DNA from: an uncultured Rhodanobacteraceae bacterium
GTDB lineage: Bacteria > Pseudomonadota > Gammaproteobacteria > Xanthomonadales > SZUA-5
Direction of reading: 5' to 3'
Assembly (NCBI GenBank): GCA_937928755.1
Contig: CALEZI010000050.1
Span: 2,361 to 66,360, forward strand
DNA: 64,000 bases
Of the stretch, positions 1-64,000 are shown in pieces. The first letter of the stretch is position 1, and each line of letters opens with the position of its first letter. A model generated the notes under the pieces. The model saw only the letters and a list, made by a program, of their open reading frames with translations, was not told where the DNA came from and searched no databases. A program made the position numbers and the translations under genes.

Positions 1-596
1 ATGCCGGGCCCGAATACCCTCAGCGCCACATGACCGCCGGCACCGATGGCCATGATCGCCACGACGATCGCCCATAACTTGCGGATCTCGATCACGCCCC
101 AGGGATCGATGGTGCCGGCGGGCAGCAATGGCAGCACGATCAAGGCGGAAGCCAGCAACAGCAGGCCGTCGTGGATTTCCTGCGGCGTCAGCAGCGCCTG
201 CGAAAAATGGTGCAACTTCGACTTGCCGGCGAGCAGGATGGCGACGCTGACGCCGAGCATGGCCGCCAGAGCCGGTTCGGTTTGCGCCAGCACGCCGAGC
301 AGGTAAGTCAGCAGCAGTGCGATTTCGGTGGTCAGGCCCGGATCGTCGCTGCTCGAGCGCACATAGGACAGCAACGCGGCCAGCCCGACGAATCCTCCGG
401 CGAGCAGCATCAGCGGTAAACCGAGGTGGCTGCCGACGGCGCCCGTCAGTGCGACCAGGGTGAAACTGCGTACGCCCGCGGCGCCGCGATCGGCGCCACC
501 GCCTTTGTTGCGCTCGCGCTCGATGCCGATCAGCAAACCAAGCCCGAGTGCGACGACGAATCCAAACAGCACATCCAGAGTGGGGAAGGATTCCAT
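1..596 (-). CDS. MgtC/SapB-family (DUF4010-type) integral membrane protein, N-terminal part; 3' end lies beyond the window
   Basis: Absent from the ORF track because it runs off the window edge. The reverse complement from CAT 594-596 reads MESFPTLDVLFGFVVALGLGLLIGIERERNKGG..., followed by several hydrophobic helices. The GIERE motif is typical of MgtC/SapB proteins. Confidence 0.55.
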   Translation of the reverse strand, partial: MESFPTLDVLFGFVVALGLGLLIGIERERNKGGGADRGAAGVRSFTLVALTGAVGSHLGLPLMLLAGGFVGLAALLSYVRSSSDDPGLTTEIALLLTYLLGVLAQTEPALAAMLGVSVAILLAGKSKLHHFSQALLTPQEIHDGLLLLASALIVLPLLPAGTIDPWGVIEIRKLWAIVVAIMAIGAGGHVALRVFGPG

Positions 597-750
597 CGTC
601 GCCCGGTCGCCTGCGGCTTGCCCGCGTCGAGTCTACGTGCGCCGATGCCGCTCGTGCGCGACTGGCGCCGCGCCGCCGCGCATTGGAAGCGCCTTCAATC
701 CTGCTCGGTTATGCTCCGCGACCGGTTTCAATCTGAAGGGCGATGAGATC

Positions 751-1608
751 ATGAGAGTTCGTGGTGGCTGCCTCGCAATTCTGGCTGGCGCGCTGATCGG
801 TTTCGCGGCCAGCGCCGAAGAACCGCCGGTTCACGCGGCGCCGTCGGCTGCGACGCCGGCGAACGCGGACGGTTTGCCGTCCTGGGCGCCCGGGCCGATG
901 CTGCCGGAGCAGCAGGCGCCGATCGAGGGCCGGGTGGTCGCGCGCAATCTGGGTCTGGCATTCACGCTGCCGAAATCCTGGCGCGCCGACGATGTCAGTT
1001 GGCGCGAACTCGATGCCACCGATGCCAAGTCGCTGAACCCGATGGCGGAGTCCGGCCTGGTCGTGGAACTCGCCGAAGACGGCGGCAGCGTGCGTTTGCT
1101 GGCACTTTACCGGGTGCCCCTGGAGCAATGGCGTGCCGCCGAGCGCATCGGCAAGGCCGGGCCCGGTCGCATCGCCATGGTCGAGCCCAACAAGGGTTAT
1201 GTGGTGGTGCGGCCAGTCGACGCTGCAGGCCCCGGCCGGTTCGCCACCTTGCGTCTGGATCTCGACGACGCCATCGGCACGCTGGCGCTGTTCGACGCCC
1301 ACCACGACGAGCGCCACCTGCTGGCTAAGCTCGGTTCATCGTTCAACGGCACGCTGGCCGACGGCTCCACCGTGGCTCTGCAACTGGAGCCCCACGGCAA
1401 GCTCAAGCTGAGCTTCAGCAAGGGCCCGCGCGAGGTCAGCGGCAGTTGGGTGCAGCGCGATTCGCAGGTCATCGGGCAGTTGTTCGGCCAGGGACCTGAC
1501 GTCAATCCGGCGCTGCTGTTCCATTACGACGGCGTCGGTCTGATCGTGATGAAATGGGATCAGAAGGTGTTCGGCAACATCGGCAGCCGGCTGGATCGGC
1601 CAGAGTGA
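751..1608 (+). CDS. hypothetical secreted/periplasmic protein
   Basis: Taken from ORF 460..1608, with the internal ATG at 751 as start. That start gives MRVRGGCLAILAGALIGFAASAEE, a Sec-type signal peptide. The stop overlaps the GTG of the next gene (GTGA). I recognise no family. Confidence 0.5.
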   Translation: MRVRGGCLAILAGALIGFAASAEEPPVHAAPSAATPANADGLPSWAPGPMLPEQQAPIEGRVVARNLGLAFTLPKSWRADDVSWRELDATDAKSLNPMAESGLVVELAEDGGSVRLLALYRVPLEQWRAAERIGKAGPGRIAMVEPNKGYVVVRPVDAAGPGRFATLRLDLDDAIGTLALFDAHHDERHLLAKLGSSFNGTLADGSTVALQLEPHGKLKLSFSKGPREVSGSWVQRDSQVIGQLFGQGPDVNPALLFHYDGVGLIVMKWDQKVFGNIGSRLDRPE

Positions 1609-3311
1609 ATTTCCGGCAGCACCAGCAGCGCCAGTGGTGGCTGCTGCTGGCGTTCGCCGTGGTGCTGCTCGGTGCCGGCATCGGTCTGCGCGATCCATGG
1701 CCGGCGGACGAGCCGCGTTTCGCGCTGGTCGCCAAACAGATGGTGGACAGTGGCGAGTGGCTGTTCCCGCATCGCGGCAACGAGTTGTACTCGGACAAGC
1801 CGCCGATGTTCATGTGGATGCAGGCGGCCGGTTACACGCTGACCGGCTCCTGGCGCATCGCCTTCCTGCTGCCTTCGCTGTTGTCCGGTCTGTTGACGCT
1901 GCTGCTGGTGCACGATCTGGCGCGCCGACTGCACGGTCGCAAGGTCGCCTGGATTGCGGCCGCGGCGCTGCTGTTCACGCTGCATTTCACGATCCAGGCG
2001 CGCAGCGCGCAGATCGATGGCACCCTGCTCGGCATCATGACACTGGCCTGTTACGGGCTGCTGCGACACCTGCTGCTGGGCCCCGACTGGCGCTGGTTGT
2101 GGATCGGCTGTTTTGCCGCCGGTTTCGGCACCATCACCAAGGGTGTCGCTTTCCTGGCATTGCTGTTGATCCCGCTGGCGCTGGCCGGCAGGCGTCTAGG
2201 CTGGCAGGGAATGGCGCCAGCCGCACCCTTCGCACCCGGCCGCGCGGCACTCGCCGCGATCGCCTTCATCGGCGCCGTGGCGCTGTGGCTGGTGCCGATG
2301 CTGCTGACCGTGTGGATGCGCGACAACCCCGAGTATCGCGCCTACGCCAGCGACATCCTGTTCGGCCAGACGGCGTCGCGCTACCTTGAGCCCACCCACC
2401 ACCTGAAGCCACCGTGGTACTACCTTGGCGTGATCGCAACGCTGTGGCTGCCGACGTCATTCGCGCTCATCTGGGCAATCCCGCACTGGTGGCGCGGCTG
2501 GCGTCGCGGTCGGCGTCCGGCGCGGGTGTGGCTGCCGCTGAGCTTCGTCGTGCTGATCGTTTTCTTTTTCTCGATGTCCGGCGGCAAGCGCGACGTCTAC
2601 ATACTTCCGGCACTGCCGATGCTGGTGCTGGCGCTGGCGCCGCTGCTGCCGGCGCTGCTGCGCAAGCGCTCGCTGCAGCGGGCTCTGTTCGTGCTGGCGG
2701 CAACGGTTTCGCTGGCGCTGGTGGCCGGCTCACTTTACGCGTTGATCGGCCAACCCGCGTTCGCCGAGAAACTGCGCAGCCTGCGTGGCCTCGATCCCTG
2801 GCACATCACGCTGAGCATGGGTTTGGTCGGGCTGGTCGCGGCCGCCGTGTTCCGCCCGGCGCGCGGCGCGCTGGCGCTCGCCGGCACCCTGACCGGTGTC
2901 TGGCTGCTGTACAGTTTCTGGGCCTTCCCGGTAATCAACGACTCACGCTCCGCGCGCGGCGTGATGCATGCTGCCGGCGCCAGGATCGGATCCGACGCCG
3001 AACTCGCCCTGCTCGGCTGGAAAGAGCAGAACCTGCTGATGGCCGACCGTCCAGCCACCGTATTTGGCTTCCTCGCGCCGCGCGCCGAGCAGGAACTGGC
3101 CGCAGTCGCGTGGTTGCGCGAAGCACCGGAAAAGCGCTGGGTACTCGGGCAGAAACTGTCGCTGGACACCTGTTTCCTGATCGACAAGACGATCGTGGTC
3201 GGCGAATCCAATCGCCGCCGCTGGTACCTCGCCAACGCCGACGCCCTGCGCGAGCAATGCCTGCCGCATTCGGAGGAAGCGAAGCAGCGGCACAAGGTGG
3301 CGTGGCACTGA
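1605..3311 (+). CDS. glycosyltransferase family 39 (ArnT/PMT-like) polytopic membrane protein
   Basis: ORF 1554..3311. The N-terminus LRDPWPADEPRFALVAKQMVDSGEWLFPHRGNELYSDKPPMFMWMQA is the characteristic first-loop region of ArnT/GT39 enzymes. Many TM helices follow. The GTG at 1605 overlaps the upstream stop. Confidence 0.75.
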   Translation: MNFRQHQQRQWWLLLAFAVVLLGAGIGLRDPWPADEPRFALVAKQMVDSGEWLFPHRGNELYSDKPPMFMWMQAAGYTLTGSWRIAFLLPSLLSGLLTLLLVHDLARRLHGRKVAWIAAAALLFTLHFTIQARSAQIDGTLLGIMTLACYGLLRHLLLGPDWRWLWIGCFAAGFGTITKGVAFLALLLIPLALAGRRLGWQGMAPAAPFAPGRAALAAIAFIGAVALWLVPMLLTVWMRDNPEYRAYASDILFGQTASRYLEPTHHLKPPWYYLGVIATLWLPTSFALIWAIPHWWRGWRRGRRPARVWLPLSFVVLIVFFFSMSGGKRDVYILPALPMLVLALAPLLPALLRKRSLQRALFVLAATVSLALVAGSLYALIGQPAFAEKLRSLRGLDPWHITLSMGLVGLVAAAVFRPARGALALAGTLTGVWLLYSFWAFPVINDSRSARGVMHAAGARIGSDAELALLGWKEQNLLMADRPATVFGFLAPRAEQELAAVAWLREAPEKRWVLGQKLSLDTCFLIDKTIVVGESNRRRWYLANADALREQCLPHSEEAKQRHKVAWH

Positions 3312-3430
3312 AAGGCAGGAAAAGGGGAAAGGGGAAATGGAAAACGGGAGAGCGAACCGCCGCCAAACCCGGGCATCCAGCTCTGGCTGCTCACCCTTTT
3401 CCTTTTTCCCTTTCCCTTTTTCCCGCTCCT
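3312..3430. repeat. polypurine/polypyrimidine inverted-repeat element (GGAAAAGG family), copy 1
   Basis: Left arm: aggcaggaaaaggggaaaggggaaatggaaaacgggagagcg. Right arm: cacccttttcctttttccctttccctttttcccgctcc. The element fills the entire gap between the GT39 stop (3309-3311) and the bioH ATG (3432). Related copies lie at 11364-11531 and 43885-44019. Confidence 0.85.
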
Positions 3431-3431
3431 G

Positions 3432-4190
3432 ATGCACCTCGACATCCACGGTTCCGGTCCACCGCTGGTCCTGATCCACGGCTGGGCCATGCATGGCGGC
3501 ATCTTTGCGCCGCTGTTGCGCGAGCTGACGCCGCATTTCGAATGCCATGTGGTCGATCTGCCCGGCCACGGGCTCAGTGAAGATCGCGATGGCCTCGATC
3601 TCGACGTCTGCGTGGATCGCTTGCTGCGGATGTTGCCGCCGGCGCCATGGCTGGGCTGGTCGCTGGGCGGGATGATTGCATTGGAGGCCGCCGCAAGGGC
3701 GCCCGAACGGGTGACCGCATTGATCGCGATTGCCGCCTCGCCGCGCTTCGTGGTGGCGCCGGACTGGCCGCATGCGGTGGCGCACAGCGTGTTCGAGCAG
3801 TTCGCCAGCGATCTGGCCGCGGACTATCGCGCGACGATCGAGCGTTTCATCGCGCTCGAAGTGCACGGCGACGCCCATGCGCGCGACGAGATCCGCTGGT
3901 TGCGCGAGCGCCTGAGCGAACGCCCGCCGTCCGATCCCCGTTTTCTGGTCGACGGTTTGGCGATCCTGGCCGACGGCGATCTGCGTCCGGAACTGCCCAA
4001 TCTCGGCGTGCCCAGCTTGTGGATCGCCGGCCAGCGCGATCGCCTGGTGCCCTGGCAGGCGATGCAATGCGCGGCCGAGCTGGCTCCTGGCGGGCAGTAC
4101 CGGTGCATCGATCGCGCCGGCCACGCACCGTTTCTCAGTCATCCCGAGGCCGTGACGGCGGCGATTCGCGAGTTCACGGCACTGGTGTAG
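3432..4190 (+). CDS. bioH: pimeloyl-[ACP] methyl ester carboxylesterase BioH (alpha/beta hydrolase)
   Basis: 252 aa. LVLIHGWAMHG, WLGWSLGGMIALE (nucleophile elbow), ERFIALE and AGHAPFLSHP align motif for motif with E. coli BioH (LVLLHGWG, WLGWSLGG, ERFLALQ, AAHAPFISHP). Confidence 0.8.
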   Translation: MHLDIHGSGPPLVLIHGWAMHGGIFAPLLRELTPHFECHVVDLPGHGLSEDRDGLDLDVCVDRLLRMLPPAPWLGWSLGGMIALEAAARAPERVTALIAIAASPRFVVAPDWPHAVAHSVFEQFASDLAADYRATIERFIALEVHGDAHARDEIRWLRERLSERPPSDPRFLVDGLAILADGDLRPELPNLGVPSLWIAGQRDRLVPWQAMQCAAELAPGGQYRCIDRAGHAPFLSHPEAVTAAIREFTALV

Positions 4191-4257
4191 GAGCGGCGTG
4201 CACGCCGCGATCGCAGCTTGGGGCATCGCCGGTCGCGACGTACACGTCGCTCCTACA
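4186..4257. repeat. REP doublet, TGTAGGAGCG(G/A)CGTGCACG(C/T)CGCGA family, inverted pair
   Basis: tgtaggagcggcgtgcacgccgcga ... tcgcgacgtacacgtcgctcctaca. It spans the whole convergent bioH/xdhC gap. A second doublet lies at 16161-16228. Confidence 0.85.
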
Positions 4258-5125
4258 GTTGCGAGCGCACCTGGATCAGATGCGCGAGCACGCTGACGGC
4301 GATTTCCTCGGGCGTCTGCGCGCCGATCGGCAGGCCGACCGGGGCCTGCAGCGCGGCCAGTTGCTGCGCCTGATCGGTTTCCAGCGCCGCCAGCACCTGG
4401 TCGATGCGTTTGCGGCTGCCCATCATGCCGAGAAAAGCGAAAGTCGAGCCGGCGAGCACGCACAGGGTCGCCACGTCGCTGGCGTAGTCGCGGTTCAACA
4501 GCACCGCGTACAGCGCGCGACGGGTGTTCAGCGCTGCGCGCAGGTTGTCGAAGTCGCCGGTCAAGATATGTACACCCGGGTACAACGCCGGATCGGCGTG
4601 CTCCGGTCGCGGGTCGTAGACCCACAACTCGAAATCCAGCGTGCGCGCCAGCTGGCACAGCGCCAGTCCGCAATGACCGCCGCCGACGATCAGCAGGCGT
4701 GGGTCTGGACAGACGGTCAGCGCGCCATTCGCTGAACCGACATCGCCCGCGTGAAGTTCGACTTCGAGTCCCGCCGCCAGCATGGTTGCAATGGTCAGCG
4801 CGCGTTCGGCGTCCGCTGCGCCGTGCCAGCGCCGCAGCACCAGCTGCATGCGGCCGCCGCAAATCCCCACCGAACCGGCGCCGCCGGTCAGGTCGATCTG
4901 TACCTCGGCGACCTGCCCGCCAGCGGCGAGCAATTCGCGGGCCGCCGTCATCACGCGCGCCTCGGCGAGGCCGCCGCCGACGCTGAACGCGGCCGCGTTC
5001 GTGCTGATCAGCATGCGCGCACCCGCCTTGCGCGGCGTCGCGCCCCGGGTGGCCAGCACGCTGGCGAGCACAACCGGTTCGCGCGCGACCCAGTCGGCCA
5101 AGCGAGCGAAGAGTTGCTCGTTCAT
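4253..5125 (-). CDS. xdhC: xanthine dehydrogenase accessory/maturation factor XdhC
   Basis: ORF 4253..5197, with start taken at MNEQLFARLADWVAREPVVLASVLATRGATPRKAGARML (CAT 5123-5125). The XdhC/CoxI N-terminal motif and the Rossmann-like LLIVGGGHCG are present. It lies downstream of xdhAB. Confidence 0.8.
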   Translation of the reverse strand: MNEQLFARLADWVAREPVVLASVLATRGATPRKAGARMLISTNAAAFSVGGGLAEARVMTAARELLAAGGQVAEVQIDLTGGAGSVGICGGRMQLVLRRWHGAADAERALTIATMLAAGLEVELHAGDVGSANGALTVCPDPRLLIVGGGHCGLALCQLARTLDFELWVYDPRPEHADPALYPGVHILTGDFDNLRAALNTRRALYAVLLNRDYASDVATLCVLAGSTFAFLGMMGSRKRIDQVLAALETDQAQQLAALQAPVGLPIGAQTPEEIAVSVLAHLIQVRSQL

Positions 5126-5220
5126 GCGATTGACGCCCGGGACGAAACGTCGATTGTCTCCGTCACTGCCCGCACCGATGCACCTGACTCTCGGCAAGGC
5201 AAGGCCGAGGCCTGATCTGG

Positions 5221-5343
5221 GGACGCAAAGGACGCAAAGGATGCGCTAAGGACGCAAAGAACAGCAGGGTCCTGGAAATGAGTCCAGAAACCTTGGGTTC
5301 GCCCTTTTTGCGTCCTTTGCGTCCCTTTGCGTCCTTTGCGTCC
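5221..5343. repeat. GCAAAGGAC-unit inverted-repeat element, copy 1
   Basis: Left arm: ggacgcaaaggacgcaaaggatgcgctaaggacgcaaagaac. Right arm: ttgcgtcctttgcgtccctttgcgtcctttgcgtcc. It sits between xdhB and xdhC. Other copies lie at 20567-20676 and 49797-49884. Confidence 0.8.
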
Positions 5344-5347
5344 AAAA

Positions 5348-7708
5348 TCACAGACTTGCCTTCGCGCAGACCCGCCCGATCGCGCGATGGATCGCCTCTG
5401 GTGTCGCCGGCGAATCGAGTAACACCTCGCGCGCGTCGCCGAACGCGGCGACGGCATCGCGCAGCGCCTCGCGCACGGCCAGCGCCAGCATCAACGGCGG
5501 TTCACCGACGCCCTTGCTGCCGAAAATGACGTCGGTGCTGGGTGCTTCGGTGCGCCGATACAGATCGACGTGGAATTCGACCGGCACATCGGCGACGGTC
5601 GGGATCTTGTAGGTGCTCGGGGCGTCGGTCAGCAATCGGCCGGTGTCGGCAAAGCGCAGTTCCTCGCAGGTGAGCCAGCCCATGCCCTGGACAAAGCCGC
5701 CTTCGATCTGGCCACGGTCGATGCCCTCGTTGAGCGAATCGCCGACATCGTGCAGCAGATCGACGCGACGCAACTGGTGCACGCCGGTATGGCCGCAGAC
5801 TTCGACCTCGCAGACCGCGCCGCCATAAGCGAAGTAGTAGAACGGATGGCCCTTGCCGGCGGCGGCATCCCAGTGGATCACCGGCGTGCGGTAATAACCG
5901 GTGCTGCTGAGGCTGATCCGCGCGTTGTAGGCGGCCTTGACCACTTCCGCGAACCCGACGCTCCTGTGGGAGCGGCTTTTGTGGGAGCGACCTTGTGTCG
6001 CGAGCTCTTCAGGATCGCGGGACAAGCCCGCTCCCACAGAAGCCTGCAACACGACCTGGTCATCGGCAAACACCAGATCTTCCGGCGCGCCACCGAGCAT
6101 CTCCGCGGCCACCGGCGCCAACCGCGCGCGCAGCGTCTCGCAGGCGGCCTTGATTGCCTGGCCGTTGAGGTCGGAACCGGAACTGGCCGCGGTGGCGGAG
6201 GTGTTCGGCACCTTGTCGGTGCTGGTAGTCATGATCTGGATGCGCGTGGGCGCCACGCCGAGCGTGCGCGCGGCCACGCCGATCATCTTGGTGTGCAGCC
6301 CCTGGCCCATCTCGGTGCCGCCGTGGTTCAACTGGATGCTGCCGTCCTGGTAGATCAGCACCAGCGCGCCGGCCTGGTTGTATTCGGTCTTGTTGAAGGA
6401 AATGCCGAACTTCACCGGGGTGATCGCCAGGCCACGCTTGCGATTCGGATGCGCGGCGTTGAAGTCGTCGATCTGGCTGCGACGGCGATCGAACTCGCTG
6501 CTGCGTTTCAGCTGCGTCCACAGTGCGCCGATGTGGTTGTCGACCACCGGCTGACCGTAGTGGGTGGTATTGCGGTCCGGCGTCTGGCCCGGCTGGTAGA
6601 AGTTGCGCTCGCGCACCTGATCCGCCGGCAGTCTCAGATGGCGCGCGATGCGATCGAGGATCTCCTCGCCGATCAGCATGCCCTGCGGGCCACCGAAACC
6701 GCGAAACGCGGTGTTCGACGGCAGGTGCGTTTTCGCGATGCGTCCGATCACGCGCACGTGGGCGCAATGGTAGGCGTTGTCGACATGCACCATCGCGCGC
6801 ATCAGCACCGGTGGCGACAAATCGCAGCTCCAGCCGCCGTCGGCGACCATGTCGACATCCAGCGCCAGCAGGCGTCCGTGGTCGTCGAATCCGACCTCGA
6901 AGCGCCCGAGGAAAGGATGCCGCTTGCCGGTCAACTGCATGTCGAGGCCGCGCGGCAACTGGATGCCGACCGGGTGGCCGGTCCTGAGGGCCGCCAGCGC
7001 CGCCACCGCGGCAAAGGTGTTGGCCTGGGTCTCCTTGCCGCCGAAGCCGCCGCCCATGCGCAGGCAGCGACAGACCACCCGGTTCGATGGGATGCCGAGC
7101 GCATGCGCGACCATCGCCTGGGTTTCCGACGGGTGCTGGGTCGAGGCGCTGACGTGCACCAAACCGTCGCCGTCGATCGCCGCCCAGCTGGCCTGGGTTT
7201 CCAGGTAGAAATGGTCCTGGCCGCCGCAACGCACCTCGCCGCTCAGCCGATGCGCTGCGCCCGCCATCGCGGCACTGACGTCGCCGCGCTCGACGCGCGC
7301 CGGTCGCATGTGAAAGCGGTTCTCGGCGATCGCCTGATCGACGCTCAGGCAGGCGGGCAGGGGCTCATAGGCGACCTGAACCCGCTGTGCCGCAGCGCGT
7401 GCCGTTGCATTGTCGCGAGCGACCACCCAGGCCACTGCCTGCCCGTAGTGGCTGACCACATCCGCCGGGATCAACGGCTCGTCGTGCAGGATCGGACCGG
7501 TGTTGTTGTCGCCGGGGATATCGGCGGCGGTCAGCACTGCGTGCACCCCGGGCAACGCCAGCGCGGCCGACGCATCGATCGCCCGGATGCGCGCGTGCGC
7601 ATGTGGCGCCTGCACCGGGTACAGCCGCAGCAAACCGACCGGCTCGCGCTGTTCGTCGGTATAGACCGCGCGACCGGTGACGTGACCGACGGCGCTTTCG
7701 TGCTTCAT
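5348..7708 (-). CDS. xdhB: xanthine dehydrogenase large (molybdopterin-binding) subunit XdhB
   Basis: ORF 5348..8263. The real start is MKHESAVGHVTGRAVYTDEQ (CAT 7706-7708), giving an ATGA overlap with the xdhA stop. That makes 786 aa with a typical Mo-pterin oxidoreductase sequence (GGGFGGKETQ, GTEMGQGLHTK). It carries a REP-derived in-frame insert (see findings). Confidence 0.9.
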   Translation of the reverse strand: MKHESAVGHVTGRAVYTDEQREPVGLLRLYPVQAPHAHARIRAIDASAALALPGVHAVLTAADIPGDNNTGPILHDEPLIPADVVSHYGQAVAWVVARDNATARAAAQRVQVAYEPLPACLSVDQAIAENRFHMRPARVERGDVSAAMAGAAHRLSGEVRCGGQDHFYLETQASWAAIDGDGLVHVSASTQHPSETQAMVAHALGIPSNRVVCRCLRMGGGFGGKETQANTFAAVAALAALRTGHPVGIQLPRGLDMQLTGKRHPFLGRFEVGFDDHGRLLALDVDMVADGGWSCDLSPPVLMRAMVHVDNAYHCAHVRVIGRIAKTHLPSNTAFRGFGGPQGMLIGEEILDRIARHLRLPADQVRERNFYQPGQTPDRNTTHYGQPVVDNHIGALWTQLKRSSEFDRRRSQIDDFNAAHPNRKRGLAITPVKFGISFNKTEYNQAGALVLIYQDGSIQLNHGGTEMGQGLHTKMIGVAARTLGVAPTRIQIMTTSTDKVPNTSATAASSGSDLNGQAIKAACETLRARLAPVAAEMLGGAPEDLVFADDQVVLQASVGAGLSRDPEELATQGRSHKSRSHRSVGFAEVVKAAYNARISLSSTGYYRTPVIHWDAAAGKGHPFYYFAYGGAVCEVEVCGHTGVHQLRRVDLLHDVGDSLNEGIDRGQIEGGFVQGMGWLTCEELRFADTGRLLTDAPSTYKIPTVADVPVEFHVDLYRRTEAPSTDVIFGSKGVGEPPLMLALAVREALRDAVAAFGDAREVLLDSPATPEAIHRAIGRVCAKASL
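5965..6038. repeat. REP doublet (TGTGGGAGCGGGCTTGTCCCGCGAT family) located inside the xdhB coding sequence
   Basis: tgtgggagcggctttt gtgggagcgaccttgtgtcgcgag ctcttcagg atcgcgggacaagcccgctcccaca. On the coding strand it translates as ...SVGAGLSRDPEELATQGRSHKSRSH... Confidence 0.75.
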
Positions 7709-9129
7709 CGCCCCAACTCCTCGACGAACTTCGCGAACAGACTGGCGGTGAGCGCGCGGCGGTAGTCGGCACTGCCGCGGTGGTCGTCGAGAGGGGTGAA
7801 TTCGTCGCGCAACAGCGCGCAGGCGGCGCCCAGCGTGTCGCCGTCGAGCACGCGGCCGAGCAGGAAGGCCTCGGTGGCGACTGCCCGTTTCGGGATGGCG
7901 GCAACGCCACCGTAAGCCAGACGCACGTGTTCGACGCGGCGCTGGTCGTCCAGGGTCAGCGCATACACCGCAGCGACGATGCTGATGTCGTCGGTCTGCC
8001 GCTTGCACACCTTGCAGGCCGCCTGGATCGCGTGCAGCCGCGGCACGCGCACGCTGACGATCAGTTCGTCGGGCTTGAGCGCAGTCTTGCGGTAATCGAG
8101 GAAATAGCCGTCGATGGGCAGCTCGCGCGTGCCGCCCGGCCCGCGTACTCCGAGCACGGCGTCGTGCGCCAGCAGCCATGGCAGCAGGTCGCCGATCGGT
8201 GAGGCGCTGCCAAGGTTGCCGCCAAGCGTCGCCCGGTTCTTCACCTGGCGCGCTGCGAACCAAGGCAGCATCTGGTCGAGCGCGGGAAAGATTCCTCCGA
8301 GTTCACGTTCGAGGCGCGACAATGGCACCCCCGCGCCGATACGCACGTGGGTGTCGTCGATGTCGAGCTGGTGCAGTTCCGCGATGCGATCGAGCGCGAT
8401 CAGCACCGGCGCCACGCGCTGGCCGCGACTCAACGCGACGCCGAGATCGGTGGCGCCGGCGATCCATGCGGCCTCCGGGTGCGTGGACTTCAGGGCGAGC
8501 GCCGCGGCGACGCTAGTCGGGAGGTGGAAGCCCTCCTGGTGGGTCCGGACTTTGTCCGCACGCTCTTCGCCCGACCTTGCCAAAGGCGTCCAGTCCGGAC
8601 CCACCAAAGGCGAAACAGAAGCCGCCTCCAGCGCCTGTGAGAATCGATCCATGGGCCGCGGCTGCGTCGCCAGCGCGGCTGCGGCCTTGCGAATGGGCTG
8701 GTAACCGGTGCAGCGACACAGGTTGCCGTCGATCACGTGGTCGTCGAACTCGCCGTCGTAGAAACCGGTGAACAGGCTCATGACGAATCCCGGCGTGCAG
8801 TAACCGCACTGCGAGCCCGCAGTGTCGACCAGCGCCTGTTGCACCGGATGCAGGTGCTCGCCGTCGGCCAGTCCCTCCACCGTCACCACCTCGCGCCCGG
8901 CCAGCGCGCCAATCGGCAGCAGGCAGGCGTTCACGGCCCGATAGTGCGCGCGCCCATCGGTGTCGTGTTCGACCAGCGCGACGGTGCAGGCGCCGCAATC
9001 GCCGTCGCCGCAGCCTTCCTTGGTGCCGGTCAGGCGCGCGCGCCTGAGCCAGCGCAGCAGCGACTCGGTCGGATCGATATCGGTGAGCGCGATATCGCGG
9101 AAATTCACGCGGAGCGATGGGACATCCAT
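7705..9129 (-). CDS. xdhA: xanthine dehydrogenase small subunit XdhA (2Fe-2S + FAD-binding)
   Basis: ORF 7705..9609. The plausible start is MDVPSLRVNFRDIAL (CAT 9127-9129). Upstream of that point the ORF is only read-through of the repeat array. The ferredoxin motifs GCGDGDCGACTV and CGYCTPGF are present, followed by an FAD-binding domain. 474 aa. Confidence 0.9.
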   Translation of the reverse strand: MDVPSLRVNFRDIALTDIDPTESLLRWLRRARLTGTKEGCGDGDCGACTVALVEHDTDGRAHYRAVNACLLPIGALAGREVVTVEGLADGEHLHPVQQALVDTAGSQCGYCTPGFVMSLFTGFYDGEFDDHVIDGNLCRCTGYQPIRKAAAALATQPRPMDRFSQALEAASVSPLVGPDWTPLARSGEERADKVRTHQEGFHLPTSVAAALALKSTHPEAAWIAGATDLGVALSRGQRVAPVLIALDRIAELHQLDIDDTHVRIGAGVPLSRLERELGGIFPALDQMLPWFAARQVKNRATLGGNLGSASPIGDLLPWLLAHDAVLGVRGPGGTRELPIDGYFLDYRKTALKPDELIVSVRVPRLHAIQAACKVCKRQTDDISIVAAVYALTLDDQRRVEHVRLAYGGVAAIPKRAVATEAFLLGRVLDGDTLGAACALLRDEFTPLDDHRGSADYRRALTASLFAKFVEELGR

Positions 9130-9191
9130 GGACGCGAAGATCAGCGCGCGCTCGGAGGGTGTCAAGCGACCCCACGCGACCAGGCCCCTCC

Positions 9192-9410
9192 GCTCTTGTG
9201 GGTCCAGACTTGTCTGGACGCTTTTCGCTGTTGATCCGCTCTTGTGGGTCCAGACATGCCTGGACGCTTTTCGCTGTTGATCTGCTGTTGTGGGTCCAGA
9301 CTTGTCTGGACGCTTTTCGCTGCTGCTCTGCTGTTGTGGGTCCAGACTTGTCTGGACGCTCTCCCCCGGACGTGCCAGAGGCATCCCGACAAGTCTGGAC
9401 CCACAAGAGC
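9192..9410. repeat. tandem array of the palindromic GTCCAGAC-TT-GTCTGGAC element (4 direct copies at a 46-bp period plus 1 inverted copy)
   Basis: The GTCC cores start at 9202, 9248, 9294 and 9340. An inverted copy, cccgacaagtctggacccacaagagc, ends at 9410. Confidence 0.9.
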
Positions 9411-9481
9411 AAAGCCCCTGCCGCTTGCCCATTGCGGCGTGGCATCCTGCCCACCTCCCCACTGCATGACGGCGCACGCCC

Positions 9482-10519
9482 ATGACGGCCCTCAAACTGT
9501 CCCAGGAACAACTCGCAGACCTCGTGCGCGGCATGCCCAAGGCGGAGTTGCATATCCACATCGAGGGTTCGCTCGAACCCGAGCTGATCTTTGCACTGGC
9601 GCAGCGCAATCAGGTGTCGCTTCCCTACGTCAGCGTCGAGGCACTGCGCGCGGCGTACGCATTCACCAATCTGCAGAGCTTTCTCGACATCTACTACGCC
9701 GGCGCCAGCGTGCTGCTGAAAGAACAGGACTTCTTCGACATGGCATGGGCCTATTTCCTGCGCGCCAAGGCCGACAACGTCACCCACGCCGAGCTGTTCT
9801 TCGATCCGCAGACGCATACCGATCGCGGTGTCGCCTTCGCCGAGGTGATCAACGGCCTGCGCCGGGCGTGCGATCAGGCCAAGTCAGAACTCGGCATCCA
9901 GGCCGAGCTGATCCTGTGTTTCCTGCGCCATCTCGACGAGGCCGCGGCGTTTGCCACATTGGAAGAAGCGCGGCCGCACCTCGGCAAGTTCATTGGCGTC
10001 GGTCTCGATTCCAGCGAAGTCGGTCACCCGCCGGAGAAGTTCGCGCGGGTGTTTGCCGATGCGCGCAAACTCGGCCTGCGCGCCGTCGCGCATGCTGGCG
10101 AGGAAGGCCCGCCGGCCTACATCTGGAGCGCGCTCGATGTGCTCAAGGTCGAACGCATCGACCACGGCGTGCAGTCGCTGAAAGACCCCGAACTGGTCAA
10201 GCGCCTGGTCGCCGAGCGCATGCCGCTGACGGTGTGCCCGCTGTCCAACGTCAAGCTGTGCGTATTCCCGAACCTCGCCGCGCACAATCTCAAGCAGATG
10301 CTGGATCTCGGCATCGTCGCCACGGTCAATTCGGACGATCCGGCGTATTTCGGCGGATATCTCAACCAGAATTTCGTCGAGACTTTTGCCGCACTGCCGC
10401 TCGATGCGCACGATGCGCACAGACTGGCGCAGAACAGTTTCGAGGCCAGTTTTGCCTCGCCGGAACAGAAGCGCGCGCAGTTGCACAAGCTCGATGCGTA
10501 TTGCGAGCGGGCGTTGTAG
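9482..10519 (+). CDS. add: adenosine/adenine deaminase (Add family metallo-hydrolase)
   Basis: 345 aa. MPKAELHIHIEGSLEPEL is the HxH metal-binding motif. HAGEEGP and SDDPAYFGG are also present, all typical of the adenosine/adenine deaminase family. The gene sits beside the xdh genes. Confidence 0.85.
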   Translation: MTALKLSQEQLADLVRGMPKAELHIHIEGSLEPELIFALAQRNQVSLPYVSVEALRAAYAFTNLQSFLDIYYAGASVLLKEQDFFDMAWAYFLRAKADNVTHAELFFDPQTHTDRGVAFAEVINGLRRACDQAKSELGIQAELILCFLRHLDEAAAFATLEEARPHLGKFIGVGLDSSEVGHPPEKFARVFADARKLGLRAVAHAGEEGPPAYIWSALDVLKVERIDHGVQSLKDPELVKRLVAERMPLTVCPLSNVKLCVFPNLAAHNLKQMLDLGIVATVNSDDPAYFGGYLNQNFVETFAALPLDAHDAHRLAQNSFEASFASPEQKRAQLHKLDAYCERAL

Positions 10520-10544
10520 GAGATTCCGTCAGGGAGCCTTCGAA

Positions 10545-10870
10545 CACGTCGTCATTGCGAGGTCGTTGCCGCAACCGCGGCAACGACCGAAGCAATCCAG
10601 CGCCTTTGATTTTTCGTGCTTGAGAGCAAGGGCAACGCCACTGGATTGCTTCGTCGCTACGCTCCTCTCCATGAACCGACCGGCGTAGGTTGGGCTAAGC
10701 GCAGCATGCCCAACGCCGCGATTGTTGGGCACGGCTGCGCTTAGCCCAACCTACGGTTCATGGCCGGTGTGCATTATCGGGCCGAAAAAGAGTGGCTCGC
10801 AATGACGAGGTTCATGGCTCGTGGACCGCTTCGAACCGAAGCGGGCCTCTCGCAATGACGAGTTCGTCCG
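10545..10870. repeat. mosaic of nested repeat elements (CATTGCGAG...GAAGCAATCC family plus a GTAGGTTGGGCTAAGCG palindrome)
   Basis: gtcattgcgagg...gaagcaatccag / ctggattgcttcgtcgc lies at 10548-10660. The palindrome gtaggttgggctaagcgcagc...gctgcgcttagcccaacctac lies at 10685-10754. cgcaatgacgag occurs twice in 10797-10862. Confidence 0.7.
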
Positions 10871-10912
10871 CGGCGCATGGGCGAATTCGTGCATCAGCAG
10901 CTCTGAACATGA

Positions 10913-10938
10913 GTCAGGTTGCCGCAAGGCAACCTGAC
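10913..10938 (-). terminator. strong stem-loop immediately after the holC stop (candidate terminator)
   Basis: gtcaggttgcc-gcaa-ggcaacctgac is a perfect 11-bp stem with a GCAA loop. It abuts the holC stop codon at 10939-10941. There is no clear U-tract, so confidence is moderate. Confidence 0.45.
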
Positions 10939-11361
10939 CTACAAATCGAACTTCTGCACCTCGAAGCCGCGCTTGCGGTACTCGGCCCAGCGCTTGCGCG
11001 AGCCCTCGCGCTCGGCGGGATCTGCGGCGACCACTTCCTTGACCGTTTCGAACTGACCCGGTGCGCATTCCTCGCGCAGGTTGATCACCAGCGGGCGGTC
11101 TTCGACCCGCGCGCCGGGCGGCACGATCAAGATCGCGGTGACGTCATCGTCGTCGTCGCCGGCGATCTGGTGCGGGATGAAGGCGTCGGCATCGAAGGCC
11201 CACAACAGATCGTCGATCGCCTCGGCTTCCTCCAGCGTGCGCGTGAGGATCAGCGTGGGCAATTCGGCCTCGTAGGCGCGTTTGGCCAGCACACAGACCA
11301 CGCGCAGCGGTTCCGCGCGATAGCGCGGTTTTTCGATCAGGTAGAAGTCGGCGCGCGGCAC
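10939..11361 (-). CDS. holC: DNA polymerase III chi subunit HolC
   Basis: This is the C-terminal part of ORF 10939..12144. The GTG start (cac 11359-11361) gives (M)PRADFYLIEKPRYRAEPLRVVCVLAKRAYEAELPTLIL..., 140 aa. This is a typical chi N-terminus, and the position downstream of pepA is conserved. Confidence 0.8.
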   Translation of the reverse strand: MPRADFYLIEKPRYRAEPLRVVCVLAKRAYEAELPTLILTRTLEEAEAIDDLLWAFDADAFIPHQIAGDDDDDVTAILIVPPGARVEDRPLVINLREECAPGQFETVKEVVAADPAEREGSRKRWAEYRKRGFEVQKFDL

Positions 11362-11363
11362 TT

Positions 11364-11531
11364 GGGAGCGGGAAAAAGGAAAAGGGAAAAAGGAAAAGGA
11401 AGAGCAACGCAAGGCGGGATGGGAGTGCGGGTCCGGAAAAGGGAAGAACTGCATTTCGATTCCGGCGCACTGCCGCAGATCGCGATGCCTTGGCTGCTGC
11501 CCTTTTCCTTTTTCCCTTTCCCCTTTTCCCG
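11364..11531. repeat. polypurine/polypyrimidine inverted-repeat element (GGAAAAGG family), copy 2
   Basis: Left arm: gggagcgggaaaaaggaaaagggaaaaaggaaaaggaagagc. Right arm: cccttttcctttttccctttccccttttcccg. It fills the pepA stop (11532-11534) to holC start (11361) gap exactly. Confidence 0.85.
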
Positions 11532-12998
11532 TTACTTCTGGGACAACAACCACTGCACCAGCATCCCCACCGGTCGCCCGGTGGCGGTGCCCTTGCGGCC
11601 GGCGTCCCAGGCGCTGCCGGCGATGTCGAGGTGTGCCCAGCGCTGGCCTTCGGTGAAGCGGCTCAGGAAACAGCCGGCGGTGATCGCACCGCCATACTTG
11701 CCGCCGATGTTGGCGAAGTCGGCGAAGCCGGTTTCGAGCTGGCTCTGGTAGTCCTCCCACAAGGGCAGGCGCCAGGCGCGGTCCGCGCTGAACTCGCCGG
11801 CGGCGAGCAATTCGTCGGCCAGATCGTCGTCGCGGCTCATCAGGCCGCTGGCGTGGGTGCCGAGCGCCACGACGCAGGCGCCGGTGAGCGTGGCGATGTC
11901 GATCAGCGTATGCGGTTCGAAGCGCTGCGCGTAGGTCAACGCGTCGCACAGGATCAAGCGGCCTTCGGCGTCGGTGTTGAGAATCTCGACCTGATGCCCG
12001 GCCATGGTCTTGATCACGTCCGACGGGCGGTAACTCTTGCCATCGGGCATGTTTTCCACCGCCGGCGTGATGCCGATCACGCGGAACGGCAGCTTGAGGC
12101 GGGCAACCGCTTCCATCAGGCCGAACACTGCGGCGGCGCCGCACATGTCGAACTTCATCTCTTCCATGCCGGCTGCCGGCTTGATGTCGATGCCGCCGGT
12201 ATCGAAGGTGATGCCCTTGCCGACGAACACGTAGGGCTTGCCGGCGCCGCTCTTGTAGTCCATGACCACCAGTTTCGGGGCATTCTCGCTGCCGGCGGAG
12301 ACCGCCAGCAGCGCGCCCATGCCGAGGGTTTCCATTTCATCGCGTTCGAGTACCTGCACCGCAATTTCCGGATGCCGGCGCGACAACTCGAACGCCTGCT
12401 CGGCGAGGTAGGCCGGATTGCAGATGTTCGGCGGCAGATTGCCCAGTTCGCGCGCGAGGACGACACCGGCGGCGATGCCGCTGGCGCGCTCCAGTGCGTC
12501 GCCGCTGTAACTGCCGACGCTGAACTGCAGCTCGCGCAACTCCACCCGTTCCGGACGCGCCTTGATCGTCGCCGTGTACTTGTAGGCCGCATAGTCGGCC
12601 AGCAAAGCCGATTGCAGCAGCTTCCAGGCCATGTCCTGCTTCGGCACGTCGACTTCCGGCAGATAGGACGCGACGGTATCGACCGGCAGGCCCTTGAGCG
12701 CCTTGTGCGCTTCGCGCGTGGCGCGCAGGAAGCGCGCGCTGTCGAACTTGCGTTGCTCGCCGAGGCCGACGACCAGCACGCGCGGTGCCGCCAATCCGCC
12801 AGTCTGGTGCAGCAGCGCGGTACTGCCGACGCGACCGCTGACGTCGCCGCTCTCCATCAGTCGCTTCAGCACGCCATTTCCGGCGGCGTCCAGTTCAGCC
12901 GCGGCGCTGGTCAGCATGCGCTCCTCGAACACGCCGACGATGACCAGGGAGGCGGCAACGTCCTTGGGACGACCGGTAAGGGGCTTGAACTCCAGCAT
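11532..12998 (-). CDS. pepA: leucyl aminopeptidase PepA (M17)
   Basis: 488 aa. Contains the NTDAEGRLILCDAL signature, VGKGITFDTGG and MKFDMCGAAAV. It is divergent from lptF, as in many Gammaproteobacteria. Confidence 0.95.
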   Translation of the reverse strand: MLEFKPLTGRPKDVAASLVIVGVFEERMLTSAAAELDAAGNGVLKRLMESGDVSGRVGSTALLHQTGGLAAPRVLVVGLGEQRKFDSARFLRATREAHKALKGLPVDTVASYLPEVDVPKQDMAWKLLQSALLADYAAYKYTATIKARPERVELRELQFSVGSYSGDALERASGIAAGVVLARELGNLPPNICNPAYLAEQAFELSRRHPEIAVQVLERDEMETLGMGALLAVSAGSENAPKLVVMDYKSGAGKPYVFVGKGITFDTGGIDIKPAAGMEEMKFDMCGAAAVFGLMEAVARLKLPFRVIGITPAVENMPDGKSYRPSDVIKTMAGHQVEILNTDAEGRLILCDALTYAQRFEPHTLIDIATLTGACVVALGTHASGLMSRDDDLADELLAAGEFSADRAWRLPLWEDYQSQLETGFADFANIGGKYGGAITAGCFLSRFTEGQRWAHLDIAGSAWDAGRKGTATGRPVGMLVQWLLSQK

Positions 12999-13120
12999 GA
13001 ACAGTCTCCGCGTCAGATTGGCTAATTGCGCTCTGCGGCGGGCAGAATGCGCGCCTTGAGCATGCCGGCACCGTGCCGGCAGTCAGCAGATCCGGAAGTC
13101 TAACCCTTGCAGCGGTTCCC

Positions 13121-14230
13121 ATGAGACCCACCCGCGCCGATCGCTACCTCGAACGCGAGGTCTGGTATGCCCTGGCCGGCGTGTTGGCGATACTGCTGTT
13201 GGTGGTGCTCGGTGGACTGCTGACCGACGTGCTCAACAAGATCGCACGCGGCAAGGTGCCGCCGGTGCTGCTGCTGAGCCAGATCGGACTGCGCATTCCG
13301 GACGCATTGACCCTGCTGCTGCCGTTGGGCAGCCTGCTGGCGGTGCTGATGTCCTACGGCCGACTCTACCGCGACAGCGAGATGGCGGTGCTGGCGGCAT
13401 CCGGTTATGGGCCGCTGCAGACCTTGCGGCCGCTGCTGCGCATCGGCGCGGCACTGGTGCTGCTGCAGGCAGCGCTGGCGTTCTACATCGCACCCTTCGG
13501 CCGCGAGATCGCGGCGAAAATGATCGTGGAGACCCAACGTTCGGTTGCTGTGGCCGGATTGTCCTCGGGTCGCTTTGTCGAGCTGCCTGGCAGCGCCGGT
13601 GTGCTTTACGTGTCGCGTGTCAGCGCCGACCAGCGTTCGGTCGACGAGATCATGCTGGTGCGCGAGCGCGAGGGCACGCGCATCGTGCTGACCGCGCGCA
13701 AAGGCAGCATCGAAGTCGACGAGACCTCAGATGAGGTGATGTTGCGGCTGGATGCCGGCGAACGTGTCGACGGGCGTCCCGGTGAGCCTGGATATCGACG
13801 TATTCGCTTCGAACAGGCCGATATCGCCTTTCCGCGCACCCAGGCCGACAGCGGCGACGATCCGGCGCAGGCGCGCCGGACCCACGAGCTGCTGGGTGCC
13901 GACGACGTCGAGTCGCAGGCCGAGCTGACCCGCCGGCTGGCGCAGCCGCTGGTGCTGCTGATGTTGCTGGTGATGGCGCCGGTGATGGCGCAGAGCGCGC
14001 CGCGACAGCCGCGCTACGACAAGGTGGTGGTGGCCATCCTGCTTTACGTGACCTATTCCAATCTGGTCGAGCTGGCCCGCGTGTGGGCGTTGACCGGCAC
14101 CCTGCCCGCGTGGCTCGGCACCTGGTGGGTGCATATCGGCTTCGTCGCCGTCCTGATCGTCGCCTGGGGGCGTGAACTGCTCGCCTGGCGCCGCGGGCGC
14201 AAGACGCTGGCGCTGATGGGGATCAAGTGA
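13121..14230 (+). CDS. lptF: LPS export ABC transporter permease LptF
   Basis: ORF 13073..14230, with start at MRPTRADRYLEREVWYALAGVLAILLL (ATG 13121). YjgP/YjgQ-family topology. Contains LYRDSEMAVLAASG, comparable to E. coli LYTESEITVMHACG. Confidence 0.85.
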   Translation: MRPTRADRYLEREVWYALAGVLAILLLVVLGGLLTDVLNKIARGKVPPVLLLSQIGLRIPDALTLLLPLGSLLAVLMSYGRLYRDSEMAVLAASGYGPLQTLRPLLRIGAALVLLQAALAFYIAPFGREIAAKMIVETQRSVAVAGLSSGRFVELPGSAGVLYVSRVSADQRSVDEIMLVREREGTRIVLTARKGSIEVDETSDEVMLRLDAGERVDGRPGEPGYRRIRFEQADIAFPRTQADSGDDPAQARRTHELLGADDVESQAELTRRLAQPLVLLMLLVMAPVMAQSAPRQPRYDKVVVAILLYVTYSNLVELARVWALTGTLPAWLGTWWVHIGFVAVLIVAWGRELLAWRRGRKTLALMGIK

Positions 14231-15303
14231 AGCGCCTCGACCTGCTGGTGCTGAAGGCGGTGATTCCGGCCGTGTTGCTGTCGTGGCTGGTGCTGGTCGG
14301 TTTCGACACCCTGCTGGCGCTGCTCAACGAACTCGACGAAGTCGGCATCGGCGACTACGACCTGGCGCGCGTGCTCGAGTACACGGCATTGACCGTGCCG
14401 CGGCGCACGTACCAGATGTTCTCCACCGCGGCGGTGATCGGCAGCATGCTCGGTCTCGGTGCGTTGGCGGCGCGCAGCGAGTTGATCGCGCTGCAGGCGG
14501 CTGGCGCCAGCCGGCTGCGCATCGGCGTTTCCACCGTCTACGCGGTCGCCTGCCTGCTGGTCGTCGCCCTGGTTCTGGGCGAATTCATCGGTCCGCGCGC
14601 CGATCGCATGGCGGCGGATCTGGCCGGGCAGTCCAAGGCCCAGGGCATCGCCTTTGGCGGCAGTGGTCTGTGGTTGCGCGACGGCAGCGCGGTGTGGAAC
14701 GCCAAGCGCATCGTCGTCACCGGCCCCGGTCAAGTCGAACTCTGGCAGGTCTGGCGCTACCAGTTCGGCGCCGACGCGCGCATGCAGGAGGTGATCAAGG
14801 CCGAGCGTGCCAGCTACCGTGGTGGCAGCTTCGAACTCGAAGAGGTGCTTCGCGATGAGCTCAGCGATGCCGGCGTCACCAGCAGCCAGCAGGATCGCGT
14901 GAATGTCCCCACCTTGCTCGATCCCGGCCTGATCGAATCGCATACCGTCAGGCCGCGGCAGCAGGCCACGCGCGACCTGCTGGAAACCATCCGTTATGCG
15001 CGCATCAACCAGCTCGATGCGCTCGCTTTCGAGAGCGCGTTCTGGTTCCGCGTGTTCTACCCGCTGGTCGCGCTCACGCTGGCCTTTGCCGCCACTCCGT
15101 TCGCCTTCGGCAATCTCCGCGGCGGCGGCCTCGGGCAGCGCCTGCTGCTGGGCATGGCGCTCGGCATCGGTTTCTTTTTCGGCCAGCGCACCCTGATCAA
15201 TCTTGCCGAGACCAATCGCGATGGCCTGATCCTGGTCAACGCCGGACCGCCGCTGCTGCTGGTGATGGTCACCATCTGGGCGCTTCGCCGGCCGGCGCGA
15301 TAA
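14227..15303 (+). CDS. lptG: LPS export ABC transporter permease LptG
   Basis: 358 aa. Its start overlaps the lptF stop by 4 nt. YjgP/YjgQ-family membrane protein paired with lptF. Confidence 0.85.
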   Translation: MKRLDLLVLKAVIPAVLLSWLVLVGFDTLLALLNELDEVGIGDYDLARVLEYTALTVPRRTYQMFSTAAVIGSMLGLGALAARSELIALQAAGASRLRIGVSTVYAVACLLVVALVLGEFIGPRADRMAADLAGQSKAQGIAFGGSGLWLRDGSAVWNAKRIVVTGPGQVELWQVWRYQFGADARMQEVIKAERASYRGGSFELEEVLRDELSDAGVTSSQQDRVNVPTLLDPGLIESHTVRPRQQATRDLLETIRYARINQLDALAFESAFWFRVFYPLVALTLAFAATPFAFGNLRGGGLGQRLLLGMALGIGFFFGQRTLINLAETNRDGLILVNAGPPLLLVMVTIWALRRPAR

Positions 15304-15311
15304 CGCTCTGG

Positions 15312-15630
15312 CAGGTCCAGACTTGTCTGGACGCCTCTGCTTTTGCTTCTCGTAGGTCCAGACTTGTCTGGACGCCTCTGCTCTCGCTCCTTGTGGGTCC
15401 AGACTTGTCTGGACGCCTCTGCTTTTGCTTCTCGTAGGTCCAGACTTGTCTGGACGCCTCTGCTCTCGCTCCTTGTGGGTCCAGACTTGTCTGGACGCTT
15501 CTGCTCATGCTTCTCGTGGGTCCAGACTTGTCTGGACGCCCTTGCCCTTTCTTCTCGTAGGTCCAGACTTGCCCGGACGCCTCTGCTCAGGTGACTGAAG
15601 AGCGTCCACACAAGTCTGAACCCACCAAAG
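15312..15630. repeat. tandem array of the palindromic GTCCAGAC-TT-GTCTGGAC element (7 direct copies at an exact 41-bp period plus a degenerate inverted copy)
   Basis: The GTCC cores start at 15315, 15356, 15397, 15438, 15479, 15520 and 15561. The inter-core segments alternate between two variants, giving an 82-bp higher-order unit. A terminal inverted copy, gtccacacaagtctgaacccac, follows. Confidence 0.9.
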
Positions 15631-15639
15631 CGCCGCGTG

Positions 15640-16146
15640 TCAGTCCCCGATCAGATCCCGCAACCTGAAGCCTGCAATCCGTTCGATCTGTGCCACTGCC
15701 GTGGCGATCTCGACGTCGCGATCATTGCCGATACGCGCCGCCATGTTGTCGATGATGCTGTGGCGCGTATGGCCGCGCACTGCGAGGATGAACGGGAAAC
15801 CGAAGCGCGCGCTGTAGGCGGCGTTGAGTTCGGTCAGTCTTGCGAACTCGTCGGGACTGCACAGGTTGAGCCCGGCGCCGGACTGCTCGCGCAACGAGGC
15901 ATCGGTCAGCTCGCCGCGGATAGCCAGCTTGCCGGCCAGTTCCGGATGCGCACGGATCAATGCCAGCCTGGCCTCCGGTTCCGCCGTTGCCAGCGTCGCG
16001 CACAGCGCGGCATGCAGTTCATCGACCGTGGCAAATGGACGCTGCGGCCAGGTGGCTTCAGGAATCCATGGGCTGTGTTCGAAGATGCCAGCGAGCGCGG
16101 CAGTGAAGTCGGCTTGCGAAAGGGAATTGAGTTGATCGAGGGTCAT
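15640..16146 (-). CDS. uraD: 2-oxo-4-hydroxy-4-carboxy-5-ureidoimidazoline (OHCU) decarboxylase
   Basis: 168 aa. FTAALAGIFEHSPWIPE...IRAHPELAGK...FGFPFILAVRG matches the OHCU decarboxylase signature. It is adjacent to puuE. Confidence 0.85.
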   Translation of the reverse strand: MTLDQLNSLSQADFTAALAGIFEHSPWIPEATWPQRPFATVDELHAALCATLATAEPEARLALIRAHPELAGKLAIRGELTDASLREQSGAGLNLCSPDEFARLTELNAAYSARFGFPFILAVRGHTRHSIIDNMAARIGNDRDVEIATAVAQIERIAGFRLRDLIGD

Positions 16147-16160
16147 CGGTGAATCCGGAT

Positions 16161-16228
16161 TGTAGGAGCGACGTGCACGTCGCGACGCTTCTCGGGGGTT
16201 CAGGTCGCGACGTGCACGTCGCTCCTAC
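16161..16228. repeat. REP doublet, TGTAGGAGCGACGTGCACGTCGCGAC family, inverted pair
   Basis: tgtaggagcgacgtgcacgtcgcgac gcttctcgggggttcag gtcgcgacgtgcacgtcgctcctac. It sits between uraD and puuE. Confidence 0.85.
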
Positions 16229-17145
16229 CAGAGCGGGCATGGATGCCGGTGCTTCCAGTGCCGCGCGATATCGATGCGTCGACACACCCAGACCCGTTCG
16301 TGCTTGCCGATGTGGTCGAGAAACCGCTGCAGTGCGATGAAGCGACCGGGCCGGCCAAGCAATCGGCAATGCATGCCGATCGACATCATCCGTGGCCTTT
16401 CGGCGCCTTCGGCGTAAAGCACGTCGAAACTGTCGCGCAGATACTCGAAAAAATGCGTGGCCGTGTTGAAGCCCTGCGGCGTGGCAAAGCGCATGTCGTT
16501 GGCGTCGAGCGTGTACGGCACCACCAGGTGCGCCTTGCGGCCATCGCTGCACTCGATCGTGGTCCAGAACGGCAGGTCGTCGCCGTAGTAGTCGCTGTCG
16601 TACTCGAATCCGCCGTGTTCGACCACCAGTCGGCGGGTGTTCGGGCTGTCGCGACCGGTGTACCAGCCGAGCGGCGCGGCGCCGGTGATCTCGCGGTGCA
16701 CGGCAACCGCGCGCTCCAGGTGCTCGCGCTCCTGCTCAGGATCCATCGACTGGTAATGGATCCAGCGCCAGCCGTGCGAGGCGATTTCGTGGCCGGCGTC
16801 GACGCAGGCGCGGATGAAATCCGGGTGCCGCTGCATCGCCATTGCCACGCCGAACACCGTCAGCGGCAGGCCGCGCCGCGCGAATTCATCGAGGATGCGC
16901 CAGCCGCCCACGCGCGAGCCATATTCGTAGATCGATTCCATGCTCAGGTGGCGCGCCGGATAACTTGCGGCGCCAACGATCTCGGAGAGAAATTGCTCGC
17001 TCCCGAGGTCGCCATGCAGCACGCAGTTCTCGCCGCCCTCCTCGTAGTTGAGCACGAACTGCACGGCAATACGCGCGGCGCCGGGCCAGTCGGCGTACGG
17101 TGGCGTGCGGCCGTAGCCGATCAGGTCGCGCGGATAGCTGGTCAT
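16225..17145 (-). CDS. puuE: allantoinase PuuE (polysaccharide deacetylase-fold)
   Basis: ORF 16225..17175, with start at MTSYPRDLIGYGRTPPYADWPG (CAT 17143-17145). The N-terminus is PuuE-type, and AVQFVLNYEEGGE and the HGWRW motifs are present. Confidence 0.85.
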   Translation of the reverse strand: MTSYPRDLIGYGRTPPYADWPGAARIAVQFVLNYEEGGENCVLHGDLGSEQFLSEIVGAASYPARHLSMESIYEYGSRVGGWRILDEFARRGLPLTVFGVAMAMQRHPDFIRACVDAGHEIASHGWRWIHYQSMDPEQEREHLERAVAVHREITGAAPLGWYTGRDSPNTRRLVVEHGGFEYDSDYYGDDLPFWTTIECSDGRKAHLVVPYTLDANDMRFATPQGFNTATHFFEYLRDSFDVLYAEGAERPRMMSIGMHCRLLGRPGRFIALQRFLDHIGKHERVWVCRRIDIARHWKHRHPCPLW

Positions 17146-17218
17146 GGGCGGTTTCCGGGTGTCGCCGCCAAGCATAACTGCGGCCGTCGCGTTGGATGCC
17201 GCGGCGGCCGCAGGCGGA

Positions 17219-19453
17219 TCACGGCGACATGGTCGCCGTCAGCGTGACGATTCCGGTACGCGCCTGGGCGAGGTTGGCGAGCGGCGTGGTCGAGCCGGAG
17301 GGATCGCTGCCCCAATAGATGTACGACCCGGTGTAGTTGCTGCCGTTACGGTAGGCACGCACATTGCTGTTGCTGAACAGCCGGTAGTAGCCGATCGAGG
17401 TGTTGCCGACGAACGGTCCGACCGTGCAGTTGCACAGGTTTTGCGCGGTCAGGCCGACATTGACGCCCATCAGCAGGGTGGCGGGCGTCAGGTTGTCGAT
17501 CACCGGCACGAAGTAGCTACTGGATCCGACCACGTTGTCGACGGTGTAGCCCTCGATGGCGCCCTGGGTGAAGGTGGCCGGGTCAAAGTCGCCGCCCATG
17601 GGGTCGCCGATGGCAACCGAAGTCCCGGATATGGTCTGCCGCACCAGGTCCCAACTGATGATCACGGTGGGGCTGCCGGTGTAGGGGAACTGGGTAACGA
17701 CACCGCCCGCCGCGGTTCCGAGCAGTACCCCATTGGCGCGCACGGTGACCGGATAGATCAAATAGTTGGTGATCCGCACGGTCGCGCTGATGGTGCTCTG
17801 CGCGCTACCGCTGAGCGCGACGGTGTAGTTGCCCGAACTTGTGCCGTTGTAACTGGCCACGCGCAGATACCAGGTACCCGCGGACAGCGTGCGTTGCAGG
17901 CGGAAATTGAGGTTGCCGGCGCCATCGTCGTCCTCGGCCACGAAGCTGCAGTTGCTGTCGTAGAGTGTGCCCAGGGAGTCGAAGGAGCTGCTCGCGGACG
18001 CCGTGATGGTCGTCGTGCTGGCCAGCGTGAAACGGAAGAAGTCGACGTCGGTGCTCGGCGTCAGGCTGCCGCCGAAGGTCGTGCCGACGCTGACGCCGGT
18101 CGCCGTCGCGCAACTGTTGCCGTGGTCGTCGCCGGTGGCGACCCCACCGAGTGCAATCTGGTAGCTGCCGCCCGAAGCTGCGTTGAAGCTGGCCACGCGC
18201 AGATACCAGGTACCCGCCGGCAGCGTGCGCTGCAGGCGGAAGTCGAGGTTGCCGGCGCCGTCGTCGTCTTGCGCGATCTGCATGCAGTTGGCGTCGTACA
18301 ACGTGCCGAGCGAGTCGAACACACTGCTCGCCTGCGCAGTCACCACGGTACTGCCGGACAAGGTGAAGCGGAAGAAATCGACATCGCTGGTCGGCGCGAG
18401 GAATCCACTCAAGGTCGAATTCAGCGTGACGGGTGTGGCGCTGGAGCAACTGTTGCCATGGTCGTCGCCGCTTGGGCCGGCGACCGGATTGGCGTAGACC
18501 ACGGAACCGCCGGCATTGGCGACGACAATGCGCAGGTCGCCGGCACCGGCCGGACCGCGCGTCGGCTTGCCTTCGGTGCGCATCTGCACGGTGTGCGCAT
18601 CGGCAAGGCAGAACCCGGCGAAGCCACTGGTCGCGCTGGCCACCGGGTCATGGTAACCGCCGACGACCACGCCGCCCTGGAAGCCCCCGCCGGGACGATC
18701 CACGTAATTCGACAGCAGGCTCATGCCGAAGATGCCGTCGGCGCCGGGCAGCGGCTCGAGCGGCGCCACCGTGGCCACGTAAAATCCGGGCGACACCGTG
18801 GCCGAGGTGACATACGGAGAATTCTGGCCCACCGTGACCACCTGCGAAACGATCATCTGTTGCGTCGGCAGGCGGCGCTCCAGCGTCACCTGTAGGCGGA
18901 TGTTCGGATTGCCCGGCATGGCGCGAAAACCGGTCAACTGGACATCGACGCGTTGGTTCTCGTTGGCCGGATTGGCGATGGTGAATGCGGCGTAACCGGG
19001 TGCCGAGGCGTCCATCTGGCCGCCGAAGTTCAGCCCGCCAGCGAGCACGCGGCTGCCCGGCGCCAGCAACAGCAACTCGGTGCCGTAGCTGCCCGGCTGG
19101 ATGCCGGTTTCCGGCCCGTCGCCAATGGTCAGCACGTAGAATCCCGGGCACGCCAACCCTGGCGTCACGCCGAGCGCGACGCTGCCGCCGGGTTCGTCGA
19201 GCTTGAGTCCCTTGCCGCCCTTGATGCCTTTGTCCGGATGCATCGGCAAACCGGGCAGGAACCGGATGGCTTTGGACGGATGATCCTCGCGGGCAGCCGT
19301 CGGCTGCGGCATTCCGGCGAGCAGTTTCATGGCGCCGTCGACCTGCGCCTGCGCCCGCGCTTCGTCAGCGCGGGCGGCGGCCGTGGGCAGCAGCGACAAG
19401 GCCGCCGCCAGCGCAGCGGCGGCGACCCAATGGGTTCGTGTGGACGTTTGCAT
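17219..19453 (-). CDS. secreted multidomain protein P1: signal peptide, shared Cys-Cys module (copy 1, N-proximal), two PPC-like domains, unknown C-terminal region
   Basis: 744 aa. Signal peptide MQTSTRTHWVAAAALAAALSLLPTAAARA. Residues ~100-325 are CPGFYV...LAGGLNFGG...GYAAF...FYVATVAP...GGFQGGVVVGGYH...GFAGFCL...DLRI. Two repeats of GDDHGNSC..DVDFFRF...DDDGAGNL.FRLQRTL.AGTWYLRV follow. Confidence 0.8.
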   Translation of the reverse strand: MQTSTRTHWVAAAALAAALSLLPTAAARADEARAQAQVDGAMKLLAGMPQPTAAREDHPSKAIRFLPGLPMHPDKGIKGGKGLKLDEPGGSVALGVTPGLACPGFYVLTIGDGPETGIQPGSYGTELLLLAPGSRVLAGGLNFGGQMDASAPGYAAFTIANPANENQRVDVQLTGFRAMPGNPNIRLQVTLERRLPTQQMIVSQVVTVGQNSPYVTSATVSPGFYVATVAPLEPLPGADGIFGMSLLSNYVDRPGGGFQGGVVVGGYHDPVASATSGFAGFCLADAHTVQMRTEGKPTRGPAGAGDLRIVVANAGGSVVYANPVAGPSGDDHGNSCSSATPVTLNSTLSGFLAPTSDVDFFRFTLSGSTVVTAQASSVFDSLGTLYDANCMQIAQDDDGAGNLDFRLQRTLPAGTWYLRVASFNAASGGSYQIALGGVATGDDHGNSCATATGVSVGTTFGGSLTPSTDVDFFRFTLASTTTITASASSSFDSLGTLYDSNCSFVAEDDDGAGNLNFRLQRTLSAGTWYLRVASYNGTSSGNYTVALSGSAQSTISATVRITNYLIYPVTVRANGVLLGTAAGGVVTQFPYTGSPTVIISWDLVRQTISGTSVAIGDPMGGDFDPATFTQGAIEGYTVDNVVGSSSYFVPVIDNLTPATLLMGVNVGLTAQNLCNCTVGPFVGNTSIGYYRLFSNSNVRAYRNGSNYTGSYIYWGSDPSGSTTPLANLAQARTGIVTLTATMSP
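18479..19156 (-). other. shared Cys-Cys module, copy 1 (in P1)
   Basis: P1 residues ~100-325. Aligns by eye with the copies at 29039-29761, 31474-32187, 36374-37075 and 39497-40168. Confidence 0.7.
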
Positions 19454-19556
19454 GGACGCACCTCTATCGTGAGCGGGGCGCGGGAGACGCCGCCCCCTCG
19501 CGCGATCGTCCGCCTCTGGTCGCGGTTCGCCTTGATCAAAGGCAAGACGCCCTCAC

Positions 19557-20519
19557 GTGCAATCTGGATTGGAATTCCGCGTGCTCGATCCAAGCATTTT
19601 CCCCCGCAGCGCCGACCTGAACGCCGCATTCAATCGCCGCGAGCCGTTCCGGCATGTGGTCTTCGAGCCGTTCTTCGACCCCGATTTCCTCGCCCGGCTG
19701 CTCGCCGAATTTCCGTCATTCGAGCGCGGCAATGCGCGTAACGAGGCCGGCGAACTCGGCGGCAAGAGCACGGTGGAGCGTATCCGCGCGCTTGGACCGG
19801 CGTTCGCCGAGCTCGACGATCGCATCCAGTCGGCCGAGTTCCTCGGATTGATCTCGAAGATCACCGGAATCCCGAACCTGCTCTACGACGAGCACTACTT
19901 CGGCGGCGGCACCCATGAGAATCGGCGCGGCCAGGACCTCGATCCGCATGTCGACTTCAACCGCCATCCGATCACCGGCTGGCACCGGCGGCTGAACCTG
20001 ATCGTTTATCTGAATCCGCAGTGGGACGATGCCTGGGGCGGCAGCCTGGAGCTGCATTCGGATCCGCGGCGCGAGGACAACCGCATCACCCTGGTCACCC
20101 CGCTGTTGAACCGCGCCGTGATCTTCGAGACCACCGAATGGAGCTGGCACGGTTTTGCGCGCATCGCGCCGCCGGCCGATCGCCCGGAGCTCACGCGGCG
20201 CTCGATCGCGCTGTACTTCTACACGGTGGAGCGACCGGCCGAAGAACTGGCGGATCCGCATTCGACCATCTATGTCGATCGCCCGCTTGCCGCGCACTAC
20301 GTCGCCGGCTACACGCTGACCGAAGACGACCAGCGCGAACTGGCCATCGCCATCACCCGTCGCGACCAGCATATCCAGCGCCTTTACCGTGACATCACCC
20401 GCATCACCGCCGAGCTCGAAGGCGCCAAGCACACGCTGGAACAGGTGCTGTCCAGCGGCCGCCTCGGCCGCTTGCGCCACGCGGTGCGCGCGATTCTGAG
20501 GATGCTGCGGCGGGGTTAG
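19557..20519 (+). CDS. 2OG-Fe(II) oxygenase superfamily protein (prolyl-hydroxylase-like) with C-terminal coiled coil
   Basis: 320 aa. Contains GGGTHENRRGQDLDPHVDFNRH (HxD iron-binding motif), RRLNLIVYLN, GGSLELH and SWHGF. It is divergent from P1. Confidence 0.7.
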   Translation: MQSGLEFRVLDPSIFPRSADLNAAFNRREPFRHVVFEPFFDPDFLARLLAEFPSFERGNARNEAGELGGKSTVERIRALGPAFAELDDRIQSAEFLGLISKITGIPNLLYDEHYFGGGTHENRRGQDLDPHVDFNRHPITGWHRRLNLIVYLNPQWDDAWGGSLELHSDPRREDNRITLVTPLLNRAVIFETTEWSWHGFARIAPPADRPELTRRSIALYFYTVERPAEELADPHSTIYVDRPLAAHYVAGYTLTEDDQRELAIAITRRDQHIQRLYRDITRITAELEGAKHTLEQVLSSGRLGRLRHAVRAILRMLRRG

Positions 20520-20566
20520 CTGGGTGGTCGCGCCGCGAGTTCCGTAAGCCATTGATGAAAGGCTTT

Positions 20567-20676
20567 GTCCGCAAAGGACGCAAAGAACGCAAAGGAAAGC
20601 AGAAGAGGCAGGACTTCGGTCTTGGGTGCCAAGATCAATCTTCGCTCCCTTTGCGTTCTTTGCGTTCTTTGCGGGC
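20567..20676. repeat. GCAAAGGAC-unit inverted-repeat element, copy 2
   Basis: tgtccgcaaaggacgcaaagaacgcaaaggaaagc ... ctttgcgttctttgcgttctttgcgggc. Confidence 0.8.
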
Positions 20677-20773
20677 CAAAAATCAGTCCCCGACTGGCCG
20701 CGACCCGTCACCGCCGATGTGGCGGCAACCCGCGCCCTTGGCTACCATCCTGCGTCCAGCGCACGGATAGCCC

Positions 20774-23149
20774 ATGTCGGAATCGCCGCCATCGCAGATA
20801 CCGGGTTACGAGCTTCTGCGGGAGCTCGGGGCCGGCGGCATGGCGACCGTTTACCTGGCCAACCAGACCTCGCTCGATCGCAAGGTTGCGATCAAGGTGC
20901 TGCGCGTCACCAGCCGCGACGTCGGGACCGAGGGCGAGCGCACCGAGAAGCGCTTCCTGCGCGAAGGTCGCATGCTGGCGCGGTTGTCGCACAAGAACGT
21001 CTGCGGCATCTACGACATTGCCAAGGTCGGCAACCTCGCTTACATCGCGATGGAGTTCATCGAAGGCGGCACGCTGGGCGATCGCCTGCGCAGCGGCATG
21101 ACCGCCGGCGACGCCATCAGCGTCATCGTGCAACTGGCCGGTGCGCTGTCGGCGGCACATGCGATCGGCATCGTCCACCGCGATCTGAAGCCGGCCAACG
21201 TGATGATGCGCGGCAAGGTGCCGGTGCTCACCGACTTCGGCATCGCCCGCGACCTGTCGTCGGACCGTACCGAGATCACCGGCGACAATATCCTCGGCAC
21301 GCCGAATTACATGAGCCCGGAGCAGATCAGCGGCAAGCCGATCGACGGGCGCTCCGATGTTTATTCGCTCGGCGCCATGCTTTTCGAGCTGCTGACCGGG
21401 CGTCAGCCGTACCAGGGCGATTCGCCGATCGCGGTGTGCATGCAGCACCTGCAAGCGCCGATCCCCGAGTTGCCGCAGCAGTTCGCCGAACTGCAGCCGA
21501 TCATCGACGGCATGATGGCGAAGGATCGCGACGATCGATTCGCCGACATGGCCAGCGTGGTCGTGGCGCTGCGCGCGGCGCTGATCGACAGCGAGACGCT
21601 GCGCGCGGCGCTCAAGTTCGACACCGAACTGCCGTGGTCGGAGCAATTGCGCGAATTGGGATTCTCCTTCGACGGGCCTGGTGCGGATACCCTGCGCGAG
21701 GCGATGAAGCGCTCGGCGGAGGGCAAGAGTCAGTTGCCGAAAGGCTCGACGCAGCGAATGAAGGCGCTGCCCGCGGAGCCCACGCCGCCATCGCCACCTG
21801 TGCCGTCGCCGCCGCGCTTCGGCATGCGCGAACGCGCGATCGCGGCGGTGGTTGTGCTGGCGCTGGTGGTCGCCGGGCTGTGGTGGGGCTTGTCCGAGGA
21901 GAAGCTGTCGCCGGAACAGGAATCGCTGCTGTCGATTGCGGCGGCGGCATTCGACAACCAGATGCGGGACGGCAAGCTGGTGGTTCCGAGCAACGACAGC
22001 GCGCTCAACAGCCTGCGCAGCATCTACGTCATTTCGCGCCAGCATCCCGAGGTGCTGGCGCGGCAGCAGGCCTTCCGCAAGGAGGTTGAGCGCCAGGTCG
22101 ACCAGCTCGCCGGCAATGCGCAGTTCGGCGAGGCGCGCAAACTGCTCAGCGACGCCGCCCTGGTGTTCGACGACGCCGACCTCACCCAGCGCCTGGCGAG
22201 CATCGACCAGGCGCAGCAGAACCAGCGCCGCGATGTCGACATTGCGGCGCGCAGCGCCGATGTGGAGGCAATTCTCGACGCGCCGGGCGGCGTCCAGGAC
22301 GCACGCCTCGCCGCGGCGCTGGGCGAGCTCAAGTTGCTGACCGGCGAAAGCGATGCCCGTTACCGCGCGCTGATCGATCGCATCGCCGCAGCGCTGACCA
22401 GCGCGGTGCAACAGTCGGTCGCGGCGCGGCAACTGGAGACCGCCGTCGCTGCGCGCGACCGCATGCGCGAGCTGATTCCAGAATCGGAGGCCACGCGCGC
22501 CGCCAGTGCCGCCGTCGAACGTTTGTCCGCGCTGTCGGCGGCGGAAGCCACGCAAGGCGAACTGGTGGCCCTGCTGCAGGACGGATCGCGGCTGACGCCG
22601 GCCAGCATCGATCAGGTATTGGCCGGCCTGCCCGTGTTGGAGGCCGCCGGACTCGGCGAGCAGTCGGCCACGCTGAGCGCGCGCCTGCTGACGCTGACCG
22701 AGGACGCAGCGCGGCGCGCGCTGGCCGCCAAAGACCTGTCAGCCGCGCGCGCGCTGCTGGCGCCGGTCGCGTTGCGTTATCCGGAAAACGCCGACTTGCG
22801 CAAGCTCGACCAGGACCTGCTCGCAGAAGAGACCGCATTGGTGCAACGCGCGCGTGCCGACGAAGAGGCGCAACGCGCGGGTCGGCTGGCACTCGATGCG
22901 GCGCCGTGGGGCAAGCTGGTGTCGATCGTCGGCGCCGACGGCAGCGAGCAGGCGCTTGGCGCCGACCGCACCACGCCGCTGGTGCTGACGCTGCCGGAAG
23001 GCCGCTACAAGGTCACCCTGACCGGACCGGACGGCAGCACCCGCAGAGAGGCTGATGCCACGGTCACCCGCGGCCAGCTCAGCGTCGCCGAACTCAGCTT
23101 CGCCGCGATCGATGCCGATACCTACCTGAAACAGGCGGGTTATCGATGA
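20774..23149 (+). CDS. transmembrane Hanks-type serine/threonine protein kinase with a long extracytoplasmic helical region and a PEGA-like C-terminus
   Basis: 791 aa. Kinase motifs: GAGGMATVYLA (G-loop), VAIKVL, HRDLKPANVMM, DFGIAR, GTPNYMSPEQ. A single TM helix, AIAAVVVLALVVAGLWWGL, follows. Then ~380 aa of Ala/Leu/Arg-rich sequence ending in LPEGRYKVTLTGPDGS. Confidence 0.9.
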   Translation: MSESPPSQIPGYELLRELGAGGMATVYLANQTSLDRKVAIKVLRVTSRDVGTEGERTEKRFLREGRMLARLSHKNVCGIYDIAKVGNLAYIAMEFIEGGTLGDRLRSGMTAGDAISVIVQLAGALSAAHAIGIVHRDLKPANVMMRGKVPVLTDFGIARDLSSDRTEITGDNILGTPNYMSPEQISGKPIDGRSDVYSLGAMLFELLTGRQPYQGDSPIAVCMQHLQAPIPELPQQFAELQPIIDGMMAKDRDDRFADMASVVVALRAALIDSETLRAALKFDTELPWSEQLRELGFSFDGPGADTLREAMKRSAEGKSQLPKGSTQRMKALPAEPTPPSPPVPSPPRFGMRERAIAAVVVLALVVAGLWWGLSEEKLSPEQESLLSIAAAAFDNQMRDGKLVVPSNDSALNSLRSIYVISRQHPEVLARQQAFRKEVERQVDQLAGNAQFGEARKLLSDAALVFDDADLTQRLASIDQAQQNQRRDVDIAARSADVEAILDAPGGVQDARLAAALGELKLLTGESDARYRALIDRIAAALTSAVQQSVAARQLETAVAARDRMRELIPESEATRAASAAVERLSALSAAEATQGELVALLQDGSRLTPASIDQVLAGLPVLEAAGLGEQSATLSARLLTLTEDAARRALAAKDLSAARALLAPVALRYPENADLRKLDQDLLAEETALVQRARADEEAQRAGRLALDAAPWGKLVSIVGADGSEQALGADRTTPLVLTLPEGRYKVTLTGPDGSTRREADATVTRGQLSVAELSFAAIDADTYLKQAGYR

Positions 23150-24537
23150 GCCGTCAGCGTTTTCATCGGGCTGCGCTTGGCATCCTGCTGATGCTGGTGG
23201 CGAGTGTCGCCGTCGCCGATTACAAGAAGAATTATCTTGATGGTGTCGATGCCGCCAAGAAGGGCCAGTGGGTCGAGGTACGCCGTTTGATGACCGCGGC
23301 GATCGCGGAACGACCCGATGCCGGCCGGGTGAGGTTCTACGGCAGCATTCCGGAACCCTATGTGCCGCACTATTACCTTGGACTGGCCAACGCCAACCTG
23401 GGCGACTGTCCGTCGGCGCTCAGCGCGTTCAAGAACCCCGGCAGCAGTGCGCTGGTCGCCGGTTTGGCGAAAGAAGCGGCCGAGCTGGGCAGGGCGCGGG
23501 CACGCTGCGAGCAGCAGATGCTGGCGCAACAGAGCAAGCCGCCGGAGCCGCCCACGGCGACCACCGAGCCGGTTGCCGTGACCACGCCGCCGACGACCGA
23601 ACCAAAGCCGGTGATCGTGGCGCAGAACCCGCCAGCGAGCGACACCCGACCGCCGGCAACCACGCCAACGGCGCCGACCGCGGTCGCACTGCCCGACGCG
23701 CGTATCGCCCCGGCCAGGGCGGCCATGAGCAAGGTCGATGCCCAGATCGCCAGCATCGAACGCCAGTTGAAGGCAGCGCCACTGGCAGGCACCGGCGACG
23801 CCCGCGGCCTGACGCGCGACCTCGACCTGCTTCGCCGCCAGCGGCAACAGTTGCTGACCAGCCTGGAACGCGCACGCAGCGGTGGCGATGGCAAGCTGCT
23901 GGGCAGCGTCGAAACCGATGCCGCCAAGCTCGGCAGCGACCTCGCTATGCTCGGCGAACGCGTGCAGTCGGCCGGCGTTGGCCTGGCCCAGGCCTTGGAA
24001 GCGACGGCGCTGGAGCGGGCCCGCCGGCAGTCAGCTGATTTGGTGACGAAGATCGATCAGCGCCTCACCGAAGCACGCGCGGCGGGTGTCGAAGGAAGCG
24101 CGGCCGTGGCGGCGCTCGGGCCGGCGCGCACACAGTTGCAGCAGTTGGTTGCCGGCAGCGATCGCGCCGCCATCGAGCGCGCGCTGGCCGCGGCGACCAA
24201 GGCGACCGCGCAACTGGAGGCGGCCATTGCCGCTGCGCCCAAGCCGGCGCCGGAGCCGTTGCGCGCACTAGTCGGCGCCTACCTGACCGCGAAGTACGCC
24301 GAGGTTGCGCGCTGGGACAATGTTGCGGAACTGCCCGACGCCCGCGCCCGTGCCCAGGCGCACCTGCTGCGCGGAGCCGCGCGCTGGCACCTGTACGTGC
24401 GCGACGGCGAGCAGGACGGCAGCCTGCGCGCCGCGATCGACAGCGATCTGCGCGAAGCCAAGCGTCTCGACCGCGCGCTCAAGCCGAATACGCAGGTCTT
24501 TTCGCCGAAGCTGGTGGAGCGTTTCGCGGCCTTGTGA
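23146..24537 (+). CDS. hypothetical secreted protein (TPR-like N-domain, Pro/Thr linker, coiled coil), translationally coupled to the kinase
   Basis: 463 aa. The ATG at 23146 overlaps the kinase TGA (ATGA). Signal peptide MSRQRFHRAALGILLMLVASVAVA. Contains the linker PPEPPTATTEPVAVTTPPTTEPKP. I recognise no family. Confidence 0.65.
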   Translation: MSRQRFHRAALGILLMLVASVAVADYKKNYLDGVDAAKKGQWVEVRRLMTAAIAERPDAGRVRFYGSIPEPYVPHYYLGLANANLGDCPSALSAFKNPGSSALVAGLAKEAAELGRARARCEQQMLAQQSKPPEPPTATTEPVAVTTPPTTEPKPVIVAQNPPASDTRPPATTPTAPTAVALPDARIAPARAAMSKVDAQIASIERQLKAAPLAGTGDARGLTRDLDLLRRQRQQLLTSLERARSGGDGKLLGSVETDAAKLGSDLAMLGERVQSAGVGLAQALEATALERARRQSADLVTKIDQRLTEARAAGVEGSAAVAALGPARTQLQQLVAGSDRAAIERALAAATKATAQLEAAIAAAPKPAPEPLRALVGAYLTAKYAEVARWDNVAELPDARARAQAHLLRGAARWHLYVRDGEQDGSLRAAIDSDLREAKRLDRALKPNTQVFSPKLVERFAAL

Positions 24538-24600
24538 GCTAGTCCGCCGGGCGCGCTGGCGCGCGCTCAACGGGGCTCGCAGGTCGCGCTCCGGTCTCCC

Positions 24601-25872
24601 TCAGAAGCGCATCACGCCGGACACCGAATAGGTATCGACGATATCGGAGAAATCCGCCGCCAGATCGAGCTGGAAGCTGGTAAATGCCCAGCCCAGGCCG
24701 AGGCTGAAATGGGTCTCGTCGTCGCCCTTGGTGAACAGGACCGCATCGACGCAGGCCTCGAAATCGATGTTGCAATCGGTTGGGGTCGGACCGCCATAAG
24801 CGAGGCGGTGGTCCGGATCGAACCAGACGCCGGCGCGCAAGAACATCGGTGTCGCCATGTCGAGGAACGCGTATTCGGCGCCGAGGCGCACCTCGGTGCC
24901 ATCGTCGACGTCGAGATTGGCGACCACCCCCGGGAAGATCGAATCGACGTCGTCGGTCAGCTTGCTGTACTCGACGAAGTTCACGTCCAGCGAGAACAGC
25001 CATGCATCGGTCGGGCGGAACGCCAGACCGGCGCTGAACACATTCGGCACCGCGAATCCGGTCTTGACATCGGCGATCAGCGGATCGCCGTCGGCGTCCA
25101 GGTTCGAGCTGGTGTAGCTGAAGTCGCCGCCGTCGCGGTAAGCCAGCCCGAAGTTCCACTGCGGCGTGATCTGCCACAACGCGCCCAGCGAAAACACGAT
25201 GTCGTCGTCGCTGCCGCGCTGGCGCTGCGAACTGCCCGGATCGATTCCGCCGCGTGTCGTGCGCGAGGCCAGGGCGAAATCCGAATAGGCGATGGTCGCG
25301 CCGATCGAGAAGGTGTCCGAAACCGAAAAGCCCACCGCCGCACCGAAATTCTCGACCTCGTAGCTGATCGAGCCCAGCGCCGGGTCGATCCGTCCGGCCG
25401 GACCGAGGTCGTCGAGGTATTCGATCGCGTCGGCGTTCACGCTGCCCTCGAAATCGCCCACGCGGTGGTAGAACAGCGAAAAGGTCGCGCGCTCGGTCGG
25501 GTACACGACGGATGCGAACGACACCTGCGAAACCGTGTCCGAGGTCGAGGCCTCGCCGACGCCACTGGCGTTGAAGGGATCGAGGGGAAACTCGCCGCCG
25601 GACGCATAGCTGCTGTCGAAGTCCGTGCTGCGCGCTTCCAGGCCGAACTCCGCCTTGCGCAGAATGGTCAGGCCGGCCGGGTTGGCATACGCGGCCGTCG
25701 CGTCGTCAGCCAGTCCGGTGAAGGCGCCGCCCAGTCCCAGCGAGCGTGCGCCCGGATTGGAGAAGTTGAACTGCAGGCCGCGGTTCAACTCGTCGTTGGT
25801 GATTGCCAGAGCGGCCGCAGGCGCCAGGGCCAGCGCCACCAACACTGCATGAGCGATAGCTTTGTGACGCAT
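24601..25872 (-). CDS. outer-membrane beta-barrel transport protein, OMPP1/FadL/TodX-like
   Basis: 423 aa. Signal peptide MRHKAIAHAVLVALALAPAAALA. The N-terminal GARSLGLGGAFTGLADDATAAYANPAGL resembles the FadL-family hatch motif. Alternating amphipathic strands follow, and the protein ends in a terminal Phe (VSGVMRF). Confidence 0.75.
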   Translation of the reverse strand: MRHKAIAHAVLVALALAPAAALAITNDELNRGLQFNFSNPGARSLGLGGAFTGLADDATAAYANPAGLTILRKAEFGLEARSTDFDSSYASGGEFPLDPFNASGVGEASTSDTVSQVSFASVVYPTERATFSLFYHRVGDFEGSVNADAIEYLDDLGPAGRIDPALGSISYEVENFGAAVGFSVSDTFSIGATIAYSDFALASRTTRGGIDPGSSQRQRGSDDDIVFSLGALWQITPQWNFGLAYRDGGDFSYTSSNLDADGDPLIADVKTGFAVPNVFSAGLAFRPTDAWLFSLDVNFVEYSKLTDDVDSIFPGVVANLDVDDGTEVRLGAEYAFLDMATPMFLRAGVWFDPDHRLAYGGPTPTDCNIDFEACVDAVLFTKGDDETHFSLGLGWAFTSFQLDLAADFSDIVDTYSVSGVMRF

Positions 25873-26332
25873 GACACCCCCGGTCGCGTTAAGGCTTTGG
25901 AAAGCAGGCGCAAACGTTAGCCCCTCCGTCCAACCAGGTCAATGTTGGTCACGATGCACCTTGCGCTGCCCAGCGATTCGCCCGGCGCAACCGCACGGCC
26001 CTGCCGGCACATCACCAGGTGACCAACGACGGACCTGCGGGCAGCAACTCGGACTACATGGGGATCGACACGCTGAGGCCGGGCCCGGCGCAGTGATCAA
26101 GTTGCACCGGCGCAGCGCGCTCGCGCGGCGGCGCGCCGGTTGCGCGAACGCCCGCATGCCGCAGTTAACATTCAAACGCGATTGAGACGTAAGATGGAGT
26201 GCCGCTTGGCCTCTGTGCCGGCGGTCGCGCGTTGTGCAGATCAAGGCTGCCTTTTCGCCCACGCGTGGTTGACGGCCCAGGGGTCATCGACGGACGCGAA
26301 TGGCGTGCTGTCCGAATCACGGAGGTGCTGCA

Positions 26333-29300
26333 ATGAACAGGTTTTCTTCGGGTGCGCTGCTGTCGATGCTGTTGCTGGCCGGCGGGGCACTTGCGGCTGG
26401 CAACGCACCTCCCGGTTCGACGCGCGCGCCAGCGGCGCCCGCTGCGACCGGCGTGTCGTTGACCAATGTGTCCAGTTTCGAGGACCCGTGCGGCGGCGTG
26501 CGCTACAACGCCACGTTGACCTTCACCGGCACCACCAACGATGGCGGCGGCAACGACACCGTCTGGCTGGTCATCTTCGATGATTCGGTCGAGAAGTTTG
26601 CGCAGACGTTCACCGCGCCGGTGAACCAGCAACGCTCGCACCAGATTGCCGTCGAGTATCCGGGCAGTGTCGGTACCGTGGTCCCCGGTATCGGCATCTA
26701 TGTTCGCGAAACCCGCACTTCCGGCGATCTGCTGGTATTCGACCCGTTCCTGCCGACGCGTCTTTCCACCTGCACCATCGGCGGCACGCCGCCGACGCTG
26801 GGGTTCAATCCGACCATCAACACGATCATTGCCTACGGCAGCAATGGCAGCGCCAGCCCGATCGGGGTCATCAATGCGGGTGGCGGCTCCGGCAGCGGCC
26901 CGGCGGCCACCACGACGCTGAGCAATTGCGTGATCAATTCGGGCGGCGCCGCATTTCCCACGAGTTCATTCAACCCGAATGTCAGCGCGGTTGGCAGCGG
27001 CAACCCGTCGCCGGCCAGTTTCAGCCTGCCGAATTGCGTTCCGCAGGCGACCGTGGTCTCCACCAGCATGCAATGCGCGGAAACCCGCGGCAGCGGCGGC
27101 ACGGTGACGCAGCGCTTCTGGACGCTTTCCTGTCCTGCGGGTGCTGCGCCCGTGGCACCCCCACGGCTGGGCAGTCCGACGGTTGCGGCAGTGACGCCGA
27201 GCGGCGCGCTGCCCAACGGCAACAGTCAGGCGCCATCGATATCGCGCACCGGCAATCGCGTGGCCTACACCTCGGATGCCAGCAACATCGTTCCGGGCGA
27301 TCCCAATAACAGCAACGACATCTTCCTGCGCGATCGGGTGACGGCTACCACCACTCGCGTCAGCGCATTGGCCGCCCCGTTGAGCGCGGACCCCAACGAA
27401 GTTTTCGACGATCCGGCGATCTCGGCCGATGGCAATGTCGTGGCCTTCACTGGCGTTACCACCGGTCAGGTGTTTGCTGCCGCCGGAGGCGTCGGTCGCA
27501 AGATCAGCGCGAACGCAGCCGGTGTGCTCGGCAACGCCGACTCCGCCAACGCGTTCCCGACCAATGATGGCTCGCAGGTGTTCTTCCAGTCGCGCGCGAC
27601 CAACCTGCTCGCCGGCAGCGACGGCAATGGCAACACCGCCGACATCTTCGTCAAGAATCTGGGTAATGAGTCGGTCACGCTGGTCACGGTCGGGCCCAAC
27701 GGTGAGCCGGCGGACGGTCCCAGCGCCGCGCCGTCGGCGTCCGCCGACGGCCAGACCGTCGTGTTCCATTCGCTGGCGACCAACATCGTGCCCGGTGGCG
27801 CGCCGACGCCGACTGCCTTCAGCCAGAACTTCGACAGCGTTACCGCGCCGACATTGCCGTCGGGTTGGAGCGCGCAGAACACGGTGTCCGGCAACGGCTT
27901 GCGCTGGGTGACCAGTGCCGGTGCCAGTCCGCCGGCGGCGAGCTTGCCCAACGCCGTCAGCGTCGACGAGGAAGGCGTGGTGTCGAACAAGCTGCTCGAC
28001 AGCCCGTTGTTGACGCTGACAGCGCAGCCGGCGACGCTCACGTTCCGCCGTTTCCATGACCTCGAGGTGGATGCCGGGGGCGCCTATGACGGCCTCGTGC
28101 TGGAACTGTCGGTCAACGGCGGTGGCTTCATTGATGCGGTCGGCGCCGGCGGGAGCTTCACCCAGGGCGGCTACACCGGTGTGATCTCCAGCAACTTCTC
28201 CAGTCCGATCGCCGGTCGCAGTGCCTGGACCGGTGCTACCGGCGGCAGTTATGCCACCACGGTGTACTCGCTGCCGGGCAACATCGCCGCCGGCAGCAGC
28301 GTGCGCTTCCGTTGGCGCCTGGCGACCGACGTGTCGGTCGCCGGCAATGGCGCGCGCATCGACAGCATCACTTCGACCAACCTGACGCAGCCGTCGACGG
28401 TGGTCGACAAGTTGCCGCCTGGCGTCAAGGCCGGCACCATCCAGCAAGCGACGATGATGCGCGAATCGGGCCGCAGTCGCTTCTACTTGAGCCGCAACCG
28501 AACCACCGGCGAGCTCGGCAATGGCGACAGCACCAATGTCAGAGTGACGCCGGACGGCCGTTGGGCGGTGTTCGAATCCGACGCCACCAACCTGATCTCT
28601 GGCGACACCAACGGTTTCAAGGACATCTTCCGCGTCGAGGTCGTCAACAACCAGGTGGTCGGCATGGACAAGGTGACGGTGACCAAGGCCGGCGTACAGG
28701 CCAACGGTCCCAGCTTCCTGCCGCAGATCAGCGACGATGGACTGCTGATCACCTTCCAGACCGAAGCCACCAACCTGGTTCCGCCGGACACCAACGGGCA
28801 ACCGGACGTGATGGTGAAGTCGATGATCACCGGCGACGTACTGCGCATGTCGCAGACCACGGACGGGCAGGAGCCCAACGGACTTACCGTGCTGCCGGTG
28901 ATCTCCGGCGACGGCAGTACGCTCGCTTTCTGCACGCTCGCCACCAATGTCGCGCCGGGGGACAACAACAATGCGGCCGACATGCTCACCTCCAGCATCC
29001 AGAGCGGACTGCCGCGCGACGAGCCCGGCCTGGTGCGCTTCACCTTGCCGACGCCGAATCCGCCGAATGCCAACTGCCCGGCCGGATTCTTCAGCGCGGT
29101 GGTCGACGATGGCCCGGGCGCCGGCTTGACCTCGGGCGCTTTCGGGGTGGAGGTGCTGCTCGACGATCCGGGTACCCGGGTGCTTGCCGGTGGCCTCAAC
29201 TTCGGCGGCCTGATCGATGTCAGCCAGGTCGGTTTCGCGGCCTTCAACATCGCCAACCCGGCGAACGAATCGCAACGCCTGAATCTGTCGCTGAGCGGCA

Positions 29301-29764
29301 GCCCGTCGAGCAGTTCGAGCGCCAGCTACCCGGTGCGCGTGCGCATCGCCCGGCGCACGGCGACCACCACCGATGTCGTTTTCGACAGTACGCAGACGAT
29401 CTCGCTGACCAGCCCGTTCACCACCACCATCGATCTGCCGCCGGCATTCTATGAGGCCACCGTGGCGCCCACTTCCGGGACCACCGGCGGTGCTCCAGAA
29501 GGTCAGTTCTTCTTCTCGCTGACGACCAGCTTCATCAATCGTCCCGGCGGCGGTTTCCAGGGTGGCGCAGTGGTCGGCGGTTATCACGCCCCGCACCCCT
29601 TTGGTGGGGTCAGCGGTTTTGCGGCTTTCTGCCTGGCGACGCCGCATACCACCAGTGTGCGCGTGCTGTCGCAACCGAGTTACGGGCCGGCGGGTGCCAA
29701 AGACCTGCGCTTGCGCATGCAGGATGCGCAACAGCGCGATGTGGTGGTGGTGCCGTCGAACTGA
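26333..29764 (+). CDS. secreted multidomain protein P2: PD40/TolB-like beta-propeller repeats, jelly-roll (MAM / choice-of-anchor-J-like) insert, C-terminal shared Cys-Cys module (copy 2)
   Basis: ORF 26300..29764. The ATG at 26333 is preceded by GGAGG and gives MNRFSSGALLSMLLLAGGALA. Repeated ...(V/A)(A/F)(F/Y)xSxAxNL(V/I)xGDxNxxxD(I/V)F(V/L)(R/K) blades are present. FSQNFDSVTAPTLPSGWSAQN begins the jelly-roll domain. The last 241 aa are the shared module. Confidence 0.8.
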   Translation: MNRFSSGALLSMLLLAGGALAAGNAPPGSTRAPAAPAATGVSLTNVSSFEDPCGGVRYNATLTFTGTTNDGGGNDTVWLVIFDDSVEKFAQTFTAPVNQQRSHQIAVEYPGSVGTVVPGIGIYVRETRTSGDLLVFDPFLPTRLSTCTIGGTPPTLGFNPTINTIIAYGSNGSASPIGVINAGGGSGSGPAATTTLSNCVINSGGAAFPTSSFNPNVSAVGSGNPSPASFSLPNCVPQATVVSTSMQCAETRGSGGTVTQRFWTLSCPAGAAPVAPPRLGSPTVAAVTPSGALPNGNSQAPSISRTGNRVAYTSDASNIVPGDPNNSNDIFLRDRVTATTTRVSALAAPLSADPNEVFDDPAISADGNVVAFTGVTTGQVFAAAGGVGRKISANAAGVLGNADSANAFPTNDGSQVFFQSRATNLLAGSDGNGNTADIFVKNLGNESVTLVTVGPNGEPADGPSAAPSASADGQTVVFHSLATNIVPGGAPTPTAFSQNFDSVTAPTLPSGWSAQNTVSGNGLRWVTSAGASPPAASLPNAVSVDEEGVVSNKLLDSPLLTLTAQPATLTFRRFHDLEVDAGGAYDGLVLELSVNGGGFIDAVGAGGSFTQGGYTGVISSNFSSPIAGRSAWTGATGGSYATTVYSLPGNIAAGSSVRFRWRLATDVSVAGNGARIDSITSTNLTQPSTVVDKLPPGVKAGTIQQATMMRESGRSRFYLSRNRTTGELGNGDSTNVRVTPDGRWAVFESDATNLISGDTNGFKDIFRVEVVNNQVVGMDKVTVTKAGVQANGPSFLPQISDDGLLITFQTEATNLVPPDTNGQPDVMVKSMITGDVLRMSQTTDGQEPNGLTVLPVISGDGSTLAFCTLATNVAPGDNNNAADMLTSSIQSGLPRDEPGLVRFTLPTPNPPNANCPAGFFSAVVDDGPGAGLTSGAFGVEVLLDDPGTRVLAGGLNFGGLIDVSQVGFAAFNIANPANESQRLNLSLSGSPSSSSSASYPVRVRIARRTATTTDVVFDSTQTISLTSPFTTTIDLPPAFYEATVAPTSGTTGGAPEGQFFFSLTTSFINRPGGGFQGGAVVGGYHAPHPFGGVSGFAAFCLATPHTTSVRVLSQPSYGPAGAKDLRLRMQDAQQRDVVVVPSN
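29039..29761 (+). other. shared Cys-Cys module, copy 2 (C-terminus of P2)
   Basis: FTLPTPNPPNANCPAGFF...LAGGLNFGGLIDVSQVGFAAFNIANPANE...PPAFYEATVAP...GGFQGGAVVGGYH...GFAAFCLATPHT...DLRLRM. Confidence 0.75.
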
Positions 29765-29783
29765 CGGGTGCCAGCCGCGCCCG

Positions 29784-29847
29784 TTGGGGGCGGGCTTGTG
29801 CCGCGAGCCTCGAAACACCCGAGCTCGCGGGACAGGCCCGCTTTCAC
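29784..29847. repeat. degenerate REP doublet (TGTGGGAGCGGGCTTGTCCCGCGA family)
   Basis: ttgggggcgggcttgtgccgcgag ... ctcgcgggacaggcccgctttcac, just after the P2 stop. Confidence 0.6.
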
Positions 29848-30009
29848 TCGGGGCGCTTGTGTGCCGGCAGCAGCGACCTTGAGTCGCGCGCTCCGACCAT
29901 GATGGTCGCCAACGATCCCGATCGCGCTGGGTTCGCCAGAACACAGCGCCGCCACCATCGACAGGTGTACAGTCACCCTTGTTGCGTCAATCACGTTGCG
30001 GAGTAGCCC

Positions 30010-33000
30010 ATGGGTATGTCGCGTCCGTTTTTCCCGTTTTTCCGCGGCATGGTGCCCGGAAGTGTCGTGGCGCTGCTGCTGTTGGCGTGCGCCATGCCGG
30101 CGCTTGCTGCGTCTCCCGGCATCGATGGCGACCTCGGGTCGTTGGCCCCGGCTTACCGCACTTACCTCGTGTCGCCGCCGGACGTCAGCAAATTCATCGC
30201 CGAGGACAGCAAGACCAACCAGGCGCCCTATCGCTATGGCGTCGAAGTGGCAACGCCCGGCCTCTATCTGCAGGACGGCAAGCCCAGCCACGGTGTGATT
30301 GAAACCCTGCCCGACGGGCGTCGCCTGTGGCGCGTCGAGGTGGTTTCGCCGGGCGCGCTCTCGCTGGAGTTCGCGTTCGCCAAGCTCGGCTTGCCGGGTG
30401 GCGCCGAATTGTTCATCCACTCCCGCGACCGAGCGCTCTCGCGCGGCCCGATTCGCGCCGCCGACGTGCAGCCGGATGGCCGCTATTTCTCGGCCTTCGT
30501 GCCGGGCGACACCGCCATCCTGGAAGTTGCGATGGCATCCGCCGCATTCGCCGACGCCGAAATCCGCGTCGCCAATGTGGGCCACGCTTACCGCGGCATC
30601 TTCGAAGCCTTACGCGGCAACAAGTCAGGAAGCTGCAATGTCGATACCATCTGCCCGCTCGGCGACCAGTGGCGCGACCAGATCGACGCTGTCGGCCACT
30701 ACACGCTGCGTACCGGCGGCGGTACCGCGGTGTGCACCGGCAGTTTGATCGCGAATACCCGAAACGACACCACGCCGTACTTTCTGACCGCCAACCACTG
30801 CCTCAGCACCGAAGCCGTCGCCGACACCGTGGTGGTCTACTGGAATTACCAGTCGAGTACCTGTCGCGCGCCGGGCTCCGCCTCGAGCGGCACGCCGCTG
30901 CCATCGTCGATCGCCACGCATACCCAATCGGGTACCGCGCTGGTGGCCACCAGTGCCGCCAGCGACTTCGCGCTGTTGCGTCTCGACAGCGCCGTGCCGA
31001 CCGCAGCCAATCCGTTCTGGACCGGCTGGGATGTGCGTGGCGACGCGCCGCCCACCGCGGTCACCATCCATCACCCGGCGGGCGACGAAAAGCGCATTTC
31101 CGACACCATCATCCCGTTGACCACCTCGGCCTACCTGGGTGCGGAAGGTAGCGGCACCACACACTGGCGCGTCGCCGACTGGAACAACGGCACTACCGAG
31201 GGCGGCTCTTCCGGTTCCGGCCTGTGGAGCCCGAGCAAGCAACTGATCGGTCAACTGCACGGTGGTTTCGCGGCCTGCGGCAACAATGAAGCCGATTGGT
31301 ACGGGAAGTTGTCGGTGTCCTGGAACGGCGGCGGTACGCCGACCACGCGCCTGCGCGACTGGCTCGACCCGATCAACAGCGGCGTCAGCACACTGAACGG
31401 CAATCGCGCATCCGGCGGCAGTGGTGGCATGGTTCTCGGTGGAACCGCTGATGAGCCGAGTGCGAGCCGTGTCGCATTGCCGACGCCGAATCCGCCGAAC
31501 GCCAGTTGCCCGGCCGGCTTCTTCATCGCCACCGTTGCCGATGGCCCGCAGGCAGGCCTGACGCCGGGCGCTTTTGGCATGGAACTGCTGCTGGACGCGC
31601 CGGGAACGCGAGTCCTCGCGGGTGGGCTCAACTTCGGTGGCCTGATCGACGTCAGCCAGGTCGGTTTCGCGGCGTTCAACATCGCCAACAATGCGAACGT
31701 GCAGCAGACCTTGAACCTGAGCCTGACCGGTAGCCCGTCGAACAACAGCGCGGGCAGCATTCCGGTGCGCATCCGCATCGCAAGGCGCACGGCGACCACC
31801 ACCGACGTGGTTTTCGAAAGCACGCAGACGATCTCGCTGGCGACTCCCTACGTGACCAGCATCAACCTGCCGCCGGCGTTCTACGAGGCTACCGTGGCGC
31901 CGATTTCGGGCACACCCGGTGGTGCGCCGGAGGGTCAGTTCTTCTTCTCGCTGACGACCAACTTCGTCAACAGCACCGGTGGCGGCTTCGAAGGCGGCGC
32001 GGTGGTTGGCGGCTACCATGCGGAGCATCCCTTCGGCGGTGTGTCCGGCTTCGCCGCGTTCTGCCTGGCGACGCCGCATACCGTGAGCATGCGCGTGCTG
32101 TCGGCGCCCAGCTATGGCGCTACCGGCGCGCGCGACCTGCGGCTGCAGATTCTCGATGCGCAGCAGGCGGTGGTGGTCACGCATCCGACCGGAGGCGGCG
32201 GCAACGTCGCACCGACGGCCAACTTCAGTTTCACCACCAATGGCCTGACCGCGAATTTCGTCGACGCCTCCAGCGACAGCGATGGCAGCATCGCTTCGCG
32301 CAGTTGGAATTTCGGCGACGGCGGCACCTCGACGGCGACCAATCCAACGCGCACCTACGCTGCCGCCGGAACCTACACGGTGACGCTGACAGTGACCGAC
32401 AACGGCGGCGCAAGCAGTACCACCTCGCGCTCGGTGACGCTGACCTCGGGTGGTGGCGGCGCGGTGCAACTGGCAAACAATGTGGCCGTCAACGGATCCA
32501 CCAACTCGACGACGCCGAACAGCAGTTTTGCCGAGTACACCGTGGTGATTCCGGCCGGCGCCAGCAACCTCAGCATCGCCACCACCAATGCCACCGGCGA
32601 TCTCGACCTGCACGTGCGCTTCGGCCAGGCGCCGACCCTGACCACCTTCGACTGCCGGCCGTTCCTCGACAGCGGCAACGAAACCTGCACCTTCCCGACG
32701 CCGGGCGCCGGCACCTATTTCGTGCGCGTCTATGGATTCGCCACCGGGCCGCAGACCTTCACCATCCGCGCATCATGGACGGTCGCCGCCGGCAATGCCT
32801 TGCAGAATGGCGTGGCGGTGAACGGTTCGACCAATTCGAGCACGCCGAACGGCAGCTTTGCCGAGTACACCGTGGTGCTGCCGGCGGGCGCCAGCAATCT
32901 CAACATAAGCACCAGCAACGCAACCGGGGACCTCGATCTCTACGTGCGCTTCGGCCAGGCGCCGACACTCACCACTTTCGACTGTCGTCCCTTCCTCGAC

Positions 33001-33117
33001 AGCGGCAACGAGAGCTGCATATTCGCCTCGCCCAGCGCCGGGACGTACTTCATCCGCGTCTACGGATTCGATACCGGGCAACGGACATTCACCATCCGCG
33101 CGACCTGGAACCCGTGA
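30010..33117 (+). CDS. lysyl endopeptidase (Lys-C / Achromobacter protease I family, S1) precursor with shared module (copy 3), one PKD and two PPC domains
   Basis: 1035 aa. The catalytic core SGSCNVDTICPLGD...CTGSLIANT...YFLTANHC...VVYWNYQSSTCRAPG...SDFALLRL...IHHPAGDEKRIS...EGGSSGSGLW...GQLHGG aligns with Lys-C/API (TAHHC His, SDFTLLEL Asp, PGSSGSP Ser). The shared module follows, then a PKD domain (NFSFT...WNFGDGGTS...YTVTLTVTD), then two copies of a PPC domain (GDLDLHVRFGQAPT...FDCRPFLDSGNE.C). Confidence 0.88.
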   Translation: MGMSRPFFPFFRGMVPGSVVALLLLACAMPALAASPGIDGDLGSLAPAYRTYLVSPPDVSKFIAEDSKTNQAPYRYGVEVATPGLYLQDGKPSHGVIETLPDGRRLWRVEVVSPGALSLEFAFAKLGLPGGAELFIHSRDRALSRGPIRAADVQPDGRYFSAFVPGDTAILEVAMASAAFADAEIRVANVGHAYRGIFEALRGNKSGSCNVDTICPLGDQWRDQIDAVGHYTLRTGGGTAVCTGSLIANTRNDTTPYFLTANHCLSTEAVADTVVVYWNYQSSTCRAPGSASSGTPLPSSIATHTQSGTALVATSAASDFALLRLDSAVPTAANPFWTGWDVRGDAPPTAVTIHHPAGDEKRISDTIIPLTTSAYLGAEGSGTTHWRVADWNNGTTEGGSSGSGLWSPSKQLIGQLHGGFAACGNNEADWYGKLSVSWNGGGTPTTRLRDWLDPINSGVSTLNGNRASGGSGGMVLGGTADEPSASRVALPTPNPPNASCPAGFFIATVADGPQAGLTPGAFGMELLLDAPGTRVLAGGLNFGGLIDVSQVGFAAFNIANNANVQQTLNLSLTGSPSNNSAGSIPVRIRIARRTATTTDVVFESTQTISLATPYVTSINLPPAFYEATVAPISGTPGGAPEGQFFFSLTTNFVNSTGGGFEGGAVVGGYHAEHPFGGVSGFAAFCLATPHTVSMRVLSAPSYGATGARDLRLQILDAQQAVVVTHPTGGGGNVAPTANFSFTTNGLTANFVDASSDSDGSIASRSWNFGDGGTSTATNPTRTYAAAGTYTVTLTVTDNGGASSTTSRSVTLTSGGGGAVQLANNVAVNGSTNSTTPNSSFAEYTVVIPAGASNLSIATTNATGDLDLHVRFGQAPTLTTFDCRPFLDSGNETCTFPTPGAGTYFVRVYGFATGPQTFTIRASWTVAAGNALQNGVAVNGSTNSSTPNGSFAEYTVVLPAGASNLNISTSNATGDLDLYVRFGQAPTLTTFDCRPFLDSGNESCIFASPSAGTYFIRVYGFDTGQRTFTIRATWNP
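31474..32187 (+). other. shared Cys-Cys module, copy 3 (internal, in the protease)
   Basis: ALPTPNPPNASCPAGFF...LAGGLNFGGLIDVSQVGFAAFNIANNAN...PPAFYEATVAP...GGFEGGAVVGGYH...GFAAFCLATPHT...DLRLQI. My hand alignment to copy 2 gives about 185/230 identical residues. Confidence 0.75.
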
Positions 33118-33156
33118 CGAACACCCGCGACTGCCGATGGGTGAACATGCATTGAC

Positions 33157-33187
33157 GGCGGAATCGCCTCTGGCGGTTCCGCCTTTC
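33157..33187 (+). terminator. possible intrinsic terminator after the protease gene
   Basis: ggcggaa-tcgcctctggcgg-ttccgcc followed by tttc. The stem is 7 bp, the loop is large and the T-tract is short, so the call is weak. Confidence 0.3.
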
Positions 33188-33324
33188 TGGAAGCGAAATC
33201 CGCCAACAATCCAGATGCGGATCGGCTGCAGCGTCGCCTCCGGCGGTTGCGCCCTGCTCGTCGGCGGGCTTGCCGCCGTTCGCCTGCGGCCCTGATCATC
33301 GGCGGTTTTTCCGGGACGGCCCGC

Positions 33325-34185
33325 ATGACCCTCGATCTGCCGCACGGCTTCAAGCGTTGGTCCAACTTTGCCGAGGTCGAGGCCGGTGCGTTTCGGCTGG
33401 GCGAGGAATGGCGCGGCCAGCAGGCGTTCCAGGCGCAACTGCTGGCGAACGGTCGCGAGCGCAAGGTCGGTGGCTATTGCGCGCTGTGCCAGTGCGAAAC
33501 CGAGTTCGCGATCCGCGGGCCTGAGGGTGTCGAGCCGAACTGGCGCGAGACGATGAACTGCGCGCAGTGCGAATTGATCAATCGCTGGCGCGCCAGCGCG
33601 CACCTGTACGCGCTGCTGGCACCCACGGCGCCGCCCGGTCCGGTGTACATGACCGAACAGACCACGCCGCTGTTCGCCTGGATGGCCGAGCGTTATCCCG
33701 GTTTGATCGGCAGCGAGTACCTCGGGCCCGAAGTTGCACCAGGCGCGACGGTGTCGCGACACGGGCATTCACTGCGCCACGAGGACATCACCGCGCTGTC
33801 GATGGCCGATGCCAGCCTGGCCGCGATCCTGAGCTTCGACGTGCTCGAACACGTGCCCGACTACCGCGGCGCCGTGCGCGAATTCGCGCGCACCCTGATG
33901 CCCGGCGGTCTGTTGCTGCTGACCGCACCGTTCCATTTTCAGGGCGCGCAGACCATCGTGCGCGCCCGCCTCGGCGGCGATGGTCATATCGAGCACGTGC
34001 TGCCGGCGATGTACCACGGCGACCCGCTGAGCGCCGACGGCGTGCTTTGCTGGCAGGAGTTCGGCTGGGATCTGTTGACGGAACTTAACAATGCCGGCTT
34101 CGGTCAGACCGAAGTGATCAGCTGCTGGGCGCCGGAATTCGGTTACCTCGGTGGTCTGCAACCGTTCGTGGTTGCCAGGCGTTAG
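33325..34185 (+). CDS. class I SAM-dependent methyltransferase with N-terminal CxxC...CxxC zinc-ribbon
   Basis: ORF 33247..34185, with start at MTLDLPHGFKRW (ATG 33325). Contains YCALCQCETEF...MNCAQCELINRW and, later, ILSFDVLEHVPDYRGAVREFARTLMPGGLLLLTAPF (methyltransferase post-I/II motifs). Confidence 0.7.
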   Translation: MTLDLPHGFKRWSNFAEVEAGAFRLGEEWRGQQAFQAQLLANGRERKVGGYCALCQCETEFAIRGPEGVEPNWRETMNCAQCELINRWRASAHLYALLAPTAPPGPVYMTEQTTPLFAWMAERYPGLIGSEYLGPEVAPGATVSRHGHSLRHEDITALSMADASLAAILSFDVLEHVPDYRGAVREFARTLMPGGLLLLTAPFHFQGAQTIVRARLGGDGHIEHVLPAMYHGDPLSADGVLCWQEFGWDLLTELNNAGFGQTEVISCWAPEFGYLGGLQPFVVARR

Positions 34186-34270
34186 GCGCATTCCTGAAGT
34201 CCAGGGGCCCGGCGCCTTGGCGCCGTGGTTCGCCGCATCGGCAATTGCCCTGGATGACCTGGAGTTCCCC

Positions 34271-37078
34271 ATGCCTGCATCGATTCACCGATTGCGCAGC
34301 TTGCCTGCCGTGTTGATGTTCGCGGCGTCGCCATTGCTCGCGCAGACCGCCGATACCCGCTTTGGCGCCTGGAGCGAGGCGGGTGCAGCGAATCAGCCCG
34401 GGCGCGTGCTCGATGGCCTGCAACTGGATAATGGCAACTATCTGCAACTGAGCGCTGACGGTGTGGTCTGGCTCACCGGGCGCGAGGACGGACCGATTCC
34501 GCTCAACGATGCAGCGGCCCTGCGACCGCTCGGAACGACCTCCGCAATGCTGTACTTCGGCGGCCCGCTCCCTCGGGTGGTCCTGAGCGCCGATCGACCC
34601 GCGGGCATCCACCTCAGCGCCAACGATGGATTCACCTGGTACAGCGCTACCGGGCTCGATGCCAGCGGCGTCGATCTTGGCCTTGAGGCCCGGCCTGCCA
34701 GTGGTCAGGTGTTCCACTTGAGACAACTGCCGCAATCCGCCGGGCAGCCGGCGCAGCTGGCACTGCATGCGTCGGCCGATCGCGGTGAGTCGTTCAGCCG
34801 CATAGCCTTGTTGCCGTTTTACTCGGCGCTCGACTCGCAGCCGGCCGGCAACGCCTTCTACGTGCTGCGCGAAAACCTGCTGGTCGAGACCAATGTACTC
34901 GGGAACTTCCTGTCGGACGTCGGTGCGGTGCCGATCGACTTCCCGCCCGAAGCGCTGCGCGGCATCGGCGTCTGTGCCGGCGGGGTCGGCGCCGTGGATC
35001 ATGTCTGGGCCTTCTACAAGGTCGGCGACGGCGACAACGCCGAGGTGCGGGTGTACCGGTCGCTGGATGGCGGACGCCAATGGCAGGCGCGCACGTCGAT
35101 CCCGGGCAAGTTCCCGACGCGCATCCCGGTGCAGTGCTCGCGCAGCGATCCGTCGCTGGCGTTCGTCGCTGGCGAAGGGGCATGGCGGACCGCAGACGGC
35201 GGCAGCAGTTGGCAGCCGATTTCCGATGTGGCCGCTCACGCAACCGCGCCGCACAGCAATCTGCCGGCCGCCGTCCATCGTATCCGCAGTTCGCGTTTCG
35301 ATGAACGGTCAGAGCGATTGCTGTTCGCCACGGACGCGGGCCTGTACGAATCCGCTGACGCCGGGCGCACGGTGAGCCGCCTGCCGCAGACCTTGCGCAA
35401 CAGCCAATACCCGCAGCTCGCGAGCCGATCGCCGCTGGGAGATCTGGTTTTTCTCGCCGCCGGCGAGGGCGGCTACCAGCGCATGAACATCATCATGACG
35501 ACCCCGGCATTCAGCACCCGACGCGCCAGCGGCAGCTATCGGCGACTGGCGCTTGCCGATGACGGCAGCCGCGTATGGCTGGCCGGCGCTGACGGAGTTC
35601 TGCTGGATGCCGACCCGGCGAGCGCGACCGCGTCCCGCCTGTACCACTGGACCCTGCCCGATCGCGTGCGCGCCAGCAGCGACTTGTTGCTGGTGGCGAT
35701 GCCGGGCGATCGCGACCGCGCCCTGCTCGGCGGCGTGAATATCGACGGCGCACCGGGACTGCTGGAACTCGGTTTCGACGGCACCACGATCCACTGGCGC
35801 GCACTCGACCACCGATTCGCGACCGACGCCGCCAGCGTCGCTCTGACCGCGTCGCCGCATCAACAAGGTCGCTTGTACGTGGCCGATGCGTTGGGTCGGC
35901 TGCATCGCAGCGATGACGCGGGCCGCAGTTTCAGCCTGCTCGCGGGCGGCGCAGTCGTCGGCCAGGGGGTGCGCGAGATCCTGGTCGACCCGACCCGGCC
36001 CGATCGCCTGCTGCTGGGCGGCGACGCCGGCGCGCTGGCCAGCGTGCGCGAATCTCTCGACGGCGGCAGCAGCTTTCACGACTACGCCGACGGCCTGATT
36101 CCGACCACGGTCAACGCGCTGGCGCTGTCGGGCGATGGCCGCCATCTGTTCGCAGCCAGCGCCGATGGCCCGTGGTATCACGAACCCGCGACGGCGCGCT
36201 GGCGCCATATCGGCGCTGGCCAGGCGCCCGACCAGAATTACCTCGATGTCGAATATGTAGACCGCATCCAGCGCGCGCGCTTCGCCACTGCAGGTCGCGG
36301 CATGTGGCAGGTGCAGCTGCTGGCGCCGGCCCCGGCCGGCGCCACGCTCGACGAACCGCAAGCCGCGGGTTTGCCGTTGCCGCTGCCGGCGGCGCCGCAA
36401 TTTGGTTGTCCGGCCGGGTTCTATGTGGCGGAAGTCGATGATGGTCCGGGTGCCGGGGATCATCCGGGTAGCTTCGGAATGGAGCTGTTGCTGGATGCGC
36501 CCGGTACCCGCGAACTGGCGGGGGGCCTGAACTTTGGCGGGCTGATCGACGCCGGGCAACCCGGTTTCGCCGGCTTCAGCCTGCGCACCTCGCAAACCGT
36601 GCGCCTGGAGCTGCGCGCTGCCGACGCTCAAGGCGATCCCATCGCCCTGCAGGTGCGCGTGAGCCAGCGCATCGGAACGCACAGCAACGTGGTCCACGAA
36701 AGCACGCCGATGCTGTCCCTGGAGCAGCCGTGGCAGACCGAGCTGCTCTTGACCCCGGGGTTCTACGAAGCCCGGGTGGCGGCGCCCTGCTGCAGCGCGG
36801 ACACCGCGGGCGGCGCGCCCGAGGCGCAGTTCTATTTTTCGATGACGACGCCGGGCGGCCCTGGTTTCGAGGGCGGCGCGGTGGTCGGCGGTCATCATGC
36901 CAGCGTGGCCGGCCTGATCTCCGGCTTCGCGTCGTTCTGCCTGGCCCAGCCCCATTCGATCACTCTGCGCACGCTGAGCGCGCCCAGCTACGGTCCGGTT
37001 GGTGCCCGCGACCTCAGGCTGCGCTTGCGCGATGGCGAAGGACGCACGCTGCTGTTGTTGCCGGCCACCGCGCCCTGA
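34271..37078 (+). CDS. secreted multidomain protein P4: BNR/Asp-box (sialidase/Ycf48-like) beta-propeller(s) plus C-terminal shared Cys-Cys module (copy 4)
   Basis: ORF 34151..37078, with start at MPASIHRLRSLPAVLMFAASPLLA (ATG 34271). Asp-box motifs are SADRGESF, SLDGGRQW, TADGGSSW, SADAGRTV, SDDAGRSF and SLDGGSSF. The last 234 aa are the shared module. Confidence 0.8.
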   Translation: MPASIHRLRSLPAVLMFAASPLLAQTADTRFGAWSEAGAANQPGRVLDGLQLDNGNYLQLSADGVVWLTGREDGPIPLNDAAALRPLGTTSAMLYFGGPLPRVVLSADRPAGIHLSANDGFTWYSATGLDASGVDLGLEARPASGQVFHLRQLPQSAGQPAQLALHASADRGESFSRIALLPFYSALDSQPAGNAFYVLRENLLVETNVLGNFLSDVGAVPIDFPPEALRGIGVCAGGVGAVDHVWAFYKVGDGDNAEVRVYRSLDGGRQWQARTSIPGKFPTRIPVQCSRSDPSLAFVAGEGAWRTADGGSSWQPISDVAAHATAPHSNLPAAVHRIRSSRFDERSERLLFATDAGLYESADAGRTVSRLPQTLRNSQYPQLASRSPLGDLVFLAAGEGGYQRMNIIMTTPAFSTRRASGSYRRLALADDGSRVWLAGADGVLLDADPASATASRLYHWTLPDRVRASSDLLLVAMPGDRDRALLGGVNIDGAPGLLELGFDGTTIHWRALDHRFATDAASVALTASPHQQGRLYVADALGRLHRSDDAGRSFSLLAGGAVVGQGVREILVDPTRPDRLLLGGDAGALASVRESLDGGSSFHDYADGLIPTTVNALALSGDGRHLFAASADGPWYHEPATARWRHIGAGQAPDQNYLDVEYVDRIQRARFATAGRGMWQVQLLAPAPAGATLDEPQAAGLPLPLPAAPQFGCPAGFYVAEVDDGPGAGDHPGSFGMELLLDAPGTRELAGGLNFGGLIDAGQPGFAGFSLRTSQTVRLELRAADAQGDPIALQVRVSQRIGTHSNVVHESTPMLSLEQPWQTELLLTPGFYEARVAAPCCSADTAGGAPEAQFYFSMTTPGGPGFEGGAVVGGHHASVAGLISGFASFCLAQPHSITLRTLSAPSYGPVGARDLRLRLRDGEGRTLLLLPATAP
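36374..37075 (+). other. shared Cys-Cys module, copy 4 (C-terminus of P4)
   Basis: PLPLPAAPQFGCPAGFYVAEVDDGPGAG...LAGGLNFGGLIDAGQPGFAGF...PGFYEARVAAP...PGFEGGAVVGGHH...GFASFCLAQPHS...DLRLRL. Confidence 0.7.
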
Positions 37079-37183
37079 GCTCAGTGCAAAGCGCGGAGTT
37101 CAGGGGATGATCTTCATGTGGATCAAGGTGCCATCGGCGAGGATCTGATAAGCAGTCGCCAACGAAGCACGGAGCCTTTGGCC

Positions 37184-40171
37184 ATGAATCCCCGCAATCC
37201 GCGCGCAGCGCATCGCAGTATCGACGACCTTTGCGCCCGCGCCAGCGTGCTGCTCGCATTGCTCGTGGCGGGTGCCGCCGGGGCCTCCCCGGTGGTCCCG
37301 TTGCGCGATACCACGCTGGGCACCCAGGGCGACTTCGGTCGCGGCTGCGCCTTCGTCGGCAACCAGTTGCAGTGCTGGGGCGGCAACTCCAGCGGTTCGC
37401 TCGACATCGGCGCCACCGCATTGGAGTCGCTGACGACGTGGATGAAGCGACCGGATACGGCGTCAGGCGACTTTGACCGCCCGACCAGTCTGGTTGCGAT
37501 CGACCGCACCTGCCTGACCGATGCTGCCGGCGTCTGGTGCTGGGGGCGCAACGAGCGCGGCCAACTCGGGCTGGGCGATCGCGTCAATCGACCCACGCCG
37601 GAGCACTTGCCGGGGCTGCCGGGTGATGTCGTCGAGGTCGTGTTCGGGCGGTACCACGCCTGTGCCCGCACGCAGGCGAGCGGACTGTGGTGCTGGGGCG
37701 GCAACAACTACGGCGAGACCGGCCAGGCGCCGGGCGCTGCGGTGCTCGACCCGGTCACCAATGTGGTGATGAGCCCACCGCAAACGCGCGCCATGGCGGT
37801 GCCCGGCTTGCCGGCAACGCCGATTGCCGTGGCGCTCGGCGAGTACTTCAGTTGCGCGCTGGTCGGTACCGGGGTCTGGTGCTGGGGCAACAATGAACAG
37901 GGCCAGCTGGGCGATGGCAGCCAGATCGCGCGCCCGCTGCCGGCGCCGGTGACCGGCCTGCCGGCGACCATCCAGCGTATCGCCCTCGGCGAACAGCACG
38001 CCTGCGCCATCGATGGCATCGGCGATGTCTGGTGCTGGGGCAACAACCAGTCGGCACAGGTCGGCGTCGCGGCCAGCACGACGCGGCTGATCGAACCCTT
38101 GCCGCTGCGCGTCAATGCTATGGGCGGTCCGGCAACCCGGCTGTACCTGAGTTTCTCGCAGAGCTGCGCGCTGGTGGGTAGCGACAAGAAGTGCTGGGGT
38201 GTATCGATCGACGGAACCAATGGCCCGAACCCTCAAGTGATCGCCAAGCCTGCGGGTGCCCCCGCCGACTGGCTGTCCGACTGCTACTCGCTCGCGGGGG
38301 AATTGCAATGTCCGGTGGTCTCGACGCGCCACCCGCACACACCGCTCGACGCCCGCCCGGTGCCCGGATTGTCCGGTCGTCCGGCGCAGCTGGCGCTCAG
38401 CCGCGACTTTGCCTGCGCGCGGATGCCCGATCAGTCGGTGTGGTGCTGGGGCACCAATACCCGTGGCCAACTGGGGCAGGGCGATGTGAATGCGCGTGCG
38501 CAGGCCGTTCGTGTGCCGCTGCCGCCGACCCAACAGATCGCCGTCGGCACCGCGCACGCGTGCGCTGCCACCAGCGACGGCCTGTGGTGCTGGGGCAGCA
38601 ATGCCTACGCCGCACTCGGCGACGGTACTTCTGTCGATCGCCCAGCTCCGGTCCGCTCGCAATTCGCCGGCACGCTGATTGCCGCCGGCGAGGGCCACAC
38701 CTGCGCCTACGCCTCGGGCGGCGAGTTGCGCTGCTGGGGCAACAATTCGGTCGGTCAGGTCAGTGGACAGCACTCGGGGACGCTTCCGGGTGGCGCCTCG
38801 CCGCTGGGCGCGGCGGCAATCCGCGAACTGAGCGCCGGCCTGTCGCACACCTGCGCGGTATTGCAGTTGTCGGCTGGCGCCACGGAAACGCGCTGCTGGG
38901 GTCAGTTGCCGACGACCGCCGATGAGGCCACCGGCGGCATCACCGACTACAGTCCGCGCCTGATCACTCCCGGCAATCCGATACCGGCCGACTCCATCAT
39001 CACGCTGCGTTCGTCCGGGTTCACCACCTGCGCCGGCGACCGTTGTTTCGGTTTGAGCTACCTGCCGGCCGATCGTGGCGTGTTCCGCGTCGACCAGTTG
39101 CTTGTGCCGCCGATGCCGTCGCCGCGCGCGTTCGCCCTCGGCAGCCGCCTCGCGTGTCTGCAGGGCGCTGGAACCGATGTGCGCTGTTCGGCGCTGACCA
39201 ACCGCGCCTGCCAGTTCGAGTGGCTTGCACGCTTGCTGTTCACGCCAGGCCAGATGATCGGCTGCCAGTTCTCCGAATCGCTGGTCTCGCCTGCGGAGCG
39301 CGAGTGGATCCGCGTGATCGGCCTGCCATCGCCGCCGCTGTTGCTGCAAGGCGGCGAGCAGTACGCCTGCGCAGCGCTCGCCCAGGGCACTTATTGCTGG
39401 GGTCCGCGGGTGCCGCTTTACTTCAACGCGAGCGGAGCCGACTACGGTCCGGTCTACCGCGCGGGCGCCATCGAACCGGCACCGACGGTGGCGGTGCCAC
39501 TCGATCCGGCGCGCGCTTGCCCGGCGTATCTGGTGTCCTCGGTCAGTCTGCTCGACCCCTCCGCGGCGGACGCAGCAGGCGCCTGGGGCCAGGAGATCCT
39601 GCTCGGCAGCGGCAGGCGCTTCCTCAATGGCGGGCTCAATTTCGGCGGTTTCGGCAGCGCCGCGGGATCCGGCGTGCCGGGTTATGCGGCGTTTTCGATC
39701 AACAACCCGGCCAACAGCGAGCAGGCGGTGACACTCGATCTGCGCGGTGACGGCGGCGAGTTCACGCTCACGATCGAAAGCACGCTGCCGCCGTCGACCG
39801 CACGCATCGAAGTGCTGCGCGAACGCGTGACCCTGGTCGATGCGCCGCTGCGACGCAGTGTCAATCTGCGCAACGGTTTTCACATCGTGGTGCTGCAACC
39901 GGTCTCGGGGACACGCCTGTTCCTTGCCGGCATCGGCACCACCACCCTCGATGGGGGTCCTGCCGCATTTCAGGGCGGCGCCGTGGTCGGCGGCCATCTT
40001 GGCGGCGAGCAAACCGGCTTCAGCGGCATCTGCACCGACGACGCCACCAGCGTGTCGATCCGCACCGAGGCGCGCAGCAGCCGTGGCCTGATCGGTGCAA
40101 GCGACCTGCGCCTGCGCACGATCGAAGGCCAGACCGGCGCCATGCTTTACGACAGCGCGCCCGCCCAGTGA
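37184..40171 (+). CDS. secreted multidomain protein P5: RCC1-repeat beta-propeller(s) plus C-terminal shared Cys-Cys module (copy 5, most divergent)
   Basis: ORF 37118..40171. The ATG at 37184 follows GGAG and gives MNPRNPRAAHRSIDDLCARASVLLALLVAGAAGA. There are at least 10 RCC1-like blades, for example VWCWGRNERGQLGLGD, LWCWGGNNYGETG, VWCWGNNEQGQLGDG, VWCWGTNTRGQLGQGD and LRCWGNNSVGQV. Confidence 0.8.
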   Translation: MNPRNPRAAHRSIDDLCARASVLLALLVAGAAGASPVVPLRDTTLGTQGDFGRGCAFVGNQLQCWGGNSSGSLDIGATALESLTTWMKRPDTASGDFDRPTSLVAIDRTCLTDAAGVWCWGRNERGQLGLGDRVNRPTPEHLPGLPGDVVEVVFGRYHACARTQASGLWCWGGNNYGETGQAPGAAVLDPVTNVVMSPPQTRAMAVPGLPATPIAVALGEYFSCALVGTGVWCWGNNEQGQLGDGSQIARPLPAPVTGLPATIQRIALGEQHACAIDGIGDVWCWGNNQSAQVGVAASTTRLIEPLPLRVNAMGGPATRLYLSFSQSCALVGSDKKCWGVSIDGTNGPNPQVIAKPAGAPADWLSDCYSLAGELQCPVVSTRHPHTPLDARPVPGLSGRPAQLALSRDFACARMPDQSVWCWGTNTRGQLGQGDVNARAQAVRVPLPPTQQIAVGTAHACAATSDGLWCWGSNAYAALGDGTSVDRPAPVRSQFAGTLIAAGEGHTCAYASGGELRCWGNNSVGQVSGQHSGTLPGGASPLGAAAIRELSAGLSHTCAVLQLSAGATETRCWGQLPTTADEATGGITDYSPRLITPGNPIPADSIITLRSSGFTTCAGDRCFGLSYLPADRGVFRVDQLLVPPMPSPRAFALGSRLACLQGAGTDVRCSALTNRACQFEWLARLLFTPGQMIGCQFSESLVSPAEREWIRVIGLPSPPLLLQGGEQYACAALAQGTYCWGPRVPLYFNASGADYGPVYRAGAIEPAPTVAVPLDPARACPAYLVSSVSLLDPSAADAAGAWGQEILLGSGRRFLNGGLNFGGFGSAAGSGVPGYAAFSINNPANSEQAVTLDLRGDGGEFTLTIESTLPPSTARIEVLRERVTLVDAPLRRSVNLRNGFHIVVLQPVSGTRLFLAGIGTTTLDGGPAAFQGGAVVGGHLGGEQTGFSGICTDDATSVSIRTEARSSRGLIGASDLRLRTIEGQTGAMLYDSAPAQ
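39497..40168 (+). other. shared Cys-Cys module, copy 5 (C-terminus of P5)
   Basis: PLDPARACPAYL...LNGGLNFGGFGSAAGSGVPGYAAFSINNPANSE...AFQGGAVVGGHLGGEQTGFSGICTDD...SDLRLRT. Confidence 0.6.
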
Positions 40172-40523
40172 TGCAGGATCGCAATCCTCGGTTCGTCCTG
40201 AGCGTTTCCCGCGAGCCTTGCGAGCGGGAAATGGTCGAAGGACGCCCACCGCGCACCTGCTCAGCCCGCTTGCGATTCGCAAATGCCATGCATCTCCCAT
40301 GGCGCAACTACGCTGGGGGCGGTCCTCGCGACAGCATCGAACCCGGCAAGTCCGCGTCCTTCGACGGTTTCACCCGGAACAGTGTGGGGGAAACGCTCGG
40401 GACGAACGGTATCGCGATGGGTTCACCGAATGGTCACGAGCGCCGCCACCCGCGCGGCGATACCGCTATCCTGCGCGTCCCCGTCCGCCGCGCTGGCGAA
40501 CGCAAACTCATTTGAGGGTCGCC

Positions 40524-41348
40524 GTGAGCCACAACCTGCCCACCCATCCGACCGTCGACCAGCTCGAGGCCTTCCTGGTCGGATTCGGCGGCACCGATGG
40601 CGGTTATCTGCGCGCGCACTGGCCGCGTTTCGTCGAGACCAAGGCCGAGCTGATGACCACCTGGCCGCAGCAGCGCGGCAATCGCCTGCTGGATGTCGGT
40701 GGCCACTGGCTGCACCAGGCGGCGCTCTACGCGGTCGATGGTTTCGACGTCACATCGGTGGACCTGGCAGCGACGTTCGAGTTGCCGCACGTGCAGGCGC
40801 AGGCTCGGGCGCTGGGCATCAAGCTGCATCTGGAGACCAACCTCGAGCACCCGCAGGTGCTGTCGCAATTGCCGGACAACAGTTTCGACCTGATCTTGTT
40901 CAGCGAGATCATCGAGCACATCACCTTCAACCCGGTGGCGATGTGGACGGTGCTGTACAAGTTGCTGGCGCCCAAGGGCCGCATCGTCGTGACCACGCCG
41001 AACTACTACGCCCTGCGCGGTCGTTTGTGGAATCCCAAGCGCTTCCTGTCCGGCAATGGCGGCGGCCTGCCGGTGCGCGAAATCATGGATTACCACACCT
41101 ACGGCCATCACTGGAAGGAGTTCTCGGCCAAGGAGCTGATCGAATACTTCTACCGGGTGTCGCCCGACTTCTGCACCACCAAGGCGGCGCATCGCCACGC
41201 GTTCCACGAGCGCCAGTATGGTCCGCCGCCCGGCGGCTTGGCGCGCTGGCTCGAGAAACGTTTCCCGATCCTGCGCCCGAACCTGCACATGGAAATCGAC
41301 TTGCTCGAAAAGAAGCAGGGGATTCTGGCGAAACCGGGCTGGGCGTAG
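40524..41348 (+). CDS. class I SAM-dependent methyltransferase
   Basis: This is the C-terminal part of ORF 40095..41348. The GTG at 40524 is preceded by GAGGG and gives (M)SHNLPTHPTVDQLEAFLVGFGG. Contains LLDVGGHWLHQAALYAVDGFDVTSVDL (motif I-like), FDLILFSEIIEHI and LAPKGRIVVTTPN. Confidence 0.7.
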   Translation: MSHNLPTHPTVDQLEAFLVGFGGTDGGYLRAHWPRFVETKAELMTTWPQQRGNRLLDVGGHWLHQAALYAVDGFDVTSVDLAATFELPHVQAQARALGIKLHLETNLEHPQVLSQLPDNSFDLILFSEIIEHITFNPVAMWTVLYKLLAPKGRIVVTTPNYYALRGRLWNPKRFLSGNGGGLPVREIMDYHTYGHHWKEFSAKELIEYFYRVSPDFCTTKAAHRHAFHERQYGPPPGGLARWLEKRFPILRPNLHMEIDLLEKKQGILAKPGWA

Positions 41349-41776
41349 CCGATTGGCGTCGGCCGCGGCCGCGTAGCCGACGTCAGCCTTCGGCGTCACA
41401 AAAGCACGGAAAGCATCGGTGACCTTGAACCTCGTCATTGCGAGCGCAGCAAAGCAATCCAGTGACACTTCTTGGTTCTCGCGCTGTGGTTCACAGCAAG
41501 AGTTGCTGGATTGCTTCGTCGCTGCGCTCCTCGCAATGACGAGGCCCCCTAGTGGGCTGGGCGTAGCCGATTGGCGTCGGCCGCGTAGCGTTGCCGCGCT
41601 CACCGACGTCAGCCTTCGGCGTCACAAAAGCACGGAAAGCATCGGTGACCTTGAACCTCGTCATTGCGAGCGCAGCGAAGCAATCCAGTGACACTTCTTG
41701 GTTCTCGCGCTGTGGTTCACAGCAAGAGTCGCTGGATTGCTTCGTCGCTGCGCTCCTCGCAATGACGAGGCCCCCC
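41336..41776. repeat. ~218-bp tandem duplication (2 units), each containing a CATTGCGAG...GCAATCC inverted-repeat (MITE-like) element
   Basis: Unit 1 is 41336-41549 and unit 2 is 41554-41776. Both begin gggctgggcgtagccgattggcgtcggccgcg and end ctcgcaatgacgaggccccc. Unit 1 includes the last four codons and the stop of the methyltransferase. Confidence 0.85.
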
Positions 41777-41777
41777 A

Positions 41778-42022
41778 AGCCCGCATTTCTCACACCGGCG
41801 CGAAAAGATGCACGGATTTCCCGCCAATGCTCGATTTCACCTCTTCGGCTCCATACACACACCGTCGCCTGCATCTTTTCGCTTCGCGGCCCTGGCTTGG
41901 TCTTTGCGCCGAGGGCTGCGTTGCTCGTCGTCGCAATGGAGCAACCATTCCTCCTCCTCGCGCCTTGCCCTCGGCGCAAATCCCTTCGCCATCATCCACG
42001 ACCGGTGTGAGAAATGCGGGCT
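41778..42022. other. 245-bp element bounded by a perfect 21-bp inverted repeat with nested 13/14/7-bp stems (MITE or structured RNA) upstream of ilvI
   Basis: agcccgcatttctcacaccgg (41778-41798) pairs with ccggtgtgagaaatgcgggct (42002-42022). Inner stems are 41800-41812/41870-41882, 41903-41916/41967-41980 and 41920-41926/41939-41945. Confidence 0.6.
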
Positions 42023-42099
42023 AGTGTGCAACCGCAGCATTTCCGGTTTACTCTCGGGTGAACGGACGGTGAGGATGCCGTCGATCGCGTGAGGATGGG

Positions 42100-43857
42100 A
42101 TGAGCAATCAGTTGATGACCGGTGCGGAGATCGTGGTGAAGGCGCTGCAGGATCAGGGCGTGCGACACATCTTCGGTTATCCCGGCGGCGCGGTACTTCC
42201 CATCTACGACGCGTTGTTCCAGCAGTACACCGTCGAGCACATCCTGGTCCGTCATGAGCAAGGCGCGGCGCATGCGGCCGAAGGTTATGCGCGTTCGACC
42301 GGCAAGGCCGGCGTGCTGCTGGTCACCAGCGGCCCGGGTGCGACCAATGCGGTCACCGGCCTGGCCGACGCGATGATGGATTCGATTCCGCTGGTGTGCA
42401 TCACCGGCCAGGTGCCGACCCATCTGATCGGTTCGGATGCCTTCCAGGAATGCGACACGGTCGGCATCACCCGCGCCTGCACCAAGCACAATTTTCTGGT
42501 CAAGGATGTCGACGATCTGGCGCGCGTGCTGCACGACGCCTTCCACATCGCGACCACCGGGCGTCCCGGCCCGGTGGTAGTCGACATTCCCAAGGACGTG
42601 CAGTTTCGCCGTGGCGCCTACAGCGGCCTGAACAACATCGTGCACCGCACCTACCGGCCGCGCGTCAAGGGCGATCCGGCGCGCATCGAGCAGGCGGTGG
42701 AGCTGATGATCAGCGCGCGTCGGCCGGTGTTCTATACCGGCGGCGGCGTCATCAATGCCGGCTCTCGCGCGTCGGTGCTGCTGCGCGAACTGGTGCGCCT
42801 GACCGGGTTTCCGATCACCTCCACGCTGATGGGCCTGGGCGCCTTCCCGGCCAGCGATCGCCAGTGGCTGGGCATGCTCGGCATGCACGGCACCTATGAA
42901 GCCAACCTTGCGATGAACCGCTGCGATGTGATGATCAACATCGGTGCGCGCTTCGACGATCGCGTCACCGGGCGCCTCGACGCCTTTTCACCGGGCTCGA
43001 AGAAGATCCACGTCGACATCGATCCGTCATCGATCAACAAGACCGTGCGCGTGGACGTGCCGATCGTCGGCGACTGTGCGCATGTGCTGGAAGAGATGAT
43101 CGCCGTGTGGAAGGCCAAGGCGCGCAAGCCCGACGAGGTCGCGATGACCGCCTGGTGGGCGCAGGTCGACGCCTGGCGCGCGCGCAACTCGCTCGGCTAT
43201 CGCCAGACCGGCGACACCATCAAGCCGCAATACGCGGTCGAGCGCCTGTACAAGCTGACGCGCGAGCGCAAGACCTACATCACTACCGAAGTCGGCCAGC
43301 ACCAGATGTGGGCGGCGCAGCACTACCGGTTCGAGGAACCCAATCGCTGGATGACCAGCGGCGGCCTCGGCACCATGGGCTACGGCATTCCCGCCGCTGT
43401 CGGCGTGCAGGTCGCGCACCCGGATGCGCTGGTGATCGACATCGCCGGCGAAGCCAGCGTGCAGATGACCATGCAGGAGCTGTCGACCGCGGTGCAGTAC
43501 CGCTTGCCGATCAAGATCTTCATCCTCAACAACGAATACATGGGCATGGTGCGCCAGTGGCAGCAACTGCTGCACGGCGGCCGCTACGCGCATTCGTATT
43601 CCGAGGCGCTGCCGGATTTCGTCAAACTCGCCGAAGCCTACGGCGGCAAGGGCATCCGCGCGATCCGCCCGGACGAGCTCGACGCCAAGATCCAGGAAAT
43701 GCTCGATTACGACGGCCCGGTGATCTTCGACTGCGTCGTCGACAAGCTGGAAAACTGCTATCCGATGATCCCGTCCGGCGCCGCCCACGACGAGATGATC
43801 CTGCCCGATGCGGTAGCCGGGGCAGGTGTGTCGGAGGCGGGGAAGATGCTGGTCTGA
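42100..43857 (+). CDS. ilvI: acetolactate synthase (acetohydroxyacid synthase) large subunit
   Basis: 585 aa. MTGAEIVVKALQDQGVRHIFGYPGGAVLPIYDAL is present, as is the ThDP motif GLGTMGYGIPAA...ILNNEYMGMVRQWQ. Confidence 0.93.
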   Translation: MSNQLMTGAEIVVKALQDQGVRHIFGYPGGAVLPIYDALFQQYTVEHILVRHEQGAAHAAEGYARSTGKAGVLLVTSGPGATNAVTGLADAMMDSIPLVCITGQVPTHLIGSDAFQECDTVGITRACTKHNFLVKDVDDLARVLHDAFHIATTGRPGPVVVDIPKDVQFRRGAYSGLNNIVHRTYRPRVKGDPARIEQAVELMISARRPVFYTGGGVINAGSRASVLLRELVRLTGFPITSTLMGLGAFPASDRQWLGMLGMHGTYEANLAMNRCDVMINIGARFDDRVTGRLDAFSPGSKKIHVDIDPSSINKTVRVDVPIVGDCAHVLEEMIAVWKAKARKPDEVAMTAWWAQVDAWRARNSLGYRQTGDTIKPQYAVERLYKLTRERKTYITTEVGQHQMWAAQHYRFEEPNRWMTSGGLGTMGYGIPAAVGVQVAHPDALVIDIAGEASVQMTMQELSTAVQYRLPIKIFILNNEYMGMVRQWQQLLHGGRYAHSYSEALPDFVKLAEAYGGKGIRAIRPDELDAKIQEMLDYDGPVIFDCVVDKLENCYPMIPSGAAHDEMILPDAVAGAGVSEAGKMLV

Positions 43858-43884
43858 AAGGCGCGCTTTGCGCGCTTTCAGACT

Positions 43885-44019
43885 TGGGAAAAGGAAAAGG
43901 GAAAAAGGAAAAGGGGAGAGCGGGACACGGCAAGTTCAGAGTCTGCGATCCCCGTTCGTCCTCAGAGCCGCGGACTGGCGCGCCCTTGATTCCCCCTTTT
44001 CCTTTTTCCTTTTTCCTCT
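43885..44019. repeat. polypurine/polypyrimidine inverted-repeat element (GGAAAAGG family), copy 3, inside the ilvI-ilvH spacer
   Basis: Left arm: gggaaaaggaaaagggaaaaaggaaaaggggagagcggg. Right arm: ccccctttt cctttttcctttttcctc. Confidence 0.85.
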
Positions 44020-44055
44020 ACTTGTCTCAACGCAACCCTATAACGAGCAGCCCCG

Positions 44056-44598
44056 ATGAATCAGCCCGCCTCCGCCTACTTCCTTTCCGACGCCAAGCCG
44101 CGTCCCGCCAAGGCAACCCTGTCGATTACCGTCGACAATGAGGTCGGCGCGCTGGCGCGGGTGGTCGGGTTGTTCTCCGGTCGCGGTTACAACATCGAGT
44201 CGTTGACGGTGGCGGAAACCGACCACCAGAAGCACACCTCGCGGATCACCATCGTCACCAGCGGCACGGTCGATGTGATCGACCAGATCAAGGCCCAGCT
44301 CGGGCGGCTGGTGCCGGTGCACCGGGTGGTCGATCTGGCCGTCGACAAACCGGGACTGGAACGCGAGATGGCGCTGGTGAAGATCGCCGCGACTGGCGAG
44401 AACCGCGCCGAGGCGCTGCGCCTGGCCGAGGTGTTCCGCGCGCGTGTCATCGACATTTCGCCGCAGAGTTTCGTCTTCGAACTGACCGGCACGCCGGTGA
44501 AGATCGACGCCTTCGTCGAGATGATGATCCCGATCGGCCTGGTCGAGCTGTCGCGCACCGGCGTGGTGGCGATCGGGCGTGGCGCTGAGGCCACCTGA
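44056..44598 (+). CDS. ilvH: acetolactate synthase small (regulatory, ACT-domain) subunit
   Basis: 180 aa. LSITVDNEVGALARVVGLFSGRGYNIESLTVAETD is the canonical IlvH/IlvN ACT-domain start. Confidence 0.9.
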   Translation: MNQPASAYFLSDAKPRPAKATLSITVDNEVGALARVVGLFSGRGYNIESLTVAETDHQKHTSRITIVTSGTVDVIDQIKAQLGRLVPVHRVVDLAVDKPGLEREMALVKIAATGENRAEALRLAEVFRARVIDISPQSFVFELTGTPVKIDAFVEMMIPIGLVELSRTGVVAIGRGAEAT

Positions 44599-44725
44599 GC
44601 GCAAGACTGGCTCAAGGGGCGCACGCCTCGCGCCCTATTGCGTAGGTTCGCAGGGATCGGTAGACAACGATCCTTCCTTCCGGCAGGCGAACGTCGATGC
44701 GATTTGAGCAACGGATGCGCCGGTC

Positions 44726-46465
44726 ATGAGGTCGCCGCCAGCGATCGCCGATCGCCACGTCGAGCGCAGCGTCCTGCTGCTGCTGTCGGCCCTTGGCCTC
44801 TGGCTGGCCGCAGCCGCCTGGCTGGTCAATGTCGAGTACGGCGATGGCTACAGCACGGTGGCCAACGCCGACTATCTGCTGGGCACATCGGATGCATGGT
44901 TCTGGCAGCGCGGCCCGATGATGGCGCTGCTGCTGGTGCCCGGGGAGTGGCTGGCGCAACGGCTGGGGCTGACGCCGCTTGACGTGCGGCCGCACCACGC
45001 CGTGATGGCGCTGCTGCATCTGTTGTACCTGGTGGGTGTCTGGCGCCTGCTGTCGGCTCGTTTCGGCAGCAATCCGGCAACCTTGCTCGGCTGGCTGGCC
45101 GCCATCCCGACGCTGGTGTTCTTCAGCTACGCGCCGTTCATCAGCCACGACATTCTGCCGGGCTTGCTGGTGCTGTGGCTGTTGCGCATTTCCGCCCGCT
45201 TCCCCGAGCGCTCGGGCGCGTTCGATCTCGGTCTGTTCTTTGCCCTGGTCTCGATGCTTGTGTTGATCAAGCAGACCTATGCCGTGGTGCCGGCGGCAAT
45301 CCTGCTGGCTAGGCTCGGGGCGTTGCTCTCGGCGCGCCGGCTGACCGCCGTGGAACTGCGTGCGGGGCTGCTGTTGGTGGCTTCTGCAGTCGCTGCGGGC
45401 GCGTTCTGTTGGGTGGTCTACGCCGCGTTTTCAGCCGCACGCTTCCCGGAAGTCCCGTTCCTGCTGCGTCCGCTGGCGATCATCGACGAGATCGGCAATG
45501 CTTATGAGGGATACGCCGAACTGAGCGAGATCTTTTATTCGTGGGTCTATCTGCGCAATGTGTCCGCCTACGGCATCCTCGCGATGACGCTGCTGTTGCC
45601 GGGACTCGTGATGGCCTGGCGAGGCGGCAGTACCGAGTGGCGCCAACTGGCTCTGTGCTGGCTGTTGCTGCTGGCGGTGATGCAATGGACGCCATTCAAG
45701 GAGGTGCGCTATCTCGGTTTCCTTGCGCCATTGAGCGCTGCATTGATCATTCCTGTGATCGCATTGGCACTCGGTCGGGGCCTGGCGTATCGGGCGCTGC
45801 TGGGCGTGGTCCTGCTCGCCGACGTCGCCAGGGTCGTGCCCGAAGCCGCGCGCATCACCCAGCCCTACTATCAGGACGGCGTGACCGGATTCTTCGAGCC
45901 ACTGGCGGACGTGCGCTACCGCGACGTGCCGATCTTCTTCGGCAAGGGTTGGCTGAGCTTCATCGCCCCGGATCCGCGCGCCTTTGTCGGCGATTCTTTT
46001 CATCGCATCGTCGAGATGCATATCGAGCAGGTCCGCGCGCTCTACCATCTGCCGCGCGAGCGCGTGTTTCGCGTCCAGTTGGCTGCCATCGCCGATGCCG
46101 CGCAGGTGCAGAGCGGCGCGCTGTTCCTGGTTCAAAATCAACTGCTTTCGCGTGGGCCGCCCTACGGAAGTAACAGTCGAGCCGGTTTGTCGGCGGATTT
46201 CGTGCAATTCCTGGCGCGCGCGGAGGACGTCGATTTCGTGCTCGAACAAGGCCGCTTCGTGGCTCGGGCTGAACCGGGCACGGTCATGATGCTGTTGCGC
46301 AAGGGCGCCGGAGGTACCGACATGGCGCGCGTGCAGGATGTCGTCGACGTCGCAAGCATGCGCCACTTTGCAGGCTTCGACGAGCTGCCCGATCGGGTGT
46401 CGGTGCGCGTGCTGGTGGTCCTGCGCGAGTGCGATCTCGGCGGCTGCCGGCGCACCGGCGATTGA
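44726..46465 (+). CDS. polytopic membrane protein with soluble C-terminal domain, GT-C-glycosyltransferase-like; paralog of 59355..61094
   Basis: 579 aa, roughly 11 hydrophobic helices, then a ~190 aa soluble tail. It aligns along its length with the pil-locus protein, for example FWQRGPMMALLLVPGEWLAQRLGL.P..V.PHH..MALLH..YL.GVW.LL and LVFFSYAPFISHD. The first-loop motif here is YGDGY, against DDGY in the paralog. Confidence 0.6.
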   Translation: MRSPPAIADRHVERSVLLLLSALGLWLAAAAWLVNVEYGDGYSTVANADYLLGTSDAWFWQRGPMMALLLVPGEWLAQRLGLTPLDVRPHHAVMALLHLLYLVGVWRLLSARFGSNPATLLGWLAAIPTLVFFSYAPFISHDILPGLLVLWLLRISARFPERSGAFDLGLFFALVSMLVLIKQTYAVVPAAILLARLGALLSARRLTAVELRAGLLLVASAVAAGAFCWVVYAAFSAARFPEVPFLLRPLAIIDEIGNAYEGYAELSEIFYSWVYLRNVSAYGILAMTLLLPGLVMAWRGGSTEWRQLALCWLLLLAVMQWTPFKEVRYLGFLAPLSAALIIPVIALALGRGLAYRALLGVVLLADVARVVPEAARITQPYYQDGVTGFFEPLADVRYRDVPIFFGKGWLSFIAPDPRAFVGDSFHRIVEMHIEQVRALYHLPRERVFRVQLAAIADAAQVQSGALFLVQNQLLSRGPPYGSNSRAGLSADFVQFLARAEDVDFVLEQGRFVARAEPGTVMMLLRKGAGGTDMARVQDVVDVASMRHFAGFDELPDRVSVRVLVVLRECDLGGCRRTGD

Positions 46466-46468
46466 ACA

Positions 46469-48637
46469 TCACCCGGTCAGCAGCGAAACATCCGCGGTCT
46501 GCAGGAACAACTGACTCAGGCGCTCCAGCAATGCCAGGCGGTTGTTGCGCACCGCAACGTCGTCGGCCATCACCATGACGCCGTCGAAAAAGGCGTCGAT
46601 TGGCGCCTGCAGATCGGCCAGCCGCGTCAGGCCCTCGACGTACTCGCCCGCAGCAAAGCGCGGTGCGCTGTCACGCTCGGCATCGCCGATGGCCACGTAG
46701 AGGGCCTTTTCCGCATCGTGATGCAGGCGGTCGGTCTCCACGCCACCGATGGCCTCGATGTCGATGCCGCTCTCCGCTGCCTTGCGCAGGATGTTGCGGA
46801 TGCGTTTGTTGGCGGCGGCGAGGCTCTGGCAGGCCGGCAACTGCTTGAACGCCAGCACTGCTTTCAGGCGCCGGTCGAAGTCGACCAGATCGTGTGGGCG
46901 GCGTGCAGCGACGGCTTCGAAAACGTCGCCGGTGATGCCGGCATCGGTGTAATACGCCCGCGTGCGTTCGAGAATGAATTCGTAGAGTTCGTTGACCGCC
47001 GGCGCGGTCAACTGGTCGACCAGCTTGGCCGACATCGCGCTGTCGTGGAACACCGCGCCGACGATCTTGCCGAGGTAGTCCTTGAGGCTCTGCGCCGGGA
47101 CGCCGAGCACCGCCTGTTCCAGCGCTTGCGGCAAGTCGAGGCGGATGTCGCCTTCGATCAGCGTGCGCGCCAGACCGAGTGCCGCACGGCGCAGCGCGAA
47201 CGGATCCTTGTTGCCGGTCGGCTTGAGGCCCACCGCGAAGATGCCGGCCAGCGTGTCCAGTCGCTCGGCAATCGCGAGCACGCGTCCCAATGGACTCGCG
47301 GCAATCGGCGCGCCCGCCTGGCGCGGCGCATAAACTTCGTCGAGCGCGTCGGCCACGGCCTGCGGTTGCCCTTGCGCCAGCGCGTAAGTGCGCCCCATCT
47401 GGCCCTGCAACTCGGGGAACTCGCCGACCATGCGCGTCAGCAGATCGGCTTTCGACAACCGCGCTGCGGCTTCCGCCAGGCCGGGATCGATGCCGACTTC
47501 CGGTGCCACCGCGCGCGCCAGCACGATCACGCGCTCGGTCTTCTCGAACAGCGTGCCGAGTTTCTGCTGGTAGGTCACCAGCTTGAGTCCCTCGACATGT
47601 TCGGCCAGCGGTTGCTTCAGATCCTGGTCGAAGAAGAACGCGGCATCCGACAGGCGTGGGCGCACCACGCGCTCGTAACCCTTGCGGATTTCGTCCGGAT
47701 CGCGGCTTTCGATGTTGGCGACACCGACGAAATTCGGCGTCAGCTCCCCATTCGCGTCGAGCACCGGAAAGAAACGCTGGTGGGTTTCGATGGTGGTGAC
47801 GATCACCGCGGCCGGCAGGCGCATGAACTCGGTCGGGATTGAACAGGCAATCGCGCAAGGGTACTCGGTCAGATTGCTGACCTCGTCGATCAGGTCCTCG
47901 GGCAAGCGCGCCACGCCGCCCAGCTTGCGCGCGGCAGTCGCCACCTCGGCGCGCACGCGTTCGCGGCGCGCCTGCGGATCGACGATCACCTTGGCGGACA
48001 GCAGCGAGGCGATGTACTCGGACGGGCGCGCGATCGCCACCTCGCCGGCGTGATGGAAACGATGGCCGCGGGTGCGCCGGCCGCTGGCGATGCCGTAGAC
48101 CTGAGTCGGCAGGACGGTCTCCCCCAGCAACACGATCAGTCCATGCACGGGGCGCAGGAAGGCGAACTCGTTGCTGCCCCAGCGCATCGGCTTGCCCAGA
48201 GGCAACGCCTGCAGGGTCTCGACGACCATCGCCGGCAGGACGTCAGCGGTCAGCGCGCCTGGCTTGGTGCTGCGAAACACGAACCAGGCGCCCTTTTCGG
48301 TTTCCAGCTTCTCCAGCGCTTCGACGGCAATCCCGCATGATTGCGCAAAGCCGATCAGCGCTTTGCTCGGCGCACCATCGGCACCGATGCCGGCTGCGAC
48401 CGCCGGGCCGCGTCGCTCCAGCGTTTGCTCCGGTTGCGCCATGGCCACATCCGGGATCAGCACGGCGATGCGCCGTGGCGTCCATAGCGTCCGGGCGTTG
48501 GCGGCGGCGTGCGCGATGCCCGCCTTGTTCAGGCGTTCGCTCAAACCAGTGCGCAAACCATTGGCCAGATCGGCAACCGCCTTGGCAGGAAGCTCTTCGC
48601 AGAGCAGTTCGACGAGCAGGTCAGCGGTGTTGGTCAT
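46469..48637 (-). CDS. glyS: glycine--tRNA ligase beta subunit
   Basis: ORF 46469..48649, with start at MTNTADLLVELLCEELPAKA (CAT 48635-48637). This is the canonical GlyS N-terminus. It lies downstream of glyQ. Confidence 0.93.
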   Translation of the reverse strand: MTNTADLLVELLCEELPAKAVADLANGLRTGLSERLNKAGIAHAAANARTLWTPRRIAVLIPDVAMAQPEQTLERRGPAVAAGIGADGAPSKALIGFAQSCGIAVEALEKLETEKGAWFVFRSTKPGALTADVLPAMVVETLQALPLGKPMRWGSNEFAFLRPVHGLIVLLGETVLPTQVYGIASGRRTRGHRFHHAGEVAIARPSEYIASLLSAKVIVDPQARRERVRAEVATAARKLGGVARLPEDLIDEVSNLTEYPCAIACSIPTEFMRLPAAVIVTTIETHQRFFPVLDANGELTPNFVGVANIESRDPDEIRKGYERVVRPRLSDAAFFFDQDLKQPLAEHVEGLKLVTYQQKLGTLFEKTERVIVLARAVAPEVGIDPGLAEAAARLSKADLLTRMVGEFPELQGQMGRTYALAQGQPQAVADALDEVYAPRQAGAPIAASPLGRVLAIAERLDTLAGIFAVGLKPTGNKDPFALRRAALGLARTLIEGDIRLDLPQALEQAVLGVPAQSLKDYLGKIVGAVFHDSAMSAKLVDQLTAPAVNELYEFILERTRAYYTDAGITGDVFEAVAARRPHDLVDFDRRLKAVLAFKQLPACQSLAAANKRIRNILRKAAESGIDIEAIGGVETDRLHHDAEKALYVAIGDAERDSAPRFAAGEYVEGLTRLADLQAPIDAFFDGVMVMADDVAVRNNRLALLERLSQLFLQTADVSLLTG

Positions 48638-48674
48638 CTTGCATACCAATTTTTGTTGGGTTCGGGCCGGGTTT

Positions 48675-48820
48675 GCTCTCGTGGGTCCGGACCCTGTCGG
48701 GACGCTTTCCCAGCGGGTGGAGCGTTAGCGGCACTTGCTCTTGTGGGTTCGGACTTTTCTGGACGCTTGTGATCTGGCCCCTGCAAAAGAGCGTCCAGAC
48801 CAGTCTGGACCCACCAGGGC
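48675..48820. repeat. degenerate copies of the GTCCAGAC palindromic element between glyQ and glyS
   Basis: gtgggtccggaccctgtcgggacgc, gtgggttcggacttttctggacgc, and the inverted gcgtccagaccagtctggacccac. Confidence 0.75.
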
Positions 48821-48826
48821 TCAGAC

Positions 48827-49723
<897 letters not shown>

Positions 49724-49796
49724 GCGGGCGGCCGGGGTGACGAAGCGGACCGCGGAGTATACGAAAGCGGGGCGCAGTGCTGCGGTTCTGTTTTTT

Positions 49797-49884
49797 GTCC
49801 GCAAAGGACGCAAAGGACGCAAAGGAGAGCGAAGCGCTTGAATCCGACTGCTTTTCTTCGCGTCCTTTGCGTCCTTTGCGGACA
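49797..49884. repeat. GCAAAGGAC-unit inverted-repeat element, copy 3
   Basis: gtccgcaaaggacgcaaaggacgcaaaggagagc ... cgcgtcctttgcgtcctttgcggac. Confidence 0.85.
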
Positions 49885-49893
49885 AATACTCTG

Positions 49894-50589
49894 TCAGGTT
49901 GATACGGCTGCAGCGCCCGGCAACTTCTGCTTCGCCCCATACCGCCGATCCAGATACACCCCGGCCACCAGGGCCACGGCCAGTGGCAGGAACCACGGCA
50001 CCAGTTGCAGCCAGGCCTGATCGAAGCTGGCGATGGTGCTACGCATGCCGATGCCGAGGAAGGCGACATGGGTGGCGACGCCATTGCCGAGCATTGCGCC
50101 GTAGTGCTCTTTCAGCCACCAGTTGCGTGCTGTCGGCAGAGTGCGCGCCTGGCGCAGCATGCCGATGCCGATCGCGATGCCGACAAAGCAGAAGGTACTC
50201 AGCAACATGCTGCCGCGCGCCAGTCCGATCGCGAACACCACCAGGCCGGCAATCAGATTGACCCAGCCGGTGATGACATATTTGCGGTCGTGGAAACCGG
50301 TGAGATCGCGCTTGCTCTGGATTGCGCGCCGCGCCAGCCAGATCGAGGTGCCGGTGATGACCACGAGATAAAGCAGGAAGATGCCGATGTCGATCACACC
50401 GCGCGAGATGAAGCGCACTGCCATCGGCAGCGCACTGGCGAGGATCATCAGCATGGCGATCAGATAGACCTTGCCCACGCCCTTGTGCAGCGGGCTGCCC
50501 TTGCGGGCGATGGCGGCGGTCCAGAAGGTCAGCAAGGCGACGCTGCCGGCAGCAATGTGGGCGGTCACCAGCATCTGGTAGGCGGTCAT
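49894..50589 (-). CDS. hypothetical integral membrane protein (about 6 TM helices)
   Basis: ORF 49894..50667, with start at [23 protein letters not shown] (CAT 50587-50589). Hydrophobic throughout. I am not confident of any family. Confidence 0.55.
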
Positions 50590-50626
50590 GGCGGCTTTTC
50601 CTCGAAAGTTGAGCGACGGTCGATGT

Positions 50627-51058
50627 TCAGCGCAGTTCGATGCGAATCGCGCTGCCGGCATCGGCAACCTCGATCACGGCATCGATGAAATCCGGCGGGC
50701 CGAACAAACCGCCGCCGTTGCTGAAGCCGTAGGGTTCGGTCGGCTTGCCGAACATCCCGCGATCCAGCTTGCCGTTGGCGTTGCGATCGACATACACGAC
50801 CAGCGCATAGCGGCCCGGCGCCAGCCCGTCGATCGACAGTGTGTGCGTGCCTTTGGCTCCGAGCTCGGCAGGAGCGGCCTGCTTGAGGTTGCGGACCGGC
50901 TTCTTCAGCCACTGAGCTTCCTGGTCATAGAGCGCCACCAGGACTTGCTCGCCCGGGTTGATGCCATTGCCGATCTCCACCGACAACGAGCCAGCGTGGG
51001 CGGTGGCGATGGACGCCAACAGCGTTGCGACGATGGTCAACGGGCTACGGGTTTTCAT
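50627..51058 (-). CDS. DUF2141-like secreted protein
   Basis: 143 aa with signal peptide MKTRSPLTIVATLLASIATAHA. DRNANGKLDRGMFGKPTEPYGFSN matches the DUF2141 signature. Confidence 0.65.
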   Translation of the reverse strand: MKTRSPLTIVATLLASIATAHAGSLSVEIGNGINPGEQVLVALYDQEAQWLKKPVRNLKQAAPAELGAKGTHTLSIDGLAPGRYALVVYVDRNANGKLDRGMFGKPTEPYGFSNGGGLFGPPDFIDAVIEVADAGSAIRIELR

Positions 51059-51215
51059 GACTCACTCCTGACGATCAAGAACGATTGCGGTGAGTTCAGC
51101 ATCGGTGAAGCGCGTTGTTGCCATCAGGTGCGCGGCGTCACCCGGGAGGGGTGATGAAAGTCACCAGTTGCGGCGGATGCAATCCGCGGGCGATGGCGCC
51201 GGCTACACTGGTGCC

Positions 51216-52367
51216 ATGAACGCACCCGCACCCCACACTCCTGAATCGCCCTGGCACGGCGCCTGGTTGTCGCCGCTGAACCTGGCGGCTTACATCACCT
51301 GGCTGGCGATGCTGTTGCAGTCGATCCGTTGGGAACGCCTGGCGCAGGGCGATTCGCTGCAATACGGTGGACTGGCGGCGCTGGCGGCGGTGCTGGTGTG
51401 CTATCTGTTGGCGAACGCGCAGAAGGATGCGCCGCAACGCGAACGCGTCCTGGTGCTGCTGCAGGCGGTCGCCGTGTTGCTCGCGACCTGGTGCCTGCGC
51501 AATGGTGGGCCAGCGGTGCTGCTGATCATCGTCGCTGCGCAAGTGGGCGCCATGTGGCCGCGTTGGCAGGCGATTGCGATCATGGCGGTCATCAACGGCC
51601 TGTTGCTGGTGATCTGGCTGCAGGGCATCAGTCTGACCAGCGCTCTGCTGGCGGTGTTGCCGATGATCGGCTTCCAGACTTTCGCGGCGTTGACGGTGCA
51701 CTACGCGATGAACGCGCAGCAAGCCACCCGCGAACTGGCGCATACCCACGCGCAACTGCTGGCGACCCAACGCCTGCTCGAGGACAGCGCGCGCAGCGGT
51801 GAACGTCTGCGCCTGTCGCGCGAGCTGCATGATGTGGCCGGACACAAGCTCACGGCGTTGAAACTCAACCTGCGCCTGCTCGAGCGCGATCCGGCGCTGG
51901 CTGCACGCGAAGAAGTGAAGGTCGCCGCGACGCTTGCCGATGAACTGCTGCAGGACATCCGTGCCGTCGTCAGCGAGCTGCGCAAACACGATGGGATTGA
52001 CCTTCCGGCTGCGATCATCACGCTGACGCAGCAGATCCCCGGTACCCGATTCACCGTCGACATCGACCCCGAGCTGCGCGTGCCCGACGTCGACACCGCC
52101 GAGATCCTGCTGCGCTGCGCCCAGGAAGGCATCACCAACGCGCTGCGCCATGGCCGCGCGCAAGCGATCGAGGTCAGTTGCGGCGCGCGCGACTCGCGCA
52201 TCGAGTTGACCATCCGCAACGACGGCGCGCCGCTCAAGACCGGGCCTTTCGGCAATGGCCTGACCGGCATGCGCGAACGCCTCGCGGCGGCGGGCGGCGA
52301 ATTGTCACTGCGCGCGCTGAGTGGCGGCGGCGCCGAACTCAAGGCAGCATTGCCAGCGCATGGATGA
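51216..52367 (+). CDS. two-component sensor histidine kinase (HisKA_3 / NarX-DesK type)
   Basis: ORF 51090..52367, with start taken at MNAPAPHTPESPW (ATG 51216; the ATG at 51177 is also possible). There are 4-5 TM helices. RLSRELHDVAGHKLTALKL is the H-box, followed by a HATPase_c domain (GNGLTGMRERL). Confidence 0.8.
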   Translation: MNAPAPHTPESPWHGAWLSPLNLAAYITWLAMLLQSIRWERLAQGDSLQYGGLAALAAVLVCYLLANAQKDAPQRERVLVLLQAVAVLLATWCLRNGGPAVLLIIVAAQVGAMWPRWQAIAIMAVINGLLLVIWLQGISLTSALLAVLPMIGFQTFAALTVHYAMNAQQATRELAHTHAQLLATQRLLEDSARSGERLRLSRELHDVAGHKLTALKLNLRLLERDPALAAREEVKVAATLADELLQDIRAVVSELRKHDGIDLPAAIITLTQQIPGTRFTVDIDPELRVPDVDTAEILLRCAQEGITNALRHGRAQAIEVSCGARDSRIELTIRNDGAPLKTGPFGNGLTGMRERLAAAGGELSLRALSGGGAELKAALPAHG

Positions 52368-53010
52368 AATCTTGCGAAAATCGGTCCGTATCGCGCTGGT
52401 CGACGATCAGGCGCTGGTGCTCAAGGGCCTCTCGGCGCTGCTGCAAGGCGTCGATGGCATCGAGATCGCGCTCGAAGCCAGCGACGGCGCGCAACTGCTC
52501 GCCGCGCTGCCGCAGCGGCCGGTCGACGTCATCGTCAGCGACATCCGCATGCCCGGTGTCGGTGGCATCGAGTTGATCGAGCGCCTGCGCGAATCCGGCA
52601 ATGCCACGCCCGTCATCCTGCTCACCACCTTCGACGACAGCGAACTGATGCTCGCCGCCGTGCAGGCCGGCGCCCAGGGTTTCCTGCTCAAGGATGCATC
52701 GCCGGAGGATCTGGCCGAGGCGATCCATCGTGTCGCAGGGGGCGACACGCTGCTGCAACCGGTGAGTCTCGGCCCGGTGCGCGCGCTGCGCCGCCCCGAG
52801 CCGCACAGCGGCCCGAAACTGCACCTGACCGACCGCGAGATCAGCATCCTGCGGCTGGTCGCCGGCGGCTATTCCAACAAGGAAATCGGCCGTTCTCTGC
52901 ACTTGTCCGAGGGCACCGTGAAGAACTACATCTCCGACATCCTGGTCAAGCTCGATTGCCGCGATCGCACCCACGCCGTGCTGAAGGCGATCACGCAGCG
53001 GCTACTTTGA
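52360..53010 (+). CDS. two-component response regulator, NarL/FixJ (LuxR HTH) family
   Basis: ORF 52321..53010. The start at MDEILRKSVRIALVDDQALV overlaps the kinase stop by 8 nt. The receiver domain carries the DIRMPG Asp. The C-terminus is LTDREISILRLVAGGYSNKEIG. Confidence 0.85.
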   Translation: MDEILRKSVRIALVDDQALVLKGLSALLQGVDGIEIALEASDGAQLLAALPQRPVDVIVSDIRMPGVGGIELIERLRESGNATPVILLTTFDDSELMLAAVQAGAQGFLLKDASPEDLAEAIHRVAGGDTLLQPVSLGPVRALRRPEPHSGPKLHLTDREISILRLVAGGYSNKEIGRSLHLSEGTVKNYISDILVKLDCRDRTHAVLKAITQRLL

Positions 53011-53053
53011 GATGGGGCACGGGACACCGGAGGAGGCTCGCACAGCGCGACGC

Positions 53054-53133
53054 TTTTCGTGGGTCCAGACTTGTCTGGACGCTTCTTGCTTCGGGTGACG
53101 AAGAGCGTCCAGACAAGTCTGGACCCACAAGGG
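53054..53133. repeat. inverted doublet of the GTCCAGAC palindromic element between convergent genes
   Basis: cgtgggtccagacttgtctggacgc ... gcgtccagacaagtctggacccacaag. Confidence 0.85.
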
Positions 53134-53170
53134 CGGGAGCGGAGCGCCGGTGACTCCTCCCGTGCCGCCG

Positions 53171-63645: not shown

Positions 63646-64000
63646 ATGCGCAAGATACAATCCGGATTCACCTTGATCGAACTGATGATCGTGGTCGCGA
63701 TCATTGCCATCCTTGCGGCGATCGCCATACCGGCATACCAGGATTACGTGATCCGGGCACAGGTATCCGAAGGTCTGAGCCTGGTCGGAGGCACCAAGCT
63801 TGCGATTGCCGAGTTCTATCAGGCGCGTGGCCGTTTTCCAGCCAGCAATGTGTCGGCGAATGTTGCCGAATCGCAGTCGATCCGGGGCAACTTCGTGACC
63901 CGGGCAAACGTCACTGCCAGCGGCGTGATCACGATCACTTACGGCTTCGGCGCCAATCAGAAGATCACCAGTTCCACCATCCAGTTGATTCCGACGGACC
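63646..64000 (+). CDS. pilA: type IVa major pilin PilA (5' part; continues beyond the window)
   Basis: Absent from the ORF track because there is no stop in the window. The ATG at 63646 gives [43 protein letters not shown], a class III signal peptide with a [10 protein letters not shown] cleavage/methylation site. Confidence 0.9.

Follow-up and report, generated by a model that had tools for sequence, protein, structure and literature searches.

Five multidomain proteins exported by Sec (a lysyl endopeptidase, three beta-propellers of the PD40, sortilin/BNR and RCC1 types, and P1) are encoded in a 24-kb gene block of a sludge bacterium, an uncultured member of the Lysobacter order; all five carry a module of ~245 amino acid residues that is predicted to be a well-folded, strongly conserved all-beta domain of a previously uncurated family. 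The block is a lineage-specific paralogue cluster of uncultured Lysobacterales, kept vertically between puuE and ilvI. As a lead to a new domain family the module is solid, while a new system is not yet proven. The reading that we favour, with a probability of a little over one in three, is that these proteins have in the module a common lectin-like domain, for binding or retention, whose ligand is acted upon by tailoring enzymes, the 11 genes of the block being neither a single unit nor a mobile island.

The module was recognised by BLASTP in P1, P2, the lysyl endopeptidase, P4 and P5 (pairwise identity 31–77%), and an HMM scan of the six-frame translation of the window, the whole 64-kb stretch of DNA analysed, returned exactly five copies, all within 22 kb and none elsewhere, which bears out the shared-module exoprotein family proposed in a first-pass annotation. 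No match inside the module was obtained in Pfam and NCBIfam, even at E ≤ 1, or among PDB sequences at E ≤ 10, and we found no curated family or paper describing the module or this combination of genes, in agreement with the same annotation, which knew of no described system that combines them. The AF2 model of the module is all-beta (pLDDT 91) and has no close fold in PDB and BFVD; the best matches are generic jelly-roll/CBM-like sandwiches (CBM11, MAM, the C. perfringens enterotoxin C-domain and lambda gpJ) with query-normalised TM-scores of at most 0.34, too weak for the module to be called a CBM. With such fold matches and no profile match within the module, its assignment to PPC, PKD or a known CBM family was rejected.

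Module carriers amount to 265 of 1.84 billion cluster representatives (E ≤ 1e-3) and were seen only in MAGs and metagenomes, mostly of Lysobacterales. Among 151 copies the module is C-terminal in 105, N-terminal in 30 and internal in 16; 70% of the copies end exactly at the protein C-terminus, and such variability in position is more in keeping with a binding module than with a secretion signal. The fusion partners comprise propellers (PD40, Rax2, sortilin, RCC1 and FG-GAP), peptidases (S8, M35 and M64), PPC, PKD and GH71. Signal peptides on 105 of 130 full-length module proteins, together with two conserved Cys residues in the module, are consistent with an extracytoplasmic location, and the N-boundary of the module carries a nearly invariant Pro-rich motif (DEP...LPxPxP...CP). 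At the least, a module absent from Pfam, NCBIfam and PDB merits curation as a new domain family.

The five carriers differ in architecture. P1 (17219–19453, minus strand), a secreted protein of 744 residues, has a signal peptide, the module (HMM scan; residues 81–327, nt 18473–19207), two PPC-like repeats and a C-terminal region, and its orthologues are 93% identical over the module in L038/L040 and 54% identical in L058. P2 (26300–29764, plus strand; 1143–1154 residues, secreted) combines PD40 propeller repeats, a MAM-like region common to M36 peptidases and a C-terminal module (nt 29009–29761); its orthologues are 65% (L009) and 53% (L071) identical. The lysyl endopeptidase precursor (30010–33117, plus strand) is composed of a signal peptide, a pro-region, an S1 protease domain (residues 206–471), the module (nt 31438–32196) and, found by Pfam downstream of the catalytic domain, a PKD and two PPC domains. 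Its match to Achromobacter protease I (PDB 1arb; E 4.9e-71, residues 3–267 of 268) and its readable catalytic motifs (TANHC, DFALL and GGSSGSG) identify it as a true homologue of that S1-family enzyme. P4 (34271–37078, plus strand) is a secreted sortilin/BNR-like propeller with a C-terminal module (nt 36338–37075), and P5 (37118–40171, plus strand) a secreted RCC1-repeat propeller (WD40_RLD, 217.7 bits) with the most divergent copy of the module at its C-terminus (nt 39464–40168) and orthologues in L036 (52%), L047 (51%) and L066.

Counted from puuE to ilvI, the block holds the 11 genes that had been annotated, all present at or near their annotated coordinates; for P2, MT1, P4, P5 and MT2, the gene calls of metagenome assemblies from the same strain and from a close relative place the start further downstream than annotated. 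Other structural claims of that annotation also held: conserved core genes flank the block (pepA, lptF, lptG, uraD and puuE on the left; ilvI, ilvH and glyS on the right), seven of the 11 products, for which Sec signal peptides had been proposed, have signal-like hydrophobic N-termini (P1, CC, OMP, P2, the protease, P4 and P5), and the genes from P2 through protease, MT1, P4 and P5 to MT2 form a co-directional run with short gaps (245, 207, 85, 39–105 and ~334 nt, in this order). The block is kept between puuE and ilvI in a relative with an 87%-identical OMP, where both flanks were seen, and stands at the same site in a relative with a 73%-identical OMP, where the left flank was seen, which supports the vertical maintenance previously suggested. 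A genomic island or mobile element was rejected, as the block has no tRNA, no integrase was found among the scanned block and flank genes, its composition (GC 0.65–0.71, GC3 0.78–0.86) matches that of the flanks, and the flanks are the same in relatives; the earlier view that it is not a recent mobile island thus stands.

Three products without signal peptides are candidate modifying enzymes. The 2OG-Fe(II) oxygenase (19557–20519, plus strand), a cytoplasmic P4H/OGFOD1-like protein with HxD...H and RxS motifs and a C-terminal helix, scores 61 bits against Pfam 2OG-FeII_Oxy_3 (PF13640; cut-off 27), as expected for a P4H-like member, and its iron triad is readable (PHVD...WHG...RRS). PDB sequence matches are 9blq and OGFOD1 (4nhx), and this resemblance to protein prolyl hydroxylases fits protein modification better than glycan tailoring. 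MT1 (33325–34185, plus strand; 286 residues, with an N-terminal CxxC...CxxC segment) is a generic class I SAM methyltransferase (Methyltransf_11, PF08241; 37.3 bits vs a cut-off of 21.2) of a family with 1563 matches, far broader than the module. Its nearest PDB sequences, all weak matches, are sugar O-methyltransferases, and outside the lineage homologues at 42–45% identity occur in O-antigen clusters that also encode glycosyltransferases, Wzt and acyltransferases, in genomes where no module was found. MT2 (~40506–41348, plus strand; ~280 residues) is likewise a class I SAM methyltransferase (Methyltransf_23, PF13489; 36.3 bits vs 27); its PDB matches, to phosphoethanolamine N-methyltransferases (E 4e-7), are weak.

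The transmembrane Hanks Ser/Thr kinase (20774–23149, plus strand) has a TM helix at about residues 355–375 and an extracytoplasmic helical domain of ~410 residues; it belongs to the Hanks type (Pkinase, PF00069, 163.9 bits vs a cut-off of 31.7), with readable VAIK, HRDLKPxN, DFG and SPE motifs, and scores 283 bits against the PknB-like NF033483, under the equivalog cut-off. Overlapping its stop is the start of CC (23146–24537, plus strand), a helical protein of 463 residues with a signal peptide, a Pro/Thr-rich linker and long helical regions, which has no match in Pfam and homologues at 70–75% identity in L038/L040.

OMP (24601–25872, minus strand) is a FadL/TodX-family outer-membrane barrel with an N-terminal hatch. 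It passes the threshold of the Toluene_X profile (PF03349; 42.3 bits vs a cut-off of 29.7), and its AF2 model (pLDDT 89.7) predicts a barrel with hatch that superposes on FadL, TodX and TbuX (TM-scores 0.53–0.70). Foldseek gave TM-scores of 0.62–0.70 with E. coli FadL, 0.66 with 3dwo, 0.63 with BamG and 0.43 with PorV (8gl6_F); as the top structural match is BamG, from the BAM complexes of Bacteroidota, OMP may serve a function other than transport. Its identification as T9SS PorV/PorQ was rejected, given a score of 50.4 bits against NF033709 (cut-off 90) and a fold nearer to FadL (~0.65) than to PorV. The family is widespread in Xanthomonadales (1358 matches) and far commoner than the module, so that the description of all 11 genes as non-housekeeping is doubtful for OMP.

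The gene neighbourhoods of relatives do not support the 11 genes as a co-occurring unit beyond close relatives. In Bin_3, a Lysobacterales MAG with an 85%-identical puuE, module genes are distributed over at least five contigs and only P2, protease and MT1 are still together; across Bin_3, UBA245 and Co_bin.113 they are spread over at least 5–8 contigs, mostly adjoining unrelated genes (for example those for GGDEF/EAL proteins, TonB receptors and relA). The barrel, proposed earlier as a part of the system, shows no specific link to it: homologues at 56–61% identity adjoin ycgL in unrelated contexts, and in none of the loci examined outside close relatives did OMP stand next to a module gene. 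What does recur next to module genes, in shuffled orders, is MT1, MT2, the oxygenase and the kinase/CC pair, which points to a looser functional set, smaller than the 11 genes of the first-pass annotation. MT1 adjoins module genes here and in L009, L016, L047, L058, L066 and L071, its neighbour differing among genomes (protease, P2-like gene or P1-like gene) and being the lysyl endopeptidase gene in four of the seven contexts (this block, L009, L047 and L071). MT2 is beside module genes in L047, where an 84%-identical homologue follows MT1, and in L066, where a methyltransferase of 280 residues takes the equivalent position; oxygenase homologues are beside module genes in L013, L016 and L024, and kinase and CC orthologues come after a module gene in L011. 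In the Pseudomarimonas MAG L070, MT1 adjoins a pair of oxygenase homologues (identities of 69% and 49%) and no gene with the module occurs within 10 kb, and the MT1 orthologue of L069 has neither a module gene nor an oxygenase nearby. Not all of these adjacencies need have arisen independently; some may reflect inherited synteny.

We hypothesize that the module, as a putative lectin/CBM-type domain, would retain exoproteins of various kinds on a single ligand common to them, most likely either a glycan on the surface of the producer or a polymer substrate, and that the cytoplasmic MT1, MT2 and P4H-like oxygenase would hydroxylate and methylate this ligand to tailor it. The kinase would act together with its coupled partner in the periplasm as a regulatory sensor pair, and the barrel, predicted to be an ordinary hydrophobic-substrate channel, would be in the block merely by its location in this lineage. 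A glycan connection of the module set is hinted at by the MT1 relatives in O-antigen clusters, the weak sugar O-methyltransferase matches and a module gene that sits between Wzm/Wzt and YfhO in L062. Further hints are genes for MBOAT, Methyltransf_24 and Acyl_transf_3 proteins beside module genes in L071, L016 and L022; against the favoured reading, no glycosyltransferase is present in the block.

It is also conceivable, though we consider it doubtful, that the block has no functional unity, being a tandem expansion of exoprotein paralogues in which kinase, barrel, oxygenase and methyltransferases are unrelated neighbours retained by local synteny. The scattered module genes of the three metagenomic bins, the unrelated contexts of OMP homologues, the breadth of the MT1 family and the solitary MT1 of L069 would all agree with this, but the adjacency of MT1 to different module genes in different genomes, of MT1 to MT2 in L047 and to oxygenases in L070, and of the kinase/CC pair to a module gene in L011, repeated but shuffled at 46–68% identity, is poorly explained by inherited order alone. 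Rather unlikely, in our opinion, is that the module is itself the substrate, the oxygenase and methyltransferases modifying the exoproteins before Sec export so that proteins secreted alongside a Lys-specific protease would be stabilised or protected, with the DEP...LPxPxP...CP motif as candidate target. The closest solved relatives of the oxygenase are protein hydroxylases, the motif is nearly invariant, MT1 frequently adjoins the lysyl endopeptidase gene, and module proteins are Lys-poor (0.2–0.95% vs 2.5% in flank genes); against this, enzymes without signal peptides would have to meet Sec-exported substrates, MT1 has relatives in polysaccharide clusters of genomes where no module was found, and MT1 and oxygenase stand apart from module genes in L070.

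Two further readings invoke sorting or anchoring. We regard as improbable that the module is the tag of an undescribed anchoring or sorting system of Gammaproteobacteria, in which diverse exoproteins would be tethered at, or routed to, the cell surface via a hydroxylated, methylated ligand produced by the oxygenase-methyltransferase set, under control of the Hanks kinase and its periplasmic partner; if true, such a system would parallel T9SS-CTD/A-LPS or SLH/CsaB in function while being built from unrelated parts. Least credible is a secretion tag similar to the T9SS C-terminal domain, recognised by the FadL/PorV-like barrel for passage through or attachment to the outer membrane and cleaved at the DEP motif. 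The prevalent C-terminal position, the conserved DEP boundary, the weak PorV/PorQ likeness of the barrel (50 bits) and the divergent orientation of its gene from the P2 operon would fit such a tag, yet 30% of the copies are N-terminal or internal, 245 residues are very many for a signal, and the barrel is below the PorV cut-off, closer in fold to FadL, of a far commoner family and unlinked to module genes outside close relatives. The module was also rejected as a T9SS C-terminal sorting domain in its own right, since Por_Secre_tail matched one of 34 sequences (E 0.2) and 46 of the 151 copies are not C-terminal.

Compared with known systems, the block resembles the T9SS CTD/PorV arrangement of Bacteroidota in that a beta-sandwich, mostly at the C-terminus, recurs in many unrelated secreted proteins and a gene for a barrel of the FadL fold is present, and differs in the position of the module and in the barrel. 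The PPC/PKD extensions of secreted gammaproteobacterial proteases (such as the lysyl endopeptidase precursors of Achromobacter and Lysobacter) occupy the same kind of position and are likewise common to different secreted enzymes; the module, in contrast, has no Pfam match, is ~3.5 times as long as PPC, occurs also on non-enzymatic propellers and is confined to a few uncultured lineages. SLH domains are non-covalent surface anchors, paired with a cell-wall polymer pyruvylated by CsaB. The C-terminal CBM of Wzt recognises methyl-capped O antigen (PMC9445017). With these the block has in common one conserved module on many exoproteins, and genetically linked small tailoring enzymes whose relatives occur in O-antigen clusters, a likeness in gene neighbourhood only. 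Proteases and propellers bearing the module probably influence the way in which these Lysobacterales of sludge and sediment attack other cells or polymers, and the repeated linkage to a methyltransferase/oxygenase pair gives a testable handle on exoenzyme surface retention in Gram-negatives outside Bacteroidota, as well as on how proteins secreted together with a lysine-specific protease are protected.

At the right edge of the block, outside the gene set, we noticed two tandem palindromic MITE/REP-like elements of ~220 bp each (41336–41775, unstranded); MT2 and ilvI are separated by 752 bp in this genome, compared with 433 bp in the relative L066.

P1, P2, PROT, P4 and P5, a cluster of paralogues kept stably within one lineage, have a new and rare extracytoplasmic beta-domain in common. 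All 11 genes that the first-pass annotation had placed between puuE and ilvI were recovered by ORF listing, translation and profile scans. P1 (17219-19453, minus strand) encodes a secreted protein composed of the shared domain, hereafter the module, and PPC-like repeats, and is followed on the plus strand by the oxygenase gene OXY (19557-20519; 2OG-FeII_Oxy_3, 61 bits) and by KIN (20774-23149), a Hanks kinase (Pkinase, 164 bits) with a transmembrane helix near residue 355. The start of CC (23146-24537, plus strand), which encodes a 463-aa protein with a signal peptide and without family, overlaps the KIN stop. The gene of the FadL-type barrel, OMP (24601-25872, minus strand), matched Toluene_X (42 bits), and the plus strand then carries P2 (26300-29764; PD40 repeats), the protease gene PROT (30010-33117; PKD and two PPC domains), the class I methyltransferase gene MT1 (33325-34185), P4 (34271-37078; sortilin/BNR-like), P5 (37118-40171; RCC1 repeats) and a second class I methyltransferase gene, MT2 (~40506-41348). 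Residues 206-471 of PROT aligned with mature Achromobacter protease I (E 4.9e-71), in agreement with the earlier Lys-C-like label, signal-like hydrophobic N-termini were found in seven block products, as had been proposed, and the flanks described as conserved were indeed recognized (pepA, lptF, lptG, uraD and puuE on the left; ilvI, ilvH and glyS on the right). Between ilvH and glyS, a 579-aa ORF (44726-46465, plus strand) has coding-type GC3 and no match in Pfam or NCBIfam. A promoter/terminator scan of the window gave sites no more numerous than in shuffled sequence, and an Rfam scan of the window gave no family.

BLASTP among the products placed the ~245-aa module at the N-terminus of P1, internally in the protease and at the C-terminus of P2, P4 and P5, with pairwise identities from 31% to 77%, and an HMM built from these five copies retrieved them and nothing else from the six-frame translation of the window. 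The module opens with a DEP motif that hardly varies and then LPxPxP...CPxGF; further motifs are GGLNFGG and GGxVVGGYH, and two cysteines are conserved. Neither Pfam nor NCBIfam has a model that matches it, even at E<=1, and no PDB sequence does so at E<=10. The AlphaFold2 model (34-sequence alignment) is all-beta and confident (pLDDT 91, pTM 0.85), and Foldseek against PDB and BFVD returned only generic sandwiches and jelly rolls with a query-normalised TM <=0.34 (CBM11, MAM domain, C. perfringens enterotoxin C-domain, lambda gpJ and birnavirus VP2). Within the genome, the P2 module (29009-29761) shares 77% identity with the protease module (31438-32196), above the values of the orthologue comparison (L009; 72% between the P2 module and its orthologue in the MAG Bin_3, and 68% between the protease module and its orthologue), and this likeness may reflect partial homogenisation between paralogues.

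Of 1.84 billion cluster representatives searched exhaustively with the profile, 265 carry the module at E<=1e-3, and 123 of these at E<=1e-30. A one-genome-per-species scan (185,579 species), which relied on a single peptide pattern that divergent copies could have escaped, found the module at 29 loci, in MAGs in every case and in no cultured isolate. The loci belong mainly to Lysobacterales, with several copies per genome; the other carriers are Wenzhouxiangellaceae, one Acidobacteria MAG and one Pseudomonadota MAG. Among 151 complete copies, the module stands at the C-terminal end in 105, after the signal peptide in 30 and internally in 16, and 105 of 130 full-length module proteins have signal-like N-termini. 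Its partners, in 50 members, include propellers (PD40, Rax2/DUF5122, sortilin/BNR, RCC1 and FG-GAP) as well as subtilases, M35 Lys-specific metalloprotease, M64, PPC, PKD and GH71; the module is a promiscuous appendage. In Wenzhouxiangella MAGs (L005-L008, 8427-10960), the gene for a 525-aa protein with a Peptidase_S74 domain, an intramolecular chaperone, is overlapped at its stop by that for a module protein of 319 aa; another module gene and one for a CotH-kinase protein of 1117 aa lie <=9 kb away. A 1623-bp contig labelled uncultured Burkholderiales MAG (L035) encodes a P5 C-terminus 83% identical to that of the window, with the downstream DNA also conserved, and was probably mis-binned, deriving from a relative of the window organism.

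The proposal that the block forms a unit held in close relatives, where it is kept between puuE and ilvI, but not in more distant ones, where it is broken up. The same strain in bioreactor-sludge metagenomes has an identical layout, and relatives with OMP 87% and 73% identical retain the order lptG-uraD-puuE-P1-OXY-KIN-CC-OMP-P2-protease, which makes the block, at such depth, a chromosomal locus with a stable place between puuE and ilvI. In the 87% relative (L066), a sixth module gene (6311-9592; 1093 aa, sortilin/BNR-type), absent from the window, lies between the protease gene and MT1-P4-P5-MT2-ilvI-ilvH, so that one paralogue has been gained or lost. The L066 protease has 840 aa and no PKD match on record. 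Module genes lie on five contigs in Bin_3 (puuE 85% identical), where only P2-protease-MT1 are still together and puuE has another module gene 3 kb away, on eight in the MAG Co_bin.113 and on five in the MAG UBA245. The earlier view that this is not a recent mobile island is borne out: we rejected a mobile island since no tRNA was found in the window and no integrase among the genes scanned, GC and codon-position GC of the block are like those of the flanks, and relatives share the same flanks.

Several block genes recur with the module in other genomes. MT1 orthologues lie 3' of the protease (68%, L009), after a P2-like gene and a Methyltransf_24 gene (46%, L016), in the order protease-MT1-MT2-P5 (52%, L047), divergent from a P1 orthologue (56%, L058), in L066 (90%) and between the genes of two module proteins, a lysyl endopeptidase and a propeller protein (61%, L071), with an MBOAT gene, two further methyltransferases and a P2 orthologue in the vicinity. 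Oxygenase homologues (~50%) adjoin module genes at three loci (L013, L016 and L024), and at L011 a module gene is directly followed by kinase (52-61%) and CC (42%) homologues. GGDEF/EAL genes also recur near module genes, which we judged to be chance, since these families are abundant.

We propose, with a probability of about 0.35, that the module is a lectin/CBM-type domain for binding or retention, which would hold the exoproteins on one shared ligand, probably a glycan, that MT1, MT2 and the oxygenase would tailor, with the kinase/CC pair acting as a putative sensor. Clues towards a glycan link come from relatives and neighbours. The MT1 family is broad (1563 matches), and homologues with 42-45% identity (Thiocystis violascens, a Dyella strain) lie inside ABC-transporter-type O-antigen clusters with glycosyltransferases, methyltransferase-glycosyltransferase fusions, an acyltransferase-SGNH protein, GDP-heptose genes and Wzt with a carbohydrate-binding C-domain. 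The closest solved sequences are sugar O-methyltransferases for MT1 (weak matches) and phosphoethanolamine N-methyltransferases for MT2. MBOAT (L071), Acyl_transf_3 (L022) and Methyltransf_24 (L016) genes adjoin module genes, and in an Acidobacteria-type MAG lineage (L062, 2219-13642; L063; L029) the gene of a 1206-aa module protein lies between divergent Wzm/Wzt polysaccharide ABC-exporter genes and a YfhO-family membrane protein. A coincidental neighbourhood is the less probable reading. MT1's partner gene varies between genomes, which makes inherited gene order alone an unlikely explanation, although some of these adjacencies do share ancestry. One MT1 orthologue (L069) stands without module gene or oxygenase, and in a Pseudomarimonas sp. 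MAG (L070, GCA_052390415.1, 10001-13212) another (56%) is directly next to two homologues of the oxygenase (69% and 49%), the surrounding 10 kb being free of module genes. MT1 and the oxygenase look like a pair with a function of its own, often, not always, found among module genes.

That the module is instead a substrate of hydroxylation or methylation seems unlikelier still; the closest solved relatives of the oxygenase are the protein hydroxylases OGFOD1 and a P4H-domain protein, and these, with the invariant Pro-rich module start, are clues that may point towards protein modification, beside those for a glycan. We consider it improbable that the module is a sorting tag recognised by the barrel. 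The FadL-fold label of the barrel stood in its AlphaFold model (pLDDT 89.7), which superposes on FadL, TodX, TbuX and BamG with TM of about 0.53-0.70, whereas nothing was found for its suggested tie to the exoproteins: the family is large (1358 matches), beyond close relatives OMP was never seen 10 kb or less from a module gene, and a PorV-type shuttle role was rejected, as PorV superposes only with TM 0.43 and homologues at 61% and 56% identity adjoin ycgL in unrelated contexts. A RiPP-like cluster (kinase, oxygenase and methyltransferase) was also set aside, the only precursor-like genes encoding ~1000-aa Sec proteins and lanthionine-synthetase and YhhC scores being well under their cut-offs.

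One accessory module across many exoproteins is a known kind of architecture, seen in PPC, PKD, SLH and the T9SS CTD; the module belongs to none of these, as profile tests failed. We found no description of this cluster in the literature, and a paper on Wenzhouxiangella predation makes no mention of the domain. As far as the profile libraries and literature searched show, the set of module, MT1/MT2 and oxygenase (with or without kinase/CC) is undescribed; it is a lead that can be tested rather than a demonstrated new mechanism, and the module clearly qualifies as a candidate for curation as a domain.

Lysine content is 0.2-0.95% in the five module proteins, 2.5% in flank genes and 4.1% in periplasmic CC, and 0.9% in the module family overall. 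The low values fit proteins that encounter the co-encoded Lys-specific protease extracellularly and may be an adaptation to co-secretion with such proteases; elsewhere, the M35 Lys-specific metalloprotease is fused to the module. The repeat field reported before ilvI resolves into two tandem ~220-bp palindromic elements (41336-41775, between MT2 and ilvI), 95% identical to each other, a small fragment of which also matched at 10641-10674. Each contains nested inverted repeats (CCTCGTCATTGCGAG / CTCGCAATGACGAGG) and thus resembles a MITE or REP element. In the window 752 bp separate MT2 from ilvI, against 433 bp in L066, so these elements are a strain-level insertion.

Follow-up and report, generated by a model that had tools for sequence, protein, structure and literature searches.

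An unnamed two-lobed beta-sandwich domain shared by exported proteins of Lysobacterales and Wenzhouxiangellaceae

Within a 23-kb block lie the genes of five Sec-exported proteins, every one of which has a single copy of a homologous ~245-amino-acid module that represents an unnamed domain family. The copies are homologous to one another, begin at a defined boundary, have a confidently predicted autonomous fold and are missing from the curated domain libraries. The module is a tandem duplication of a unit of ~110 amino acids, which gives two homologous jelly-roll-like beta-sandwich lobes.

The five copies and their host proteins

A six-frame scan with the family HMM found exactly five module copies in the window, the whole 64-kb stretch of DNA that was analysed; they are named P1 to P5 after their host proteins (Table 1). 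The earlier note had described five shared segments here, and their translations are as it gave them. They align over their full length with 43 invariant columns, both cysteines among these, and BLASTP with compositional adjustment on yields pairwise E-values of 1e-21 to 2e-50. Significant similarity extends to the pairings of P1 and P5 with P2–P4, on which the note had made the homology depend (P1 with P4, 2e-50; P2 with P5, 1e-21); P1 and P5 match each other at 2e-23, and P5 is the most divergent of the five. In the P2/P3 pair dN/dS is ~0.2 and dS ~0.85, which points to purifying selection on the protein and disfavors a recent DNA repeat. The window has a GC content of 62–70% and the motifs are rich in glycine, so that shared motifs might be thought a compositional coincidence among Gly/Ala-rich, high-GC proteins. 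This reading is refuted, and we give it next to no credence: the pairwise E-values hold despite the compositional adjustment, 184 database clusters match at E <= 1e-10, the AF2 fold is confident and dN/dS is low.

All five host proteins have an N-terminal hydrophobic, signal-like region. Their heads are PD40 repeats in P2 (E 4.8e-12), a lysyl endopeptidase (Achromobacter protease I) in P3 (E 4.7e-71), RCC1 repeats in P5 (E 3.7e-64) and, in P4, a weak Sortilin/BNR-type match under the Pfam cutoff. The PKD match in P3 (aa 732–807) lies downstream of the module. The actual starts of P2, P4 and P5 are downstream of those of their longest ORFs; for P5 the signal-peptide position and the homologue P0128 indicate M23 as the probable start.

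The start of the module is a conserved xEP motif, found ~7 codons 5' of the coordinates first given, so that the segments of the earlier note stand while their starts are revised. Across 132 modules the proline of this motif is 96% conserved; 81 modules read DEP and 15 read GEP. At the other end the module closes with its final beta-strand, and 79 of 108 C-terminal copies stop 0–1 residues past it.

Table 1. Coordinates of the host genes, the modules and the parts of the P2 module in the window
Feature	Coordinates	Strand	Description	Basis
P1 gene	17219..19453	-	744 aa; signal peptide; module followed by two PPC-like domains, then a 182-aa tail with no annotation	
P1 module	18479..19198	-	N-proximal, aa 86-325	family HMM
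P2 gene	26333..29764	+	1143 aa in public assemblies; signal peptide, PD40 repeats; longest ORF from 26300	
P2 module	29018..29761	+	aa 907-1154 of ORF 26300-29764; DEP through last codon; C-terminal	AF2, family HMM
P2 N-terminal arm	29018..29074	+	DEP, short strand GLVRFT, Pro-rich LPTPNPPNA; stops right before Cys1	AF2, conservation
P2 N-lobe repeat unit	29075..29440	+	8 predicted strands; Cys1 first, then GGLNFGG, NxANExQ	hhalign, AF2
P2 C-lobe repeat unit	29441..29761	+	7 predicted strands, one short helix; GGAVVGGYH, GFAAFC with Cys2, DLRL	hhalign, AF2
P3 gene	30010..33117	+	1035 aa; prepro-lysyl endopeptidase, module, PKD, two PPC	
P3 module	31450..32187	+	internal; lysyl-endopeptidase domain before, PKD and two PPC after	family HMM
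P4 gene	34271..37078	+	called as 935 aa; longest ORF from 34151	
P4 module	36350..37075	+	C-terminal behind BNR/Sortilin-like propeller	family HMM
P5 gene	37184..40171	+	probable start M23 of ORF 37118-40171; RCC1 repeats, then module	
P5 module	39470..40168	+	C-terminal behind RCC1 repeats; IEP replaces DEP	family HMM

Predicted fold, internal duplication and conserved residues

The AF2 model of the P2 module is all-beta and ordered from DEP on (pLDDT 93.2, pTM 0.88). Residues 21–45 of the model have pLDDT values of 93–96, with a strand at 26–31. The Pro-rich segment PTPNPPNA, which had been taken for a linker, is ordered within the fold (pLDDT >90), and that description is abandoned. The duplication is evident when the N-terminal half of the module is compared with the C-terminal half by hhalign (96%, E 3e-9). 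The same comparison built on 132 module sequences reached 98.3% with an E-value of 1.3e-14, and all 20 column-shuffled controls gave E >= 0.029. A unit-level profile searched against 5.8 billion proteins recovered no single-unit relatives, only fragments of the module family. The internal duplication does not figure in the earlier note.

Both cysteines occur in every one of the 132 modules, and in 129 there is no third; the invariance first noticed in the window thus holds family-wide. In P2, Cys1 (codon 29075–29077) marks the point where the arm meets the N-lobe, and Cys2 (codon 29630–29632) lies on a strand of the C-lobe. The conserved pair, together with the signal peptides, is compatible with a disulfide, as far as sequence can tell. 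The invariant residues are nearly all Gly, Phe, Pro or Cys. Two exceptions, Asn in GGLNFGG and Gln in NxANExQ, are the sole invariant polar side chains of the family, and both belong to the N-lobe. A set of this kind has no catalytic-type constellation, which suggests that the module is not an enzyme.

Foldseek searches against PDB and BFVD returned generic matches only (TMq <= 0.33). The best compact match, to one lobe, is the C-domain of the C. perfringens enterotoxin (8u5b_B; TMt 0.54, rmsd 4.3 Å over 114 columns), and further lobe-level matches were to a porphyran CBM (TMt 0.44), MAM, TNF and lectin jelly rolls. These likenesses are too weak and generic for a function to be assigned from them. 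At the same ceiling of TMq, nothing in either database corresponds in structure to the whole assembly of arm, obligate lobe pair and two cysteines.

Family range, architectures and proposed role

In the databases the family falls into 274 clusters at 50% identity (184 match at E <= 1e-10), and its taxonomic range and heads were defined as the earlier note had envisaged. The 36 genome loci, all from MAGs, belong to Lysobacterales and Wenzhouxiangellaceae, apart from isolated loci in Burkholderiales and other Pseudomonadota. Module genes are multicopy and clustered in uncultured members of the two main groups, and the family is expanded in lineages with proteolytic or predatory members, namely the Lysobacterales in general and Wenzhouxiangella. 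Viral contigs contained no relatives of the module and the BFVD fold matches were generic, and a phage origin was therefore rejected.

Among 130 family members that start with Met, 103 have a signal-peptide-like N-terminus, and a lipobox-like sequence occurs in one only; the remaining 27, lacking a signal peptide, are mostly fragment-like, with a mis-called internal start. The module is joined to S8, S1 and M35 peptidase heads, to RCC1, PD40, BNR, FG-GAP and Kelch repeats, and to FGE-sulfatase, Lcl_C and beta-helix domains. Two members, P0035 and P0092, are near-standalone (a signal peptide, ~70 aa and the module), and in P0049 and P0100 the module comes before the S8 propeptide or catalytic domain. 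Of 148 complete copies, 101 are at the extreme C-terminus (68%), 30 are N-proximal and 17 internal. The unrelated heads and the range of positions bear out, across the family, the mobility that had been proposed from the window. The accompanying statement that the module is not a terminal sorting tag agrees with the 32% of copies placed elsewhere, but it was too strong given the C-terminal majority, most of which ends at the last strand.

A search for partner genes, by all-against-all clustering of the ORFs from the window and from the 36 loci with 10-kb flanks, found no recurrent dedicated sortase, shuttle or outer-membrane protein in these loci. Large families of apparent neighbors were rejected as partners, because they are shadow ORFs on the strand opposite the module genes. 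Genuine recurrent neighbors (a Ser/Thr kinase, a methyltransferase and a 2OG oxygenase) appear in 2–4 loci each, the window included; as these are all Lysobacterales-type MAGs, the recurrence probably reflects synteny.

From the architectures and the weak fold resemblance we propose that the module, an autonomous, non-catalytic extracytoplasmic domain, may most likely be a disulfide-stapled handle for binding or retention; we give this proposal an even chance. After Sec export a disulfide between the two cysteines would clasp the arm to the C-lobe and so could lock both lobes into one rigid unit. Proteases, beta-propellers and FGE-type enzymes would then have in common a lectin-, CBM- or adhesion-type handle, directed at one shared target, the producer's own surface or the surface of a polymer or prey. 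The N-lobe would contain the most plausible binding face, since it has the only invariant polar residues. The unrelated heads, the varied positions and the near-standalone forms argue for the autonomy of the module, and its best compact fold matches, being binding modules, count toward the handle. Two observations weigh against it. The strong C-terminal bias would be expected just as much of a sorting or pro-domain, and the presence of the module in segments of protease precursors normally removed at maturation is awkward for a handle that should stay on the mature enzyme. In lysyl endopeptidase such a segment is the C-terminal extension, and in S8 precursors it is the stretch ahead of the propeptide.

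The same observations bring up a second role, the main rival of the first and comparable to that of PPC pre-peptidase extensions or of the T9SS C-terminal domain. The module could be a folded, disulfide-locked secretion, sorting or pro-domain whose recognition in the periplasm leads to translocation across the outer membrane (for example type II) or to surface attachment, and which is then clipped at the xEP/Pro-rich boundary. Besides the C-terminal majority and its termination at the final strand, this agrees with the many paralogues per genome with unrelated heads, with the conservation of xEP, with the location of the P3 module within the C-terminal extension of lysyl endopeptidase (in Achromobacter protease I this extension is removed) and with the arrangement of P0049 and P0100. 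Yet a strictly C-terminal signal would not tolerate the N-proximal and internal copies, nor do near-standalone forms suit it. In the AF2 model xEP lies inside the ordered fold with a strand directly after it, and so is predicted not to be part of an exposed linker. The 10-kb flanks of the 36 loci offered no recurrent sortase, shuttle or outer-membrane partner, and in sequence the module is related neither to PPC (hhalign ~5% or below) nor to the sorting domains of Pfam and NCBIfam. We regard this second role as possible but doubtful. A third and more far-reaching reading is a new surface-retention or sorting class for exoproteins of Lysobacterales and Wenzhouxiangellaceae, which after type II secretion would hold lytic proteases and adhesin-like propellers on the outer membrane or on prey, by means of the arm and the disulfide clasp, with xEP as a controlled release site. 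This we consider quite improbable.

What is new here is a well-defined, unnamed domain to be added to the accessory modules of bacterial exoproteins, a domain family and not a new kind of biology. It gives a label to ~270 protein clusters that are now called hypothetical or annotated by their other domains alone. With regard to the handle, the cultured Wenzhouxiangella strain AB-CW3 did not release protease activity into its medium; the authors of that study assume that its proteases are anchored to the outer membrane by means unknown (PMC7691419); the module is a candidate for this unexplained cell retention of exoproteases. Were it to bind a defined surface polymer, it might also be of use as a fusion handle. 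If neither holds, it is one more DUF-type beta-sandwich domain.

Comparison with catalogued domains and known systems

The queries put to Pfam-A (2025) and NCBIfam (June 2026) were the full proteins, the modules as such and in extended form, 55 family members and 44 single units. No model in either covers the module, even at E <= 10. What fell over it, in the five segments as elsewhere, was noise (PilZ, MnhB and Endotoxin_C, all at E >0.005), and the 55 full-length members showed no catalogued family over the module. PDB sequence profiles gave nothing for the module and, for a single unit, only the coronavirus spike at E >0.1. The earlier note had found no named domain to match, and these sequence searches agree with it. 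NCBI names for the proteins are "hypothetical protein" or mention PPC alone, and literature searches on the module motif and on Wenzhouxiangella secreted domains turned up nothing about the module.

The module might still be a divergent member of a named accessory family such as PPC, CBM or MAM, with a similarity too weak for hmmscan to detect, in which case only its divergence would be new. Its lobes do resemble the jelly rolls of the enterotoxin C-domain, CBM and MAM, it frequently co-occurs with PPC, and DLRL of the module locally resembles DLDLY of PPC, in a 22-column hhalign match with E 0.007. However, hmmscan of the five modules and 44 units at E <= 1–10 returned noise, the 55 full-length members had no family over the module, and the PDB profiles gave nothing or noise. 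To these are added hhalign probabilities of ~5% or below against PPC alignments, the want of a counterpart of the two-lobe unit in PDB and BFVD, and the failure to find single-unit relatives. We therefore think such membership unlikely. PKD, CARDB, Calx-beta and other named Ig-like domains were rejected since no Pfam hits fell over the module. The PEP-CTERM, GlyGly-CTERM and MYXO-CTERM tags were rejected because xEP precedes an ordered beta domain of ~245 aa and there is no hydrophobic tail; the C-terminal copies have no sorting-tag tail after the last strand.

Across both lobes the top Foldseek matches are tandem jelly-roll viral proteins (birnavirus VP2 S+P and the phage lambda gpJ region; E ~3e-5, 240–320 columns). 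Like the module, these have two consecutive jelly-roll-like sandwiches, but an rmsd of 17–23 Å and TMq <= 0.30 indicate a different arrangement of the lobes and a generic likeness of fold only. The claudin-binding C-domain of the C. perfringens enterotoxin and the CBM beta-sandwiches, which are non-catalytic binding modules, resemble a lobe in fold. The likeness is confined to one lobe at 13–15% identity and TMq <0.3, with no relation at the sequence level, and the ligand residues are not comparable.

The T9SS C-terminal sorting domain, like the module, is a beta-sandwich found on many secreted proteins whose heads are unrelated; it usually stands at the very C-terminus, and a genome has many copies of it. 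In contrast to it, the module is ~2.5 times larger and one third of its copies are not C-terminal. Membership was rejected for want of a Pfam or NCBIfam match, because 47 of the 148 copies are non-C-terminal and because no conserved partner of the PorV/PorU kind recurs in the flanks. The Gammaproteobacteria, to which the module hosts belong, are not known to have a T9SS.

A close parallel in setting is PPC (PF04151), likewise a beta-sandwich accessory domain on Sec-exported proteases and other exoproteins and often found within extensions lost at maturation. The two occur together in P1, in P3 and in 8 of the 55 family members. Kinship was rejected, as hmmscan of the five modules and 44 units found no match at E <= 10 and hhalign, run with the N-half, the C-half and the entire module against PPC alignments drawn from the module proteins themselves, gave probabilities of 0.1–5.4%. 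In length the module exceeds the 70 positions of the Pfam model of PPC more than threefold; with no detectable sequence homology to PPC, it is set apart as an obligate two-lobe tandem with an N-terminal arm and a conserved cysteine pair.

Module copies and host proteins

Translations of the five segments of the window in which the earlier note had recognised a shared module matched its description, and the copies could be aligned end to end (alignment A1), with 43 invariant columns that include both cysteines. A six-frame scan of the window with a module HMM returned exactly five copies, in agreement with the number and places claimed. In BLASTP comparisons with compositional adjustment, P1 matched P4 at E 2e-50 and P5 at 2e-23, and P2 matched P5 at 1e-21; a lack of significant pairwise E-values, which the earlier note had named as refuting, did not occur, as the comparisons among P1-P5 spanned 1e-21 to 2e-50. 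The modules of P2 and P3 are the closest pair (78% amino-acid and 75% nucleotide identity). Their dN/dS of ~0.2 with a dS of ~0.85 indicates that the similarity is kept by selection at the protein level and is no recent DNA repeat.

Domain searches on the five host proteins agreed with the varied heads ascribed to them: two PPC-like domains in P1, PD40 repeats in P2, a lysyl endopeptidase (Achromobacter protease I, E 4.7e-71) with a PKD and two PPC domains downstream in P3, a weak Sortilin/BNR-type propeller in P4, and RCC1 repeats in P5. Signal-peptide-like N-termini in all five (5/5) fit the claimed export. The proteins are also present in bioreactor-sludge metagenomes, where the gene calls for P2 (1143 aa) and P4 (935 aa) place the true starts downstream of the longest-ORF starts; for P5 we infer a probable start at 37184. 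The C-terminal 182 residues of P1, which have no Pfam or NCBIfam match, are 43% identical (2e-48) to the tail of P0085, another family member with an N-proximal module, and this tail is a further C-terminal domain, likewise unannotated, that accompanies the module. For the middle of P2, NCBIfam indicates similarity to a segment, itself non-catalytic, that M36 metallopeptidases dependent on myxosortase and on rhombosortase have in common (E-values 8e-18 and 1e-16, with scores that fall far short of the family cutoffs); this part of P2 is probably another shared accessory domain.

Boundaries, predicted fold and internal duplication

Alignment of 132 complete family members revealed a motif, xEP, 13-16 residues before Cys1 (DEP in 81 modules, GEP in 15, the proline conserved in 96%); the window copies all carry it, as DEP in P1-P4 and IEP in P5. 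The AlphaFold2 model from family alignment A2 (20 sequences) reached pLDDT 88.3 and pTM 0.81, and that from the N-terminally extended alignment A4 (62 sequences) pLDDT 93.2 and pTM 0.88, with each of the five A4-based models at 92.8-93.2. In the A4-based model the 20 residues preceding DEP lack order; the ordered part starts at DEP and leads directly into a short strand. The Pro-rich LPTPNPPNA stretch scores above 90 in pLDDT; what had been described as a linker (PTPNPPNA) therefore belongs to the fold. The domain as modeled extends from xEP to the last strand, ~245 aa; its N-lobe has eight strands, its C-lobe seven and a short helix. The C-terminal boundary of the P3 module, ahead of the PKD domain, is the same as that of C-terminal copies.

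A second BLASTP HSP, aligning the C-terminal half with the N-terminal half, was the first sign of duplication. Profile-profile comparison of the halves gave 96% (E 3e-9) with 20 sequences and 98.3% (E 1.3e-14, score 80, 89 columns) with 132, while 20 column-shuffled controls all scored at most 16.2, with E of at least 0.029. At the level of sequence profiles, this confirms a tandem duplication within the module. The repeat unit reads P-GF(Y/H)-x-a-x-V ... G-x-F-x-a-x-a ... (F/L)-x-GG-a-x-a-GG ... G(F/Y)AAF-x-a ..., where a is aliphatic, followed by three strands. A unit-level profile search for single-unit proteins found only fragments of the module family, and the two-lobe form appears obligatory.

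The invariance claimed for the two cysteines extends to the family: both are present in 132 of 132 modules, 13 apparent absences being alignment shifts of 1-2 residues. Exactly two cysteines occur in 129 of the 132, at a median spacing of 181 residues. The two occupy non-equivalent positions in the repeat, Cys1 at the junction of arm and N-lobe and Cys2 in the C-lobe strand GFAAFC, whose N-lobe counterpart has Asn at that place. A putative disulfide between them would clasp the N-terminal arm onto the C-lobe, closing the module.

Searches against known domains identified none in the module. Pfam-A and NCBIfam gave no match over it in full-length P1-P5 or in 55 full-length family members, and only noise for isolated or extended modules at E <=10 (e.g. 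PilZ, MnhB) and for 44 diverse single units at E <=1; PDB sequence profiles yielded nothing meaningful for the module, and literature searches on the domain found nothing. That better fold tools will assign each lobe to a named family is, in our estimate, a less likely third possibility. Source annotations (NCBI, JGI), where given, read 'hypothetical protein' or 'PPC domain-containing protein', the latter because of the members' other domains. Kinship with PPC, suspected from DLRL against DLDLY, was rejected (hhalign <=5%).

Family range, architectures and genomic setting

When 1.84 billion representative proteins were searched with the family profile, 274 clusters passed E <=1e-3; the stricter limits of 1e-10 and 1e-30 left 184 and 128. 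A scan of one-genome-per-species contigs with two exact peptide patterns, which implies no absence from other taxa, located 36 module loci, every one in a MAG. Most of these MAGs are labeled Lysobacterales or Wenzhouxiangellaceae; three carry only the label Gammaproteobacteria (one of them with six loci), and Xanthomonas sp., Burkholderiales and unclassified Pseudomonadota are represented by one each. Genomes carry several copies, often clustered (three in 10 kb in loci L018 and L019), and no relatives were found on viral contigs. Partner domains include PPC, S8, trypsin-like, M35, P-domain, PA, RCC1, PD40, BNR/Sortilin, FG-GAP, Kelch, DUF5122, Flg_new_2, FGE-sulfatase, Lcl_C and beta-helix, and near-standalone forms consist of a signal peptide, ~70 aa and the module. 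A hydrophobic N-terminal h-region is present in 103 of 130 Met-starting matches, most of the remainder resembling fragments whose start was wrongly called at an internal position; a lipobox-like N-terminus is seen in a single one of the 130.

Of the 148 complete copies, 101 occupy the very C-terminus of their protein, against 30 that are N-proximal and 17 in internal positions. This C-terminal bias would suit a sorting, secretion or pro-domain removed after export, yet one third of the copies lie elsewhere. It is further favored by the exact endings of C-terminal copies (0-1 residues past the last strand in 79 of 108, with a hydrophobic tail in 0 of 108), by the conserved boundary motif xEP and by the occurrence of the module in protease segments usually lost on maturation; against it, xEP lies inside the ordered fold, and no dedicated partner gene recurs across the 36 loci. 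We regard a domain of this kind, the chief alternative to the handle proposed below, as rather unlikely.

Kinase homologues adjoin module genes in L001, L003 and L007, the 463-aa ORF recurring too in L003. The methyltransferase-domain gene adjoins module genes again in L001, L018 and L019, which may reflect synteny or a functional link. The 2OG-Fe(II) oxygenase is also close to module genes in L004 and L015, and the ORF at 40.2-41.4 kb, which may code on either strand, has a homologue adjoining a module gene in L006; the FadL/Toluene_X-type gene did not recur in other module loci. Antisense 'shadow' ORFs of up to 992 aa over the module genes are not genes, and cluster in 21 loci only because, in DNA of high GC content, they mirror the conserved frame of the sense strand. 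No tRNA or tmRNA gene was detected by ARAGORN in window positions 1-64000, and no compositional break surrounds the exoprotein block in the window. The housekeeping flanks place the block in an ordinary chromosomal context.

Features of the window around and within the module genes
Feature	Coordinates	Strand	Remark
PepA	11532-12998	-	flanking housekeeping gene
LptF/LptG	13073-15303		flanking housekeeping genes
Polysaccharide deacetylase	16225-17175	-	flanks P1
P1 tail, aa 563-744	17222-17767	-	similar to P0085 tail
2OG-Fe(II) oxygenase	19557-20519	+	flanks P1
Ser/Thr protein kinase, 791 aa	20774-23149	+	kinase domain aa 12-257, rest unannotated
463-aa ORF	23146-24537	+	overlaps kinase gene; no Pfam match
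FadL/Toluene_X-type outer-membrane beta-barrel gene	24601-25872	-	upstream of P2, divergent
P2 start	26300 (longest ORF); 26333 (called gene)		26300-26332 precedes signal peptide
P2 middle, aa 549-739	27944-28516	+	resembles M36 segment
P2 module, predicted extent	29018-29761		xEP to last strand
Shadow ORFs	26966-29944, 30625-32613, 37463-40300	-	opposite module genes
Methyltransferase-domain gene	33247-34185	+	between P3 and P4; 286 aa in public assemblies
P4 start	34151 (longest ORF); 34271 (called gene)		34151-34270 precedes signal peptide
P5 start	37118 (longest ORF)		37118-37183 precedes signal peptide
ORF downstream of P5	40283-41422	+	no Pfam match
ORF downstream of P5	40434-41603	-	no Pfam match
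TPP enzyme	42100-43857		flanking housekeeping gene
ORF downstream of P5	44726-46465	+	no Pfam match
GlyS	46469-48649	-	flanking housekeeping gene

A candidate handle for exoproteins

The module is a beta domain of two lobes, exported and autonomous, which purifying selection maintains and which has been shuffled among unrelated heads. Gly, Phe, Pro and Cys make up its invariant positions, apart from two polar residues of the N-lobe, the Asn of GGLNFGG and the Gln of NxANExQ. Judged from sequence conservation, this set argues against catalysis and for a scaffold whose N-lobe may offer a polar patch for binding. Our preferred reading, for which we see an even chance, is that the module, stapled by the putative disulfide, would serve varied exoproteins as a common handle for binding or retention. 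It is favored by the autonomy of the module (variable position, standalone forms), by the nearest folds, which by analogy are binding-module in character, and by the biology of the host lineage, with cultured Wenzhouxiangella AB-CW3 as a lineage-level comparison. The medium of this strain is without released protease activity, and the authors of the study assume an unidentified outer-membrane anchoring of the proteases (PMC7691419).

The core observation of the earlier note is correct, and neither of the refuting outcomes it had named was seen. What is new is, apparently, a well-bounded, unnamed domain family, and its interest would be much greater if the module is indeed the surface-retention device of these proteolytic bacteria. 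The composite build, in which an arm and a single Cys pair are combined with two duplicated lobes, is unusual; in kind the module is familiar, its parts being those of a jelly-roll accessory domain of secreted proteins.
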